Positions 1 to 64,000 of a stretch of DNA of 64,000 nucleotides are shown here, piece after piece. Origin of the DNA: Actinomycetes bacterium. Lineage in GTDB: Bacteria; Actinomycetota; Actinomycetes; S36-B12. The notes beneath the pieces were generated by a model. The model worked only from the letters and a program-made list of their open reading frames with translations. It searched no databases and was not told the DNA's origin. Positions within the stretch are counted from its first letter, which is position 1, and every line of letters begins with the position of its first letter. The stretch is from positions 680,257 to 744,256 of the forward strand of contig OZ257128.1 in NCBI GenBank assembly GCA_965278945.1. Direction: 5' to 3'. Made by a program: the position numbers and the translations under genes.

Positions 1-459
1 CACAGCGCGGTCACGACCCACGCGTTGGTCCCAGATCGTGAAAGCGATCCGCACGCCCGGGTTCGCGTCGGCTGGGGCCAGCGCGCGCATCGCAAGGATG
101 ACAGCATCGGGCGTGAGGCACGTGCCGCGCGGGTTGGGGGACGTTACGGCCCACCGAGCGAGGTCCTGCAGGATCGGCTCGAGTTGCGCTCCCCATTCGG
201 TTAGCTCGTACACGGCAACGCGGCTCGGTGCGGGGAGAGTCTCGCGCCGAACGACGCCGTCGCGCACGAGTTGACGAAGGCGTGCGGTGAGTATCGCCGA
301 ACTGACGCCAGGCAGCGACGCGACCAGATCGTTGTAACGCTTAGGACCGAGCAGGAGCTCGCGCACCACGAGCGATGCCCAGTGATCCCCGATGACATCG
401 AACGCGTGCGCCGTCGAGCAGGCGTCGTCGAACGACGCGTACGTGCGCTTGATCGGCAT
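1..459 (-). CDS. HxlR-family winged-helix transcriptional regulator (3' end outside window; absent from ORF track)
   Basis: Manual translation MPIKRTYASFDDACSTAHAFDVIGDHWASLVVRELLLGPKRYNDL...LTARLRQL...YELTEWG matches the HxlR pattern; AGGGAGG RBS upstream of ATG 459. Confidence 0.9.
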   Translation of the reverse strand, partial: MPIKRTYASFDDACSTAHAFDVIGDHWASLVVRELLLGPKRYNDLVASLPGVSSAILTARLRQLVRDGVVRRETLPAPSRVAVYELTEWGAQLEPILQDLARWAVTSPNPRGTCLTPDAVILAMRALAPADANPGVRIAFTIWDQRVGRDRAV

Positions 460-471
460 CGAGCCTCCCTG

Positions 472-870
472 TCAGTGCTCCGCGGTGACGTTCAGGCGCC
501 AGCAGACCCCGAACCGGTCGATGAGCTCTCCGAACTCGTCGCCCCACTCGGCGATGGCCAGCGGCAGCGTGACGCTAGCGCCCGCAGACAGCGCCGCGAA
601 GCGAGACCTGATCCACTCGGCGTCGTCGGACACGATCGACAGCGAGTACGCGCTCGACGTCGGCGCGACGTCTGCGCCGTCCGAGCCGCGCAGGGTGAAC
701 GACGCGGTCGTGAGCTCGGCGTGGGCGAGTGCATCGGCGGGCATGTTGGTCATGCCCGTCTGCTCGGCGGTCAGGATCTCCAACGAGCCCTCGAAGACGG
801 CGCGGTAGAACTCCATTGCCTCGCGGCAGGTGCCGGGGAAGGTGATGTACGGGGCAAGAACCGTGGACAC
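472..870 (-). CDS. VOC/PhnB-like glyoxalase family protein
   Basis: PYITFPGTCREAMEFY...HAEL...WGDEFGELIDRFGVCW; GTG 870 preceded by AGGAG. Confidence 0.88.
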   Translation of the reverse strand: MSTVLAPYITFPGTCREAMEFYRAVFEGSLEILTAEQTGMTNMPADALAHAELTTASFTLRGSDGADVAPTSSAYSLSIVSDDAEWIRSRFAALSAGASVTLPLAIAEWGDEFGELIDRFGVCWRLNVTAEH

Positions 871-905
871 ATGAACTCCTCTGGTCGGGCTGGTGAATCT
901 AACAG

Positions 906-936
906 TGTTTAACAGAGTGGACAAGTCGTTTAACGA
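906..936. promoter_or_regulatory. Tandem GTTTAAC near-palindromes, candidate HxlR operator
   Basis: GTTTAAC at 907-913 and 928-934 (21 bp apart) in the AT-rich divergent spacer. Confidence 0.45.
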
Positions 937-956
937 ACTGGAGTAGCGTCTAGCCC

Positions 957-1415
957 ATGGAGTTCGTGACCCGGCCGATCACGGCCTACGACGCGGGCGA
1001 GGTGCTGACCTTGCAGCGCGCCGCGTACGCAACAGAGGCGCAGATCTACGGAGACCCATTCCTGCCTGCGCTGACCCAGACCCTCGACGAGCTACGGGCC
1101 GAGATTGCGTCGAGCGGAGGCTTTGTCGTCGTCAGCGGCACTCGCATCGTCGCCGCAGTGCGGACGGCCCGGCACGGGAGCCATGTCCACATCGGCAGGC
1201 TGACGGTCGCGCCCGACATGCAGGGCAATGGGCTGGGCACGATGCTGCTCGCCGAGGTGGAGAAGGCCGCAGATGCCGAGTATGCGGAGCTGTTCACCGG
1301 TCATCTCAGCGCGGCGAACATCCGGCTGTATGAGCGCGCTGGGTACGTCGAGTCCCATCGCAAGGCTCTGCGCAGCGGAGTCGAGCTGGTGTACCTGCGC
1401 AAGCCTCTTCGCTGA
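957..1415 (+). CDS. GNAT family N-acetyltransferase
   Basis: Motif A IGRLTVAPDMQGNGLG; LFTG...NIRLYERAGY. Confidence 0.9.
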   Translation: MEFVTRPITAYDAGEVLTLQRAAYATEAQIYGDPFLPALTQTLDELRAEIASSGGFVVVSGTRIVAAVRTARHGSHVHIGRLTVAPDMQGNGLGTMLLAEVEKAADAEYAELFTGHLSAANIRLYERAGYVESHRKALRSGVELVYLRKPLR

Positions 1416-1446
1416 GGATCCAGGCTGCCGCGCTGCTCAACTGCAT

Positions 1447-1462
1447 ACTGTTGACAGTTGCT
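1447..1462 (+). promoter_or_regulatory. Operator/-35 ACTGTTGACAGTTGCT, copy 1 (probable GntR site)
   Basis: Identical 16-mer at 4806-4821; near-palindromic; contains TTGACA. Confidence 0.75.
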
Positions 1463-1511
1463 ATACGGTTGCGCGCAAGATCGGGTGCTGCCAACTGAAG
1501 GAGAACCAAGA

Positions 1512-2363
1512 GTGAGCAAGTCTGTTGCGGTATTCGGCGGGATCTTCTGGCGCGAGCCGGCATTGCGGTCGCAGGCGAAGGAAACGGCCGCAGAGATCGA
1601 GGACCTGGGCTTCTCGGGACTGTGGCTGTCCGCCGGGCACGACCAGGGCCTGCCCACGATCTTCGGCGACCTGCTGGACGCGACGACGTCGATGACCATC
1701 GCGTCCGGAATCGTCAGCATCTGGCACGCGACTCCCGACGAGTCCGCCGCCGCGTTCGCCGACCTGGACAGCAAGCATCCCGGGCGCTTCCTCCTGGGCA
1801 TCGGCACGTCGCACCCGACGTCGACGTCCGCCTACAACAAGCCGTACAGCCACACGATCGGGTACCTCGACGGGCTCGATGCGGCGCAGCCGCCGGTGCC
1901 CGTCGACCGTCGCATCGTCGCCGCGCTCGGCCCGAAGATGCTCAAGCTCGCGGGGGAGCGCTCGATCGGCGCATTCCCGTACTTCGTGCCGGTCGAGCAC
2001 ACCGCGTTCGCGCGCTCGATCCTCGGCGACGGCCCTCTGCTCACCCCCGAGCAGGCGGTGCTCTTCGAGACTGATCCGGTCGTCGCACGTGCCATCGCCC
2101 GCCAGCACATGGAGTACTACCTCGCCCAGCCGAACTACACCCAGGCGCTGCGGCAGTTCGGCTTCGACGACGCGGACTTCGCCAATGGCGGCAGCGACCG
2201 CCTCGCCGACACGATCGTCGCGTGGGGCGACGTCGACGATGTTGTCGCGCGGATCCACGCGCACCACGACGCCGGTGCCGACACGGTCGTCGTCCAGGTG
2301 CTCACCCACGAGGCGAACGACTTCGCCAGCGCCGACTACCGGCTGCTGGCAGGTGCGCTGTGA
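1512..2363 (+). CDS. LLM-class F420-dependent oxidoreductase (MSMEG_4141/TIGR03620-like)
   Basis: IASGIVSIW, RFLLGIGTSH, AALGPKMLKLA, LTPEQAV, GGSDRLAD; GAAGGAG RBS before GTG 1512. Confidence 0.88.
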   Translation: MSKSVAVFGGIFWREPALRSQAKETAAEIEDLGFSGLWLSAGHDQGLPTIFGDLLDATTSMTIASGIVSIWHATPDESAAAFADLDSKHPGRFLLGIGTSHPTSTSAYNKPYSHTIGYLDGLDAAQPPVPVDRRIVAALGPKMLKLAGERSIGAFPYFVPVEHTAFARSILGDGPLLTPEQAVLFETDPVVARAIARQHMEYYLAQPNYTQALRQFGFDDADFANGGSDRLADTIVAWGDVDDVVARIHAHHDAGADTVVVQVLTHEANDFASADYRLLAGAL

Positions 2364-3178
2364 CCGGTCGTCTTGAGGGCAAGGTCGCTCTCATCACCGG
2401 AGCGGCCCGTGGCCAGGGAGCCAATCACGCGCGAGTGCTGGCCGGGGAGGGCGCCGACATCGTCGCCGTCGACATCTGCCACGACATCAGCTCGCTCTAT
2501 CCGCTCGGCACGCGAGCCGAGCTCGACCAGGTCGTCGCGTCCGTGCGCGCGATCGGCCGGGATGCGATCGCGCTCGAGTGCGACCAGCGCAACGACGGTG
2601 CCGTTGCGGAGGTGGTGAAGGCGGCCGAGGCAGAGTTCGGGCGCATCGACATCCTCGTCAACAACGCCGGCGTGCTCGCCGTGTCGGGCATCTACGAGAT
2701 GTCCGTGGAGGAGATGGACCTGCAGATCGACATCAACCTCAAGGGGCCGTTCAACTTCGTGCGCCATGTGTCACCCGGCATGAAGGACCGAGGCTTCGGC
2801 CGCATCGTCAACATCTCCTCCTCCGGCGGCGTCCGTCCCTTCTCGTACCTCTCGCATTACGTCGCGGCCAAGGCCGGCCTGATCATGGCGGGCAAGAGCT
2901 GGGCCCAGGAGCTCGGCGAGTGGGGCATCACGGTCAACGCGATCGCCCCCGGCGTCCTGCGCACCCCGATGAACGACTACGTGCTCGCCATCCTCGACCA
3001 GGACAAGTCCCTCGACGACGGATACGCCGAGTGGATGGAGCGCAACGTCTTCAAGGGCAAGGACAACCCCCTCGAGCTCGACGACATCTCGCGCGCGATC
3101 GTCTACCTCGCCAGCGAGGACGGCCGCGCGGTCACCGGGCAGACGCTCGGCGTCGACTCCGGCTGGACGATCACCTGA
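2360..3178 (+). CDS. Mycofactocin-coupled SDR oxidoreductase (TIGR03971-like)
   Basis: ITGAARGQG, AVDIC plus YPLGT insertion loop, NNAG, YVAAK; GTGA overlap with upstream gene. Confidence 0.85.
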   Translation: MTGRLEGKVALITGAARGQGANHARVLAGEGADIVAVDICHDISSLYPLGTRAELDQVVASVRAIGRDAIALECDQRNDGAVAEVVKAAEAEFGRIDILVNNAGVLAVSGIYEMSVEEMDLQIDINLKGPFNFVRHVSPGMKDRGFGRIVNISSSGGVRPFSYLSHYVAAKAGLIMAGKSWAQELGEWGITVNAIAPGVLRTPMNDYVLAILDQDKSLDDGYAEWMERNVFKGKDNPLELDDISRAIVYLASEDGRAVTGQTLGVDSGWTIT

Positions 3179-3939
3179 TGCCGGAGACCTCGGCTCGGCG
3201 AGTCCTCATCACCGGAGGCGCGATCGGGATCGGGGCGGCGTGCGTTCGCCAGTTCGCGGCACTCGGCGACAGCGTCGTCATCGCGGACGTCCTGGAGCAT
3301 GAGGGCAGCGAGCTCGCTGCGGAGCTGGTCGCGGGCGGAATGGACGTCGAGTTCGTCTCGATGGACATGCGTTCGGCGGCTCAGATCGCCGACGGCGTGG
3401 CGCGGACCGAGCATGACGGCTTCGACGTGGTCGTGGCCAACGCCGGGATCGTGCGACTCGTCCCGTTCACGAGTCTGAGCGACGCCCAATGGGACGAGAC
3501 CATGGAGGTCAATCTCAAGGGCGCGATGCAGACCTTCCGAGCGGCTCTTCCCGCGCTGATCGCCAAGGGCGGGGGCAGCCTCGTCGCGATGACGTCGATC
3601 GCCGGCCACACCTACGGGTGGCAGGAGCATGTCCAGTACTCCACGGCGAAGGCGGGACTCATCGGACTGGTCCGATCGCTCGCCGTCGAGTTCGGCCCGA
3701 GCAACGTCCGCGCGAATCTGATCGCTCCCGGGTACATCAGGACGGCCCAGTCGCTCGACGCGGTGAACTCCGCCGGCGCGGAACTCCTGGAAGCGAACGC
3801 GTCCACGGTGCCACTCGGTCGGATCGGGGAGCCCGACGACGTTGCCGGTGTTGCCGTGTTCTTGGCCTCGGACGCCGCGCGCTACGTCAGTGGCCAGACA
3901 ATCGTTGTCGACGGAGGCCTGCTCGTCCGCCTCGGGTGA
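3178..3939 (+). CDS. SDR family NAD(P)-dependent oxidoreductase
   Basis: TGGAIGIG, ANAG, YSTAK, VDGG; TGATG overlap. Confidence 0.9.
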   Translation: MPETSARRVLITGGAIGIGAACVRQFAALGDSVVIADVLEHEGSELAAELVAGGMDVEFVSMDMRSAAQIADGVARTEHDGFDVVVANAGIVRLVPFTSLSDAQWDETMEVNLKGAMQTFRAALPALIAKGGGSLVAMTSIAGHTYGWQEHVQYSTAKAGLIGLVRSLAVEFGPSNVRANLIAPGYIRTAQSLDAVNSAGAELLEANASTVPLGRIGEPDDVAGVAVFLASDAARYVSGQTIVVDGGLLVRLG

Positions 3940-3949
3940 TGGTAGTCGT

Positions 3950-4684
3950 CTAGCTGATGACGTAGCCGCCGTCGACGACGAGCGACTCGCCGAAGATTGA
4001 CGCGGAGTCCGACGAGAGCAGGAAGCCGATCGCCGCAGCGATCTCCTCGGGCTGGATCAAGCGGCCGTGCAACTGCGTGGCGATGATCGCGTCGCGCTCG
4101 CGCTCGCCCTCGGGATTGTCGAAGAAGCGCCGGAGCATCGCGGTCTCGGTCGGGCCCGGGCACACGCTGTTCGCGCGGATGCCGTCCGCGCCGAAGTCGA
4201 GCGAGATCGTCTTCATCAGCATGATGAGCGCGGCCTTCGACGCGCAGTAGGCGGCGTTGTCGCGTCCCGCCGCGATGCCGAGCTGCGATGCGACGGCCAC
4301 GATCGATCCGCCGCCGTTGGCGCGCAGGTGCGGGATCGCCTCGCGCACCACGTAGAAGACACCGGACAAGTTGACGCCCAGGATCTTGTCCCAGTCGGCG
4401 AGCGACACTGTCTCGACGGTCCCGCGCGGGGCGATGCCAGCAGCGCAGACGACCCCCGACAGTCCGCCCAGGACGCCGACCGCCTCGGTCACCGCGCCCG
4501 ACATGGCGGCGGAGTCGCTGACGTCGGCGACGATCGTGTGGGTGCCGTCCGGCACGCCGTCGGGGAACCCCATGTCGACGGCCACGACGCTCGCGCCCTG
4601 GCCGCGCAGGCGCGCGACGGTCGCCTGGCCGATACCCGACCCGCCACCGGTGACGAACACTCGCTCAGAATGGTCAGAAGCCAT
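3950..4684 (-). CDS. SDR family oxidoreductase
   Basis: TGGGSGIG, YCASK, NSVCPG, VDGGY. Confidence 0.9.
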   Translation of the reverse strand: MASDHSERVFVTGGGSGIGQATVARLRGQGASVVAVDMGFPDGVPDGTHTIVADVSDSAAMSGAVTEAVGVLGGLSGVVCAAGIAPRGTVETVSLADWDKILGVNLSGVFYVVREAIPHLRANGGGSIVAVASQLGIAAGRDNAAYCASKAALIMLMKTISLDFGADGIRANSVCPGPTETAMLRRFFDNPEGERERDAIIATQLHGRLIQPEEIAAAIGFLLSSDSASIFGESLVVDGGYVIS

Positions 4685-4805
4685 GGATGGATCCCTTCGA
4701 TCGTTGCCGTTCTGAGACGTCCGAATCGGACCTGGGAGCCATTCTGAGCCGTCTCAAGGCTGGTTTATTTCGGGCGGGTAACAAAGTGGTAACTGGTAAC
4801 TGCGA

Positions 4806-4821
4806 ACTGTTGACAGTTGCT
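4806..4821 (+). promoter_or_regulatory. Operator/-35 ACTGTTGACAGTTGCT, copy 2
   Basis: Identical to 1447-1462; preceded by heptads GGTAACT GGTAACT GCGAACT. Confidence 0.75.
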
Positions 4822-4867
4822 TAGCGTATGCCCAGACTTCACCAAAAGCCCCCCGAAAGGAGCCCAA

Positions 4868-5200
4868 ATGCCGGGTACGTACCCCGCGTTGGACCGTACC
4901 GCCGCCATCGATTTCGGCGACGACGGACCGCTTGGCCCCTTCTCTGCGGAGCTGACCTTCCATTCCGCAGACCAGACCGTGGACTTCCGCGTTACCCGAG
5001 GCTCGCTGGTCGGCATCGCCGGCACCGTCCCGTTTACCGCCCAGGAAGTGGCCGACGGCATCTGGCTGGTGACATGGCAGGAGCCCGGCAACTTGTCGGT
5101 CACCCAGGTCCACAACTTCAACAGCGGCCTCCTGCTGACCGTGAACGTCAACGAGGCCTACGAGCTCGCCCACATCAACGGAACGATCCACCTCACCTAA
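4868..5200 (+). CDS. MoaF-like / phenolic-acid-decarboxylase-fold small protein
   Basis: EVADGIWLVTWQE...VTQVHNF pattern; GAAAGGAG RBS. Confidence 0.7.
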   Translation: MPGTYPALDRTAAIDFGDDGPLGPFSAELTFHSADQTVDFRVTRGSLVGIAGTVPFTAQEVADGIWLVTWQEPGNLSVTQVHNFNSGLLLTVNVNEAYELAHINGTIHLT

Positions 5201-5247
5201 GCCGTCGTCGTTCCATCTGCGCTAGTTGCGCCACAAGGAGATATTTA

Positions 5248-6126
5248 GTGAACACGCTGCGATCGTTGATCGCCTCGGCAGAAGACAGAGGCAGGGCCGT
5301 CGTCCTTCCGGGCGCGTTTGACGCGCTCAGCGCCCGCCTCATCGAAGCTGCCGGGTTCGACGCCATCTACCTGACGGGCGCTGGATTCGCCAATTCCAGT
5401 CTGGGCGTTCCGGACATCGGGCTCGTCACAGCAACCGAGATGCGCGACCACGTGGCAAAGATCGTCGATGTCGTGGACATCCCGCTCGTCGTCGATGCCG
5501 ACACCGGCTACGGCAACGCGATCAACATGGGCCGCACCGTCCGCCAGTTCGAGCGCGCCGGCGCATCCGCGCTGCAGATCGAGGACCAGCTCTTCCCCAA
5601 GAAGTGCGGTCACTTCGAGGGCAAGGGCGTCATCTCCGCGAAGGAGATGGTGCAGAAGGTGCACGCGGCAGTCGACGCTCGCAGGTCCGAGGACCTGCTC
5701 ATCATCGCCCGAACCGACGCTCGGGCCGTGTCGACCCTGGAGGAGGCGCTCGAGCGTGCCGAGCTCTATCGCGAGGCCGGCGCTGACGTCCTGTTCGTCG
5801 AGGCGCCCACGTCGGTCGAGGAGATGCAGATCATCGGCCAGCGCCTGGACGGCCCGCTCGTCGCGAACATGGTCGAGGGCGGCAAGACACCCCTGCTCAG
5901 CGCGGGCGAGCTCGCCGATCTCGGCTTCTCCGTCGTCCTGTTCGCGAATGCGACCCTTCGCGTCGCGCATCGCGCGATCAATGGCCTGCTGACCGAACTG
6001 GCGCAGACCGGTACCACGAAGGCGATGCTCGACCAGATGGCCGGTTGGAACGAGCGCCAGGATGCCGTCGGCAAGTCGCACTACGACGCCCTGGAGCGCA
6101 AGTACTCGACCGAGGGCCAGTCATGA
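5248..6126 (+). CDS. Isocitrate lyase/PEP mutase family C-C lyase (methylisocitrate/2,3-dimethylmalate lyase-like)
   Basis: DADTGYG, IEDQ, KKCGH, IIARTDA, NMVEGGKTP; AAGGAG RBS. Confidence 0.92.
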   Translation: MNTLRSLIASAEDRGRAVVLPGAFDALSARLIEAAGFDAIYLTGAGFANSSLGVPDIGLVTATEMRDHVAKIVDVVDIPLVVDADTGYGNAINMGRTVRQFERAGASALQIEDQLFPKKCGHFEGKGVISAKEMVQKVHAAVDARRSEDLLIIARTDARAVSTLEEALERAELYREAGADVLFVEAPTSVEEMQIIGQRLDGPLVANMVEGGKTPLLSAGELADLGFSVVLFANATLRVAHRAINGLLTELAQTGTTKAMLDQMAGWNERQDAVGKSHYDALERKYSTEGQS

Positions 6127-7529
6127 CGGCATCGGACCTGCGCATCGCCAACGCCGACGTCGTCCTGCCGACCGGCGTGACGAAGGCCGACATCATCGTG
6201 CACGACGGACGTACCAGCGAGATCGTGCAGCCGGGGACGCCCGTGGAGACCACGTCGACACTCGACGCGACCGGACTGCATGTCTTCCCCGGCGTCGTCG
6301 ACCCGCACGTTCACCTCGGCCCGAACATCACGTACCCGCAGTCACCCGAGGATGCCGTTCCCGAGTCGCAGTCCGCGGCCGCCGGCGGCGTGACGACGAT
6401 GCTCGCCTACCTGATGTCGGCCCAGCCGTACCACGAGGTCTACCCGACCGCCCTCGAGACGATGTCGAATCACTCCTTCACCGACTTCGGGTTCCACTTC
6501 TGTGTGGTCACCCGCGACCAGATCGAGGCCATCCCGGACTACGTGAGCGACCTTGGCGTCAGCTCCTACAAGTTCTTCATGAACTTCCGCGGCGAAGAGG
6601 GCGCCTACCTCGGCCTGCCCGGAAACGACGACGGCTTCATGTTCGACCTGCTTGAGGCGGCGCAGAAGAACGGCGCCATGCTCGATCCGCACGCGGAGAA
6701 CATCGAGCTCGTGTGGCGACTTCGCGCAGCCGGCGTCAAGGAGGGCAAGACCCCCCTCGACAGCTGGAATATCAACCGTCCCGACTATGTCGAGGCCTCG
6801 GCACTCAACAGCCTCGCCTTCCTGGCCCGGGTCACCGGCGCGAGCGTCTACGCCGTGCACACCACGAGTGCGATCGCCCTCGACGTCCTTCGCCAGAGCC
6901 GCACCGGCTACGACAATGTCTTCGTCGAGACGTGCCCCCACTACCTGACCCTCAACACCGGCTCCCCGTGCGGCACCTACGGCAAGGTCAACCCGCCGCT
7001 GCGCACCGAGGCCGATGCCGACGCGCTCTGGCAGGCGGTGGCCGACGGTTTCGTCGACACGATCGGCTCCGATCACGTGCCGCGTCACCGCTCCTTCAAG
7101 GAGAAGGACATCTGGACCGCCTCAGCAGGCTTCCCCGGCATGGAGAACCTCCTGCCGACGATGCTCTCGAGCGGCTTCCATGAGCGCGGTCTTCCGTTGA
7201 CGCGCATCGCCGAGGTCACCGCCTCGCGCCCCGCGCAGCTGTTCGGCATGTACCCCAAGAAGGGCGTCATCCAGGTCGGCTCGGATGCCGACTTCGCGAT
7301 CGTCGACCTCAACGAGACCTACGAGGTCGCCGCGGCCGATCAGTTCTCCGCCTCGGAGTACACCCCGTGGGAGGGCTGGCAGATGACGGGCCGGGTCCGG
7401 CACACGATCCTGCGTGGCCAGACCGTCTTCTCGGTCGGCCGGGACTTCGGCACGCCGACCGGCGAGTTCATCGCCCGCCGCTACAGCGGCGAAGCCGCCT
7501 TGGACGCGGCACGGGCGGTGACCGCATGA
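6123..7529 (+). CDS. Cyclic amidohydrolase (dihydroorotase/allantoinase/hydantoinase/imidase family)
   Basis: PGVVDPHVH, GGVTT, YKFF, HAEN, ETCPHYL, KVNPPLR, GSDH. Confidence 0.92.
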   Translation: MTASDLRIANADVVLPTGVTKADIIVHDGRTSEIVQPGTPVETTSTLDATGLHVFPGVVDPHVHLGPNITYPQSPEDAVPESQSAAAGGVTTMLAYLMSAQPYHEVYPTALETMSNHSFTDFGFHFCVVTRDQIEAIPDYVSDLGVSSYKFFMNFRGEEGAYLGLPGNDDGFMFDLLEAAQKNGAMLDPHAENIELVWRLRAAGVKEGKTPLDSWNINRPDYVEASALNSLAFLARVTGASVYAVHTTSAIALDVLRQSRTGYDNVFVETCPHYLTLNTGSPCGTYGKVNPPLRTEADADALWQAVADGFVDTIGSDHVPRHRSFKEKDIWTASAGFPGMENLLPTMLSSGFHERGLPLTRIAEVTASRPAQLFGMYPKKGVIQVGSDADFAIVDLNETYEVAAADQFSASEYTPWEGWQMTGRVRHTILRGQTVFSVGRDFGTPTGEFIARRYSGEAALDAARAVTA

Positions 7530-8215
7530 CCAATCCCTGGGACGACGTGATCAGCGCCGAGGATCTCGCGCGCTACGACAAGGCCGGCTTCGGCCGTCCG
7601 TCGGGCATCGGCTCCAAGCCCGCGCTGCTGATCATCGACGTGCAGTACCGCACGCTCGGCGACACGCCCAAGCCCTTCGACGAGGCGATCAAGGACTACT
7701 CCACCGCGGTCGGCCAGGCCGGCTGGGACGCCGTCGATCAGATCGAGAAGCTGCTCACGACGTTCCGCGCGGCCGGTCACCCGGTCCTGTACCCGCACGT
7801 CGCGCCGAAGCTCGCCTACGACGCCGGCACGCTCGGCGCGAAGGTGCCGTCGATCATGTCGATCCCGGAGCAGGGCTACAAGATCCCGGACCGGCTCGCG
7901 CCGCGGCCTGACGACATCATGCTGCCGAAGAAGCACCCGAGCGCGTTCTTCGGAACCCCGCTCGTGAGCTACCTGATCGACCTCGGCGTCGACACCCTGA
8001 TCGTCACGGGCTGCAGCACCAGCGGCTGCGTCCGCGGCACCGTCGTCGACGGCTTCGCCTACAACTTCAAGGCGATCGTCCCCCACGACGCGGTGTACGA
8101 CCGAAGCGACCTCGTCCACAAGGTGAACCTGTTCGACATGGGCCAGAAGTACGCCGACGTCATGAGCACCGACGACGTCATCGCGAAGCTCGCCTCGCTC
8201 GAGGGGAGTGGCTGA
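7526..8215 (+). CDS. Isochorismatase-family cysteine amidase (maleamate/N-carbamoylsarcosine amidohydrolase-like)
   Basis: Asp-Lys-Cys triad: LIIDVQ, KKHPSAFFGT, STSGCVRGT; NLFDMGQKYADV. Confidence 0.9.
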   Translation: MTNPWDDVISAEDLARYDKAGFGRPSGIGSKPALLIIDVQYRTLGDTPKPFDEAIKDYSTAVGQAGWDAVDQIEKLLTTFRAAGHPVLYPHVAPKLAYDAGTLGAKVPSIMSIPEQGYKIPDRLAPRPDDIMLPKKHPSAFFGTPLVSYLIDLGVDTLIVTGCSTSGCVRGTVVDGFAYNFKAIVPHDAVYDRSDLVHKVNLFDMGQKYADVMSTDDVIAKLASLEGSG

Positions 8216-8216
8216 C

Positions 8217-8585
8217 ATGTACTCGATCAACTGGAGCCAGGTTCCCGAGACGGCCCACCTGCCGAACAATTTCCGCAACGCCGTGGCCGGCAAGGAGATG
8301 GGCGTCAACCGTATTCGCTGGGTGCACCCGACCTCGCTGCCCGCGCACATTCACGAGGACGCCGAGAAGGCCATCGTCGTGATCCAGGGCGCGATCTCGT
8401 TCATGATCAACGGCGAGGAGCTCACGCTGAGCGAGGGCGATGTCGCCATCGTGCCGCGCAATGCCGTCCACTCGGGCCACAGCATCGAGGGCGAGGCGGT
8501 CTTCATCGAGGTCTTCGCGCCCCTGCGCATCGAGAATCTCGCCGCGTTCCTCGGCGATACGTCCGTCACGATTGTGGAGGCCTGA
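8217..8585 (+). CDS. Cupin domain protein
   Basis: HIHEDAE...G and GDVAIVPRNAVH cupin motifs. Confidence 0.88.
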   Translation: MYSINWSQVPETAHLPNNFRNAVAGKEMGVNRIRWVHPTSLPAHIHEDAEKAIVVIQGAISFMINGEELTLSEGDVAIVPRNAVHSGHSIEGEAVFIEVFAPLRIENLAAFLGDTSVTIVEA

Positions 8586-8586
8586 C

Positions 8587-9450
8587 ATGGCACGGCAGCG
8601 CGTGAGCCCGAGAGTGGTCGTCGAGACCGAGCACTACGGCAGCAACAACTCGATCGTCGTCGGCGACGACGGACTCGTCCATGTCGACTCGCCCCACCTG
8701 CTGTCGGACGCCAAGGCGTGGGCCGAGTACGCCTCGACGCTCGGCACGACCCGCTTCATCGTCAACACCGACCATCACCCCGACCACACCATCGGCAACT
8801 TCATGATCCCCGGAGAGGTGGTCGGACATCGCGTCACCCGCGAGCGCCTGCTCGCCGAGCCGCCGACGATGCAGTACCTGCAGGACCTGCTCGCGCGCCT
8901 GGATCCAGACGGCGTGCAGTACCTCGACGGCTACTCGGTGCGCGTTCCCAACGTGGTGTTCGACACGCAGATGACGCTCCATGTCGCGGGCGCGTCGGTC
9001 GAGCTGACGCATCATCGCGGCCATACGCGCAACAGCGTGATCGCGTACATGCCCGAGGACAAGGTGCTCTTCACCGGCGACGTCGTGTGCGAGGTCGGCC
9101 TGCCGTCCTTCCAGGACTCGCGCCTGGTCGACTGGTTCGACGCTCTCGACTTCGTCGAGACATATGACTTCGACGTCCTCGTGCCTGGCCACGGCCAGGT
9201 CACAGATCGGTCTGGAGTAGATCGCTACAGGCAGATGGGACGGACCGTGGTGGCGGAGGTTGCAGACCGCATTGCCATGGGTCAAGAAGAAGAGCAAGTC
9301 GTGGCCGAGGTCCGTTTCGAGGACAACATCCACGTCGAGACACCCACGAATGCGGGCTACCCGGATGACCTCATCGAGTGGTTCCAAACGAAGTCCATTA
9401 CCCGCATTTACACAGACCTGCTCGAGACACCAAGTCTCGCGCATCGGTAG
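8587..9450 (+). CDS. MBL-fold metallo-hydrolase (cyclase-like)
   Basis: NTDHHPDHTIGN, GHT, LFTGD, VPGHG. Confidence 0.88.
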   Translation: MARQRVSPRVVVETEHYGSNNSIVVGDDGLVHVDSPHLLSDAKAWAEYASTLGTTRFIVNTDHHPDHTIGNFMIPGEVVGHRVTRERLLAEPPTMQYLQDLLARLDPDGVQYLDGYSVRVPNVVFDTQMTLHVAGASVELTHHRGHTRNSVIAYMPEDKVLFTGDVVCEVGLPSFQDSRLVDWFDALDFVETYDFDVLVPGHGQVTDRSGVDRYRQMGRTVVAEVADRIAMGQEEEQVVAEVRFEDNIHVETPTNAGYPDDLIEWFQTKSITRIYTDLLETPSLAHR

Positions 9451-9515
9451 CTCGCTGCCGGCAACCACAGCAAGTCAACAGGTAAGAACTACCAACGGGA
9501 AGATACGGAGATAAC

Positions 9516-10712
9516 ATGCGCAAACGTCAAATGCTGTTCGCGGTCCCCGCGATCAGCGCCGCACTGCTTCTCGCAGCTTGCGGTTCCAGCTCGAGCAGCG
9601 ACAGCTCGTCTGCCGCTACGTCAGAGGCGCCGGCATCCGCCAGCGCTCCTGCCAGCGAGGCTGCCAGCTCGGCCGCTGCTGACAACGGGGTTGCCGCAGC
9701 TCGGGCCGCCGTCGACGCAGCCAAGGTCGTGCCCAGCACTGAGGGTCTCGGCGAGCCGATCGACGTCAAGTCGCTCGCGGGCAAGAAGATCTTCAGCATC
9801 CCGATCGACAGCAAGCTGGAGTTCTACCAGGTCGGCGAGGCCATCAACAAGCAGCTCGCCGAAGAGGCTGGCATCGAGTACACGACCTTCCCCGCGGACG
9901 GTACGCAGACCTCCTACCAGCAGGGCTTCGCACAGGCGATCGCAGCCGGTGCATCGGTCATCCTTCTCAACGGACCGCTGCCCGAGACGCTTCAGCCGCA
10001 GATCGCGGACGCAACGGCGGCCGGCATCCCGGTTGTCCCGCTGCACATCGCTGACCCCAGCGTTGGCGCCAACCCCGACCTGCCCTACGAGGCATTCGGA
10101 CCGTTCAACAAGGGCATCGAGCTCGCGACGCAGTACGCGATCCAGGAGCTCGACGGCGAGCCGGTGAAGGCCCTGGTCCTCATCGCCTCCGGTACCGGCC
10201 CGTCGGCCGGCATGCTCGAGACGATCACCAACACCATCGCCACCGGCCCCGAGGGCTCGGAGATCGTGAACACTCTCGATATCCAGGTCCCGCAGTGGTC
10301 CACCGACGTCCAGCCGGCAGTGCAGTCTGCTCTGCTCAAGGATCCGTCGATCAACGCGATCATCCCCATCTATGACGCGTTCGCGTTGTGGTCAGCCCCG
10401 GCCGTCACCCAGGCCGCTCCCGACCGCAACATCGGTATCTACTCATTCAACGGCACCCCTGCCGTCATGGGCATGATCAAGGACGGCATCGTTCGCATGG
10501 ACTCGGCCGAGGATCCCCAGTGGACCGCGTACGTGAACATGGACACCGCCTACCGCGCCATGCTCCAGTCCGGACCGAACCCGGTTAGCGCCGGACCGAT
10601 CCGCGTCATCGACGCAACCAACGTCGACGAGACCGGCACCCCGCCCGAGGCGGGCAAGGGCTTCGGCGACGAGTACCCCACCGCTTACAAGACGATGTGG
10701 GGCTTGATGTGA
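9516..10712 (+). CDS. Sugar-type (CUT2) ABC transporter substrate-binding lipoprotein
   Basis: Lipobox LLAAC, Ser/Ala linker, RbsB-like domain; precedes ATPase and permease. Confidence 0.88.
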   Translation: MRKRQMLFAVPAISAALLLAACGSSSSSDSSSAATSEAPASASAPASEAASSAAADNGVAAARAAVDAAKVVPSTEGLGEPIDVKSLAGKKIFSIPIDSKLEFYQVGEAINKQLAEEAGIEYTTFPADGTQTSYQQGFAQAIAAGASVILLNGPLPETLQPQIADATAAGIPVVPLHIADPSVGANPDLPYEAFGPFNKGIELATQYAIQELDGEPVKALVLIASGTGPSAGMLETITNTIATGPEGSEIVNTLDIQVPQWSTDVQPAVQSALLKDPSINAIIPIYDAFALWSAPAVTQAAPDRNIGIYSFNGTPAVMGMIKDGIVRMDSAEDPQWTAYVNMDTAYRAMLQSGPNPVSAGPIRVIDATNVDETGTPPEAGKGFGDEYPTAYKTMWGLM

Positions 10713-12304
10713 GCTCAGCTCACCCTGTGGAGAACGGTGGGGGCGCCAACGGCGCCCCCACCGGGCTTCCCCTACTCCAGGTAATCGGACTGTCGAAGGC
10801 CTTCAGCGGTGTGCCCGCGCTGCGCTCGGTCGACTTCGAGATCGCGTCCGGCGAGGTTCACGGCCTGCTCGGCGCGAACGGCTGCGGCAAGTCGACACTG
10901 ATCAAGATCCTCGCCGGCTTCCACCAGGCCGATGCGGGACAGATCTTCGTCAACGGCGAAGAGGTTCCGCTGCCGCTGGGCCCCCGTGGCCTTCGCGAGT
11001 TCGGCATGGCGTTCGTCCACCAGGACCTCGGACTGGTTCCTGACTCCACGGTCCTCGAGCACATGGCCCTGGATGCCTACGGTCCTTTCGGAGGGCTCAC
11101 CAAGATCTCCTGGCGCAAGGAACGTGCTCGCGTCGAGGAACTGCTTGCCCGCTTCGAGGTGAACGTCGATCCGTACTCGACGATCGACACCCTGTCTCCC
11201 GTGCAGCGAGCGATGGTTGCCGTAGTCCGCGCGGTCGGCGACCAGGAATCACTCGACATGGAACGTGGCGATGGCGCCCGTACCGGCCGGATCCTCGTCC
11301 TCGACGAACCCACTGTCTTCCTTCCTCGCGACGAGGTCGAGCTGCTGTTCACGCTCCTGCGTCGCCTGAAGGCCCAGGGCGACTCCGTCCTGCTTGTCTC
11401 CCATGACCTCGACGAGGTTCTCGTCGCAACGGACCGTCTGACGGTCCTGCGCGACGGCCGGCTGGTCGGCACCCGCGTGACGGAGGGGACGACGCGGCAG
11501 GACGTCGTCGAGATGATCCTCGGCGCGCGGGACGAGCACGTGGCCCGGACCGATGCCGTCGTCCGGGAGGACCTCGCGCCCCTGCTGTCGGCCATCGACA
11601 TCACCGGCGATCGAATCAAGAACCTCTCCCTGGAACTGCGCTCCGGTGAGGTCGTCGGCGTCACGGGACTGGCCGGCTCAGGATTCGAGGAGCTGCCCGA
11701 ACTGCTGTTCGGCGCGCGCAAGCTGCACGCCGGGCAGATCGCCGTCAGCGGCGTGGTCGTCAAGCGGCCATCACCTGGCGAGCTGATGGCGCAGGGCGTC
11801 GTGCTGATTCCCTCCGACCGCAAGAGGGAAGGGGCGGCGCAGGAGCTGACGATCACCGAGAACCTCGCGATCCCGTTCCTCGAGAACTACTCCGGAGGCT
11901 GGAGCCTGCGGTGGAAGGAACTGCGGGAGCAGGCGTGGGAGATCTGCAAGAAGCTGAACGTCACCCCGCTGAACCCGACGTTGAACTTCGGCAACCTCAG
12001 CGGCGGCAACCAGCAGAAGGCTCTGCTGGGCAAGTGGCTGCAGACGAACCCGTCGGTCATGCTGCTCAACGAGCCGACCCAGGGCGTCGACGTCGGCGCT
12101 CGCAAGGAGATCTTCCGCCTGATCAGGGCCGCCGTCGCGGACGGAATGACGGTCCTGTGCTGCACCTCCGACTACGAGCAGCTCGTGGAGATGGCCGATC
12201 GGGTCATCGTGCTCCATGACGGACGCGTGCAGCAGCAGCTCTACGGAACAGACATCACGAAGGACAACCTGGCGGCATCCATCTACTCCGAGGAAGCAGC
12301 ATGA
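10709..12304 (+). CDS. Sugar ABC transporter ATP-binding protein (two NBDs)
   Basis: GANGCGKS, VLDEPT, LSGGNQQK, NEPTQGVDVGA. Confidence 0.93.
   Translation: MSSAHPVENGGGANGAPTGLPLLQVIGLSKAFSGVPALRSVDFEIASGEVHGLLGANGCGKSTLIKILAGFHQADAGQIFVNGEEVPLPLGPRGLREFGMAFVHQDLGLVPDSTVLEHMALDAYGPFGGLTKISWRKERARVEELLARFEVNVDPYSTIDTLSPVQRAMVAVVRAVGDQESLDMERGDGARTGRILVLDEPTVFLPRDEVELLFTLLRRLKAQGDSVLLVSHDLDEVLVATDRLTVLRDGRLVGTRVTEGTTRQDVVEMILGARDEHVARTDAVVREDLAPLLSAIDITGDRIKNLSLELRSGEVVGVTGLAGSGFEELPELLFGARKLHAGQIAVSGVVVKRPSPGELMAQGVVLIPSDRKREGAAQELTITENLAIPFLENYSGGWSLRWKELREQAWEICKKLNVTPLNPTLNFGNLSGGNQQKALLGKWLQTNPSVMLLNEPTQGVDVGARKEIFRLIRAAVADGMTVLCCTSDYEQLVEMADRVIVLHDGRVQQQLYGTDITKDNLAASIYSEEAA
10735..10763 (+). 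terminator. GC-rich hairpin just after SBP gene (mRNA stabiliser or attenuator)
   Basis: CGGTGGGGGCGCC-AAC-GGCGCCCCCACCG, perfect 13-bp stem, no U-tract. Confidence 0.6.
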
Positions 12305-13329
12305 CAATCACTGAACCGTCGCCTGCCGACAAGAAGGCCCTGGCATCCACGAGCGTTGTCAAGAAGGGATTCTTCAGCGACCCGGAGCGATTCGCCCTGA
12401 TCGGCGTGTGGCTGGTCCTGATCATCTTCTTCACCGTCAAGGTCGGAGACACGTTCTTCACCCTCGCGAACCTGTCGAACATGCTCGGCTCGCAGGCGGT
12501 TCTTCTGGTGCTCGCCCTGGGCCTGATCATCCCGCTCCGCGCGAACATCTACGACCTGTCGATGGCCTCGGTCATGACCTTGTCGGCAGTCATCGTTGCC
12601 TCGGGTTATGTACTTCACGGCTGGCCCCTGTGGCTTGCCGTGCTCGTTGCCCTGATCGCGGGAATCCTCGTCGGCACGCTCAACGGGTTCATCGTCACGA
12701 AGTTCGACATCGACCCGTTCATCATCACCCTGGGCGTGGGAACCGTCGTCATCGGCATCAGCCACATCATCTCGGAGTCGCGCACGGTCAGCGGCGTCGA
12801 TCCGTTCCTGTCGCAGGTCATGCTGTCCAAGCCGTTCTGGGGAATCCCGCTCGACTTCTGGTACGCGGTGGCCCTGTGCGCCATCGTCTGGTTCCTCTTC
12901 GAGTACACGGCCTTCGGCCAGCGCCTGCTGTTCATCGGCCAGAATCCCGATGTCGCGCGCCTCAATGGCGTCAACGTCCAAAAGCTCCGCTGGATCTCGC
13001 TGGTCTGCTCGGGAGGCATCGGCGCGCTTGCCGGCATCGTCCTGGTAGGCACGACACTGAGCGCAGACACGACGTCGGGCGGGGCCTTCCTGCTACCGGC
13101 CTTCGCTGCGGCGTTCCTCGGCTCGACGACGATCCGCATCGGCCGCTTCAATCCGTGGGGCACGCTGATCGCGGTGTACTTCCTGGTCACCGGCATCACG
13201 GGCCTTCAGCTCATGGGCGCGGCGCAGTACGTCCAGCAGCTCTTCTACGGTGGCGCACTTGTCATTGCGGTCGTACTGTCAAAGATTGTGCGGTCTCGAA
13301 GCGAGAAGAAGCGCCTCATCATCCAATAG
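12301..13329 (+). CDS. Sugar ABC transporter permease (RbsC-like)
   Basis: DLS, PFIITLG, GQNPDVARLNGV, multiple TM helices. Confidence 0.92.
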   Translation: MTITEPSPADKKALASTSVVKKGFFSDPERFALIGVWLVLIIFFTVKVGDTFFTLANLSNMLGSQAVLLVLALGLIIPLRANIYDLSMASVMTLSAVIVASGYVLHGWPLWLAVLVALIAGILVGTLNGFIVTKFDIDPFIITLGVGTVVIGISHIISESRTVSGVDPFLSQVMLSKPFWGIPLDFWYAVALCAIVWFLFEYTAFGQRLLFIGQNPDVARLNGVNVQKLRWISLVCSGGIGALAGIVLVGTTLSADTTSGGAFLLPAFAAAFLGSTTIRIGRFNPWGTLIAVYFLVTGITGLQLMGAAQYVQQLFYGGALVIAVVLSKIVRSRSEKKRLIIQ

Positions 13330-13371
13330 TCCTGGTTTGTCATCTGAATATCGCCACGAAAGGTCGAAACA

Positions 13372-14484
13372 ATGAAGGCGCAAGGCTCTGTGCTGTTTGA
13401 GGTTGGCGGCAAGTGGACGGTCGAAGAGCTCGAGCTCGACGACCCGAAGGACTACGAGGTCCTTGTTCAAGTGATGGCCAGTGGCCTGTGCCACTCCGAT
13501 GACCACTTCCAGACAGGCGACATTCCCGTCTCGCTGCCGCTGGTCGGCGGCCACGAGGGCGCGGGCGTCGTGCTGAAGGTCGGCTCGAAGGTCAGCCGCG
13601 TGAAGGTCGGCGACCACGTCGCGACGCTCTTCATCCCCGCATGTGGCACCTGTCGGTACTGCGCGACCGGCCGCTCGTACATCTGCAACAACGGCGCGGG
13701 CATGGAGCACGGCATGGCCATGGACGACACCGCGCGGTTCCACCTCGCCGACGGCACCGGCATCGGCGCGGTCACCCGTCTGGGCAGCTGGGCCAACTAC
13801 CTCGTGTGCCACGAGACCCAGGCCGTGAAGATTCCCGATGACATCCCCTTCGATGTGGCCTGCCTCGTCTCCTGCGGCGTTGCCACGGGCTACGGCGCGG
13901 CCGTCAACGGCGGCCCGGTTCGTCCCGGCGATGTCGTGCTGGTCATGGGTGTCGGCGGGGTCGGCATGAACGCGGTGCAGGGTGCCAAGCACGCTGGCGC
14001 GGACCACATCATCGTGGCCGAGCCGGTCGAGTGGAAGCGCAACGCGGCGCTCGACTTCGGCGCGACGGATGTATTCGCCAGCATCGATGACGCTCGCGAG
14101 CGCATCGCGCACCTGACCAACGGACAGGGCGTCGACGTCGCCATCGTCACCGTCGGCCGTGTCGATGGAGTCCTCCTCGGCGAGGCGTTCGAGATCACCG
14201 GCAAGTCGGGCACCTGCGTGCTCGCCGCAGTCGGCTCGCACGACAAGGGCATCGACATCAGCCCGCAGGACTTCACCAACTTCGCCAAGAAGCTCCAGGG
14301 CGTCATGTACGGCCTGTGCAATCCCGTCGTCGACATTCCCCGTCTGCTCCAGATGTACAAGGACGGCAGCATCAAGCTCGACGAGCTCGTCACCACCCGC
14401 TACGACGTCTCGCAGATCAACGAGGCGTACGAGGACATGCACGCCGGCAAGAACATCCGCGGCGTCGTCGTCCACACGCACTAA
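13372..14484 (+). CDS. Zn-dependent NDMA-dependent (nicotinoprotein) alcohol dehydrogenase, mycofactocin-associated type
   Basis: ASGLCHSDDH, GGHEGAG, CGTCRYC...C, CGVATG, GVGGVGMNAVQGA, GKNIRGV. Confidence 0.88.
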   Translation: MKAQGSVLFEVGGKWTVEELELDDPKDYEVLVQVMASGLCHSDDHFQTGDIPVSLPLVGGHEGAGVVLKVGSKVSRVKVGDHVATLFIPACGTCRYCATGRSYICNNGAGMEHGMAMDDTARFHLADGTGIGAVTRLGSWANYLVCHETQAVKIPDDIPFDVACLVSCGVATGYGAAVNGGPVRPGDVVLVMGVGGVGMNAVQGAKHAGADHIIVAEPVEWKRNAALDFGATDVFASIDDARERIAHLTNGQGVDVAIVTVGRVDGVLLGEAFEITGKSGTCVLAAVGSHDKGIDISPQDFTNFAKKLQGVMYGLCNPVVDIPRLLQMYKDGSIKLDELVTTRYDVSQINEAYEDMHAGKNIRGVVVHTH

Positions 14485-14532
14485 ACGTCAGGCACGCAAC
14501 TAACCAAGCCATACCTCTGGAGAGATAGACAC

Positions 14533-16020
<1,488 letters not shown>

Positions 16021-16028
16021 TCACGCCG

Positions 16029-16706
16029 ATGACCGAGGAGCGCATCGACCGAGGGCGGACAACCCTCGCGCATCGAGTCGAGGAGTTGCTGCGGAAGGAA
16101 ATCGTCCGCGGTGACCGGCCCAGTGGATCGCGCCTCAACGAGGTCGAGATCGCTGCTGCATACGACGTCAGCCGCGGGCCGGTGCGCGAGGCGCTCCAGC
16201 GCCTGGCCCGCGACGGACTCGTCGTTCTCGAGGCTCATCGGGGCGCCTTCGTCACCGAGCTCGGTCGCGACGAGGTACTCGAGCTGTTCGAGGTCCGCGC
16301 GGCTCTCGAGGCCGAGGCCGCAGGCCTCGTGGCGCTCAAGATCACCGAGCCCGACATCACCCTGCTTCGTCAGATGCAGGAGCTGTCCGTCAGCGCGGTC
16401 GCGGCCGAGGACGACCACAGCTTTCCCGAGCTGTTCGACCTCCACGACCTGATCGCACAGCTCGCGGGCAACCGCCGGCTGACGACGTTGATGAACCAGG
16501 TCAACGGCGAACTGCGCTTGATGCGATCGCGCTCGGGCCAGTCCGCGGTCCGCGCGCAGCAGGCCCTTCACGAGCACGACGAGTTGATTGAGTGCTTGGC
16601 GAACGGGGACGTGGAGGGATCGCGCAGAACGATGCGCGCTCACCTCGACGCCTCCCGCAACAACACGCTTGCCCTCATGTTCCCCGAAACACCCGACCAG
16701 TCCTAG
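16029..16706 (+). CDS. GntR-family (FCD domain) transcriptional regulator
   Basis: VSRGPVREAL HTH; C-terminal EH...H FCD motif. Confidence 0.92.
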   Translation: MTEERIDRGRTTLAHRVEELLRKEIVRGDRPSGSRLNEVEIAAAYDVSRGPVREALQRLARDGLVVLEAHRGAFVTELGRDEVLELFEVRAALEAEAAGLVALKITEPDITLLRQMQELSVSAVAAEDDHSFPELFDLHDLIAQLAGNRRLTTLMNQVNGELRLMRSRSGQSAVRAQQALHEHDELIECLANGDVEGSRRTMRAHLDASRNNTLALMFPETPDQS

Positions 16707-16714
16707 GAGACCCC

Positions 16715-17791
16715 GTGGCCTCGAAGATTTTCGAGCCGTGGGTTATGGGTCCTTTCACCTTGGCGAACCGTGTCGCCATGGCCCCCATGACTCGCAACCG
16801 TGCCGACGATGACGGCATCCCGTCCGTGCACGCCGTCGACTACTACCGGCAGCGAGCCGGCGCGGGGCTGATCGTCAGCGAGGCGACGCAGCCCAGCGCT
16901 GCGGGCCGCGGCTACTTCGGCACGCCTGGCATCCACTCGCAGGAGCAGCAGGATGCGTGGGCGCCGATTGCCGATGCCGTGCACGACGAGGGCGGCCACA
17001 TCTTCCTTCAGCTCATGCACACTGGTCGGATCGGCCACACGTCGCTTCTGCCTGAAGGCGGAAGCCTGATGGCTCCCAGCGCAGTGCGCGCCGAGATGGA
17101 CCTCGCCCGCAAGGATGGCGTCGAGGTTCCCGCCGAGATGCCGCGGGCCTTCACCGTCGACGAGATTCACGGCGTCATCGACGACTACGCGTCGGCGGCC
17201 GAGCGCGCGATCGCCGCGGGCATGGACGGCATCGAGCTGCACGGGGCCAATGGCTACCTCATCCACCAGTTCCTCGGCACCAACACCAACATCCGCGAGG
17301 ACGAGTACGGCGGCAGCCCCGAGGGCCGTGCGAAGTTCGTCGTCGATCTGACCGCCGAGGTTGCCCGACGCATCGGCCCCGAGCGCGTCGGCCTGCGGAT
17401 CTCACCAGGTGGCAAGTTCAACGACATGCGCGAGGTCGACAACGACGACACCTACCTCGCCCTCGCCGAGGGACTGCTGCCGCTCGGCATCGCCTACCTC
17501 CACACGCTGCGCCGCCGCTCGACTCCGCTGCACCAGCAGCTGCGCGACCTGTGGCAGACGACGTTCATCCTCAACACGGGCTACCAGGGCTCGAGCGAGC
17601 TCGAGGACCTCGAGCAGATCCTCGTAGACGATGCCGCGGACATGGTGAGCGTTGGTCGCTACTTCATCTCCAATCCCGACCTCGTGCACAGATGGCAGGT
17701 CGGCGCACCGCTCGCGCCGTGGAACGAGGACACCTTCTACACGCCCGGGCCCGAGGGCCTTATCGACTACTCGTTCCATCAGCACAGCTGA
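16715..17791 (+). CDS. Old Yellow Enzyme alkene reductase (NemA-like)
   Basis: MAPMTRNR, QLMHTGR, ELHGANGYL, RISP, GRYFISNPDL. Confidence 0.93.
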   Translation: MASKIFEPWVMGPFTLANRVAMAPMTRNRADDDGIPSVHAVDYYRQRAGAGLIVSEATQPSAAGRGYFGTPGIHSQEQQDAWAPIADAVHDEGGHIFLQLMHTGRIGHTSLLPEGGSLMAPSAVRAEMDLARKDGVEVPAEMPRAFTVDEIHGVIDDYASAAERAIAAGMDGIELHGANGYLIHQFLGTNTNIREDEYGGSPEGRAKFVVDLTAEVARRIGPERVGLRISPGGKFNDMREVDNDDTYLALAEGLLPLGIAYLHTLRRRSTPLHQQLRDLWQTTFILNTGYQGSSELEDLEQILVDDAADMVSVGRYFISNPDLVHRWQVGAPLAPWNEDTFYTPGPEGLIDYSFHQHS

Positions 17792-17834
17792 CACACACAC
17801 CGACAACCAGACCTGACAACAAAGGAGATTCATC

Positions 17835-18560
17835 ATGGGTGACTTCGACGGCAAAGTCGTGATCGTGACCGGCGCGGGTCAGGGCATTGGCCTGGCCACC
17901 GCGAAGGTCTTCGCCGAGCAGGGCGCGACAGTGCAGGGCTGGGACCTCTCGGGCAACGAGGGAGCCGTGGCCGTTGACGTCGCCAACTGGGACAGCGTCA
18001 AGGCCGCAGCCGACGCCGCGGTCGCCGAGTTCGGTCGCATCGACGTGCTGGTGAACTGCGCCGGCGTCATCACGCCGAACATCTCGGCGGAGGATGTCGA
18101 TCCCGACCACTACCGCAAGTGCTTCGAGGTCAACGTGATGGGCGCGGTGCACACCACCAAGGCGCTCTACCCCGCGCTGCAGGCGGCACCCGAGGGTGCC
18201 GTCGTCAACGTGGCCTCGCAGGCTGCGCTCGTGTCGCTTCCCTCGCAGGCCGCCTACACCGCGTCGAAGGGCGCCGTCGCCGCACTCACGCGCGCGCTCG
18301 CCATCGACTGGGCGTCGGTCGGCATTCGCGTCAATGCCGTGTGCCCCGGCTTCACGCTCACCGAGATGGCCATCAAGCAGATGACCCCCGAGCTCGACGC
18401 GGCCGTGTCGCGTCGCGTGCCCATGGGCCGCATGTTCCAGCCCTACGAGATGGCCAACGCGATCTCGTTCCTCGCCAGCAGCAAGGCGTCCGCGATCACC
18501 GGAGTCGTGCTGCCGGTCGACGGCGGCTGGACCGCTGGCGAGCCCGCACTCCCGATGTAA
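17835..18560 (+). CDS. SDR family oxidoreductase
   Basis: TGAGQGIG, YTASK, NAVCPG, VDGGW. Confidence 0.92.
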   Translation: MGDFDGKVVIVTGAGQGIGLATAKVFAEQGATVQGWDLSGNEGAVAVDVANWDSVKAAADAAVAEFGRIDVLVNCAGVITPNISAEDVDPDHYRKCFEVNVMGAVHTTKALYPALQAAPEGAVVNVASQAALVSLPSQAAYTASKGAVAALTRALAIDWASVGIRVNAVCPGFTLTEMAIKQMTPELDAAVSRRVPMGRMFQPYEMANAISFLASSKASAITGVVLPVDGGWTAGEPALPM

Positions 18561-18592
18561 CTCACCCCACCCACTGCTTCGGAGGTTTCGTC

Positions 18593-19348
18593 ATGAGGTT
18601 CACAGGAAAGATCGCCTATGTCACAGGCGCGAGTTCGGGTATCGGCATGGGTGCGGCGATTCGCCTCGGCCAGGAGGGTGCGAAGGTCATTCTGCTCGGA
18701 CGGCGCAAGGCGCTGCTCGACGAGGTTGCCGCGGAGTGCAACGCTGAATCTGTTGGTATTGCCCTTGACGTCACCGATCGCGACGCAGTCGCATCCGTGC
18801 TCGCGCAGAGCGTTGCCGAGCACGGCGGTCCGGACATCGTCGTTCACAACGCCGGCGAGACGGTGCTCGGCGCGCTGCACGACCTGACCGAGGACGAGTG
18901 GGATCGGCAGTTCAACACGAACCTCAAGAGCATCTACTACACGAACAAGGTGCTGTGGCCGGCGATGGTCGCCCGCGGTGGCGGCTCGATCGTGACGATC
19001 GCATCGACCGCCTCGTTCGTCGGGTTCCCCGACGACGCGGCCTACGTTGCGACCAAGGGCGCAGTCCTGGCGATGACCAAGGCCATGGCCCTCGACGGTG
19101 CGCCGGTCGGCATCCGCGTCAATGCGGTCTGCCCGGGCTTCATCTGGACGCCGAACCTGGAGGGCTACTTCAACGGCCAGCCCGATCCTGAGGCGGCCAT
19201 TGCTGCGGCAACGACGTTCGCCCCGATCGGCCGCATGGGCACGATCGAGGACACCGCAGGCGCGATCGCGTTCTTCGCCTCCGACGATGCCTCCTTCATC
19301 ACCGGGGCCTCGCTCCTCGTTGACGGCGGACTGCTGGCCAAGGCGTAG
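18593..19348 (+). CDS. SDR family oxidoreductase (paralogue of 30447-31208)
   Basis: TGASSGIG, HNAG, YVATK; GGAGG RBS. Confidence 0.92.
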   Translation: MRFTGKIAYVTGASSGIGMGAAIRLGQEGAKVILLGRRKALLDEVAAECNAESVGIALDVTDRDAVASVLAQSVAEHGGPDIVVHNAGETVLGALHDLTEDEWDRQFNTNLKSIYYTNKVLWPAMVARGGGSIVTIASTASFVGFPDDAAYVATKGAVLAMTKAMALDGAPVGIRVNAVCPGFIWTPNLEGYFNGQPDPEAAIAAATTFAPIGRMGTIEDTAGAIAFFASDDASFITGASLLVDGGLLAKA

Positions 19349-19360
19349 GCCACGCACCTG

Positions 19361-20731
19361 ATGACCAGCAACACGGATGTTGATGTCGTAGTCGTCGGCG
19401 CGGGTGGTGGCGGGCTCGCCGCCGCCCTCGCCGTTGCGGACGCGGGCAAGTCAGTAGTGGTGCTCGAGAAGCTCGACCGCGCAGGTGGCAACACGGCGCT
19501 GTCGACCGGATCGATTCCCGCCGCCGGCTCCCGGCTCCAGCGAGAGGCCGGCGTCGAGGACAGCGTGGATCGCATGATTGCCGACCTCCTACGGCAAAGC
19601 GGTCCGCACGAAGCCGAGGGCCTTACCCGTCGGCTGTCCGCGACGTCGGCCGACCTCGTGGACTGGCTGGTCGACACTCACGGGGTGAAGCTGTCGCTCA
19701 TCACCGACTACAAGCACGTGGGCCACTCGGTCACGCGGTTGCACGCACCCGTGTCGCGACGTGGCTCCGACCTGGCCAACGACCTCCTCGATGCCTGCGC
19801 CCGCGCCGGTGTCGAGGTGCTGGTGGGCAACCCGGTCACGGGACTGGTCGTGGAGGACGGCAAGGTCCGCGGAGTCGTCGTCGGGGGAGACCGGGTGGCG
19901 GAGTACGTCCTCACGTGCGACGCCGTGATCCTGGCGTCCAACGGCTTCGCCGCGAACAAGGCGCTCATCGAGAAGTGGATCCCGGAACTGTCCTCCGTTG
20001 AGTACTTCGGTGCTCACGGCTCGACCGGTGAGGCGCTGGAATGGGGACTGGATCTCGGCGGATACCTGCAGAACACGTCCGCCTACCAGGGCTACGCCGC
20101 GGTTGCCTATCCCCATGGCTCCCTGCTGTCGTGGACCACGGTGGAGAAGGGCGCGGTCATCGTCGACTCCACCGGAAGCCGGCTGGGCGACGAGATCCTC
20201 GGGTACTCGGGCTTCACCGCAGAGGTGCTGAAAGGCACGGCGCCCTCGTTCGTCGTCTACGACGCGAGGATCAAGGCGGTCGCCATGAAGGAAGAGGAGT
20301 TCGTCGAACTCGTCGAGATGGGCGGCGCCCGGGAGTTCGAGACGGTCGAGGACATGGCTGATGCGTGCGGCATCGATCGCGCGGCTCTCGTCGCCACGGT
20401 CGAGACGTACAACTCCGCGGCAAGCGGCAACACGGATGACGCATTCGGTCGAACCGACTTCGGTCAGGCACCGCTCACCGCGCCCTTCGTGGCCTCGCGT
20501 GTGACTCCTGGGCTGTTCCACACGCAAGGCGGCCTCGCGGTCGACGACGACGGTCGAGTGCTCAGTGCCGACGGCGGCGTCGTTGCCGGACTGTTCGCGG
20601 TCGGCGGCGTCGCGCCGGGGATCAGCGGGCTCACGGGCGGCCGAGGCTATTCGTCGGGCAATGGCCTGCTGTCCGCTGTCGGACTCGGCCGGCTGGCCGG
20701 CATCGCTGCAAGTCAGGAAGCAGGACAGTGA
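19361..20731 (+). CDS. FAD-dependent oxidoreductase (flavocytochrome c/fumarate reductase/ketosteroid dehydrogenase superfamily)
   Basis: VVVVGAGGGG, LEK...GGNTALSTG, FHTQGGL, GLFAVG, SGNGL. Confidence 0.88.
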   Translation: MTSNTDVDVVVVGAGGGGLAAALAVADAGKSVVVLEKLDRAGGNTALSTGSIPAAGSRLQREAGVEDSVDRMIADLLRQSGPHEAEGLTRRLSATSADLVDWLVDTHGVKLSLITDYKHVGHSVTRLHAPVSRRGSDLANDLLDACARAGVEVLVGNPVTGLVVEDGKVRGVVVGGDRVAEYVLTCDAVILASNGFAANKALIEKWIPELSSVEYFGAHGSTGEALEWGLDLGGYLQNTSAYQGYAAVAYPHGSLLSWTTVEKGAVIVDSTGSRLGDEILGYSGFTAEVLKGTAPSFVVYDARIKAVAMKEEEFVELVEMGGAREFETVEDMADACGIDRAALVATVETYNSAASGNTDDAFGRTDFGQAPLTAPFVASRVTPGLFHTQGGLAVDDDGRVLSADGGVVAGLFAVGGVAPGISGLTGGRGYSSGNGLLSAVGLGRLAGIAASQEAGQ

Positions 20732-22098
20732 CAACGTCGCACTGGGATGCATGGCAGGACTCGCTCTACGCACGCGTCGACGCTCTTGCCGACGGCTCGG
20801 TGGTGCTTGACGGCGCGACCCGGCGTAGAGCCGCACTCGTGCTCGTCGACGACACGGCCGCGATGGCCGCGGCGCTCGATGAGCCCCAGGTGCAGGCGCT
20901 GTCCGCAGCAGCGATGCGCATCGAGCCGAACGCGGAGTCCACGCACGTCACCGGCAACAGGAGCGGTCGCGGCTGGTCCGCACTGGTCAACGCGGTAGCG
21001 GCCAACTGGAACGAGCTCGACGAGGGCTATCGGCCGGCAACCTGCCACGGCGGCCTGTACGCGCTGCCCGCGGCAATGGCCGAGATCGAGGCACGCAACG
21101 GAACCCTCGGCGAGCTGCTCACGGCGCTCGTCGCCGGCTACGAGGTCTCGACGGCCTACGCACGGGTCATGCGCCCGCCGCGTCCGTTCGTGTTCCACCC
21201 GCACGCGACGATGGCGCCGGTCGGGGCCGCGGCTGCGGTCGCTGCCGTTCGCGGCGCGTCCGGTCCCGGCATCCGATCGGCATCTCAGGTTGCGATCACG
21301 ATGGCCGCTGCTGGTCCCTTCGATCATGCGATGAAGGGCCTGCTCGTCCGGAATGGTTGGGCGGGCCACGGTGCGCTCAGCGGCTTCACGGCAGTCGAGC
21401 TCGCCGCGGCAGGCATCGAGGGCGATGCCACCAGCGCGCTCGGAGTGCTCGAGCGCGGGTTCGGCTACCCACTCGACGAGGACGAGCTGCGCGCGGACCA
21501 GAACACGTGGTCGATCCACGACGGCTATCACAAGAGCTACGCGTGCTGTCAGTACTCCCACAGCGCAGTGGAAGCCACCTTGTCTTTGGTCTCGGGCCGG
21601 CTCGCCGACGTTCCCGTCGATGACATCGCCTCGATCCTGATAGACGCCAACCCACTCGCGATCACCCTCAACAACGCGAATCCCGTCTCCGTCCTCGGGG
21701 GCAAGTTCTCCCTGCCGCACTCCGTCGCCGCGGTCATCGTGCGCGGCAACGCCGATGCCGAGGCGTTCTCCGAGGCCTACGTCAACGATCCCGACGTCGT
21801 CGCACTGCGCAACAAGATCACGATTCAGCCGTACGAGGGTGACCTCGAGCCGCCGTACGACCGTCCGGCGCGCCTGACCGTGACGACGTCGTCCGGGGCG
21901 GTCTATGTCGAGGAGTGCCGCAGCGCGATGGGCGGGCCCGATCGACCGCTGTCGGATGAGGATGTCCTGGACAAGGTGGAGCTCATCACCGCCGGGCAGA
22001 TGCCGCTGTTTGCCGCCGTGGCGCGAGGACTGGTCGCGGGCACGGTGAGCGACGACACCCTGTGGGCCGACGTGATCGCCGAACTGTGGTCGCGTTGA
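20728..22098 (+). CDS. MmgE/PrpD family protein 1
   Basis: NELDEGY...CHGG, VAGYEV, KSYACCQYSH, KFSLP. Confidence 0.9.
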   Translation: MTTSHWDAWQDSLYARVDALADGSVVLDGATRRRAALVLVDDTAAMAAALDEPQVQALSAAAMRIEPNAESTHVTGNRSGRGWSALVNAVAANWNELDEGYRPATCHGGLYALPAAMAEIEARNGTLGELLTALVAGYEVSTAYARVMRPPRPFVFHPHATMAPVGAAAAVAAVRGASGPGIRSASQVAITMAAAGPFDHAMKGLLVRNGWAGHGALSGFTAVELAAAGIEGDATSALGVLERGFGYPLDEDELRADQNTWSIHDGYHKSYACCQYSHSAVEATLSLVSGRLADVPVDDIASILIDANPLAITLNNANPVSVLGGKFSLPHSVAAVIVRGNADAEAFSEAYVNDPDVVALRNKITIQPYEGDLEPPYDRPARLTVTTSSGAVYVEECRSAMGGPDRPLSDEDVLDKVELITAGQMPLFAAVARGLVAGTVSDDTLWADVIAELWSR

Positions 22099-23474
22099 TC
22101 CAGCAGAAGTCGTCCCTCGCGGGCCGTCTGATCCAGGCTCGCGAGGACGTCCCCGAGCACGTGCTGCAGTCCGCGCGGTTGCACCTCCTCGACGCACTCG
22201 CAGTCGGCCTGGCCGGCTCGCGAGTCGGTCCGGTCAGCGGCGTGACCGCTCTCGCGGCGGGCCAGGGACGCGGTCGAAGCACCGTCCTTGGCTCGTCGGA
22301 AGCCGTGCCGTCGCCGATCGCCGCGCTGATCAACGGGTCCTTGATTCACTCCCTCGAGTACGACGACACCCACGTCGCGTCCGTCATGCACGGGAGCAGC
22401 GTCATGGCCTCGTCCGCGCTCGCGGTGTCCGAGGAACAGGGGTCCACCGGGCTCCAGATGCTGTCCTCCTTCGCCATCGGCTGGGAGTTCTTGATCAGGA
22501 TCGGGCTCGCCAGCCCCGGGCGCATTCAATCCCAGGGCTTCCAGATCACGTCCGCTGCCGGGGCGTTCGCCTCTGCGGCAGTCTCCTGCCTGCTGCATGG
22601 CGACGGGCCGGACGTGTTCGACAATGCCATCGGCATCGCTGGCAGCCAGGCGTCGGGCACGTTCGCGTTCCTTGCGGACGGCGACACGGTGAAGGCCGTG
22701 CAGCCGGGCTGGTCCGCGCATGCCGGACTGCTCGCCGCCCAGCTCGCGCGCGCTGGAGTCACCGGACCGAGCAGCGTGTTCGACGGGCCGTTCGGGTTCT
22801 TCACTCTCTACGCCAAGGACCCGGACGCCGGCGCGAACCTCGCCGTGCAGCTCGCGGACCTGGGTGAGGTGTGGCGCCTGCCGGAAGCGGCCTTCAAGCT
22901 GCAGCCGTGCTGCCACTACATCCACCCGTTCATCGAGGCGCTCGAGCAGCTCATGGCGCAAGGGGTGTCCGCGAGCAGCCTCGTGAGCCTTCACTGCTGG
23001 GTACCCGAGGAGGTCGTAGCGATCATCGCCGAGCCGTGGCCGCAGCGTCAGCGGCCAGCCAAGGCGCACGACGCGCGCTGGAGCCTGCCCTATGTCCTGG
23101 GCGCCGTGCTCGATCGCGGGGGTCTGGAGATCTCCGTCTTCAGCGGAGAGTGCGACGACGCCATCATGGCGATCAGCGAGCGCGTCAGCTACGAGCCGTG
23201 GATCGACAGCGGGTATCCATCGAGATTCCCCGCCAGGGTCCGGGCCGAGCTGTCCGATGGATCGGTCATCGAGTGCAGTGTCGATGATGTCAAAGGCAGC
23301 CCTTCCCGGCCGGTCAGTGTCGACGACGTCCTCGCCAAGGCGATCGCCAATTTCATGTCCGGCGGCATGGCCGAGCACGATGCCAAGACGATCGCGGACG
23401 AGTTGCTCAACGCGGCCGATCCCGATGTCAGCATGCTCAGCGAGCTTCTCCAGATCCACCGCCAGACTCAATGA
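22095..23474 (+). CDS. MmgE/PrpD family protein 2
   Basis: HSLEYDDTH...MHGS, KLQPCCHYIH, RWSLPY; TTGA overlap. Confidence 0.9.
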   Translation: MIQQKSSLAGRLIQAREDVPEHVLQSARLHLLDALAVGLAGSRVGPVSGVTALAAGQGRGRSTVLGSSEAVPSPIAALINGSLIHSLEYDDTHVASVMHGSSVMASSALAVSEEQGSTGLQMLSSFAIGWEFLIRIGLASPGRIQSQGFQITSAAGAFASAAVSCLLHGDGPDVFDNAIGIAGSQASGTFAFLADGDTVKAVQPGWSAHAGLLAAQLARAGVTGPSSVFDGPFGFFTLYAKDPDAGANLAVQLADLGEVWRLPEAAFKLQPCCHYIHPFIEALEQLMAQGVSASSLVSLHCWVPEEVVAIIAEPWPQRQRPAKAHDARWSLPYVLGAVLDRGGLEISVFSGECDDAIMAISERVSYEPWIDSGYPSRFPARVRAELSDGSVIECSVDDVKGSPSRPVSVDDVLAKAIANFMSGGMAEHDAKTIADELLNAADPDVSMLSELLQIHRQTQ

Positions 23475-23499
23475 TCACCACGACAAGAAGGGCGAGCAG

Positions 23500-23925
23500 A
23501 TGACTATGACGTTCACCGAGGCCGAGGAACTGGTCGACCGCTACCTGACCTTGTTCATGGAGGGCAAGCTCGACGAGGCGCAGGCGTGCCTTGCTCCGGA
23601 TGCGAAGCTGATCTTTCCCGGCGGCGCCATCCAGACCTCGCTGCCCGACGTGGCGGCCGAGGTCGTGCGGCTCTACGAGTCGGTGGCCAAGAGGATCGAC
23701 CGCACCTGGTCGGCGAATCTAGGCGACGACATCATCGTCACCACGACCGGCTACCTGTATGGAACCAGCCGGACGTTCGGCGAGTTCGACAACGTGCGCT
23801 TCATCGACTTCTTCACGGTCCGTGACGGGAAGATCGTCGCGCAGGAGGTCATCAACGACGCGTCGCAGGTGGGCGTCGTCGCGCCCTACTCACGCAGCCA
23901 GGCGGAGATTGCCGTCGCTAACTAG
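23500..23925 (+). CDS. SnoaL/NTF2-like protein
   Basis: FPGG, GYLYG, VRFIDFFTVRDGKIVAQEVIND. Confidence 0.82.
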   Translation: MTMTFTEAEELVDRYLTLFMEGKLDEAQACLAPDAKLIFPGGAIQTSLPDVAAEVVRLYESVAKRIDRTWSANLGDDIIVTTTGYLYGTSRTFGEFDNVRFIDFFTVRDGKIVAQEVINDASQVGVVAPYSRSQAEIAVAN

Positions 23926-25355
23926 CGGCGACGCGTGCGAAAGTCCGACACCCAGTCGGGCATGCGGATCGACGGAGTGAGCGGTACGCGCGTGCGCGCT
24001 CGCACGCAACTGGTCAGCACTCCGGTTCCGTACGCGGCATCGTCGACAAGGCGCAGCGCCGCGTAGCGAGCCGGGTCGAGCGGTGGTCGTCTCGTCGCGT
24101 ACTCCCACGCGATCGGAGCGAGCATGCAGGCGGAAAGCGAGCGCGCGATGCGCGAGCGCGGGGCGAGGACGAGGGCTGCTGCGCCGACCGGCCACCATTC
24201 GCGGCGAAGCAGGTGCCCGATGCCGGCGGCGTCCGCGATGATGCCCTGGCCGACGATCCTCGCGGCGAGCAGCTCGGGGCTGTCCAGCGCGCGCAACTGG
24301 CGGGACAAGGCAACCGCCGCACCCGTAGCGACCACCGCGCCGGCTCGCGGCCGGCCGGTCGCGAGCAGGGCGAGCGCGGCAATGTTCCATGCCGACACGC
24401 GCGCGGGAGTGAGCTTGTCGGGATGGCGTACCGACAGCGCGGCAGCCGACGTTCCGTACTCGTAGCGGCGGGTGAGCCACGCGCGCGGACGTGCGCGAGT
24501 GGCGTGCTCGACCACGACGGTCGGGTCGTACAGCACGTGCCAGCCCTCGTCGGTGAGGCGCCAGACGAGATCCACGTCCTCGCCGAGTCGAAGGTCCTCG
24601 TCGAATCCCGTGCCGAGCGCGTTGCGCCGGACGATCAGGGCGGCTGTCGGCACGAAGCCAAGCCGCGAGCCCGGGCGCACGAGCTCGGGGAACAGGCCCA
24701 TGTCGAGCGAGGAGCGAGTCGCCTCGTAGCGGTCGATCACGCTGCGGCCCAAGGGGTTCGCGCGCACGCGTGGCGCGACGGCAGCGACGGCGGGGTCGGC
24801 GAAGTGGTGCAGCATCGAGGCGGGCCAGCCGGGCGGAGCGATGCAGTCCGAGTCCAAGAAGGCGACGAACTCGCTTTGCGATGCGGCGACTCCGGTGTTG
24901 CGTGCCGCTGCCGGACCCGTGTTCTGCGCATGCGCGACCACCGTCACCGCATGCCGATCGCCAACAGCACGCATGGCATGGGGATTGACGGAGCCGTCGT
25001 CGACGACGATCACGTCGGGCACCCCTGGCAGCGACGACAGCGTCCGGTCGAGGCTGTCCGGTCGGTCCATCGCGGGAATGACGACGCAGGCGGTGCCGGA
25101 ACCAAGGTCAGGACCCTGCACCACGATCGCGAATCCACGATCGACGAGCATCCGGAAGATGGCGAGAGTCTGCGGGTCCGACGCCGAGACCCCTGTGCTG
25201 CCGCTGCCCAGGAGGTTCACGACGACGATGCGCGCCGCACCCGTCATCCGGCTGATCCGCCACGGCGAGCCGCCGATCAGCGCGGAGGCGTTCGCCCACG
25301 ACCGCACGTGCGGTGCAAGCCGAACCACCGTTCCCGCGGGCAGCGAGCGATCCAC
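23922..25355 (-). CDS. mftF: Mycofactocin glycosyltransferase
   Basis: LIGGSP N-terminus, GT2 motifs VVDDGS, GPAAARN, FLDSD, SSLDMG, GEDVD; mft context. Confidence 0.92.
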   Translation of the reverse strand: MDRSLPAGTVVRLAPHVRSWANASALIGGSPWRISRMTGAARIVVVNLLGSGSTGVSASDPQTLAIFRMLVDRGFAIVVQGPDLGSGTACVVIPAMDRPDSLDRTLSSLPGVPDVIVVDDGSVNPHAMRAVGDRHAVTVVAHAQNTGPAAARNTGVAASQSEFVAFLDSDCIAPPGWPASMLHHFADPAVAAVAPRVRANPLGRSVIDRYEATRSSLDMGLFPELVRPGSRLGFVPTAALIVRRNALGTGFDEDLRLGEDVDLVWRLTDEGWHVLYDPTVVVEHATRARPRAWLTRRYEYGTSAAALSVRHPDKLTPARVSAWNIAALALLATGRPRAGAVVATGAAVALSRQLRALDSPELLAARIVGQGIIADAAGIGHLLRREWWPVGAAALVLAPRSRIARSLSACMLAPIAWEYATRRPPLDPARYAALRLVDDAAYGTGVLTSCVRARTRVPLTPSIRMPDWVSDFRTRRR

Positions 25356-25949
25356 TCAGCTGTCCAGGATCGAGCGCAGCGCCGAGCCGGTTCCCACCAG
25401 CAATTGCTCGAGTGTCTGCGCGTCGCTCTCCAGCCACTGCTCGTACGCCGATAGCGCCAAGGCCAGCGCGACGTGCCCCGCCAGTCGCGGGACGAGGTCA
25501 TCGGCCGGCACCGCAAGGCGGGTGGCGACATACGAGGAGATCACCGCGCGCCACTGCTCGTATCGCAGTGCGGAGTGGGCCTGGAGCGCGGGCGTGCGCA
25601 GGATGAGCGCCATCCGCTGGCGATGCTGGGGGAGCGTGGCCGGGTCGAAGCGGTTGAAGTCCACGACCGCACGATTGATGGCCTCGAACAGCGGCACGTC
25701 AGGGGGCGTCTGGTCGAGGGTGTGCCGCAGGCCCTCGAGGCTGGCATCGAACTGGCCCCAGGGAATGTCGTTCTTCGATGGGAAGTAGCGGAACAGGGTT
25801 CGGCGGCCCACGCCCAGGACCGTCGCGATGTCGTCGAGCGTGGTCTCGTCGAAGCCCTGGTTCGCGAACAGCTCGAACGAGACGGCTTCGATTTCGGCAT
25901 GGCTGGTCACCGGGGGACGTCCGGCGGCGGGCCGGTCTGCCGTGCTCAT
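25356..25949 (-). CDS. mftR: Mycofactocin system TetR regulator
   Basis: RRTLFRYFPSKNDIPWGQFD, HRQRMALILRTPALQAHS; divergent from mftA. Confidence 0.93.
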   Translation of the reverse strand: MSTADRPAAGRPPVTSHAEIEAVSFELFANQGFDETTLDDIATVLGVGRRTLFRYFPSKNDIPWGQFDASLEGLRHTLDQTPPDVPLFEAINRAVVDFNRFDPATLPQHRQRMALILRTPALQAHSALRYEQWRAVISSYVATRLAVPADDLVPRLAGHVALALALSAYEQWLESDAQTLEQLLVGTGSALRSILDS

Positions 25950-26004
25950 GACCGGATGAACCTAGCAGGCATTCACACAGTATTAACACGAATGTATTGC
26001 TTTT

Positions 26005-26019
26005 TGGCGCACGGTGCCA
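26005..26019 (+). promoter_or_regulatory. Putative MftR operator within the mftA promoter
   Basis: TGGCGCACGGTGCCA (GGC-N7-GCC palindrome) between TTGCTT (25997-26002) and TACTGT (26021-26026). Confidence 0.6.
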
Positions 26020-26062
26020 TTACTGTCCGATCAGTTGCAATCCACTCAGCGAAGGGATCGAC

Positions 26063-26158
26063 ATGAGCATCGAGGCACCCCAGACCGAAACCCAGGACCT
26101 GCAGGTCGAGACCTTGATCGAGGACGTCTCGATCGACGGTATGTGCGGCGTCTACTAG
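26063..26158 (+). CDS. mftA: Mycofactocin precursor peptide (absent from ORF track)
   Basis: MSIEAPQTETQDLQVETLIEDVSIDGMCGVY*, with the diagnostic IDGMCGVY C-terminus; GAAGGGA RBS. Confidence 0.98.
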   Translation: MSIEAPQTETQDLQVETLIEDVSIDGMCGVY

Positions 26159-26170
26159 GCCTGCATCAGC

Positions 26171-26452
26171 ATGACGATGCTCGACGAGCCCTGGCAGTTG
26201 TCCCCACGCGTGGAACTGCGCCCGGAGCCGTTCGGCGCACTCGCCTACAACTTCAGCACCAGGCGCCTGACCTTCCTCAAGCGACCTGAGCTCGTAACCG
26301 TCGTCGCGGGCCTTGCCGCCGGTGCCGACGTGCGCGAGGCGCTGCAGGCAGCAGGCGTGCCGCCCGAGCAATGGCCTTCGTACGTGAAGGCCCTCGAGTC
26401 GCTCGCAGAAGCGGGCACGATCCAACCGCGAACACTGGAGGCTGCATCGTGA
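26171..26452 (+). CDS. mftB: Mycofactocin RRE chaperone
   Basis: LRPEPFGALAYNFSTRRLTFLK. Confidence 0.95.
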   Translation: MTMLDEPWQLSPRVELRPEPFGALAYNFSTRRLTFLKRPELVTVVAGLAAGADVREALQAAGVPPEQWPSYVKALESLAEAGTIQPRTLEAAS

Positions 26453-27699
26453 CCATCCTCGACGAGCGCATCACCACCGCTCCCGCAGAACGCCCCACCG
26501 GCGGCTCGCTGCTCGACCAGTTCGAGCTCGGCCTTAACGCACCCATCTGCCTGACGTGGGAGCTGACGTACGCATGCAACCTCGCATGCGTCCATTGCCT
26601 GTCGTCCTCGGGCAAGCGCGACCCGCGCGAGCTCAGCACGAAGCAGGCCGAGGCCGTCATCGATGAGTTGCAGCGGATGCAGGTGTTCTACATCAACATC
26701 GGCGGCGGCGAGCCCACGATCCGCCCCGACTTCTGGCATCTGCTCGACTATGCCGTGTCGCACAACGTCGGCGTGAAGTTCTCGACGAACGGCGTGCGCA
26801 TCACCCCCGAGCGCGCGAGCTTCCTCGCGTCGACCGACTACGTCGACGTGCAGATCTCGCTCGACGGCGCGACCGCCGAGGTCAATGACCGCGTGCGCGG
26901 CACGGGCTCCTACGACATGGCGATCCGCGCGCTGGAGAACCTGTCTGCTGCTGGTTTCAAGGACGCGAAGATCTCGGTTGTCGTCACGCGCGAGAACGTC
27001 GGCCAGCTCGACGAGTTCAAGGCGCTGGCCGATCGGCACGGCGCCACCCTGCGACTGACCCGGCTTCGCCCGTCTGGTCGCGGTGCCGACGTGTGGGACG
27101 ACCTGCACCCCACGGCCGCGCAGCAGCGCGACCTGTACAACTGGCTGATGAAGGCCGGCGAGAACGTCCTCACCGGTGACTCCTTCTTCCACCTCGCCGG
27201 CTTCGGCGAGCCGCTGCCCGGCCTCAACCTGTGCGGTGCCGGCCGCGTCGTGTGTCTCATCGATCCCATCGGCGATGTCTACGCGTGCCCCTTCGCCATC
27301 CATGACAACTTCCTCGCCGGCAACTTGCTCAACCCCGGTGGATTCAAGGAGGTCTGGCAGAACTCGGAGCTCTTCGCCGACCTGCGCTCCCCGCAGACGT
27401 CGGGCGCATGCACGAAGTGCCAGCACTTCGACTCGTGCCGCGGTGGCTGCATGGCCGCGAAGTTCTTCACCGGACTTCCGCTCGACGGTCCCGATCCCGA
27501 GTGCGTCCAGGGCTACAGCGAGGACGCGCTGCTGCAGGTCGGACGCACCGTCCCCGCCGCGAGCCAGGACCATTCGAAGACGTCTAAGCGCAAGCAGGAG
27601 CCGGTCCTGGTCCAGCTCGGGATGCTCAGCCCCGCGACGCCTCCGGTGCATGGCTGCGCCGAGAGCCCCCTCGCGGGCTTCAACCCCGCCGTCATCTAA
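26449..27699 (+). CDS. mftC: Mycofactocin radical SAM/SPASM maturase
   Basis: APICLTWELTYACNLACVHC; SPASM cysteines; CRGGCMAAKFFTGLP. Confidence 0.97.
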   Translation: MTILDERITTAPAERPTGGSLLDQFELGLNAPICLTWELTYACNLACVHCLSSSGKRDPRELSTKQAEAVIDELQRMQVFYINIGGGEPTIRPDFWHLLDYAVSHNVGVKFSTNGVRITPERASFLASTDYVDVQISLDGATAEVNDRVRGTGSYDMAIRALENLSAAGFKDAKISVVVTRENVGQLDEFKALADRHGATLRLTRLRPSGRGADVWDDLHPTAAQQRDLYNWLMKAGENVLTGDSFFHLAGFGEPLPGLNLCGAGRVVCLIDPIGDVYACPFAIHDNFLAGNLLNPGGFKEVWQNSELFADLRSPQTSGACTKCQHFDSCRGGCMAAKFFTGLPLDGPDPECVQGYSEDALLQVGRTVPAASQDHSKTSKRKQEPVLVQLGMLSPATPPVHGCAESPLAGFNPAVI

Positions 27700-27724
27700 G
27701 TTCCGATCCTTCGAGGGGTTCACA

Positions 27725-28909
27725 GTGGCAAATCCGTGGTTCGAGTCCGTCGCCGAGGCGCAGCGTCGTGCGAAGAAGCGTCTTCCGTCGTCGGTCTACA
27801 GCGCACTGCTCGCCGGTAACGAGAAGGGCACGTCGTACGACGACAACATCACCGCGTTCTCCAAGATCGAGCTGGCCCCGCACGTGGCCGGACTGCACGC
27901 CGAGCGCGACCTAGCGACAACGTTCATGGGCCAGCCCATCTCCCTGCCGGTCGTGACCTCGCCGACCGGCGTGCAGGCCGTTCATCCCGACGGCGAGATC
28001 GCCATCGCGCGCGCGACTGCCGCTCGCGGCACCGCGATGGGACTCGGCTGCTTCGGCAGCAAGCCTCTCGCCGACGTGATCGCGGCGAATCCGCAGACCT
28101 TCTTCCAGATGTACTGGATGGGCACCCGCGACCAGATGCTCGAGCGCCTCGCGTATGCGAAGGACCTCGGCGCGAAGGGCATCATCTTGACCCTTGACTG
28201 GTCGTTCTCCTATGGACGTGACTGGGGCAGCCCGGTCATCCCGGAGAAGATCGACTTCAAGACGATGGTGCAGTTCGCCCCGCAGGTGATCGCGAAGCCG
28301 AAGTGGCTCGCGTCGTTCGCGCGCGGTGGCGGCATCCCCGACCTCGGCACCCCGAACCTGAAGAACGAGGCCGGGGAGACTCCCACCTTCTTCGGTGCGT
28401 ACTACGAGTGGATGCAGACCCCGCCGTGCACATGGGAGGACCTGGCCTGGCTGCGCTCGCAGTGGGACGGGCCGTTCATGCTCAAGGGCATCTGCCGCGT
28501 CGACGACGCGAAGCGCACGGTCGATGCCGGCTTCTCGACACTGTCGGTCTCCAACCACGGCGGAAACAACATCGACTCCACGCCCGCCCCGATCCGGGTG
28601 CTCCCCAGCATCGTCGAGGCCGTCGGCCAGGACATCGAGATCGTCATGGACGGCGGCATCCGCCGCGGCAGCGACGTCGTGAAGGCGCTTGCGCTCGGGG
28701 CCAAGGCCGTCATGATCGGACGCCCGTACCTGTGGGCGCTCGCGGCGAACGGCCAGGGCGGGGTCGAGAACGTCCTGGACATCCTGCGCAGCGGAATCGA
28801 CTCCACCGTCTACGCGCTGGGACACAAGTCGATCCACGACCTGTCTCCCGCGGACGTCATCGTCCCCGAAGGATTCACCAGAACCCTCGGTGCCGTCGGG
28901 AGCAAGTAG
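27725..28909 (+). CDS. mftD: Pre-mycofactocin synthase (FMN-dependent deaminase)
   Basis: WFESVAEAQRRAKKRLP, SPTGVQAVHPDGE, SNHGGNN, DGGIRRG. Confidence 0.96.
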   Translation: MANPWFESVAEAQRRAKKRLPSSVYSALLAGNEKGTSYDDNITAFSKIELAPHVAGLHAERDLATTFMGQPISLPVVTSPTGVQAVHPDGEIAIARATAARGTAMGLGCFGSKPLADVIAANPQTFFQMYWMGTRDQMLERLAYAKDLGAKGIILTLDWSFSYGRDWGSPVIPEKIDFKTMVQFAPQVIAKPKWLASFARGGGIPDLGTPNLKNEAGETPTFFGAYYEWMQTPPCTWEDLAWLRSQWDGPFMLKGICRVDDAKRTVDAGFSTLSVSNHGGNNIDSTPAPIRVLPSIVEAVGQDIEIVMDGGIRRGSDVVKALALGAKAVMIGRPYLWALAANGQGGVENVLDILRSGIDSTVYALGHKSIHDLSPADVIVPEGFTRTLGAVGSK

Positions 28910-29640
28910 TGGCGACGGTTCGGCACCTGTCGGCTATGACGTGGGACACCGTTCCCGCGAGGCCACTCGTTCTCGTGCCGATCGGCTCGACCGAGCAGCA
29001 CGGACCGCACCTGCCGTTCGAGACAGACACCCTCATCGCCACGGCTGCGGCCGAGCGCATCGCCGTCGTCCTCCAGGGGGACGGGATTGACGTGCTCCTC
29101 GCGCCGGCCATCTCCTACGGAGCGAGCGGTGAGCACCAGGAGTTCCCCGGCACCGTCTCGGTCGGTCATGAGGCGCTGAGGATGCAGATCGTCGAGCTCG
29201 TCCGCTCCCTGTCCACCTGGGCCGGGCGCATCGTGTTCGTCAACGGGCACGGCGGCAACGTGACCACGCTGTCGTCGGCGATCGCGCAGATGCGCGGCGA
29301 GCATCACGACGTCGCCTGGCTCGCCTGCATCTTCGAGTCCGATGCCGACGCGCACGCCGGATCGACGGAGACCTCGGTGATGCTCCACCTGGCGCCCGAG
29401 CGGGTCGACATGGCGAGCGCGGCTCCCGGCCAGCTCGCACCGCTCGCGGAGATCCTGCCGCTGCTGATGTCGTCCGGTGTCCGAGCCGCGTCGCCGTCCG
29501 GCGTGCTGGGCGACCCGACCAGCGCGACCGCAGAACTCGGCGAGACCTTGATGAGCCAACTCGTCGGCCACGGCGTTGCGCTGGTCACGAGCGCGACGGT
29601 CGATGACCGTGGTCGTCTCGTCGAACTGGCATCGCGATGA
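28909..29640 (+). CDS. mftE: Mycofactocin peptidase (creatininase family)
   Basis: GSTEQHGPHLP, GASGEH, NGHGGN, DAHAG, GVLGDP. Confidence 0.94.
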   Translation: MATVRHLSAMTWDTVPARPLVLVPIGSTEQHGPHLPFETDTLIATAAAERIAVVLQGDGIDVLLAPAISYGASGEHQEFPGTVSVGHEALRMQIVELVRSLSTWAGRIVFVNGHGGNVTTLSSAIAQMRGEHHDVAWLACIFESDADAHAGSTETSVMLHLAPERVDMASAAPGQLAPLAEILPLLMSSGVRAASPSGVLGDPTSATAELGETLMSQLVGHGVALVTSATVDDRGRLVELASR

Positions 29641-30434
29641 CCCGGGTGGCCCTGGTCACGGGCGCGGCGCGCGGTATCGGGCGCGCGACCGTTGATGTCC
29701 TCGTCCAGCAGGGCTATCGCGTAGTCGCCGTCGACTCGTGCGCGGGCACGGGCACCGGCCGAGGTGACGGAGTTGACTACGCCCTCGCCACACCGGACCA
29801 ACTGCTGAGCCTGGAAGCCGAGTACCCCGATGTCGTCCGCACGCAGGTTGTCGACGTGCGCGACGCCGACGCACTTGCGGCCGCAGCAGTCCTCGCGGTC
29901 GACGTGTTCGGCAGGCTCGATGCTGCGGTTGCGGCCGCAGCGGTCATCGTGGGTGGAGAGCCGTTGTGGGCCACACCCGAGTCGCACCTGCGCACGCTGC
30001 TCGACGTCGATGTTGTCGGCGTCTGGAACACGGCGTCTGCGGTCGTGCCCGTCATGCTGAGCGGTCCGGATCCGCAAGGCTGCCGCTTCGTTGCGGTGGC
30101 CTCCGCCGCGGGTGCTCGCGGACTGTTCCACCTCGCCGGATACAACGCGGCCAAGCACGCCGTGGTCGGGCTGGTCAAGGGCCTGGCCGCCGACCTCATC
30201 GGCACAGGCGTCACCGCCGTTGCCGTATCGCCAGGGTCCACTGACACCGACATGCTTCGGGCCACCGCCGATCTGTACGACCTCGAGCATGTCGACGAGT
30301 TCGCGTCATCGCAGTTGGTCCGTCGGCTCCTGCGTCCCGAGGAGCTCGCGGCGACGATCGCGTTCTGCTGCTCGCGCGAAGGAGCGGTTCTCAACGGCTC
30401 GGTCGTCGATGCCTCGGGTGGGTTCACGGCATGA
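29637..30434 (+). CDS. Mycofactocin-coupled SDR (TIGR04504-like)
   Basis: TGAARGIG, VDSC...YALAT insertion, YNAAK; ATGA overlap with mftE. Confidence 0.87.
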   Translation: MTRVALVTGAARGIGRATVDVLVQQGYRVVAVDSCAGTGTGRGDGVDYALATPDQLLSLEAEYPDVVRTQVVDVRDADALAAAAVLAVDVFGRLDAAVAAAAVIVGGEPLWATPESHLRTLLDVDVVGVWNTASAVVPVMLSGPDPQGCRFVAVASAAGARGLFHLAGYNAAKHAVVGLVKGLAADLIGTGVTAVAVSPGSTDTDMLRATADLYDLEHVDEFASSQLVRRLLRPEELAATIAFCCSREGAVLNGSVVDASGGFTA

Positions 30435-30446
30435 AGGCAGAGCTCA

Positions 30447-31208
30447 GTGCCTAGCCTCGACGGCGAGATCGCCTACGTCACCGGTGCCGGATCGGGGATC
30501 GGTCGTGCCACCGCGCTCCAGTTGTCGCGCGAGGGCGCAAGCGTCGTGCTCCTGGGCCGGACGTCCGCTGGTCTTATCGAGACTCAGCGCGAGTGCTCTG
30601 GTCCTGCCGAGATCGTGGTACTCGAACTGTCTGATGCACTGGCCGTCGAGCGGCTCCTGCCGTCGGTTGTCAGCCGCGTCGGCGCTCCGAGCATCGTCGT
30701 CCACTCCGCGGGAGAGACCGTCGTCGGATCCCTCGACTCGTTGACCGAGGAGCAGTGGGACCGGCAGATGAACTCCAACCTCAAGGCGATCTTCCTCGTG
30801 AACAAGGTGCTGTGGCCGGCCATGGTCGACGGCGGCGGAAGCATCGTCCTCATCGCGTCGCGCGCATCATTCGTGGGCTTTCCCAAGAACGCGGCTTACG
30901 TGGCGAGCAAGGGTGCCGTGCTGTCGATGACCAAGGCCATGGCCCTCGACGGAGCCAGGCACGGGATCCGGGTCAACGCCGTGTGCCCTGGCCTGATCCT
31001 GACGCCGAACCTGCAGAACTACTTCGACAGCCAGGCCGATCCGGAGCAGGCGAAGGCGACTGCGTCGGCGACCCTTCCCGTGGGTCGCATGGGCCAGCCC
31101 GAGGAGGTGGCGCACGCGGTCGCGTTCCTCGCGTCACCCGACGCGAGCTTCATCACCGGTGCGTCACTGGTCGTCGACGGCGGACTGCTCGCTCGCGCGC
31201 CATCCTGA
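30447..31208 (+). CDS. SDR family oxidoreductase (paralogue of 18593-19348)
   Basis: TGAGSGIG, YVASK, NAVCPG. Confidence 0.9.
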   Translation: MPSLDGEIAYVTGAGSGIGRATALQLSREGASVVLLGRTSAGLIETQRECSGPAEIVVLELSDALAVERLLPSVVSRVGAPSIVVHSAGETVVGSLDSLTEEQWDRQMNSNLKAIFLVNKVLWPAMVDGGGSIVLIASRASFVGFPKNAAYVASKGAVLSMTKAMALDGARHGIRVNAVCPGLILTPNLQNYFDSQADPEQAKATASATLPVGRMGQPEEVAHAVAFLASPDASFITGASLVVDGGLLARAPS

Positions 31209-31215
31209 CCACTCC

Positions 31216-32157
31216 TTAGTCGTCGGAGCGGCCCTCGCGCCAGTAGCCCATGAAGGCCACGGTGCGACGATCCCAACCGAGCTCGCTGACGAGCTGACGG
31301 CGTAGCGCCTTGATGACGCTCGCCTCGCCGGCGATCCACGCGTAGACCTGATGGTCGCGCAGCGCCACTCCGTCCTCGTCGCGCGGCACCTCCCACAGGA
31401 TGCCCGTGTCGACATCGACGTCCTCGACTACCTGCGCCTCGGCGGTCGGTCCTCCGGTGAGCGCGGTCGCCGCGGTGATGACCTCGCCTTTGAGGTCATC
31501 ACCGCGCGTACCGCTGCGGCCGAAGACCCGGACCTCGACACCCGGGTGGTTCGGCAGGATGGCAGCGTCTTCAACATGCGGCAGCTCGACGAGGACGGTG
31601 CCGGTCGCATCGGCAGGCAACTGGGTCAGGATCGACGCGATCGCCGGAGCGGCCGTCTCGTCACCGACCAGCAGGAAGGTCGAACAGTCCCTGGGCGGGT
31701 CGAAGTCGATGCCGCCGGGATCCGAGCTCGACCTGGAATTCGGCGCGCACATCATCAGCTCGTCGCCGACCGACACGTCATCGATCCACTGCCCCGCTGG
31801 CCCGGTCGGCCCGTGGCAGACGAACAGGATGTCCATCTCGCGCATCTCCGGTCGCACCGCGCGGACCGTGTACGTGCGGATCGGGTTGCGGTGCGTCTGG
31901 GGACGAAGGCGCCATGCGCCGTACCAGTCGTCGACCATGGCCATCGGCGTCAGCCCGTGCTCGGCCAGGGGGAAGATCAGGTTGATCCGCTGGTCCAGTC
32001 CCGTCGTCGAGACGCGGTCGAGCTCGGGTCCGCTGATCGTGATCTGGGTGTACGTCGGGCTGACCCGAACCGCCTGGGTCACGCGCACGTGGTGCAGGAG
32101 GTAGGGGGCGTCCGCGGGCTCGCTGGTGCGCCGCAGGTCGAGCAAGGAGGCGTCCAT
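31216..32157 (-). CDS. Siderophore-interacting protein (ViuB/YqjH-like ferric reductase)
   Basis: RTYTVR, HGPTGPA, VGDETAAPA, AGEA, FMGYWREG. Confidence 0.93.
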   Translation of the reverse strand: MDASLLDLRRTSEPADAPYLLHHVRVTQAVRVSPTYTQITISGPELDRVSTTGLDQRINLIFPLAEHGLTPMAMVDDWYGAWRLRPQTHRNPIRTYTVRAVRPEMREMDILFVCHGPTGPAGQWIDDVSVGDELMMCAPNSRSSSDPGGIDFDPPRDCSTFLLVGDETAAPAIASILTQLPADATGTVLVELPHVEDAAILPNHPGVEVRVFGRSGTRGDDLKGEVITAATALTGGPTAEAQVVEDVDVDTGILWEVPRDEDGVALRDHQVYAWIAGEASVIKALRRQLVSELGWDRRTVAFMGYWREGRSDD

Positions 32158-32163
32158 GGCAGG

Positions 32164-32182
32164 TAAGGGTAGCCTAACTTAA
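32164..32182 (-). promoter_or_regulatory. IdeR/DtxR iron box
   Basis: TTAAGTTAGGCTACCCTTA versus consensus TTAGGTTAGGCTAACCTAA (16/19), 6 nt before the sip ATG. Confidence 0.88.
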
Positions 32183-32344
32183 TGTCGGTAGGCGCTCCTG
32201 GGGCCGATGGCCCTTACGCGAGCCTTACTGAGAGTTGGCTGTCAGTTCAGTCTTCGCGGCCGAAATCGTTTGGTTGAGCCGTGAACCAGATGGCAGCATG
32301 GCAAGGGAGCAGGTTGACCCGCATCGACTGATCGAGAGTCTTTG

Positions 32345-33130
32345 ATGAGCAGGCGCCGCACGACGAACATCCTCGTGGCGAGCGTGCTTGCCCTCGTCGG
32401 CCTCGTGATCGTCGGGCTGCTCGCCTTTCGCGTGGGTTCCTCGTCCGCCAGCGACCCCACTCCCGAGCCCTCCGCATCCGCATCGCCGACCGGCCCGTCG
32501 TCGCTCACGGCAAGCGAGATCTACTCCACGGTCCTGCCCTCACTCGTGGTCATCCGGACCGACGGGCCCGGCCGGGCCGACGGCACCCGTCCTGATCGCG
32601 GTCTGGGCACCGGAGTCATCGTCAACGCCGCCGGCTCGATCCTCACCGCGTACCACGTCGTAGACGACGCCGAGTCGATCGAGGTCGAGTACGCCGACGG
32701 CACGTCATCGCCCGCGGTGATCGAGTTCGCGGACCCCGACAACGACATCGCGTCGCTCACTCCCGACCGACTGCCCGAGGTCGTCGTTCCCGCCGTGCTC
32801 GGAGGCGGCGTGAACGTCGGCAGTCGCGTCGTCGCGGTCGGCAACCCGCTGGGGCTCCTCGCCTCCACCACCGAGGGCGTCGTGTCCGGCCTGGATCGGT
32901 CGATCAACGACGGTGAGGACATCGCGCTGTCCGGGCTCATCCAGTTCGACGCAGCAGTGAACCCGGGCAGCTCAGGCGGACCGCTGCTGAATGACCAGGG
33001 ACAGGTCGTGGGAGTCGTGTCCTCGCTCGCGGACCCGTCGAAGAACGGCTACTTCATTGGGATCGGATTCGCCGTGCCGATCGGCACCGCACTGGGCACC
33101 ACCGGAGAGGGAGAAGGACCCGAGAGATGA
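32345..33130 (+). CDS. Membrane-anchored trypsin-like (S1C) serine protease without PDZ domain
   Basis: N-terminal TM; triad TAYHV / DNDIA / GSSGGP. Confidence 0.9.
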   Translation: MSRRRTTNILVASVLALVGLVIVGLLAFRVGSSSASDPTPEPSASASPTGPSSLTASEIYSTVLPSLVVIRTDGPGRADGTRPDRGLGTGVIVNAAGSILTAYHVVDDAESIEVEYADGTSSPAVIEFADPDNDIASLTPDRLPEVVVPAVLGGGVNVGSRVVAVGNPLGLLASTTEGVVSGLDRSINDGEDIALSGLIQFDAAVNPGSSGGPLLNDQGQVVGVVSSLADPSKNGYFIGIGFAVPIGTALGTTGEGEGPER

Positions 33131-34119
33131 CGATGACCGAAGACGCCTCGAATCGACACCTGACCGCGCCGATGGAAGCGGTGCTGTACGAGGTGAAGAA
33201 GTCCATCGTCGGACAGGACCGACTGCTCGAGCGCCTGCTCGTCGCGCTCCTCGCGCGCGGACACGTCCTCGTCGAAGGCGTGCCCGGGCTGGCCAAGACA
33301 CTGGCCATCAACGCGCTTGCCCAGTCGATCGGCGGCACGTTCCAGCGAATCCAGTTCACTCCGGACCTGGTTCCCGCGGACGTCGTGGGCACGCGCATCT
33401 ACCACCAGCCGAGCGGGGAGTTCCGCGTCACTCCGGGTCCAGTCTTCGCGAACCTGCTGCTCGCCGACGAGATCAACCGCGCGCCAGCGAAGGTGCAGAG
33501 CGCGCTGCTTGAGGTCATGCAGGAGCGACAGGTGACGATCGGCCGCGAAACCCTTGCGGTTCCTGACCCGTTCCTGGTGATGGCCACGCAGAACCCGATC
33601 GAGTCCGAGGGCACGTATCCGCTTCCCGAGGCGCAGGTTGACCGCTTCATGATGAAGGTCCTCGTCGGATACCCGTCGCCGACCGAGGAGTTCGTCATCG
33701 TCGAGCGGATGATGCGGCCAGCGGAGCTGATCAACAAGGTCCTCGATCCTGAGCGGCTTATCGCTGCCCAGCGATCGGCCGCGACGGTCTTCGTCGATCC
33801 AGGCCTGATCGAGTACGCGGTGCGTGTTGCGACCGCGACACGTGCGCCCGAGTCGCTGGGACTGGGTGACCTCACTCGATTCGTCTCGTTCGGTGCGAGC
33901 CCGCGCGCATCGATCAACCTCGTGCTCGCCGCACGTGCGCTCGCGTTCATCCGCGGTCGCGACTACGCGATCTTCCACGACGTGCAGGATCTCGTGCACG
34001 ACGTGTTCCGGCATCGGCTCGTGCTGTCGTACGAGGCCTTGGCCGAAGGCGTGAGCGCCGACGAGATCATCACGAGCGTCATGCGTGCCGCGCCGGTGCC
34101 CGAACTGAACCGGCGGTAG
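33127..34119 (+). CDS. moxR: MoxR family AAA+ ATPase
   Basis: EGVPGLAKT, RIQFTPDL, LADEINRAPAKVQSALLE, ATQNPIE. Confidence 0.95.
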   Translation: MTMTEDASNRHLTAPMEAVLYEVKKSIVGQDRLLERLLVALLARGHVLVEGVPGLAKTLAINALAQSIGGTFQRIQFTPDLVPADVVGTRIYHQPSGEFRVTPGPVFANLLLADEINRAPAKVQSALLEVMQERQVTIGRETLAVPDPFLVMATQNPIESEGTYPLPEAQVDRFMMKVLVGYPSPTEEFVIVERMMRPAELINKVLDPERLIAAQRSAATVFVDPGLIEYAVRVATATRAPESLGLGDLTRFVSFGASPRASINLVLAARALAFIRGRDYAIFHDVQDLVHDVFRHRLVLSYEALAEGVSADEIITSVMRAAPVPELNRR

Positions 34120-34125
34120 GTCGCG

Positions 34126-35034
34126 ATGGCGAGAGCGCAGCGTTCGGCGACTTCGGTGGTCGCGGTTCCCGAGGAACTGCTCCGCCGACTCGACTGGCGT
34201 GCGCTCAAGCGGCTGTCCGGCGTGCGGGGCGGAGACTTCCGGACTCTCGCGCGCGGCTCGGGAATCGACGTCACAGACATCCGCGGGTACGAGCCCTACG
34301 ACGACGTTCGCCACATCGACTGGAATGTGACCGCCAGGCTGGACGAGCCGCACGTGCGCGAGTACGTGGAGGATCGCGACCTCACCGCGTGGCTGCTGCT
34401 CGACCGCTCGTCGTCGATGTCGTTCGGCCCCGTCGATCGTGGCAAGGACATCGTGCTCGTCGAGCTCTCCGTGGCTCTCGCGCGCATGCTCACCCGCGGC
34501 GGCAACCGGGTCGGCGCGATCTTGTACGACGCCGACGTCGAGGAGATGATCCCCGCCGGAGTCAGCCGCGATCACGTGCTTCGCCTGGCGCATCGACTGC
34601 TCCAGGAGTCGGAGCCGTCCGGCCAGGAGACCGACCTGGCACCGCTGCTGCAGCGTGCGGCGTCGATGCTGCGCCGACGCTCACTGGTGTTCGTCGTCTC
34701 CGATCTCATCGTGCGCGACGGCTGGCAACGACCACTCGGCGTGCTCGCGCAGCGTCACGATGTCGTCGTCATCCGGCTCGCGGACCGGCGTGAGGTCGAG
34801 CTTCCTGATGTCGGCACGATCTGGGTGCAGGACGCCGAGACCGGCGAGCAGCTGCTCGTCGACACGAGTGATCCACGCTTTCGCGAGCAGTACCGCGAGG
34901 CGGCGCACGAACGCGAGGCCGGCCTGCTCGCGGACGTTCGCCGCACGGGAGCGCAACTCCACACGGTGTGGACCGACGATGATCTCGCCGACGCGCTGGT
35001 GAGAATGGCGCGCATGCAGCGCAGGATGCGCTGA
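34126..35034 (+). CDS. DUF58 domain protein
   Basis: RGYEPYDDVRHIDWNVTAR, DRSSSM. Confidence 0.92.
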   Translation: MARAQRSATSVVAVPEELLRRLDWRALKRLSGVRGGDFRTLARGSGIDVTDIRGYEPYDDVRHIDWNVTARLDEPHVREYVEDRDLTAWLLLDRSSSMSFGPVDRGKDIVLVELSVALARMLTRGGNRVGAILYDADVEEMIPAGVSRDHVLRLAHRLLQESEPSGQETDLAPLLQRAASMLRRRSLVFVVSDLIVRDGWQRPLGVLAQRHDVVVIRLADRREVELPDVGTIWVQDAETGEQLLVDTSDPRFREQYREAAHEREAGLLADVRRTGAQLHTVWTDDDLADALVRMARMQRRMR

Positions 35035-36023
35035 TGTCCTTCATCTGGCCGGCGATGCTGGTGACCTTGCTGCTGGTCCCGGTAGCGGTGCTTGCCTACC
35101 TTGCAGTTCAGCGCCGCCGTGGCGCTCGCGCGGATGCGCTCGCCGGCTCAGGGCTCGTCACTATCGGCTCGCCGGCGGCCCTCGGTCGCCGCCGGCACCT
35201 TCCGTTCTTCGTCTTCCTCACCGGGTTCGTCCTCCTCGCGGTGTCCTTCGCCAGGCCGCAGGTCGCGCTCGCGGTGCCCCAGCTGAGTGGCACCGTCGTG
35301 CTGGCCGTCGACGTGTCCAACAGCATGCAGGCCGATGACATCGAGCCGACCCGGCTGGAGGCAGCGCAGGCAGCAGCCCGCGAGTTCGTGCAGCGTCAGC
35401 CCGCAGGAGTGTCGATTGCCCTCGTCGCCTTCGGCAGCGGTGCGCAGGTTGCTGCAGCGCCGACGGAGGACCGCGATGAGGTGCTCGCCGCGATCGACCG
35501 GCTGTCGACGGGCGGCGGCACGGAGATCGGCACCGGATTGCTCGCCGCGCTGAACCTCATCGTGGACACGCCGATCACGCTCACTCCCGAGGAGATTCAA
35601 GGCGACCTTGGCGATCTCGACATCGGCTACTTCCCGTCTGCGGCCATCGTGCTCGCCTCGGACGGCGAGGCGACCGGGGGAGCGGACCCCAGCGCGGTCG
35701 CCGACCTCGCCGCTGCTGCGGGAGTCAAGATCACGACCGTCGGCATCGGCAGCGCAGAAGGTGCGGTGGTCGAGGTCGACGGATTCCAGGTCGCCACGGC
35801 TCTCGACGAGGACATGCTCCGCAGCATCGCCGAACTCTCGGGCGGCGAGTACTTCCGCGCCCAGGATGCTGCGACCTTGTCGCAGGTCTATGACGGGCTC
35901 GACATGCGGTGGGAGGCCAACGCTGAGGAGGTGGAGGTCACGGGCCTGTTCAGCCTTGCGGCGATCGTGCTGTTCCTCGTGGGCGCGGTCTTGTCCATGC
36001 GACTGCTGGGGAGGGTGGTCTGA
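35034..36023 (+). CDS. VWA domain membrane protein (BatA-like)
   Basis: MIDAS DVSNSM, ASDG; N- and C-terminal TM segments. Confidence 0.9.
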   Translation: MSFIWPAMLVTLLLVPVAVLAYLAVQRRRGARADALAGSGLVTIGSPAALGRRRHLPFFVFLTGFVLLAVSFARPQVALAVPQLSGTVVLAVDVSNSMQADDIEPTRLEAAQAAAREFVQRQPAGVSIALVAFGSGAQVAAAPTEDRDEVLAAIDRLSTGGGTEIGTGLLAALNLIVDTPITLTPEEIQGDLGDLDIGYFPSAAIVLASDGEATGGADPSAVADLAAAAGVKITTVGIGSAEGAVVEVDGFQVATALDEDMLRSIAELSGGEYFRAQDAATLSQVYDGLDMRWEANAEEVEVTGLFSLAAIVLFLVGAVLSMRLLGRVV

Positions 36024-37105
36024 TGTCGTTCGCCTGGCCGCTCCTCCTGATCCTTGCGCTCGCCGCGCCAGTTCTCATCGCGTTGCACGTGTGGCAGTTG
36101 CGTCGCCGCCGGCGCACCGCCGTCCGGGTTCCGAGTGTTGCGCTCATCCGCACGTCGGTGCCGAAGAGATCGCGGTGGCGCCGGCACGTGCCCGTCGCGC
36201 TTCTCGCCGCGGCACTTGTCTTCTTGTCCGTCGCCGCGGCTCGCCCGAGCGTTGCTGTTCCGGTCCCGGTGAACAGCACGTCGATGATCCTTGCCCTGGA
36301 TACCTCCGGGTCGATGTGCAATACCGATATCGAGCCGAATCGGCTGACGGTGGCGCAGGAGGCAGCAACGGCGTTCGTCGATCAGCAGACGGGTGACAGT
36401 CGAATTGGACTGGTCACCTTCAATGGCGTTGCCGCCCTCGTTGTCCCGGCGACCTCGGAGCCCGAGCCCCTTCGCGAGGCGATCGGAACGCTGACGGTTG
36501 CGCGTGGCACCGCGATCGGTCTTGCCATCCTGTCGGCCATCGACGCCATCGCGGAGATCAATCCCGACGTTGCCTCGACCTCGGTGGAATTGCCTGCGGT
36601 TGCTGAGGATTCCACGGGCACCCAGGAGTACCAGCCGGACATCATCGTCGTGCTCACCGATGGCGCGAACACTCGCGGCGTCGAGCCGCTGATTGCCGCA
36701 GAGATGGCTGCGCAGCGCGGCCTTCGGGTGTACACGATTGGCTTCGGCACCGAGCAGCCCGGCACGCTGGTGTGCTCCCCTGACCAGGTCATCGGAGGGT
36801 TCGAGTTCCAGGGCTTCGGTCCTGGTCCGGGCCAGGGATTCGACCTCGGCAGCGGCTTCGGTGGTGGCGGTGGCAACTTCCTGCAGATCGACGAGCCGAC
36901 GTTGATGGGCATCGCCGAGCTGACCGGCGGGGAGTACTTCCAGGCGCAGGACGCCGAGCAGTTGCTCGACGTCTTCAGCCAGCTGCCGAGTCGGGTGGTG
37001 ACCCAGACGCAGGACGTGGAGCTGAGCGCGCTGTTCGCCCTGCTCGGTGCGGTGCTCGCCGGCGCGGCCATCGTGCTCGCCCTGCGCTGGAACCCCCTCG
37101 GCTGA
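36023..37105 (+). CDS. VWA domain membrane protein with Gly/Phe-rich insert
   Basis: MIDAS DTSGSM, LTDG, YTIGFGT. Confidence 0.9.
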   Translation: MSFAWPLLLILALAAPVLIALHVWQLRRRRRTAVRVPSVALIRTSVPKRSRWRRHVPVALLAAALVFLSVAAARPSVAVPVPVNSTSMILALDTSGSMCNTDIEPNRLTVAQEAATAFVDQQTGDSRIGLVTFNGVAALVVPATSEPEPLREAIGTLTVARGTAIGLAILSAIDAIAEINPDVASTSVELPAVAEDSTGTQEYQPDIIVVLTDGANTRGVEPLIAAEMAAQRGLRVYTIGFGTEQPGTLVCSPDQVIGGFEFQGFGPGPGQGFDLGSGFGGGGGNFLQIDEPTLMGIAELTGGEYFQAQDAEQLLDVFSQLPSRVVTQTQDVELSALFALLGAVLAGAAIVLALRWNPLG

Positions 37106-37201
37106 TCCCACCTATCCGTTTGTCCCGCATCCCGGGACTAACGAACGAATCTGGCTGTTCCTGCTCCGAAATCGTCAACTTGTCCCGGTCAGGTGGTCGC
37201 G

Positions 37202-37516
37202 TTACGACTCGGCGAGAGCCTTCAGCTTGGCCAGTCGGCGATCCCAGGCGTCCGCGACGCGACTGAGCTGGTGGCCGAGCGCGCTGAGCTCGGCTCCGAG
37301 CGGTGAGTACAGGACTTCGCGACCCTGCTTGTGTGTCTCGAGGAGGCCAACGTCGCGCAGTATCTCGAGGTGCTTGAGGATGGCCTGCCTGCTGATGGGG
37401 AACTCGTCGGCCAGGCGTGATGCCGACGCGGGTGCAGTGGCCAGCCGGGTGAGGATGCTCCACCGCGTCTCGTCTCCGAGGGCGGCAAAGGCCGGAACGA
37501 GCGATGACGTGCTCAT
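37202..37516 (-). CDS. ArsR/SmtB family regulator
   Basis: FAALGDETRWSIL...ISRQAILKHL...GREVLY. Confidence 0.9.
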   Translation of the reverse strand: MSTSSLVPAFAALGDETRWSILTRLATAPASASRLADEFPISRQAILKHLEILRDVGLLETHKQGREVLYSPLGAELSALGHQLSRVADAWDRRLAKLKALAES

Positions 37517-37962
37517 CGCGCGATCTGCCGATCTGACGCGTACCGCACGAGCAGGGCGAACCCGCCCTCCCAGCCCAGCGCATCCGCTGCGGCGTTGTCG
37601 AACGCCGAGCCGAACTCGGCGGCGAGGTCGTCGAAGCCGGTCTGTGTCGCGGTGACGAGGGTGCCCGTCCCGGATGCGGTGAGAGTGAGTGTCACCAGCG
37701 TGCTGTTGCCGGCCACCGGCGGGGTGTCGGGGGTGATCGCTACGCGGTAGGCGAAGCAGTGCGGCTCGTCGACTGTCACGACCTCGCCCTCGAACGACCC
37801 GTGCTCGACCCACGTCAGCAGCATGCGGCCTCCCGGCCGGGCGTCGATCTGCGCGCCGTCGAAGGCATACCAGGCCGTGACGTGCTCAGGGCTTGTCACT
37901 AGTGGCCAGACGGCCTCCGGGCGTGCGTTTATGAACACCGACCTGTGTACCGATTCGGTCAT
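37513..37962 (-). CDS. SRPBCC/AHA1 domain protein
   Basis: INARPEAVW...DARPGG...GW; AGGAG RBS; coupled to ArsR gene. Confidence 0.88.
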   Translation of the reverse strand: MTESVHRSVFINARPEAVWPLVTSPEHVTAWYAFDGAQIDARPGGRMLLTWVEHGSFEGEVVTVDEPHCFAYRVAITPDTPPVAGNSTLVTLTLTASGTGTLVTATQTGFDDLAAEFGSAFDNAAADALGWEGGFALLVRYASDRQIAR

Positions 37963-37982
37963 GTCGCTCCTCTGCTCGTCCT

Positions 37983-38040
37983 GATATGCAATCTAATGGT
38001 TGCATGTCAGGACGAGCATGTGCAAGCAACAGATTGCACA
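37983..38040. promoter_or_regulatory. Two TGCAA-N8-TTGCA palindromes, candidate ArsR operators
   Basis: 37987-38004 and 38021-38038, upstream of SRPBCC-arsR. Confidence 0.7.
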
Positions 38041-38071
38041 CGAAGTGGTCGGGGCTAGGTGCCACTACTGC

Positions 38072-38128
38072 CGACCTTGAGGTTGGCGTGGATCTAGGGG
38101 CCCGAAACCCGCGCCAACCTCAAGGTCG
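38072..38128. repeat. REP-like palindrome, copy 1
   Basis: Perfect 17-bp inverted arms CGACCTTGAGGTTGGCG / CGCCAACCTCAAGGTCG; same arms at 47213-47275. Confidence 0.85.
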
Positions 38129-38160
38129 ACGAGGGCGAAACGGGCAAATCGCCCGGCCGG

Positions 38161-38190
38161 TTGACAGCGTTCGAACATATGTTCGAAGAT
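38161..38190 (+). promoter_or_regulatory. SOS promoter of imuA': TTGACA plus LexA box
   Basis: TCGAACATATGTTCGA at 38171-38186, a perfect actinobacterial TCGAAC-N4-GTTCGA. Confidence 0.93.
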
Positions 38191-38197
38191 CAGCCGC

Positions 38198-38878
38198 ATG
38201 CTGGACGTCGCCATCCCTGCCCTCCGGGCGTCTGAGTTCCAGGCGCTCGGAGGTACGGCCGCTACGCCCTGGCCGGTCCACCCCTCCCTGGCCGAGGTGC
38301 TCCCCGGCGGGCTGCGGCGCGGCTCGTCGATGAGCGTGGCCGGGTCGCTGTCCTTGCTCCTGGCGGTGCTCGGCGGGCCGTCGGGCGAGGGTGCCTGGTG
38401 CGCGCTGGTGGGCATGCCGGCGATCAGCGCCGAGGCCGCGGTCGAGTACGGGGTGGAACTGTCGCGGCTGCCGGTGATCGTCGAGCCCGGACCCAGATGG
38501 GCGACGATGATCGGCGCCTTGCTCGACACGGTCGACGTCGTGGTGGCCCGCCCGCCCGCGCGAGTGGCCGCCGGCGACGTCCAGCGGCTGACCGCTCGCG
38601 CGCGTTCGCGCGATGCGGTGCTCATCGCGTATCTCGACACGGCCGCTCGTTCCTGGCCGTCCGCCGACCTGCGGCTGGATGCGCGCGGCAGTGTGTGGGA
38701 GGGCGCGTCCGAGGGCTCGGGACGACTGGCCAGTCGACGCATGACGATCGCGGCCGAGGGGCGCGGCAAGGCGGCCCGTCCGCGGACCTCGGGCCTGCAC
38801 CTGCCCGCGAGCGGCGGTGGCCTTTCCTCGATTGACGTTGCTGTTGCTGACATTTCTCCCCTGTCGAGAACCGGATGA
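38198..38878 (+). CDS. imuA: ImuA'-like RecA-fold mutasome protein
   Basis: LPGGLRRG, SLLLA, WCALVG, RLTARAR; LexA box; upstream of imuB. Confidence 0.85.
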   Translation: MLDVAIPALRASEFQALGGTAATPWPVHPSLAEVLPGGLRRGSSMSVAGSLSLLLAVLGGPSGEGAWCALVGMPAISAEAAVEYGVELSRLPVIVEPGPRWATMIGALLDTVDVVVARPPARVAAGDVQRLTARARSRDAVLIAYLDTAARSWPSADLRLDARGSVWEGASEGSGRLASRRMTIAAEGRGKAARPRTSGLHLPASGGGLSSIDVAVADISPLSRTG

Positions 38879-40431
38879 GTGTCGCGATGGAGCCCGCTCC
38901 CACCCGAACCGCGGCGATCTGGTGCCCCGACTGGCCGGTGTCGTCCGCCATGGCGATGGCCGACGAGGACGGAGCCGGTCCCGTCGCGGTCATGGCGGCG
39001 AACCGGGTGGTGGCCTGCAACCAGGCGGCCCGCGAGCAGGGCGTGCGCCGCGACCAGCTGCGCCGCGAGGCGCAGTACCGCAGCCCGGGGCTGGTGGTGC
39101 TCCCCCGCGACGAGGTCGCCGAGGCGCGACTGTTCGAGCCGATCGCCGTGGCGCTGGAGGCGGTCGCCCCCGGCGTGGAGATCACCAGACCCGGACTCGC
39201 GGCGCTGCGGGTGCGCGGCCCGGCCCGCTACTACGGCAGCGAGGAGGGTGTCGTCTCCGCGATCGGCGAGGCGATCAATGCGCTGACCGAGGCGTGGGTG
39301 GGCGTGGCCGACGGGGCGTTCGCCGCCGCGCTTGCCGCCCGCCGCGGCATCGTCGTCCCGCCCGGTGGGTCCTCGCAGTTCCTGCACCCCATGCCCATCA
39401 CCGTGCTCGGGTCCCGGGCCGGGGTGCCACTGGTCGACCTGCTGCTGCGCCTGGGCGTCCACACGCTGGGCGCCTTCGCGGCCCTGCCCGCCGCCGACGT
39501 GTCCGCCCGGTTCGGCGCGGTCGGGGCGTGGTCCCACCGACTGGCCGGTGCCCGCGACATCCGTCCGGTCGTCGCGCGGCAGCCACCGCTGGAGTGCTCG
39601 GTCGAGGTGGTCTTCGAGCCGGCGCTGGACCGGTCCGACGCGGTGGCGTTCTCCTCGCGCACCACGGCCGAGCAGTTCGTGGACCGACTGAGCCGGCACG
39701 GCCTGGCCTGCGTGTGCTTCGAGGCGCAGATCGACACCGAGATGGGCGAGCAGATGGTCCGCCGCTGGCGGCATACCGGACTGCTCACCGCGGTGGAGAT
39801 CGTCGACCGGATTCGCTGGCAGCTGGAGGGGCTGTTCTCGAGCACCGACCAGCAGATCAGCGGCGGGGTCTCGCGACTGCGGCTGGTGCCGATCGAGACG
39901 GTACCCACCGGCGCGCACCAGCAGGCGCTGTGGGGCGGCCCGGGGGAGGGCGACGAGCGCGTCGAGCGCGGGCTGGCCCGCGTGCAGACCCAGTTCGGGC
40001 ACGAGTCGGTGATCCGGCTGTCGGTCCAAGGGGGCAGCAGTCCTGCCGCCCGCACCGGGCGCACGGTGTGGGGGGAGCCGGTCCGGGCCGCGGCTGGCGA
40101 GCCGTGGCCCGGGCACCTGCCCGCTCCCGCTCCCGCGCAGCTCGTCGATCCGCCGCACCCCATCCACGTGCTGGATCGCAGCGGCCGAGCCGTGATCATC
40201 AACGATCGCGGATCGATGGCCACCTCGCCCGCCCTGCTGCGGATCGACGGACGCGAGCAGGTGGCCATCACCGCGTGGGCCGGCCCGTGGCCGCAGAGCG
40301 AGGCGTGGTGGGAGCCCGGGGCGCCGGGGCGCATGCTGCGCTGCCAACTGGTCGACGTGCACGGTCGCGCGTATGTCGTCGCGTACTACGTCGACACCAG
40401 CAGTTGGATGCTCGAGGGGCTGTACGACTGA
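38875..40431 (+). CDS. imuB: ImuB, Y-family polymerase-like scaffold
   Basis: WCPDWP, EARLFEP, RYYG, LGVHTLG, RIRWQL, WAGPW, EGLYD. Confidence 0.92.
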   Translation: MSVAMEPAPTRTAAIWCPDWPVSSAMAMADEDGAGPVAVMAANRVVACNQAAREQGVRRDQLRREAQYRSPGLVVLPRDEVAEARLFEPIAVALEAVAPGVEITRPGLAALRVRGPARYYGSEEGVVSAIGEAINALTEAWVGVADGAFAAALAARRGIVVPPGGSSQFLHPMPITVLGSRAGVPLVDLLLRLGVHTLGAFAALPAADVSARFGAVGAWSHRLAGARDIRPVVARQPPLECSVEVVFEPALDRSDAVAFSSRTTAEQFVDRLSRHGLACVCFEAQIDTEMGEQMVRRWRHTGLLTAVEIVDRIRWQLEGLFSSTDQQISGGVSRLRLVPIETVPTGAHQQALWGGPGEGDERVERGLARVQTQFGHESVIRLSVQGGSSPAARTGRTVWGEPVRAAAGEPWPGHLPAPAPAQLVDPPHPIHVLDRSGRAVIINDRGSMATSPALLRIDGREQVAITAWAGPWPQSEAWWEPGAPGRMLRCQLVDVHGRAYVVAYYVDTSSWMLEGLYD

Positions 40432-40452
40432 TTCGTGGCCTACTGTGCAGCG

Positions 40453-41976
40453 ATGCACACGAGGAACCGCTGGGCGATCCTCGCTGTGCTGTCGGCGGCG
40501 CTGGCGATCATCTCGATCGATAACACCATCGTCAACGTGGCCCTGCCGACCCTCCAGGAAGACCTCGACGCGACGACATCGCAGCTGCAGTGGGTCGTCG
40601 ATGCCTACTCCGTCCTCTTCGCAGGCAGCCTCCTGCTCGCGGGCAGCCTCGGTGACCGATTCGGCCGTCGTCGCATGCTGCTGATCGGTCTGGTGGTCTT
40701 CGCGCTCGGCTCCATCGGCGCAGCAGTCTCCACGAATGCCGAGACGCTCACCGCGTGGCGCGCGGTCATGGGAGTCGGTGGCGCGTTCATCATGCCCTCG
40801 ACGCTGAGCATCCTCGTGCACGTGTTTGACAAGCCCGCCGAGCGCGCGCAGGCGATCGGCATCTGGGCTGCTGTCGCCGGGCTCGGCGTGGCCATCGGGC
40901 CGATAGTCGGCGGACTGCTCCTGGAGCAGTTCTCCTGGCACGCGATCTTCTGGGTCAATCCGATCTTCGTGGTCGTGGTCCTCACTGCCACCGTCATCCT
41001 TGTTCCCGAGTCGAGGGATCCCTCGAAGCCCAGGCTGGACATTCCCGGCGCGGCCTTGTCGGCTGCTGGCTTGATCTGCCTGGTGTTCACGATTATCGAA
41101 ATCCCCGACGAAGGCGTCACGACCGTCACGGTGGTGTCCGCGCTCGGCGCGGTCACCCTGCTCGGATCGTTCGTGTGGTGGGAACGTCGCGCGCCGCGAC
41201 CGATCCTTCCGCTGACCTTGTTCACCCAGAGGCTGTTCTCTACCGCAGTGGTGGCGGTCGGATTGGTGTACTTCGGGCTGATGGGAGCGATGTTCTTCCT
41301 CCCGCAGTTCCTCCAACTCGTCCAGGGCCTGTCCCCGCTGGAGTCCGGGCTCGCCGTCCTCCCCGGTGCCCTCGGCCTGCTCGTCGCCTCGCTCGGCAGC
41401 CCGGCACTTGCGCAGCGTTTCGGTACGCGCCTGATCGTGGTTGTCGGGATGACCGTGGCGGCGGCGGGTATCGCATCGTTCAGCCTGCTGAGCACTGATT
41501 CGTCCCTCGTCGTCGTCGGTGGCACGTTTGCGGTGGTCGGCCTCGGGCTCGGCATGGTGCTGCCTCAGGCGACGAACGCAGTACTCGCCTCGGTACCCGC
41601 GGAGCGATCGGGCATGGGCTCTGCCGTGAATGACGCGGTCGGCGAGCTCGGGGGATCGCTGGGCGTCGCGATCCTCGGCGCGGCCATGGCCGCCACCTAC
41701 CGCCAGCACATTGAGGAGGCGATCACGGCCGCGGGCGCTGCGGCCCGGGCGGTTCCCCCTGAGGCGCTCAACGCGGCGCGCGAGTCGCTGGCGGCCGCAT
41801 CCCTGGCGGCCCGCCGGCTGCCCGACTCGGTGAGCGAGCCATTTCGACAGGTCACCAGCCAGGCCTTCACGTCAGGCATGGGGTGGGCACTGCTGCTGGG
41901 ATCTGCGGTGATGGCCGCCGGTGCGATCTTGGCCTGGCTTCGATTCCCCGCTCGTGTGGAGCGCGTCGAGGAGTAG
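40453..41976 (+). CDS. DHA2 (14-TM) MFS efflux transporter
   Basis: DNTIVNVALP, LQWVVDAY, GDRFGRRR, GPIVGG, FWVNP. Confidence 0.92.
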   Translation: MHTRNRWAILAVLSAALAIISIDNTIVNVALPTLQEDLDATTSQLQWVVDAYSVLFAGSLLLAGSLGDRFGRRRMLLIGLVVFALGSIGAAVSTNAETLTAWRAVMGVGGAFIMPSTLSILVHVFDKPAERAQAIGIWAAVAGLGVAIGPIVGGLLLEQFSWHAIFWVNPIFVVVVLTATVILVPESRDPSKPRLDIPGAALSAAGLICLVFTIIEIPDEGVTTVTVVSALGAVTLLGSFVWWERRAPRPILPLTLFTQRLFSTAVVAVGLVYFGLMGAMFFLPQFLQLVQGLSPLESGLAVLPGALGLLVASLGSPALAQRFGTRLIVVVGMTVAAAGIASFSLLSTDSSLVVVGGTFAVVGLGLGMVLPQATNAVLASVPAERSGMGSAVNDAVGELGGSLGVAILGAAMAATYRQHIEEAITAAGAAARAVPPEALNAARESLAAASLAARRLPDSVSEPFRQVTSQAFTSGMGWALLLGSAVMAAGAILAWLRFPARVERVEE

Positions 41977-41997
41977 CACGCCGGCAGGCGAGAGCGG

Positions 41998-42027
41998 TTG
42001 ACAGCAATCGAACATATGTTCGATTAT
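41998..42027 (+). promoter_or_regulatory. SOS promoter of dnaE2: TTGACA plus LexA box
   Basis: TCGAACATATGTTCGA at 42008-42023. Confidence 0.93.
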
Positions 42028-42032
42028 CCTCC

Positions 42033-45388
<3,356 letters not shown>

Positions 45389-45392
<4 letters not shown>

Positions 45393-45625
45393 CCGAGTTG
45401 GCTCGTCCGCGCTTCCAGTCGCTCCGCAATCCAGACCTTGATGATCGATTGCCGGGTGACGCCCAGTCGAGATGCCTCCTGGTCCAGCGACTGCACCATC
45501 CACAACGGGAAGTCGACGTTCACGCGCTGTGGATCTCGTCGCGGCCGCTTTGCGGTATCCAGATCCAACTGTGAACTGACATCGGCGCCGTCATCGAACT
45601 GCGCGTCGAACTCACTTGCCTTCAT
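45389..45625 (-). CDS. brnA: BrnA/CopG-like antitoxin
   Basis: MKASEFDAQFDDG...RVNVDFP...GVTRQSIIKVWIAERL; overlaps toxin gene. Confidence 0.85.
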
Positions 45626-45887
45626 ACAGATCCACCTCCTCCGCTCTCGATCGACGAACCGAGATCAACCGAATTGCCTCGCCTCGGTAGGTGATGACGG
45701 CCGACCAATGCTGCGCGCCGATCTTCGCAATCACCACACTCCGCGGCTCGACTTCAGTTCGCGCCTCGACCTCGACCATCTGCTCGTCCAACCACAAGAC
45801 TTGAGCGCCGACGAAATCGATCCCGTGCTTGGCCAGGCTTGAGCTGCTCTTGCCCGGGTCGAAGTCGAAAAGCAGAGGCCGATCCAT
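45612..45887 (-). CDS. brnT: BrnT family toxin
   Basis: FDFDPGK...KHGIDF...IRLISVRRS. Confidence 0.87.
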   Translation of the reverse strand: MDRPLLFDFDPGKSSSSLAKHGIDFVGAQVLWLDEQMVEVEARTEVEPRSVVIAKIGAQHWSAVITYRGEAIRLISVRRSRAEEVDLYEGK

Positions 45888-45952
45888 AATGGTATAGAAA
45901 TGGGATCAATTTCGCGAGGCGAGACGAGTTCCAGATCTGTGGACGGAGAGCC

Positions 45953-46375
45953 ATGACAATGATCAGCACCGTTCCGGCGCTTCCTGTGCTCGACCTCGCC
46001 GCCGGAGCGGAGTTCTACCGCGATCGACTCGGTTTCACTGTGGTGCACCTCGACGAGGGCATTGCCGTTCTTCGTCGAGACGAGGTGTGGATCCATCTGT
46101 GGGGGTCGAGCAACGAGGAGTGGCGTGCGGTCGACCCGGTCGAGCTCGCGCAGCGACCTGTACGCATGGGTGGCGAGTCCTTCCTGTCGGGCACCGCGAG
46201 CTGCCGGATCCAGGTCCACAACGTCGACGAACTGTTCGAGGAGATGACCGCGCAGTCCGTCGTGCACCCGGTGAGCAAGTCGGGTCCGACCGATACAGAA
46301 TGGGCGACCCGGGAGTTCGCCGTGCTCGACCTCGATGGCAACCTCTTGGCGTTCTTCCAGTTGCGCGATCAGTAG
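45953..46375 (+). CDS. VOC/bleomycin-resistance family protein
   Basis: PALPV, FYRDRLGF, WATREFAVLDLDGNL. Confidence 0.88.
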   Translation: MTMISTVPALPVLDLAAGAEFYRDRLGFTVVHLDEGIAVLRRDEVWIHLWGSSNEEWRAVDPVELAQRPVRMGGESFLSGTASCRIQVHNVDELFEEMTAQSVVHPVSKSGPTDTEWATREFAVLDLDGNLLAFFQLRDQ

Positions 46376-46383
46376 GAGGCGTC

Positions 46384-47205
46384 ATGTCGGTCTGGTTCAT
46401 CACCGGTGCATCGAGGGGCTTCGGGCGACTGTGGGCGCAGGCCGCGCTCGAGCGCGGAGACCAGGTAGCCGCAACCGCGCGGGACATCGCGACCCTCGAT
46501 GGCCTCGTCGAGCAGTTCGGCGACAACGTGATGCCGATCCAGCTCGACGTCACCGACCGCGCCGCCGACTTCGCCGCAGTGGCCGCCGCATTCGAGCGGT
46601 TCGGCCGACTCGACATCGTGGTGAATAACGCCGGTTACGGACACTTCGGCTTCATCGAGGAGCTCTCCGAGGACGAGATCCGCGCGCAATTGGAAACCAA
46701 CGTTCTCGGCGCTTTGTGGGTTGCCCAGGCGGCGCTGCCGTTCTTGCGCAAGCAGGGAGCCGGCCACATCCTCCAGGTGTCGTCAATCGGCGGAATCACT
46801 GCGTTTCCGATGGTCGGCGCCTACCACGCCTCGAAGTGGGCGCTGGAAGGCTTCAGCCAGGCACTCGCCCAGGAGGTGGCGCCGTTCGGCATCAAGGTCA
46901 CGCTCATCGAGCCCGGCCCGTTCGGCACCGACTGGAGTGGATCATCGGCCAGCCACTCCGTTGAACTGGACGACTATCGCGAGGTCCGCGCGCACGTGCA
47001 GGAAGTCCGCAGGGCGCGCATGGCGAACAACTCCGCAGCCCCCGAGACCACCGTCGCCGCGATCCTCGCGGTGGTGGACTCCGACGATCCTCCGTTGCGG
47101 ATGTTCCTCGGCAAGAACCCGCTCGGGCTGGCGAAGGCGGACTACGCCTCGCGGATCGAGGGCTGGGAGCGCTGGCAGGACGTCGCAGCCACGGCCAGCA
47201 ACTAA
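46384..47205 (+). CDS. SDR family oxidoreductase
   Basis: WFITGASRGFG, NNAGYG, YHASK; AGGAGG RBS. Confidence 0.92.
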   Translation: MSVWFITGASRGFGRLWAQAALERGDQVAATARDIATLDGLVEQFGDNVMPIQLDVTDRAADFAAVAAAFERFGRLDIVVNNAGYGHFGFIEELSEDEIRAQLETNVLGALWVAQAALPFLRKQGAGHILQVSSIGGITAFPMVGAYHASKWALEGFSQALAQEVAPFGIKVTLIEPGPFGTDWSGSSASHSVELDDYREVRAHVQEVRRARMANNSAAPETTVAAILAVVDSDDPPLRMFLGKNPLGLAKADYASRIEGWERWQDVAATASN

Positions 47206-47212
47206 CCGCCCC

Positions 47213-47275
47213 CGCCGACCTTGAGGTTGGCGTGGAAATCGGGCGGTGAAACACACGCCAACCTCAAGGTCGGCG
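47213..47275. repeat. REP-like palindrome, copy 2 (may double as bidirectional terminator)
   Basis: Perfect 22-bp arms CGCCGACCTTGAGGTTGGCGTG / CACGCCAACCTCAAGGTCGGCG between convergent genes. Confidence 0.88.
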
Positions 47276-47291
47276 AGAGGGGCTGGCCGTG

Positions 47292-48257
47292 TTATGCGGG
47301 GCGGGACTTGCGGCGTTCGGCCTTTTTCTCGTACATCACGCGGTCGGCCGCGTCGATCGCCGCCGTGAGTCCCTGCGACACGGTCACCGCCGCCCAGCCG
47401 ATCGACGCCTCGACGCCCGCCGCAGCGAATGACTTCTCGATGTTCGACACAACCGAGTCCGCGGACCGCAGGTCGCATTGGCGCATCAGCACGGCGAACT
47501 CGTCGCCGCCGAGCCGGGCCACCACGTCGGTGCCGCGAACAGCGGAGCGCAGCGCGCTGGCGGCGCTGCGAATGAGCTCGTCTCCGGCCGCGTGCCCGCC
47601 TGCGTCATTGACCTTCTTGAGCCCGTCGAGATCGATGACGGCGGTGATGGTCGGGTCGGCGTACCTGCGGAAGCGCTCGCCCTCTTCCAGGACGAGCCGG
47701 TCCCACGCGCGCCGGTTCATCAGGCCGGTGAGGGCATCGGTCTCAGCGGCGATGGTTGCCTGCGTCAGGCCGTCGGCAACACGCTCGCGGTATCGGTCGG
47801 CCGCGAGGACCAGCGTCAGCACGCGGCCCATGAACTGCAGCAGCGGAATCGCCTTGGCCACCGAGTCGTCGTCCAGTTGATGAGCCTTGTCGATGCCGCA
47901 GATGGTCCCGAACAACTGGCCGTTCGGCTCGTCGATGACGGCGCCGGCATACGTGCCGACCTCCATGTTGTTGATCTCGGCCGCGCGCGCGTACTCGGGG
48001 ATCTCGCTGGGGATCGCGCTGACGGTCGGGGTCCTACCCGCGGCCATGTGGATGCAGAAGCTGTCCTGCCACGGCGTCGCGTCGCCGTAGGAGATGCCGA
48101 AGTCGTTGTCCTCGTTGAGGTAGATGAACGACTGACGGTCGTTCTCGACTCGAGTCACGGACCACAGTGCCAGCGGCAGCTGGGAGGACAGGTACGACAA
48201 GACCAGGTGGGCGGCCTTGTCGAAGTCCAGTTCAGAGGTGATGTTCGGCGCAGTCAC
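47292..48257 (-). CDS. GAF-GGDEF diguanylate cyclase
   Basis: DALTGLMNRR, DLDGLKKVND, RGTD I-site, RLGGDEF; GAF motifs SFC / FGTICG. Confidence 0.92.
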   Translation of the reverse strand: MTAPNITSELDFDKAAHLVLSYLSSQLPLALWSVTRVENDRQSFIYLNEDNDFGISYGDATPWQDSFCIHMAAGRTPTVSAIPSEIPEYARAAEINNMEVGTYAGAVIDEPNGQLFGTICGIDKAHQLDDDSVAKAIPLLQFMGRVLTLVLAADRYRERVADGLTQATIAAETDALTGLMNRRAWDRLVLEEGERFRRYADPTITAVIDLDGLKKVNDAGGHAAGDELIRSAASALRSAVRGTDVVARLGGDEFAVLMRQCDLRSADSVVSNIEKSFAAAGVEASIGWAAVTVSQGLTAAIDAADRVMYEKKAERRKSRPA

Positions 48258-48293
48258 TGCGGCAGGTTACCTGCCGAAAGTTAACGCGATGAA

Positions 48294-49184
48294 TCAGGCG
48301 TGGGGTTCGGCCTCGACGGCCAATGCCGCGGCAGGTGCTCTGCGGGTGGCCAGGTACGAGCCCAGGAGTACGAGCGGGAAGCCGATGGCGATGCCCAGGG
48401 TGAACGGCTCGCCGAGGATGAGGATGCCGAGTACGACGGCGACCGCGGGATTGACGTAGGTGATCAGCGTCGTGCGCGACGGGCCGACCTCGCCGACAAG
48501 CGCGAAGAACAGGACGAACGCGGCCGCGGTACAGACGATGCCCAGCAGGGCGACGGCGATCCACGCCGATGCGGGAACCGGTGCGGTCGGCCTGGTGAGG
48601 AACGCGAACGGCGCGTAGATGACCGCGTTGATGCTGATCGCGATCGCCATGACCGCGACTCCGGGGACGCCCTGCAGCTTCTGGTCGATGATGATCGGGC
48701 CGAAGGAGTAGCCGACGACGGTGACCACCAGTGCGGCAATGGCCAGGAAGCTGTCGCTGCTGACGTCGAAGCCGACGAGCGCCACCACGCCGACGATCCC
48801 GATGCCCATCCCGACCAGGCGGCTGCCGGTAAGGCGGTCATCGAGGCCGAATCGGCGCGCGAGAAGGGCGGTCGTGATCGGGACGGCCGCAATGAACAGG
48901 CCGGCCAGCGAGCTGGAGATGTGCTGCTCGGCCCAGGTCAGCGCGAGGAGGGTGAAGGTCAGCTCGACGAAGGCGAAGATGACGACCCAGCGCCAGTGCC
49001 CCCGCAGTCTCTTCAGCTGCCCCGTGGCAATCGCGATGGGGAGCAAGATCAGCGCGCCGAGAGCCATGCGGCTGAAGATCACCATGGAGACCGACATCGA
49101 CTCGACGCCGACCTTGATCAGGAGGTAGGGGATGCCCCAGATGATGCCGAGGGAGATGAACATGATCCAGCCGCGTCGTGACAC
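48294..49184 (-). CDS. DMT/EamA family transporter
   Basis: IWGIPYLLIK, ITYVNPAVAV, about 10 TM segments. Confidence 0.9.
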   Translation of the reverse strand: MSRRGWIMFISLGIIWGIPYLLIKVGVESMSVSMVIFSRMALGALILLPIAIATGQLKRLRGHWRWVVIFAFVELTFTLLALTWAEQHISSSLAGLFIAAVPITTALLARRFGLDDRLTGSRLVGMGIGIVGVVALVGFDVSSDSFLAIAALVVTVVGYSFGPIIIDQKLQGVPGVAVMAIAISINAVIYAPFAFLTRPTAPVPASAWIAVALLGIVCTAAAFVLFFALVGEVGPSRTTLITYVNPAVAVVLGILILGEPFTLGIAIGFPLVLLGSYLATRRAPAAALAVEAEPHA

Positions 49185-49272
49185 GGGACGCAACGCTAGC
49201 CGGAGGGACTGACGGGTCGGCCAGATCGAGATCAGTAGGCTTGACCCCCCACCAGAACGGCAGGCAGGACGC

Positions 49273-51765
49273 ATGAGCAGCACCACTGACGAGGTTCGCG
49301 GGGCCGAGGACCGCGAGGCCTACGACGTCATGTCGATCCAGGAGCGCTGGCTCCCGGTGTGGGACGAGCTCGCCCCTTTCCGGTCCGGACGCCCGGACGA
49401 TCAGCGCCCCAAGAAGTACATCCTCGACATGTTCCCGTACCCCTCCGGTGACCTCCATATGGGTCACGCCGAGGCGTACGCGCTGGGTGACGTCATCGCC
49501 CGCTACTGGGTGCAGAAGGGCTTCAACGTCATGCACCCGATCGGGTGGGATGCATTCGGCCTGCCGGCGGAGAACGCGGCGATCAAGCGCAACGAAGACC
49601 CGATCATCTGGACCTACGAGAACATCGCTCAGCAGAAGTCGTCGATGCGCCACTACGCGTGCTCGTTCGACTGGGACCGCACCTTCAACACGTGCGACCC
49701 CGAGTTCTACAAGTGGAATCAGTGGTTCTTCCTGAAGATGTTCGAGCGCGGCCTGGCGTACCGCAAGGACAGCGCCGTCAACTGGTGCCCGCACGACCAG
49801 ACGGTGCTGGCGAACGAGCAGGTCGTCGCCGGCCGCTGCGAGCGCTGCGACTCGATCGTCACCAAGAAGAAGCTCACGCAGTGGTACCTGCGCATCACCG
49901 ACTACGCCGACCGCCTGCTCGACGACATGAAGCAACTCGAGGGCGCGTGGCCCGACAAGGTCCTGCTCATGCAGAAGAACTGGATCGGTCGCTCTACGGG
50001 CGCAGAGGTCTCCTTCGAGATCGAGGGACGCGACGAGCCGGTCACCGTCTACACGACCCGACCCGACACCCTCTACGGCGCGACCTTCTTCGTGGTCGCT
50101 GCTGATTCCGACCTCGCCGCGGATCTCGCAGCAAGCACGTCCGCGGAGGGAGCGTTCGCGGAGTACCTGGAGGGGGTCAAGCGCGAGACCGACATGGACC
50201 GCCTGGACTCCTCGCGAGCGAAGACCGGCGTGTTCCTCGAGCGCTACGCGATCAATCCCGTCAACGGCGAGCGCATCCCGATTTGGGCGTCCGACTACGT
50301 GCTATCCGACTACGGCACTGGCGCGATCATGGCCGTGCCCGCGCACGACCAGCGGGACCTCGACTTCGCGCGCACGTTCAACCTGCCGGTCCGTGTCGTC
50401 GTCGAATCGGACGACGACCCGATGGTGACCGGGATCGCGACCGGCGACGACGGTCCGCACGTCAACTCCGGTCCGCTCGACGGGCTGAACAAGGCCGATG
50501 CCATCGCCGCGATCATCGACGTTCTCGTCGAGCGCGGAACCGGCGAGCCGTCAGTCAACTACCGCCTGCGCGACTGGCTGATCTCCCGGCAGCGCTACTG
50601 GGGCACGCCGATCCCGATCATCCACTGTCCCGTCCACGGCGAGGTCGCGGTCCCGCTCGACCAGCTGCCGGTGAAGCTGCCGCCCGCCGAGGGCCTGGAC
50701 CTCAAGCCCAAGGGCACCTCGCCGCTCGGCGCGGCGACCGACTGGGTCAACACGACCTGCCCGACGTGCGGTGGCCCCGCGCTGCGCGACACCGACACGA
50801 TGGACACGTTCGTCGACTCGTCCTGGTACTACCTGCGCTACGCGAGCCCGCATGACGACACTCAGCCCTTCGATCCTGAGGCTGTGCGCGAGTGGCTGCC
50901 GGCCGACCAGTACGTCGGCGGCGTGACGCACGCGATCCTCCACCTGCTGTACTCGCGGTTCTTCACCAAGGTCCTGTTCGACATGGGCATGGTCGACTTC
51001 ACCGAGCCGTTCTCGCGGCTGCTGAACCAGGGCATGGTCCAGATGGACGGCTCGGCGATGAGCAAGTCGCGCGGGAACCTCGTGCGGCTGTCGGACGAAC
51101 TGGCCGAGCACGGCGTCGACGCACTGCGCCTGTCGATGGTGTTCGCCGGTCCGCCTGAGGACGACATCGACTGGGCCGAGGTGTCGCCCGTTGGCTCGAA
51201 GCGCTTCCTCGCCCGCGCGTGGCGCTTGGCAGGGGACGTGACGAGTGCACCGGGGGCTGACTTCACCACCGGGGACGTCGAGTTGCGCAAGGCCACCCAT
51301 CGCGCGGTGTCCGAGTCGGGAATCGCCGTCGAGTCGCTGCGCTTCAACGTCGCGGTCGCCCGCGCGATGGAGCTGGTCAATGTGACCCGCAAGGCGATCG
51401 ACACCGGCTGCGGTCCCGCCGATCCCGCGGTCCGCGAGGCCGCGGAAGCGGTGGCGATCATGCTCTCGCTCGTCGCTCCGTACACGGCCGAGGACATGTG
51501 GAACCGACTTGGCCACGAGCCCGCGGTCGCGCTGGCCGGCTGGCCTGTGGTTGACCCTGAGCTGCTGGTCGAGGAGACCGTCACGTGCATCGTCCAGGTC
51601 GCCGGCAAGGTGCGCAACCGCCTCGAGGTGTCGCCGACGATCAGCGAGGACGACCTGCGCGAGCTGGCGCTGGCATCCGACGGACTGGTGAAGGCACTCG
51701 AGGGACGGGAGATCCGCACGGTGATCGTGCGGGCGCCGAAGCTCGTCAACGTCGTACCTGTGTGA
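49273..51765 (+). CDS. leuS: Leucine--tRNA ligase
   Basis: [28 protein letters not shown]. Confidence 0.98.
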
Positions 51766-51778
51766 TTACCTCCGCTCG

Positions 51779-52978
51779 ATGATCGAGATCTCGCCCGACG
51801 ACGCACGCCGTATCGCGCTGCGAGCGGCCGGACTGCTCTCGAATGAGCCCACGCCCGCGGTCGCGCAGAAGGCCGGTGCCGCACGACAATCGACCATCGT
51901 TCGCGGAATGCTCAGCGAACTCGGCGCCGTGCAGCTCGACACGATCTCCGTGCTGGCGCGTTCGCACGAGCTGATCGCGTATTCGCGCTTCGGCGCGGTC
52001 CGCCGGGCAGCGATCGAGAACGCGTACTGGAGCGACAACCATGCGTTCGAGTACTGGTCGCACGCGGCGTGCATCCTGCCGATGGAGTTGTGGCCGGACT
52101 TCGCGTTCCGTCGCCGTCACTACATGCGCAAGGGCCAGCGCTGGCACGGCGTTCCGAAGAAAGACCTCAACACGCTGCTCGCGACGATCCGCGATTCCGG
52201 ACCGATCACCACCAGCGATGTCGGCGGGGCGAAGAGCGGCAGCGAGTGGTGGGAATGGTCGGACTCGAAGATCGCCCTCGAATCCCTGCTCGACGTCGGC
52301 CAGGTGGTCGTCACGAAGCGCGTCGGCTGGCGTCGTACATATGACCTGGCCGAGCGAGCGGTCCCCGAGAAGTTCCTGCACGACGACCGCACCGACGAGG
52401 AGTGCAGCATCGCCCTCGTCGAGGCGGGAGCACGCGTGATGGGCATCGGCACGGCCGGCGACATCTCCGACGTGCACCGCATCCTCAACTTGGCGGTCAT
52501 CACGCACGCCAACGCGGCCGGGCTCGTCGAGGTGAAGGTCATGGGCTGGCCACGCACGTGGGCCACGCAGGAGGCCCTCGACTGGCTGGCGACCGACCAG
52601 CGCGATCGGCATCGCACCACGCTGCTCTCGCCTTTCGACCCGATCGTGTGGCACCGACCGCGCACCGAGCGGATCTTCGGCATGACGCACCGACTCGAGG
52701 CATACACGCCCGAACCCAAGCGCATTCATGGGTACTTCGCGATGCCGGTTCTGCATCAGGGCCGGCTGGTCGCACGGGTGGACCCCAAGCGCGAGGGCTC
52801 GACCCTGGTCGGACGACGCGTCACGATGGAGTCGACCTCAGCAACCGCGATCCGCGGCACCGCGCGAGCGTTGCGTGAGGCCGCCACGTGGGTCGGGTGC
52901 ATCGACGTCGCCGTCGGCGAGGTCATTCCGGCGACCAGTGCGGACAAGCTCCGAAACGAGCTCGCCTCCGGCGAATAG
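51779..52978 (+). CDS. YcaQ/AlkZ-family (HTH_42) crosslink-repair DNA glycosylase
   Basis: VQLDTISVLARSH (QxD motif), FEYWSH, LLSPFD, RLEAYTP. Confidence 0.88.
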   Translation: MIEISPDDARRIALRAAGLLSNEPTPAVAQKAGAARQSTIVRGMLSELGAVQLDTISVLARSHELIAYSRFGAVRRAAIENAYWSDNHAFEYWSHAACILPMELWPDFAFRRRHYMRKGQRWHGVPKKDLNTLLATIRDSGPITTSDVGGAKSGSEWWEWSDSKIALESLLDVGQVVVTKRVGWRRTYDLAERAVPEKFLHDDRTDEECSIALVEAGARVMGIGTAGDISDVHRILNLAVITHANAAGLVEVKVMGWPRTWATQEALDWLATDQRDRHRTTLLSPFDPIVWHRPRTERIFGMTHRLEAYTPEPKRIHGYFAMPVLHQGRLVARVDPKREGSTLVGRRVTMESTSATAIRGTARALREAATWVGCIDVAVGEVIPATSADKLRNELASGE

Positions 52979-52987
52979 GGTGCCGTC

Positions 52988-53851
52988 ATGCCAGAGGATC
53001 GGGTCGCCGTCGTCACCGATTCGACCTGCTATCTGCCGTCCGGATGGGCCGCCGAGCGCAATATCTCGATCGTCCCGGTGCAGGTCGTCGTCGGCGGGCA
53101 GTCCTTCGACGAGACCGAGGACACCCAGGCGCAACGGGTCGCCGAGGCGCTGAGCCAGTGGCAGCCGGTTACGACCTCGCGGCCGTCTCCCGTCCGGTTC
53201 GAGCAGGCATATCAGCGTGCGATCGACTCCGGCGCCACGCAGATCGTGGTCGCCACCTTGTCGGCGGCGATCTCAGCAACGTACGAGTCCGCAGTCATGG
53301 CCGCCAAGGACTGCGCGGTCCCCGTGCGAGTCGTCGACAGCCGCAGCATCGCGATGGGGCTGGGCTTCGCGGTGGTGAGCGGCGCCGAGGCGGCCGCGCG
53401 AGGGGCGAGCGCCGACGAGGTAGCAGCCATCATCGAGCATCGAGCCGAGTCATCCTGGGTCTTCTTCTACGTCGACACCTTGGAGTACCTGCGGCGCGGC
53501 GGACGGATCAGCTCCGCACGCGCGGCGGTCGGCCACGCGCTCAAGGTGAAGCCATTGCTGCAGGTGGTCGACGGACATGTCGCGGCACTCGAGCAGGTCC
53601 GCACGTCAGGACGCGCGCTCGCTCGACTCGAGGAGCTCGCCGTGACCGCTGCTGGCGAGAGCCCTGTCGACATTGCTGTTCAGCACCTGGCTTCGCCTGA
53701 CCGCGCGGCCGCGCTGGCCACCCGCCTGCGCGAGCGGCTCCCCGACTCAGTCGTCGTCGAGTGCCCGGTCGGCGGTGTCGTCGGCGCGCATGTCGGTCCG
53801 GGCATGGTCGCGGTGGTCGTCTCACCACGGCCGGAATCGGCCGCTGAGTGA
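52988..53851 (+). CDS. DegV family fatty-acid-binding protein (FakB-like)
   Basis: VTDST, TTSRPS, VDS, LEYLRRGGRI, GAHVGPG. Confidence 0.93.
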   Translation: MPEDRVAVVTDSTCYLPSGWAAERNISIVPVQVVVGGQSFDETEDTQAQRVAEALSQWQPVTTSRPSPVRFEQAYQRAIDSGATQIVVATLSAAISATYESAVMAAKDCAVPVRVVDSRSIAMGLGFAVVSGAEAAARGASADEVAAIIEHRAESSWVFFYVDTLEYLRRGGRISSARAAVGHALKVKPLLQVVDGHVAALEQVRTSGRALARLEELAVTAAGESPVDIAVQHLASPDRAAALATRLRERLPDSVVVECPVGGVVGAHVGPGMVAVVVSPRPESAAE

Positions 53852-54447
53852 GCGATCTATCCGAGCCGCTGTGGTGGGTGCTCGCCGCCGTCGTCGGCTA
53901 CGGGCTCGGAGCCGTCAACCCGGCCGCGATCATCGCGAAGGTCGTTCATGTCGACCTTCGCGGTTCGGGCTCGGGCAACCCGGGCGCCACGAACGTCGGC
54001 CGCGTCCTGGGACCACGGTGGGGCGTTCTCGTCGGGGCCCTCGACATCCTCAAGGGGTTCATTCCCGCGGTCGTCTTCGGGATTCTCGGTGGTCAGACGG
54101 CCGGGGAGGTCGCCGGGCTTGCCGCGGTCGTCGGCCACATCACCTCGCCCTACCTCAAGGGACGGGGCGGCAAGGGAGTCGCGACGACCCTCGGCGCCAT
54201 CCTCGGCGTGCAGCCCCTGCTTGCGATCCCCGTGCTGATCGCCTTCGGCATCGGGGTGCTGATCTGGCATCGCGTCGGCCTCGGCGCTGTGCTCGGCGCG
54301 GTCGTGCTCGCGATCAGCGGGGTCGTCGGCTGGTTGACGGGGTGGACGGATCAGGCGGACATGTGGTTCGCGGTGATACTCGCCGCGATCGTCCTCGTAC
54401 GACATCAGCGCAACGTGCGAGAGGCCTGGCATCAGCTGCGGGCGTGA
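53848..54447 (+). CDS. plsY: Acyl-phosphate:glycerol-3-phosphate acyltransferase
   Basis: GSGNPGATNVGR, DILKG, GH, GGKGVAT, RHQRN. Confidence 0.92.
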   Translation: MSDLSEPLWWVLAAVVGYGLGAVNPAAIIAKVVHVDLRGSGSGNPGATNVGRVLGPRWGVLVGALDILKGFIPAVVFGILGGQTAGEVAGLAAVVGHITSPYLKGRGGKGVATTLGAILGVQPLLAIPVLIAFGIGVLIWHRVGLGAVLGAVVLAISGVVGWLTGWTDQADMWFAVILAAIVLVRHQRNVREAWHQLRA

Positions 54448-54532
54448 GTCCACAGGCGCCCGGCGGCTCGCCGCGCTCCACAGGATGATCGTGCGAACGG
54501 CCTGAGACTCGCACGATGCCTACCGTGCCGAG

Positions 54533-55336
54533 ATGGGATGGCTCGGCCGACGCTCCGACTCCGCTCGCGCGATGGAGGCCGCAGCCACCGAGCGGCTCGA
54601 GCGACTGGCCCGGCAATGGCGTCCGGTGGCCTCCCCGTCCGACGCGCACGAGGACGCAGACCTCCCCGCTGACGACCCATGGCGGGCCGTCCTGGCACCC
54701 GAACCCGCACCCCTTCGGATCCGGATAGGCCCGTGGAGTCGGCCCGCAGTGCGGGCGCTCGTCGTCCTCGTCGCCTCGTGCCTGGCGGTGACCGCCTGGT
54801 GGTGGTGGTCGGGCCGCCCAAGGGAGGTGATTGCCGCGCCCGTCGTCGTGGCAACGGGCGATCTGGTCGTTGCCACGAGCGCGCCCCCGCAACCTGGCAC
54901 CGTCACGCCACCAGCATCTGAGGTTGTCGTCCACGTCGCCGGTCTGGTCGCCATGCCGGGCCTGGTGACTTTGCCTTCTGGTGCGCGGGTCGCCGATGCG
55001 ATCGCGGCTGCAGGCGGTGTGACGCGGCAGCGTGCATCCGACACCGTGAATCTCGCGCGGCTGCTCGTCGACGGAGAGCAGATCGTCGTCGGCGCATCGG
55101 CTCCGGCGAATGCGGGTGGACCGGCCCCGACGAGCACCGGGCCACCGGTGGTCGACCTCAACCTCGCCGATGCCGCCGCATTCGAGGGACTGCCCGGCGT
55201 GGGACCGGTGCTCGCGGGTCGGATCCTGGAATGGCGGTCCCTCAACGGTCCCTTCCGCTCGGTCGACGAACTCGGCGAGGTGAGCGGAATCGGCGAGGCG
55301 ACGCTGTCCCGGCTGAGGCCGCTCGTGCGGGTGTGA
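54533..55336 (+). CDS. comEA: ComEA DNA-binding competence protein
   Basis: TM, SLBB domain (VHVAG...RVADAIAAAGG), HhH LPGVGP. Confidence 0.93.
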   Translation: MGWLGRRSDSARAMEAAATERLERLARQWRPVASPSDAHEDADLPADDPWRAVLAPEPAPLRIRIGPWSRPAVRALVVLVASCLAVTAWWWWSGRPREVIAAPVVVATGDLVVATSAPPQPGTVTPPASEVVVHVAGLVAMPGLVTLPSGARVADAIAAAGGVTRQRASDTVNLARLLVDGEQIVVGASAPANAGGPAPTSTGPPVVDLNLADAAAFEGLPGVGPVLAGRILEWRSLNGPFRSVDELGEVSGIGEATLSRLRPLVRV

Positions 55337-57711
55337 TCGACGGCCGCCTCCTCCTGCCGGCGATCACGGCGTGGCTCGGCGCGATCCTTGCCGGAGTCGC
55401 GATCCTGCACGCCGAGTCCGACCGCCACGGCCGGGCAATCGCGATTGCCGTCATCTCGGTAGCCGCACTGGTGACGTTGGTCGTCGTGCGGCTCACCTCC
55501 GTCGCCGCCGGCCTCCTCCGCAGGGCGAGTGTGACCTTGGCCCTGGCGACCTTCCTGATCGGCGCGCTCGCCGCAGCACTTCACTGGTCGTCAACCTCGG
55601 CCGAGCCGCTCGCGTCGTGGGTGCGCAACCGCGCCACCGCGACAACGAGCGCGGTCGTCGCCGGGGAGGCGGTCCGGCGCACGTTGTCCGGGGGACCGGC
55701 GTGGCAGCCCCGCGCCAGGCTCGAGGTTCCGCTCGTCGCGACCGGCATCTCGTCGCGCGGGGTCACTCTCGCTGTCGATGTTCCGATCGTGCTGCGCCTG
55801 GCCGACGGATCGGCCGTGCCCCCACCCGGCAGTCAGGTCGTGGTCTCCGGTCGGCTCGGGCCGGTGCCTAGCGGCGTGGCAGCGGCCGGCTACGTGACGC
55901 CTGCGCGTGATGTCCTCGTCGTCGGCGAACCCGGATGGATCCACGAGTGGGCGCATGGCATGCGAGTTGGACTTCGGACCGCTCTCGACGGCACATCGGC
56001 GGACGGCGGCGCGCTCGTCGCCGGTCTTGCGGTGGGCGACGAGTCACTGCAATCCGAGGAGCTCGACCGCGCGATGCGCATGACCGGGCTGTCGCATCTG
56101 ACCGCTGTATCCGGCGGAAATGTCGCCATCGTCGTGATCTCCGTGCTCGCAGTCGTGACGGTCCTCGGACTGCCGCTCGTCGCACGCGTGGGCGCCGCTC
56201 TCGTTGCCCTGATGTTGTTCGTCGTGCTGGTCGGCCCGCAGCCGAGCGTGCTGCGAGCCGCGGTGATGGGCGCGGTCGTCCTGGCCGGCCTCGTGGTCGG
56301 TGGCCGACGGTCGGGGCCGTCCGTTCTGGCCGCGTCGGTCCTGGTGCTCGTCGTCGTCAGTCCATCGCTGGCGATGTCATGGGCCTTCGCGCTGTCGGTC
56401 GGGGCGACCACAGGGCTGATCCTTCTTGCCCCGCGGCTTCGCGCACTGATCGACACGTGGCGACCGGCCCGGCGATGGCCGCCGGGCTTTCGCGACGCGG
56501 TAGCCATCGCCGCCGCTGCCCAGTTCGCAACCCTGCCGGTACTGCTGCTGATGGGCGCATCCACCGGCTGGGTGTCGTTGCCCGCCAACCTCCTGGCCAT
56601 GCCCGCAGTTCCGGCGGTGACCGTGCTGGGCCTGCTCGCCGCGCTCGTCTCGCCCTTCGGCTCCGGCATCGCGCATGTCCTGGCCGTCGTCGCGTCGTGG
56701 CCGGCCTCGTGGATCGCGGGCGTGGCCCACGTGGGAGGCGGCCTGCCGCTCGCGACGGTTCCGTGGCCGGGTGGACCTTTCGGCGTCGGGCTGCTCGCCG
56801 CGATCGCCGTGGCGGCGTGGTGGGTCCGTCGCTGGAGTCGTCGCGCGTATCCGACCGGCACGCCTCGCTGGCTCACGCGCTCTGCTGTGATCCTCGTGGT
56901 CGCGACGATGCTGCTCTGGCTGGTCGCGCCTCCGGATCGTCGCTCCTGGCCGCCGCCGGACTGGATCCTCATCATGTGCGATGTCGGTCAGGGCGACGCG
57001 TTGCTCCTGAGCGCATCCGGAACGGCCGCGGTCGTTGTCGACACCGGCGCCGAGCCGGGCCTCGTCGACGCATGCCTGACGAACGCGCGGGTATCCCAGA
57101 TCCCGGCGATCGTCCTCACGCACTTCCATGCCGACCACGTCGGCGGACTCAGCGGTGTGCTGCGGGGGCGCACGGTCGGCGCCGTCTATGTATCTCCCGT
57201 GCGCGATCCGGCCGAGCAGGCGGCCGAGGTCGACGACGTGCTCGCCGGCGCCGGGCTTGCCGCGACCGCAATCTCTGCGGGCGACGAGCAGGTCGTGGGT
57301 GACCTGCGGTGGCGGGCGCTGTGGCCGCGGCGGGTCATCAGCGAGGGGTCCGTGCCGAACAACGCGAGCATCGTGCTGGCGGTGGAGGCCTCCGGTCGGT
57401 CGATTCTCCTGACCGGTGACATAGAACTGCCGGCACAGGCGGCGATCATTCCGGATCTCGTCGCGCACCCGTTCGACGTGGTCAAGGTTCCCCATCACGG
57501 ATCGCGCGACCAGGACCCCCGCCTGGCGCCGCTCACGGCTCCGACCGCCGCTCTCATCAGCGTCGGCGAGGGCAACTCGTACGGACACCCGGCGGACGAG
57601 ACGGTGGCGGCCTGGGAGGCCGTCGGCTCGCTCGTGTTCCGGACCGACCTCTCCGGCGATGTCGCGGTGGTGCCGACCGCAGACGGCGTCGCGGTCGTGC
57701 CGCGGAACTGA
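55333..57711 (+). CDS. comEC: ComEC/Rec2 competence channel
   Basis: HLTAVSGGN, PSVLRA, DVGQGD, THFHADH, KVPHHGS, RTD. Confidence 0.94.
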   Translation: MIDGRLLLPAITAWLGAILAGVAILHAESDRHGRAIAIAVISVAALVTLVVVRLTSVAAGLLRRASVTLALATFLIGALAAALHWSSTSAEPLASWVRNRATATTSAVVAGEAVRRTLSGGPAWQPRARLEVPLVATGISSRGVTLAVDVPIVLRLADGSAVPPPGSQVVVSGRLGPVPSGVAAAGYVTPARDVLVVGEPGWIHEWAHGMRVGLRTALDGTSADGGALVAGLAVGDESLQSEELDRAMRMTGLSHLTAVSGGNVAIVVISVLAVVTVLGLPLVARVGAALVALMLFVVLVGPQPSVLRAAVMGAVVLAGLVVGGRRSGPSVLAASVLVLVVVSPSLAMSWAFALSVGATTGLILLAPRLRALIDTWRPARRWPPGFRDAVAIAAAAQFATLPVLLLMGASTGWVSLPANLLAMPAVPAVTVLGLLAALVSPFGSGIAHVLAVVASWPASWIAGVAHVGGGLPLATVPWPGGPFGVGLLAAIAVAAWWVRRWSRRAYPTGTPRWLTRSAVILVVATMLLWLVAPPDRRSWPPPDWILIMCDVGQGDALLLSASGTAAVVVDTGAEPGLVDACLTNARVSQIPAIVLTHFHADHVGGLSGVLRGRTVGAVYVSPVRDPAEQAAEVDDVLAGAGLAATAISAGDEQVVGDLRWRALWPRRVISEGSVPNNASIVLAVEASGRSILLTGDIELPAQAAIIPDLVAHPFDVVKVPHHGSRDQDPRLAPLTAPTAALISVGEGNSYGHPADETVAAWEAVGSLVFRTDLSGDVAVVPTADGVAVVPRN

Positions 57712-57736
57712 CAGGCCGGGCTGGCATAGTGCCCCT

Positions 57737-58738
57737 ATGGCCGTCCCGCGCATCACGCTCGCGATCGGCGCCGAGGACCTGCTCGTCGAGCGCGCCGTCC
57801 TCGGAGTATCGGCAGCAGCGCGCGCTGCCGATCCGACGGTCCAGCGATCGGTGATCGACGCGAGCGATGACTCGGCAGTGCTCGACTTCCGCGAGGCGAC
57901 GGCGCCCAATCTCTTCGGCGACGGGGGAGTGGTCGTCGTCAACGGCATCGACAGTGCCGACGACCGGCTTGCGTCGGCCGTCCGCGAGGTACTCGCCGAC
58001 ATGCCCGACAACGTCTTCCTCGTCTTCACGCATCCCGGCGGCGTGAAGGGCAAGGCCGTGCTCGACTCGATCAAGGCGGCTGGCGCCGAGGTCGTCGACT
58101 GCGCTGCAGTGAAGCGGGGCAAGTCGACGACGGAGTTCATTACTCGCGAGTTTGCCACTCACAAGCGCAAGGCCACGGCCGGCGCCATGGCCGCGCTGTA
58201 CGAGTCGGTCGGGCAGGACCTGGGCCTGCTGTCCGCGGGTGTCTCCCAGTTGTGCGCCGACCTTGATGCCAACCCGATCGACATCGACGACGTGCACCAG
58301 TACTTCGCGGGCGTCGCCGAGGTCGCCGGATTCACGATTGCCGATGCCGTGTGGGAGCGTCGCTACGCCGACGCGCTCAGATCGCTGCGGCTGTCGATGC
58401 TGACATCGGAGGCCGGCCGGGTGGGCCCGGCCACCGTCAGCGCACTCGCGATGGGCCTGCGCTCACTGGTTCGAGTCGGCGGACTGCCGCCCGGTTCGTC
58501 CCAGGCCGCCGCGGCCAAGGAGGCCGGGGCGCCCCCATGGAAGATCGACTCGCTGCGGCGCCAATGGGCCAGGTGGAGCGGTGACCAGCGCCGCCTTGCC
58601 GCTGCCGTGGTTGCGCTCGCGGATGCCGACGGCGCGGTCAAGGGCGGCGTGCTGGAGGGGTCGAGCCTGGACAACGAGCAGAAGCTGCTGGCCATGGAGA
58701 TCCTCGTGGCGACCACGGCGGCTCCGGCCCAGCACTAG
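57737..58738 (+). CDS. holA: DNA polymerase III delta subunit
   Basis: EDLLVERA, LFGD, HPGGVKGK, PPWK, ADGAVKG; comEC-holA-rpsT synteny. Confidence 0.88.
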   Translation: MAVPRITLAIGAEDLLVERAVLGVSAAARAADPTVQRSVIDASDDSAVLDFREATAPNLFGDGGVVVVNGIDSADDRLASAVREVLADMPDNVFLVFTHPGGVKGKAVLDSIKAAGAEVVDCAAVKRGKSTTEFITREFATHKRKATAGAMAALYESVGQDLGLLSAGVSQLCADLDANPIDIDDVHQYFAGVAEVAGFTIADAVWERRYADALRSLRLSMLTSEAGRVGPATVSALAMGLRSLVRVGGLPPGSSQAAAAKEAGAPPWKIDSLRRQWARWSGDQRRLAAAVVALADADGAVKGGVLEGSSLDNEQKLLAMEILVATTAAPAQH

Positions 58739-58741
58739 GTC

Positions 58742-59503
58742 CTAAGGCAGATGCACGGTCATCTCGTCGCCTGATCTGTCGACGACCACGGGTGCATCGA
58801 AAGCCTCGCTCAGCACGCTCGCGGTGAGCACCTGCTCGGGAGTGCCCTGCGCATGAATGCGTCCGGCGCGCATGACGATGAAGCGGTCGCAGACGCGCGT
58901 GAGCCGGTTGACGTCGTGGCTCACGATGATCGCGGTTCGACCGCTCCGCGCGTGCTCGACAACCAAGTCGTCGAGCACCCGGCGGCCGACAAGATCAAGG
59001 TCAGAGTCGGCCTCGTCGAGCAGGAGCAGTGGCGACTGCTGCGCGACGACGCGAGCCAGGTGAACGCGCTTGCGCTCGCCGCCCGACAGCTCGGTGACGG
59101 TTCGATCGGCAAGCTCGTCGAGGCCCTGAGAGCTGATCGCCCTCGAGACGATTGCCTCGTCGTTGCTCGCGTGCTCGGTGCCCCGCCATGGCGTCCGGCC
59201 CCACGAGACGACCTCGCGAACGGTGAAGGGGAATGCGAGAGTCGTCTCCTGGCTGACGATCGCCCGGCGTCGGGCGCGCTCGATCAGCGACAGGCCGCTT
59301 GCGTCGTCGCCATCGATCAGCACCGAGCCATGCGACGGCGCCAGCTCAGACGACATGAGCTCGAGCATCGTCGACTTTCCCGACCCGTTGCGGCCGATCA
59401 CTCCCGTGACGGTCCCGGCGGTGATGACCAGTGAGGTGGGATGAAGGCGAACGCGGGCTCCGGCCGCGCGTGCCGCCTCGCGAAGTTCAAGGACCGCGGT
59501 CAT
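58742..59503 (-). CDS. hmuV: Heme/iron-chelate ABC transporter ATPase (HmuV-like)
   Basis: GRNGSGKS, LSGGE, LLLDE, SHD. Confidence 0.82.
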   Translation of the reverse strand: MTAVLELREAARAAGARVRLHPTSLVITAGTVTGVIGRNGSGKSTMLELMSSELAPSHGSVLIDGDDASGLSLIERARRRAIVSQETTLAFPFTVREVVSWGRTPWRGTEHASNDEAIVSRAISSQGLDELADRTVTELSGGERKRVHLARVVAQQSPLLLLDEADSDLDLVGRRVLDDLVVEHARSGRTAIIVSHDVNRLTRVCDRFIVMRAGRIHAQGTPEQVLTASVLSEAFDAPVVVDRSGDEMTVHLP

Positions 59504-60459
59504 GCCCAGCCGCCCTGCTTGGCGCGGGTGCGCCGGATGAGAATGAAGAACACGGGTGCCCCGATGACGGCCGTGATCGCACCGATCGGGATCTCGAGCG
59601 GGTTGGCAGCCACCCGCGCCAGGGTGTCGGCGAGCAGGATCAACAGTGCTCCGGCCAGCGCGCTCAGCACGAGCAGCGGCGCGTGTCGCGGCCCGGCCAT
59701 CATGCGGACGGCGTGCGGAACGAGCAGCCCGACGAATGCGATCACGCCGACGACCGCCACTCCCGCCGCGACCAGCAGGACGACGGCGATGAGGGAGAGG
59801 TAGCGGATTCGCGTGACGTTGACTCCGGTCGCCATGGCGGCGCGGTCGCCAAGTGACATCACGTCGAGAGGGCGCGCGACGGTTCCCGCGAGGACGATGC
59901 CGACGAGGACGAATGGCGCGACCGACACCACTCCGCTCCATGTCGACAGCGAGAGGCTGCCGCTCGACCAGAACGTGATCGACCGCACCGCGGCATTCGT
60001 GCTCATCGACGCCATCAACGCCAGAGCGGCAATGGCGAACGCGGTCACCGCTACTCCCGCCAGTAGCAGCGTCACGACCTCCGGCCTGCGGTCGCGCATC
60101 GATACCGCGACGATGATCGCCGTCGCGATACCGGCGCCGACGCATGCGACGGCGGCCGTGAGGACCGTGTTGAACGATGCGCCGACCGTGACGGCGATGA
60201 CCGCGCCGAGTGCCGCGCCCGCTGAGACGCCGACGAGTCCCGGATCAGCCAGGGGATTGCCGAGTGAGCCCTGCATGAGCACGCCGGCCAGGCCCAGTCC
60301 ACCCCCGACGAGCAGGGCCATGGCTACGCGTGGCGCCCGGATGTTCCAGATGATCTCGTTCGTCGACGCGGCGACTCCCGTGCGCAGGGCGACGATGACG
60401 GAGATGACGAGGGCGAGCGTGAGCACAGCGGTGACGAGCAGCCAGCGGTGCTTGCTCAC
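59500..60459 (-). CDS. hmuU: FecCD-family permease (HmuU-like)
   Basis: IRAPR, NPLADPGLVGVSAGA, FVGLLVPH, EIPIG. Confidence 0.85.
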   Translation of the reverse strand: MSKHRWLLVTAVLTLALVISVIVALRTGVAASTNEIIWNIRAPRVAMALLVGGGLGLAGVLMQGSLGNPLADPGLVGVSAGAALGAVIAVTVGASFNTVLTAAVACVGAGIATAIIVAVSMRDRRPEVVTLLLAGVAVTAFAIAALALMASMSTNAAVRSITFWSSGSLSLSTWSGVVSVAPFVLVGIVLAGTVARPLDVMSLGDRAAMATGVNVTRIRYLSLIAVVLLVAAGVAVVGVIAFVGLLVPHAVRMMAGPRHAPLLVLSALAGALLILLADTLARVAANPLEIPIGAITAVIGAPVFFILIRRTRAKQGGWA

Positions 60460-61445
60460 CGGGCGCTCGTGCCGATGGCAGCGCGCAGCGCATCGACGAG
60501 ACTTCCCGTGCGCGGCCCGAAGGACAGCAGGAGCGTGTCGTCGACAGCGACGACACGGCGGTTCTGGCCTGCCTTGGTCTGCGCGACGCCCGGCAGCGAG
60601 ACGAGTCCATCGATGCCGCCCACCGACTCCAAGCCCTTGGTCATCACGAGGATGACGTCGGGATCGAGAGTCGCGACGGACTCCGCAGTCAGCGGCACGA
60701 AGGCTGCGTAGCCCGCGTCGGCTCCCGTGTCTACTCCGCCTGCCGCGGCGATGAGCGCGTCCGCGCCCGATCCCTGTCCGCCGACCAGGTAGATGGCCGA
60801 GGTGCCGCGAAGGTAGAGGAAGGCGACATGCGGCGGGTCGGCCTCGGGAGCCGAGCTGCTCGACGTCACGGCTTCCGCTATGACCGCCTGCGCATCGGCA
60901 TCGGACACGCCGACGGCGGCAGCGACCGCGCGCGTGCGCGGACCGATGTCGTCCAGCGTCCATGCCTCGGGCACCTCGACCACGGTGATGCCCGCGTCGC
61001 GGATCTGCGTCAGGGCCTCCTGAGGAGCGGTGGCCGCATCGACGATGACGAGGTCGGGGTCCAAGGACAGGACCTTCTCGGCACTCGTGGAGTGCGCCTT
61101 CGTTACCACCGGGGCATCGTGAATCTCGGGGACATCGCTTGTCTCGTCGCGACCGACGACCCGGTCCGCGACGCCGAGTGCCGCCAGCGTCTCTCCGACA
61201 CCCGTGGCCAGACTGACAATCCGTCGCGGCGAATCGGGGTCGATCGTCGGGGTGATGGGCGTTGGCGCGGGGACGTCAGCCGATGTGATCGTCACCAGGC
61301 CGGTCGGCTGTGCGGTGCTGCCGGTTCCCGCCAGCGAGGACGCCGCCGACGGCTGTGTAGGGCCGGTCGAGTCGGCGCCGGACCCGCAGGAGGCGGTCGC
61401 TAGGACTACTGCCGCCGCGAGGACGACGGTCACGAGTCTGCGCAC
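60456..61445 (-). CDS. hmuT: Heme ABC transporter substrate-binding lipoprotein (HmuT-like)
   Basis: Lipobox TASC; VVGRD, TKAH (His), FLYLRG...Y (Tyr), MTKGLESVGG, SFGPR. Confidence 0.85.
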   Translation of the reverse strand: MRRLVTVVLAAAVVLATASCGSGADSTGPTQPSAASSLAGTGSTAQPTGLVTITSADVPAPTPITPTIDPDSPRRIVSLATGVGETLAALGVADRVVGRDETSDVPEIHDAPVVTKAHSTSAEKVLSLDPDLVIVDAATAPQEALTQIRDAGITVVEVPEAWTLDDIGPRTRAVAAAVGVSDADAQAVIAEAVTSSSSAPEADPPHVAFLYLRGTSAIYLVGGQGSGADALIAAAGGVDTGADAGYAAFVPLTAESVATLDPDVILVMTKGLESVGGIDGLVSLPGVAQTKAGQNRRVVAVDDTLLLSFGPRTGSLVDALRAAIGTSAR

Positions 61446-61549
61446 GCCCTGATTATCGCCGACGAATCTGCGCGTTCCCCGACGCTGTGTCGGAAACGTG
61501 CCGACATCGCGTCAAGCGAAGGAGTGCCGAATTTTCGTACTCTCCCGAG

Positions 61550-62092
61550 GTGAGATCGCTGGCCCGCCGCCCCTTGGTGCGCCCCGCTGCGCTGGTGCTC
61601 GCCACGGCCCTCGCCTTCGTCACCCTCGCGATGAGCCCGTCTACCGCCCAGGCCGCGTCGATCGTCGGATCCAAGACGGTCGTGACCAAGTCCGGACTGA
61701 GCCTGACCGTGACCCCGGTACGCAAGCTGAACCCGGCAGGCGCGACCGTGCGGGTGGTCGGCAAGGGCTTCAACCCCACGGTCGGCATCTACGTGGCGCT
61801 GTGCGTCACGCCGGTCAAGGGCCAGGTGCCAAGCCCGTGCGGCGGGGGAGTCAATACAACGGGAACCAGCGCGGCATCGTTCTGGATCTCGTCCAACCCG
61901 CCGCCGTACGGCTCGAGCCTCGCGGTCCCGTACCGCAAGGGCGGACGCTTCGCCGTGACCTTGCAGATCTCCTCGAAGGTCGGCGCCGTCGACTGCCGCA
62001 CGGTGTCGTGCTCGATCGTGACCCGCGCGGATCACACGCGACCCGGTGAGCGCGCCTACGACGTGGTCGTTCCCGTCACCTTCCGACCCTGA
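61550..62092 (+). CDS. Secreted neocarzinostatin-apoprotein-fold protein 1
   Basis: Signal peptide (AQA-A); VTP..L...GATVRVVGKGF, GIYVALC...C, VDCRTVSC. Confidence 0.7.
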   Translation: MRSLARRPLVRPAALVLATALAFVTLAMSPSTAQAASIVGSKTVVTKSGLSLTVTPVRKLNPAGATVRVVGKGFNPTVGIYVALCVTPVKGQVPSPCGGGVNTTGTSAASFWISSNPPPYGSSLAVPYRKGGRFAVTLQISSKVGAVDCRTVSCSIVTRADHTRPGERAYDVVVPVTFRP

Positions 62093-62128
62093 TTGCACGG
62101 CCAGACCAACAACGAGAAAGGTTCCACG

Positions 62129-62938
62129 ATGAGAATGAACGTCCGACGCACCGCGGTGCTCACGGGAGTGACCGCCATGATCGGCATGGCTCTGGCAGGC
62201 GGAATCATGGCCGCTCCGGCCATGGCCGCAGGCCCGTACAACGCCACCGCCGCTGGCTTCCCCGGCAACACGCCGCTGGTTGCTCTTGCGACGTCATCCG
62301 TCCAGCCGGTTGTCGTGAGCAACCTGCCCGCGAACGTGGGCGTGTACGTGCTGCACTGCAAGGTCCCCGCCGACCCCCGTCAGCCACCGACAGCGTGTGA
62401 CGGCTCGACCGATGCCCTCGCCTATGTCCCCGCGACGACCGTCCTGCGCGACAGCGTGACGATTCCCGTCAAGGTCAACGGCGAGTTCTTCGGCACCAAC
62501 CCGAACCCGACGGCCGGCCCCGCGGTCGGCGAGTCGGTCGACTGCCGCGTGCCCACGGGCAATCCGCGCTCGACCACCTGCGCGCTCTACCTCCTCGGCG
62601 CCGGTCGCGACGCTGCGAACCCCGCCTACCTGCGCGTGTGGCCGACGGTGTTCTCAGCAGTCAAGGCCGACCGCAAGACCGACGCCGCGACCATCAACGT
62701 CGCCGGCAAGGATGTCGCTGCCGGCACCGCCCCGTCGCTGAAGGCCAACGTGGCAACGCCGCTCAAGGTCACGACGACCTCGGGCCTGGTGCCGACGCTG
62801 TCGGCTGACAACTGCTCGGTCACCGGCGGCAACATCACCGCTCTCGCGGCGACCGGCGTGTGCACGCTGCGCATCACCACGACCGGCGGCAAGAACTTCC
62901 TGCCGCTCGTCACCACCCAGGTGTTCAGCCTGTCCTAG
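62129..62938 (+). CDS. Secreted protein with NCS-like domain and C-terminal Ig-like domain
   Basis: Signal peptide (AMA-A); GVYVLHC...C, VDCR...C; GAAAGG RBS. Confidence 0.6.
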   Translation: MRMNVRRTAVLTGVTAMIGMALAGGIMAAPAMAAGPYNATAAGFPGNTPLVALATSSVQPVVVSNLPANVGVYVLHCKVPADPRQPPTACDGSTDALAYVPATTVLRDSVTIPVKVNGEFFGTNPNPTAGPAVGESVDCRVPTGNPRSTTCALYLLGAGRDAANPAYLRVWPTVFSAVKADRKTDAATINVAGKDVAAGTAPSLKANVATPLKVTTTSGLVPTLSADNCSVTGGNITALAATGVCTLRITTTGGKNFLPLVTTQVFSLS

Positions 62939-62948
62939 TTCGGACAAT

Positions 62949-62985
62949 CGAAAGGGCGCCACCCCATCGGGGTGGCGCCCTTTCG
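62949..62985. terminator. Bidirectional intrinsic terminator
   Basis: CGAAAGGGCGCCACCCC-ATC-GGGGTGGCGCCCTTTCG, 17-bp stem between convergent genes. Confidence 0.88.
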
Positions 62986-63001
62986 GCGTATGTGGCCTAG
63001 C

Positions 63002-63262
63002 TTAGAGAGCCGCAGCCTGCTTGGTGATCGACGACTTGCGGTTCGCCGCCTGGTTCGCGTGGATGACGCCCTTGCTGGCCGCCTTGTCGAGGGCCTTGTT
63101 GGCCTTGCGCGCCTGCTCGTTGGCGGCGGCGCTGTCGCCCGACTCCACGGCCTCGCGGAACTTGCGCACCTCGGTCTTCAACGAGGACTTCACAGCCTTG
63201 TTGCGCTGACGAGCCTTCTCGTTGGTCTTGTTGCGCTTGATCTGCGACTTGATGTTCGCCAC
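63002..63262 (-). CDS. rpsT: 30S ribosomal protein S20
   Basis: [11 protein letters not shown]...[20 protein letters not shown]. Confidence 0.98.
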
Positions 63263-63415
63263 GGGGACAACAACTTTCGTGATGCCGAACCGGAGGCTCG
63301 GGTGGTCAGGGGAAACGTCGGGGTGAAGCGACCCCCAAGATTACCCGTAGGCTGGCCCGTAGCCCAAATCGACCCTCGCTCTGGCCCCTCGGCCCGTTTC
63401 GACATAAGGAATCCT

Positions 63416-64000
63416 GTGCCCGTCCCGCAGCCCGGCAGCACCGACCCGTCGGTGATCCGGAACTTCTGCATCATCGCCCACATCGACCACGGAAAGTCGA
63501 CGCTGGCCGATCGCATGCTTCAGCAGACCGGCGTCGTCGACGGGCGATCCATGAGGGCGCAGTACCTCGATCGCATGGATATCGAGCGCGAGCGGGGCAT
63601 CACGATCAAGTCGCAGGCGGTCCGGCTGCCGTTCACCGCGGACGACGGCGGCTCCTACATCCTCAACATGATCGACACCCCTGGCCACGTCGACTTCACT
63701 TACGAGGTCTCCCGCTCCCTGGCCGCCTGCGAGGGAGCGGTTCTCCTCGTGGATGCCGCGCAGGGGATCGAGGCCCAGACCCTCGCGAACCTCTACCTCG
63801 CCCTGGAGAACGACCTCACGGTCATCCCGGTCCTGAACAAGATCGACCTGCCGGCCGCGCAGCCCGAGAAGTACGCCGCCGAGCTCTCGCGCATCATCGG
63901 CTGCTCGCCGGACGACGTCCTGCTCGTCTCCGCCAAGACCGGAATCGGCGTGCACGAACTGCTGGAGAAGATCGTCCGCGAGATACCCGCGCCTCAGGGC
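63416..64000 (+). CDS. lepA: Elongation factor 4 (5' part; absent from ORF track)
   Basis: [33 protein letters not shown]...ERERGITIK...DTPGHVDF...NKID. Confidence 0.97.

Follow-up and report, generated by a model that had tools for sequence, protein, structure and literature searches.

What does a run of redox, hydrolase and transport genes break down when it directly abuts a complete mycofactocin (mft) locus, and do the two belong together? We addressed this for a 64,000-nucleotide stretch of DNA (the window) from an actinomycete genome of 3.55 Mb (G000), with gene calls based on a GC3-guided ORF map and HMM scans against curated cut-offs, and with a sister genome that carries the same cassette (G020).

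Extent of the cassette

The ORF map and HMM scans place 23 genes (g01–g23) at window positions 1458–23925 and next to them the mft genes, each of the latter above its cut-off, which bears out an earlier note of about 23 genes abutting a full mftA–F/R set. The cassette spans about 1447–31208 (~30 kb), and the borders drawn previously, 1512–31208, agree with the segment common to G000 and G020, i.e., 1524–2359 plus 4768–31027; the intervening 2.4 kb (2360–4767; g02, g03 and g04) is a G000-only insert missing from G020. Genes g05–g23 all face one direction, with intergenic gaps of at most 65 nt. The genes at the two ends and in the insert are:

1458..2363, +, g01, F420-dependent LLM-class oxidoreductase (TIGR03620, 328.8 vs cut-off 219.8)
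2360..3178, +, g02, SDR, like mycofactocin-coupled subfamily 1 but below cut-off (TIGR03971, 265.4 vs 300)
3178..3939, +, g03, FabG-like SDR (every HMM match below cut-off)
3950..4684, −, g04, SDR (HMM scan)
23500..23925, +, g23, SnoaL-like protein (Pfam scan)
30447..31208, +, g32, generic SDR at the right border of the shared segment (HMM scans; G020 homology stops at 31027)

The stop codons of g23 (TAG, 23923–25) and mftF (CTA, 23922–24, opposite strand) overlap in CTAG at 23922–23925, as had been read, and there are indeed seven SDRs (g02, g03, g04, g18, g19, g31 and g32). The ends themselves are lineage-specific. The g01 protein is 90% identical to its G020 copy and absent from clusters of other lineages, and g23 occurs otherwise in G020 alone, save one 39% match in a further locus (L042); both thus fall outside the block conserved in other lineages. 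TIGR03971 is the best model for g02, which is also its top match in G000, but none of 58 matches, g02 included, reaches the cut-off. Its score and its location in the insert both speak against the earlier listing of this SDR among the MFT-type clients.

The conserved core

Six genes form the core, encoding a PrpB-like lyase (g06), a cyclic amidohydrolase (g07), a Cys-amidase (g08), an FAD enzyme (g20) and two PrpD proteins (g21 and g22). They are preceded by g05, which is the first gene of the block also in G020, in G179 (same family, other genus) and in Microbacteriaceae loci.

4868..5200, +, g05, MoaF-like small protein (Pfam PF22036, 61.2 vs 27)
5248..6126, +, g06, PrpB/isocitrate-lyase-superfamily C–C lyase (prpB TIGR02317, 312.2 vs 354.4, below cut-off)
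6123..7529, +, g07, cyclic amidohydrolase of hydantoinase/allantoinase/imidase type (HMM scan, PDB matches)
7547..8215, +, g08, isochorismatase-family Cys amidohydrolase (Pfam Isochorismatase, 102 vs 27)
19361..20731, +, g20, soluble FAD enzyme of fumarate-reductase/urocanate-reductase/TcuA type (TIGR01813, 269 vs 285.45)
20728..23474, +, g21 and g22, two MmgE/PrpD-family proteins (Pfam N- and C-terminal domains)

PDB matches of g06 are petal death protein, 2-methylisocitrate lyase and 2,3-dimethylmalate lyase. In g07 the metal ligands (H-x-H, K, H, H, D) are invariant across 13 orthologues. The gene previously called an amidase, g08, does encode a hydrolase, its family being that of the isochorismatase-type Cys-hydrolases; its top PDB match is N-carbamoylsarcosine amidohydrolase (1.5e-30), and each residue of its D-K-C triad is at least 95% conserved across 55 orthologue matches. 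The FAD enzyme g20 remains below the cut-off of the TcuA model (NF006130, 162.9 vs 369) and matches flavocytochrome c fumarate reductase (3.5e-57) and urocanate reductase (1.5e-41) in the PDB, and the matches of g21/g22 are IRG1/cis-aconitate decarboxylase and IDS epimerase. The order g06–g22 is kept across Actinomycetes and Thermoleophilia, and the six-gene core even in Bacilli and Thermodesulfobacteriota MAGs.

The upper module

Between the two parts of the core lies an upper module, in which the OYE, ALDH and SBP/ABC genes noted earlier were all found, as were the flavoprotein, the two MmgE/PrpD proteins and the GntR regulator elsewhere in the block.

8217..8585, +, g09, cupin (Cupin_2, 43.8 vs 27.2)
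8587..9450, +, g10, metallo-beta-lactamase-fold hydrolase (Lactamase_B, 46.2 vs 22.7; PDB matches weak)
9516..13329, +, g11–g13, ABC importer of sugar type: Peripla_BP_4 binding protein, double ATPase, permease (HMM/Pfam)
13372..14484, +, g14, NDMA-dependent (nicotinoprotein) Zn alcohol dehydrogenase, ADH (TIGR03989, 482.3 vs 440)
14533..16020, +, g15, aldehyde dehydrogenase, ALDH (top model StyD-type, 588 vs 850, below cut-off)
16715..17791, +, g17, Old Yellow Enzyme, OYE, N-ethylmaleimide-reductase-like (NF007899, 313.7 vs 403, below cut-off)
17835..19348, +, g18 and g19, two SDRs (HMM scan; kept in long-form loci)

The importer proteins are 72–83% identical to those of G020, and the products of adjoining genes 93–97%. 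The ADH g14 is one of two TIGR03989 proteins above cut-off in G000, and its orthologues (56–76% identical) occur in all 13 loci of the long form, i.e., with the upper module.

A shared operator

Of 58 related loci, 37 have a palindromic operator, ACTGTTGACAGT, at the head of block operons. Allowing at most one mismatch, it occurs 49 times (35 exact) in the 1.005 Mb of the 58 loci; 30 shuffles averaged 0.67 occurrences and never exceeded 3. The whole of G000 holds two sites only, at window 1447 and 4806, both inside the cassette, which also has a single GntR gene:

1447..1461, no strand, operator copy 1, ACTGTTGACAGTTGC, upstream of g01 (15-mer; includes a TTGACA −35-like hexamer)
4806..4820, no strand, operator copy 2, ACTGTTGACAGTTGC, at the head of the g05–g23 gene string (site kept in G020)
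16029..16706, +, g16, GntR/FadR-type regulator, candidate operator binder (HMM scan)

In related loci the operator heads operons of the type (MFS)-GntR-g06-g07-g08(-g20). A second copy precedes g09–g15 in Dietzia and Aeromicrobium, and g20–g22 in Nocardia, Pseudonocardia, Prauserella and Thermocrispum; an operon with an NDMA-type ADH (TIGR03989) is among those so headed. In most related loci a GntR gene is found alongside the operator, and g16 is the candidate binder in G000. Given the conserved gene order and the shared operator at the head of its operons, the block behaves as one regulon. Co-regulation with mft, an element of the earlier reading, left no sign: the operator was not found in the mftR/mftA intergenic region, i.e., the mft promoter, and mft has its own regulator, MftR.

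The mycofactocin locus and its clients

23922–25355, −, mftF glycosyltransferase (TIGR03965, 398.7 vs 280)
25356–25949, −, mftR TetR regulator (TIGR03968, 261.7 vs 224.9)
26063–26158, +, mftA (TIGR03969, 49.9 vs 25; C-terminal end ...IDGMCGVY)
26171–26452, +, mftB (TIGR03967, 106 vs 33)
within 26063..29640, +, mftC (TIGR03962, 654.3 vs 265), mftD (TIGR03966, 663.7 vs 470.85) and mftE (TIGR03964, 294.5 vs 172)
29637..30434, +, g31, mycofactocin-coupled SDR (NF040491, 368.3 vs 265; TIGR04504, 368.1 vs 250)

The cassette copy of mftC is the only one in G000. The start of g31, the sole TIGR04504 member in G000, overlaps the mftE stop, and the gene belongs to the mft module since it holds the same place after mftE in G018, G019, G020 and G179. 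Among the redox enzymes named earlier, the ADH at 13372, the SDR at 29637 and the LLM enzyme at 1458 exceed their cut-offs, and the SDR at 2360 does not. Two of the three G000 proteins that pass a mycofactocin-client cut-off sit in the cassette, as does the best TIGR03971-like SDR. Contrary to the earlier reading, the pathway is not self-contained: G000 has no MftG (best match 31.8 bits vs 387.45), and the F420 synthesis genes lie 1.3 Mb from the cassette.

Distribution and movement

The 50 cluster-bearing genomes searched for mftC comprise 13 long-form genomes, 3 in which a contig end truncates the long form and 34 that have the core alone. The gene is present in 25 and absent from 25, being found in 13/13 long-form genomes, in 2 of the 3 truncated ones (the remaining one carries mftD and mftF at the locus itself) and in 10/34 core-only genomes. 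Since the core occurs in mft-less genomes, it does not need mycofactocin; homologues mostly in such genomes had been named in advance as evidence against a joint pathway, and the amidohydrolase/amidase/PrpD part goes half way to that outcome. The upper, ADH-module version was, as sampled, confined to genomes that carry mft genes, a correlation that is partly circular because mft co-occurrence was the basis on which TIGR03989 was built (PMC3023750).

The mft genes adjoin the long form in five arrangements, from four to five lineages and two classes: in G000 and G020; in G179 (GC 54%), where mft lies on the other side of the block; in Aeromicrobium, where mftR-A-F and then a GMC gene immediately precede the operator; in Patulibacter, where the block is followed by mftA–F on the same strand; and in Microbacteriaceae UBA963, with mftD, mftF and a TIGR03989 ADH (502.9 vs 440) before the operator. 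They do not lie next to the block in nine long-form genomes whose 10-kb flanks are complete (Kineosporia, two Dietzia, three Pseudonocardia, two Nocardia and one Solirubrobacteraceae). The accessory reductase varies: G000/G020 and Patulibacter have an F420 LLM enzyme, G179 and UBA963 one of PIG3 type.

The flanks of the G000 cassette map 4.5 kb apart in G020, and the genes bordering the G020 copy are 5.4 kb apart in G000. Block and mft thus occupy different chromosomal sites in sister genomes and have moved as one unit. Of 24 other genomes of the genus, 5 have mftC, and the block is confined to G000 and G020. Beside the G020 cassette lies a stretch of low GC with genes for a methylase, an HNH nuclease and a large ATPase, the mark of a variable region.

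Proposed pathway and alternatives

We favor, as the probable account, a transferable cassette of three layers: the GntR-type core regulon, a mycofactocin-linked upper module and the mft module. The core would act on an N-heterocyclic compound, opening a cyclic amide ring, freeing the nitrogen and cleaving a tricarboxylate-type acid to central metabolites, without mycofactocin. Under the same operator, the upper module would import an alcohol-bearing precursor, oxidize CH2OH to CHO and COOH, and reduce and oxidize the ring to give the substrate of the core; g14 presumably holds NAD tightly and passes electrons to mycofactocin, which we expect it to use in vivo. The third layer, mftF–mftR and mftA–E with their own SDR g31, would supply it, and the physical linkage of mft to the block may reflect that the upper module would be useless without mycofactocin. 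The earlier reading thus stands for the regulon, the association of the ADH module with mft, the adjacency and the joint movement, and fails for the core, which is independent of mycofactocin.

The substrate cannot be read from gene names, since the scores of most block enzymes do not reach equivalog cut-offs. Our best inference is an alcohol-bearing N-heterocycle that is converted to an acid, whose ring is opened at the stage of a cyclic imide or ureide, and which ends up as a tricarboxylate. Homology points the same way: g20 resembles TcuA, g21/g22 cis-aconitate decarboxylase/PrpD, g06 methylisocitrate lyase and the short-form MFS TcuC, and each of these known proteins handles tricarboxylates. 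Against the scheme, the block genes include none for ring hydroxylation, and the nearest solved relative of g08, an N-carbamoyl amidase, is as compatible with a ureide as with an imide. The same architecture might act on a ureide ring (hydantoin, dihydropyrimidine or dihydroorotate type), g07 being a hydantoinase and g08 an N-carbamoyl amidase that yields CO2, NH3 and an amino acid; we regard this as a possible but clearly less probable variant. The top models and solved structures for g07 are allantoinase, D-hydantoinase and dihydropyrimidinase, and g08 also matches RutB. Against this, the conserved core has no aminotransferase, deaminase or ammonia-lyase for an amine product, the four remaining families among the core and transport genes indicate a tricarboxylate free of nitrogen, and, per the abstracts of PMC4437985 and PMC13098106, imidase and hydantoinase share one cyclic amidohydrolase family and D-hydantoinases serve to make a glutaric acid monoamide.

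That mft and block are independent neighbors, the ADH being served by mycofactocin made anywhere or not needing it, appears unlikely. The 24 of 34 core-only genomes without mftC, the separate regulators, the mft promoter without operator, the nine long-form genomes with mft elsewhere and the variable-region neighbors in G020 would all fit such hitch-hiking. It accounts poorly, however, for five distinct adjacency arrangements in two classes, where by a rough estimate proximity within 15 kb in a 3.5-Mb genome would arise by chance in about 1% of cases per lineage, and for the joint movement between G000 and G020 and a TIGR03989 enzyme under the operator of the block. Still less credible is a co-directional run of several unrelated pathways with no single compound class: the variable left end, the lineage-specific g01 and g23, the restriction of g02–g04 to G000 and the changing accessory reductases would suit it, but the constant g06–g22 order, the retention of the core in distant phyla and a single operator heading the core, g09–g15 and g20–g22 operons do not. 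On the three-layer account, a conserved N-ring breakdown pathway beside mft is a testable lead to a new role for mycofactocin.

Relation to known systems

Like the canonical mycobacterial mft locus, as far as outlined in Haft 2011 (PMC3023750) and Graca 2025 (PMC11778925), the cassette has mftA–F and mftR, with a TIGR04504-type SDR after mftE and a TIGR03989 ADH close by; Haft describes the same in Thermomicrobium roseum and on a Haloterrigena plasmid. It differs in that mftF lies beside mftR on the opposite strand and not after mftE, in the lack of MftG (in the available source text, 234 of 311 mftC genomes had mftG), and in being fused to, and moving with, a 19-gene catabolic regulon.

The Hxn nicotinate route of Aspergillus nidulans, established by experiment, runs from OYE through SDR and cyclic imidase to amidase; SDR oxidation yields a piperidine-2,6-dione and the amidase frees the nitrogen (PMC9304392). 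Counterparts in the cassette are its OYE, its SDRs, its cyclic amidohydrolase and its amidase, which suggests a mechanistic likeness only: the cassette's binuclear amidohydrolase and isochorismatase-type enzyme are from families unrelated to the deacetylase-like HxnM and amidase-signature HxnN, the cassette lacks ring hydroxylases, and it has in addition an ADH with an ALDH, an ABC importer and a lower pathway of tricarboxylate type. With the methylcitrate cycle and tricarballylate use it shares homologues of PrpD, PrpB, TcuA and TcuC, all of them, however, below equivalog cut-offs (prpB 312 vs 354; TcuA 163 vs 369; TcuC 251–261 vs 445; PrpD at most 35 bits), without a citrate-synthase-type or CoA-ligase gene and coupled to amidohydrolases. 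A cyclic amidohydrolase followed by an isochorismatase-family amidase recalls hydantoin and creatinine utilization, from which the cassette is set apart by the lack of amino-acid product handling, other regulators and the lyase/PrpD/FAD lower pathway. In mycobacterial mycofactocin-dependent alcohol oxidation, as presented in the abstracts of PMC6529628 and PMC11778925, a nicotinoprotein ADH is likewise the presumed electron donor to mycofactocin; the ADH here is not a general one but lies inside a dedicated regulon with an importer and ring-opening enzymes.

Gene content of the cassette

Genes were mapped in the window, C1:680257-744256 of a 3.55-Mb genome (G000; single contig, about 67% GC), by GC3-guided ORF calling, start refinement and HMM scans, with starts that are approximate.

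Genes of the cassette (window coordinates; minus strand indicated; model score and cut-off in brackets)
g01, 1458-2363: F420-dependent LLM oxidoreductase (TIGR03620, 328.8 against 219.8)
g02, 2360-3178: SDR, best match TIGR03971
g03, 3178-3939: generic SDR
g04, 3950-4684, minus strand: generic SDR
g05, 4868-5200: MoaF-like protein
g06, 5248-6126: PrpB/isocitrate-lyase-superfamily lyase
g07, 6123-7529: cyclic amidohydrolase
g08, about 7547-8215: isochorismatase-family hydrolase
g09, ends at 8585: cupin
g10, 8587-9450: MBL-fold hydrolase
g11-g13, 9516-13329: sugar-type ABC importer
g14, 13372-14484: NDMA-dependent ADH (TIGR03989, 482.3 against 440)
g15, 14533-16020: ALDH
g16, 16029-16706: GntR regulator
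g17, 16715-17791: OYE
g18 and g19, 17835-19348: SDRs
g20, 19361-20731: fumarate-reductase-like FAD enzyme
g21 and g22, 20728-23474: MmgE/PrpD proteins
g23, 23500-23925: SnoaL-like protein
mftF and mftR, minus strand, directly after g23: above curated cut-offs
mftA, mftB, mftC, mftD and mftE, downstream of mftF and mftR: all above curated cut-offs
g31, 29637-30434: SDR next to mftE (NF040491, 368.3 against 265; TIGR04504, 368.1 against 250)
g32, 30447-31208: generic SDR

This inventory agrees with the earlier note on the seven SDRs, on a catabolic block of 23 genes (g01-g23) that abuts the mycofactocin (mft) genes, and on the CTAG at 23922-23925 common to the stop codons of the SnoaL-like gene and mftF. 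It departs from the note on the SDR at 2360 (g02), which scores 265.4 against 300 with TIGR03971 and is also below NF040490 (233.7 against 385) and TIGR04504 (169.1 against 250); judged by these scores, g02 is a near-member of TIGR03971 and not a member.

A widespread core and an upper module restricted to mft genomes

The amidohydrolase g07 has many orthologues (50-93% identity). Scanning 185,579 species genomes with a pattern retrieved 66 loci, with which all proteins of the window were compared by tblastn. The core of the cluster is g06-g07-g08, accompanied as a rule by a GntR gene and g20 and frequently by g21-g22. This core was found in Streptomyces, Micromonospora, Amycolatopsis, Nocardia, Solirubrobacteraceae and others, and at 41-50% identity also in Bacilli, Alphaproteobacteria and Thermodesulfobacteriota MAGs; the operon of this short form starts with an MFS metabolite/H+ symporter like ProP, TcuC and ShiA (TIGR00883, 386-395, below the cut-off of 443). 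The long form adds to the core an upper module, g09-g15 and g17-g19, and occurs in Kineosporia, Dietzia, Pseudonocardia, Nocardia, Aeromicrobium, Patulibacter, Solirubrobacteraceae and some MAGs. By tblastn on the related loci, g01, g23 and the g02-g04 trio are outside the conserved gene set. An even class sample gave a g07 orthologue in 3 of 301 genomes, namely G000, G179 (same family, other genus) and G158, whose match has the same coordinates as that of G076.

mftC was sought in 50 genomes behind the related loci, several of them fragmented MAGs, with seven short or duplicate loci left out; these counts, and those of adjacency and operator sites below, include one unit from the unpublished genome G050 (locus L023), on which no claim depends. 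It was found in 25 of the 50: in all 13 genomes with the long form, in two of the three in which a contig border ends the long form (the third is a 1.4-Mb MAG with mftD and mftF on the locus), and in ten of the 34 with the core only. The last figure argues that the core is independent of mycofactocin. The upper module was never seen in a genome without mft genes, a link that is partly expected because TIGR03989, the family of g14, was built from co-occurrence with mft (PMC3023750). An upper module with an ordinary ADH replacing g14 was not seen; g14 is present in 13/13 long-form loci where the contig shows its position. The earlier note had tied the whole block to mycofactocin; in the genomes searched, mft accompanies the homologues of the long form throughout, and genomes with the core only mostly lack mftC.

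Physical linkage of block and mft genes

The adjacency of block and mft genes is independent evidence of a mycofactocin link. Five arrangements were observed in which mft abuts the long form.

Arrangements of mft genes and block (strand in brackets)
(a) G000 and its sister genome G020: block, SnoaL, then mftF(-) mftR(-), mftA-E(+)
(b) G179, GC 54%: mftE-B(-), mftR(+), mftF(+), two operator sites flanking a PIG3-type reductase, g05-g22
(c) Aeromicrobium: mftR(-), mftB-F, GMC oxidoreductase, operator, GntR gene, g06-g15
(d) Patulibacter: g06-g15, SDRs, F420-type LLM enzyme, mftA-F, all on a single strand
(e) Microbacteriaceae UBA963: mftD...mftF, PIG3-type reductase, TIGR03989 ADH (502.9 against 440) divergent from operator, g05-g10

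Compared with G000 and G020, mft lies on the opposite side of the block in G179. The two are not adjacent in nine long-form genomes with full flanks, nor in any of the ten core-only genomes with mftC, where they are on different contigs in nine and 3.8 Mb apart on one contig in the tenth (G070). The accessory reductase between mft and block varies by lineage, with an F420-type LLM enzyme in Patulibacter (locus L086, 9042-10565) and PIG3-type quinone oxidoreductases in G179 (L091, 4237-5271) and UBA963 (L022, 6355-7287).

An operator common to the upper module and the core

The 15-mer ACTGTTGACAGTTGC has exactly two copies in G000, at 1447 upstream of g01 and at 4806 upstream of g05; the chance expectation for the 14-nt palindrome of this operator is 0.0015 in the genome. 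With at most one mismatch, the 58 loci L020-L077 (1.005 Mb) contain the 12-nt operator core 49 times, 35 of them exact; 30 shuffles averaged 0.67 occurrences and never exceeded 3. The operator is present in 37 of these loci. Without exception it heads an operon: one copy is ahead of (MFS)-GntR-g06-g07-g08, and a second lies ahead of g09-g15 in Dietzia (L035 and L038) and Aeromicrobium (L066), or ahead of g20-g22 in Nocardia, Pseudonocardia, Prauserella and Thermocrispum. Since operators also head the ADH/importer operons, the NDMA-type ADH and the importer are placed in the same regulon as the putative ring-opening enzymes, which lends support, for g05-g22, to the suggestion of the earlier note that import, oxidation and ring hydrolysis act on one compound class. 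The extended consensus (50 sites) is aACTGTTGACAGTtGnCAG; the operator overlaps TTGACA, a -35-like hexamer, so that binding of a repressor would occlude the promoter.

The g01-g03 genes have their own operator copy in G000, and g01 of G020 has none. No operator is found in the mftR/mftA intergenic region, where ACTGT...CAGTTGC was rejected as a candidate on account of its loose likeness and different spacing. A two-mismatch operator-like site at C1:3424543 (contig coordinate), about 1.3 kb upstream of the second TIGR03989 gene of the genome, was judged compatible with chance because there are four such sites genome-wide and no block paralogues nearby. No promoter-like site came out of a sigma-70 scan of 1300-5000 and 23300-31500, and a terminator scan gave only two weak candidates, where shuffled sequence averages 1.0; both scans are uninformative for a high-GC actinobacterium.

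Mycofactocin locus and putative client enzymes

The genome has one mft locus, with a single mftC above cut-off and next-best matches of 37 bits. mftA is a 31-aa ORF (26063-26158) with the C-terminus IDGMCGVY, which includes the conserved GVY end (TIGR03969, 49.9 against 25), and the other products exceed their curated cut-offs: MftB with 106 against 33 bits, MftC 654.3 against 265, MftD 663.7 against 470.85, MftE 294.5 against 172 and MftF 398.7 against 280. The cassette had been described as self-contained, with its own cofactor factory. It does hold the sole mft locus of the genome; self-containment fails, as no MftG is found in G000 (best TIGR03970 match 31.8 bits against 387.45) and the F420 synthesis genes, with CofH/FbiC at C1:2036729 (467.8 against 374.1), lie 1.3 Mb from the cassette. 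MftG was likewise not found in G020 at E<=1e-40. Graca et al. (PMC11778925) record mftG in 234 of 311 mftC genomes, and G000 thus falls in the minority without it.

Genome-wide, two of 18 TIGR03989 matches are above cut-off (g14 and one at C1:3425806), one of 54 TIGR04504 matches (g31) and none of 58 TIGR03971 matches, the best of which is g02; most recognisable mycofactocin clients of the genome are therefore within this 30 kb. Of the clients named from the sequence, the ADH g14 and the SDR g31 exceed the cut-offs of their families and are putative clients, and the SDR g02 falls below; the assignment of g01 as an F420-type LLM enzyme stands, with F420 synthesis genes present in the genome. 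g31 follows mftE in G000, G020 and G179 and in two more members of the genus, G018 and G019. The second TIGR03989 ADH, outside the window (C1:3424203-3426909; 497 bits), is 42% identical to g14, and upstream of it is an ADH-like fragment broken by TAG.

Movement of the cassette as one piece

Among 33 genomes, a g07 orthologue occurs only in G000 and G020, the remaining matches being paralogues of at most 34% identity. mftC is present in five of 24 other genomes of the genus. The mft-positive members G018, G019, G023 and G011 have the same mftF-mftR/mftA... core on the sequence that their contigs cover, and no block was seen beside mft there; in G018 no block gene lies within about 35 kb upstream of mft. 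G000 and G020 have window segments 1524-2359 and 4768-31027 in common at 83-86% nucleotide identity, and the SDR trio (2360-4767) is in G000 and not in G020. The left and right cassette flanks of G000 map to C1:1096585 and C1:1092021 of G020, 4.5 kb apart, and the G020 copy is at about 3.345-3.372 Mb, its bordering genes being 5.4 kb apart in G000 (2.127-2.133 Mb). The cassette moves as one piece, the same segment being found at different chromosomal sites in related genomes. The flank ORFs scanned in the two genomes G000 and G020 include no integrase or other mobility gene.

Protein identity between the two copies is mosaic, with 93-97% for g06-g10, g14, g16-g19 and mftC/D, and 73% for g11, 70% for g22, 76% for g23, 77% for mftE and 80% for mftF; the diverged stretches are at window 9516-13329, 22062-23925 and 28909-29640. 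This pattern suggests recombination, or faster (relaxed or diversifying) change in the binding protein g11.

Directly to the right of the G020 copy lies a 12-kb segment (L006, 2650-14900) with a GC content of 57-60%, against 67% for the genome; it holds ORFs of 738, 473 and 1878 aa (the last with TrwB/HerA/AAA-like matches), a C-5 cytosine methylase and an HNH nuclease. Two of the large ORFs have no Pfam match, and the methylase, nuclease and ATPase are not an integrase; the segment is probably a restriction- or defence-type island. The flanks of the G000 cassette (1-1415 and 31216-33130) are unrelated to it and encode an HxlR regulator, a glyoxalase-like protein (PF06983), a GNAT protein, a siderophore-interacting FAD protein and a trypsin-like peptidase. 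ORF calling at 33-64 kb shows ORFs that include 1169, 830 and 826 aa, and at 38066-38140 there is a GC-rich REP-like hairpin repeat of about 60 nt (predicted fold -42.9 kcal/mol), with 67 short-BLAST matches across G000 and about 35 in G020.

Active sites and proposed chemistry

The binuclear-metal ligands of cyclic amidohydrolases are HxH, a carboxylated Lys, two His and an Asp; in g07, H58, H60, K146, H186, H242 and D313 are invariant in 13 orthologues. The protein reaches no equivalog cut-off, and therefore no specific subfamily is assigned. An Asp-Lys-Cys triad is the mark of isochorismatase-like Cys amidohydrolases. For g08, at least 95% of 55 orthologue matches keep the D of IDvQ, the K of PKxxPS and the C of TSGC, which marks g08 as a putative amide hydrolase rather than a hydrolase of vinyl ethers. 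Among solved structures, its relatives are N-carbamoylsarcosine amidohydrolase, RutB and entries titled only isochorismatase-family hydrolases. The remaining core proteins, and the short-form transporter with its likeness to TcuC, resemble tricarboxylate-handling proteins in sequence: g06 resembles 2-methylisocitrate lyase, dimethylmalate lyase and petal-death protein, but is below the PrpB equivalog cut-off (312.2 against 354.4) and is filed under the superfamily only; g20 resembles fumarate or urocanate reductase and TcuA, below the TcuA cut-off (162.9 against 369) and with flavocytochrome c as its closest model (269 against 285.45); and g21/g22 resemble cis-aconitate decarboxylase, IDS epimerase and PrpD.

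We propose that g07 would open a carboxylated cyclic imide, that g08 would deamidate the product, and that g20 and g21/g22 would desaturate or hydrate the resulting tricarboxylate, which g06 would cleave. In the long form, the acid of the core would be made in the cell from an alcohol imported by g11-g13: g14 would convert CH2OH to CHO, with electrons passing to mycofactocin, g15 would convert CHO to COOH, and the OYE g17 with the SDRs g18/g19 would reduce and then re-oxidise the ring to the imide. The ring might alternatively be a ureide, opened by g07 and deamidated by g08 in the same way, a reading weakened by the core having no enzyme for the amine product. The imide route has a likeness in the experimentally characterised nicotinate route of Aspergillus nidulans, where HxnT (OYE), HxnW (SDR), HxnM (cyclic imidase) and HxnN (amidase) act in the order proposed here for g17, g18/g19, g07 and g08; according to that report (PMC9304392), these steps were until then known solely from the A. 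nidulans pathway. No ring hydroxylase is present among the cassette genes. Pyridoxine catabolism, prompted by the SDR, MBL lactonase and ADH/ALDH genes, was also considered; B6-transporter models reach only 282 against 670 and 43 against 400 and ring oxygenases are missing, so that it is kept as a candidate for substrate screening only. An isonicotinate/citrazinate route via dioxopiperidine-carboxylate is described in older literature and plays no part in the argument here.

The most far-reaching reading, to which we give little credence, is that the cassette could be a portable, redox-balanced pathway for an alcohol-substituted N-heterocycle, a mycofactocin-dependent bacterial counterpart of the fungal piperidine-dione route in which the cofactor is re-oxidised within the pathway. 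With no MftG, the cofactor reduced by g14 would then be re-oxidised by the OYE g17, by the fumarate-reductase-like g20 or by an accessory F420/PIG3-type enzyme. Mycofactocin would carry electrons internally, from one step of the route to another, rather than feed them into respiration, which would explain why its biosynthesis genes travel with the pathway.

Relation to known mycofactocin systems

To our knowledge, few physiological roles of mycofactocin other than in alcohol metabolism are known. The cofactor is tied to alcohol metabolism, chiefly of ethanol, in mycobacteria (PMC6529628, PMC11778925). The locus described here is a defined, conserved regulon with a recognisable operator, one mycofactocin-type dehydrogenase step and culturable non-mycobacterial carriers (Aeromicrobium sp. 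Root472D3, Dietzia such as D. natronolimnaea, Kineosporia babensis and Pseudonocardia sulfidoxydans), and other roles of mycofactocin thereby become testable. Clients near mft loci are already known (Haft 2011, PMC3023750), and the mft genes are standard; the difference from standard loci is the placement of mftF. We found no publication on the cluster or its operator in a search that had most subscription journals outside its range. Within the literature searched, the conserved regulon with its operator, its division between a core independent of mycofactocin and an upper module restricted to mft genomes, the repeated physical fusion with mft, and the movement as a single cassette in an MftG-less lineage appear new.

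The locus shows cofactor biosynthesis and a putative client pathway inherited as one 30-kb unit, and it flags a group of mft-positive genomes without MftG. In the Aeromicrobium locus (L066, 6674-8248), the GMC oxidoreductase lies directly 3' of mftF and ahead of the block operator; it scores best as a choline dehydrogenase (360.6 against 605) and reaches 252 against 387.45 with the MftG model, both below cut-off, and it may be a divergent MftG.
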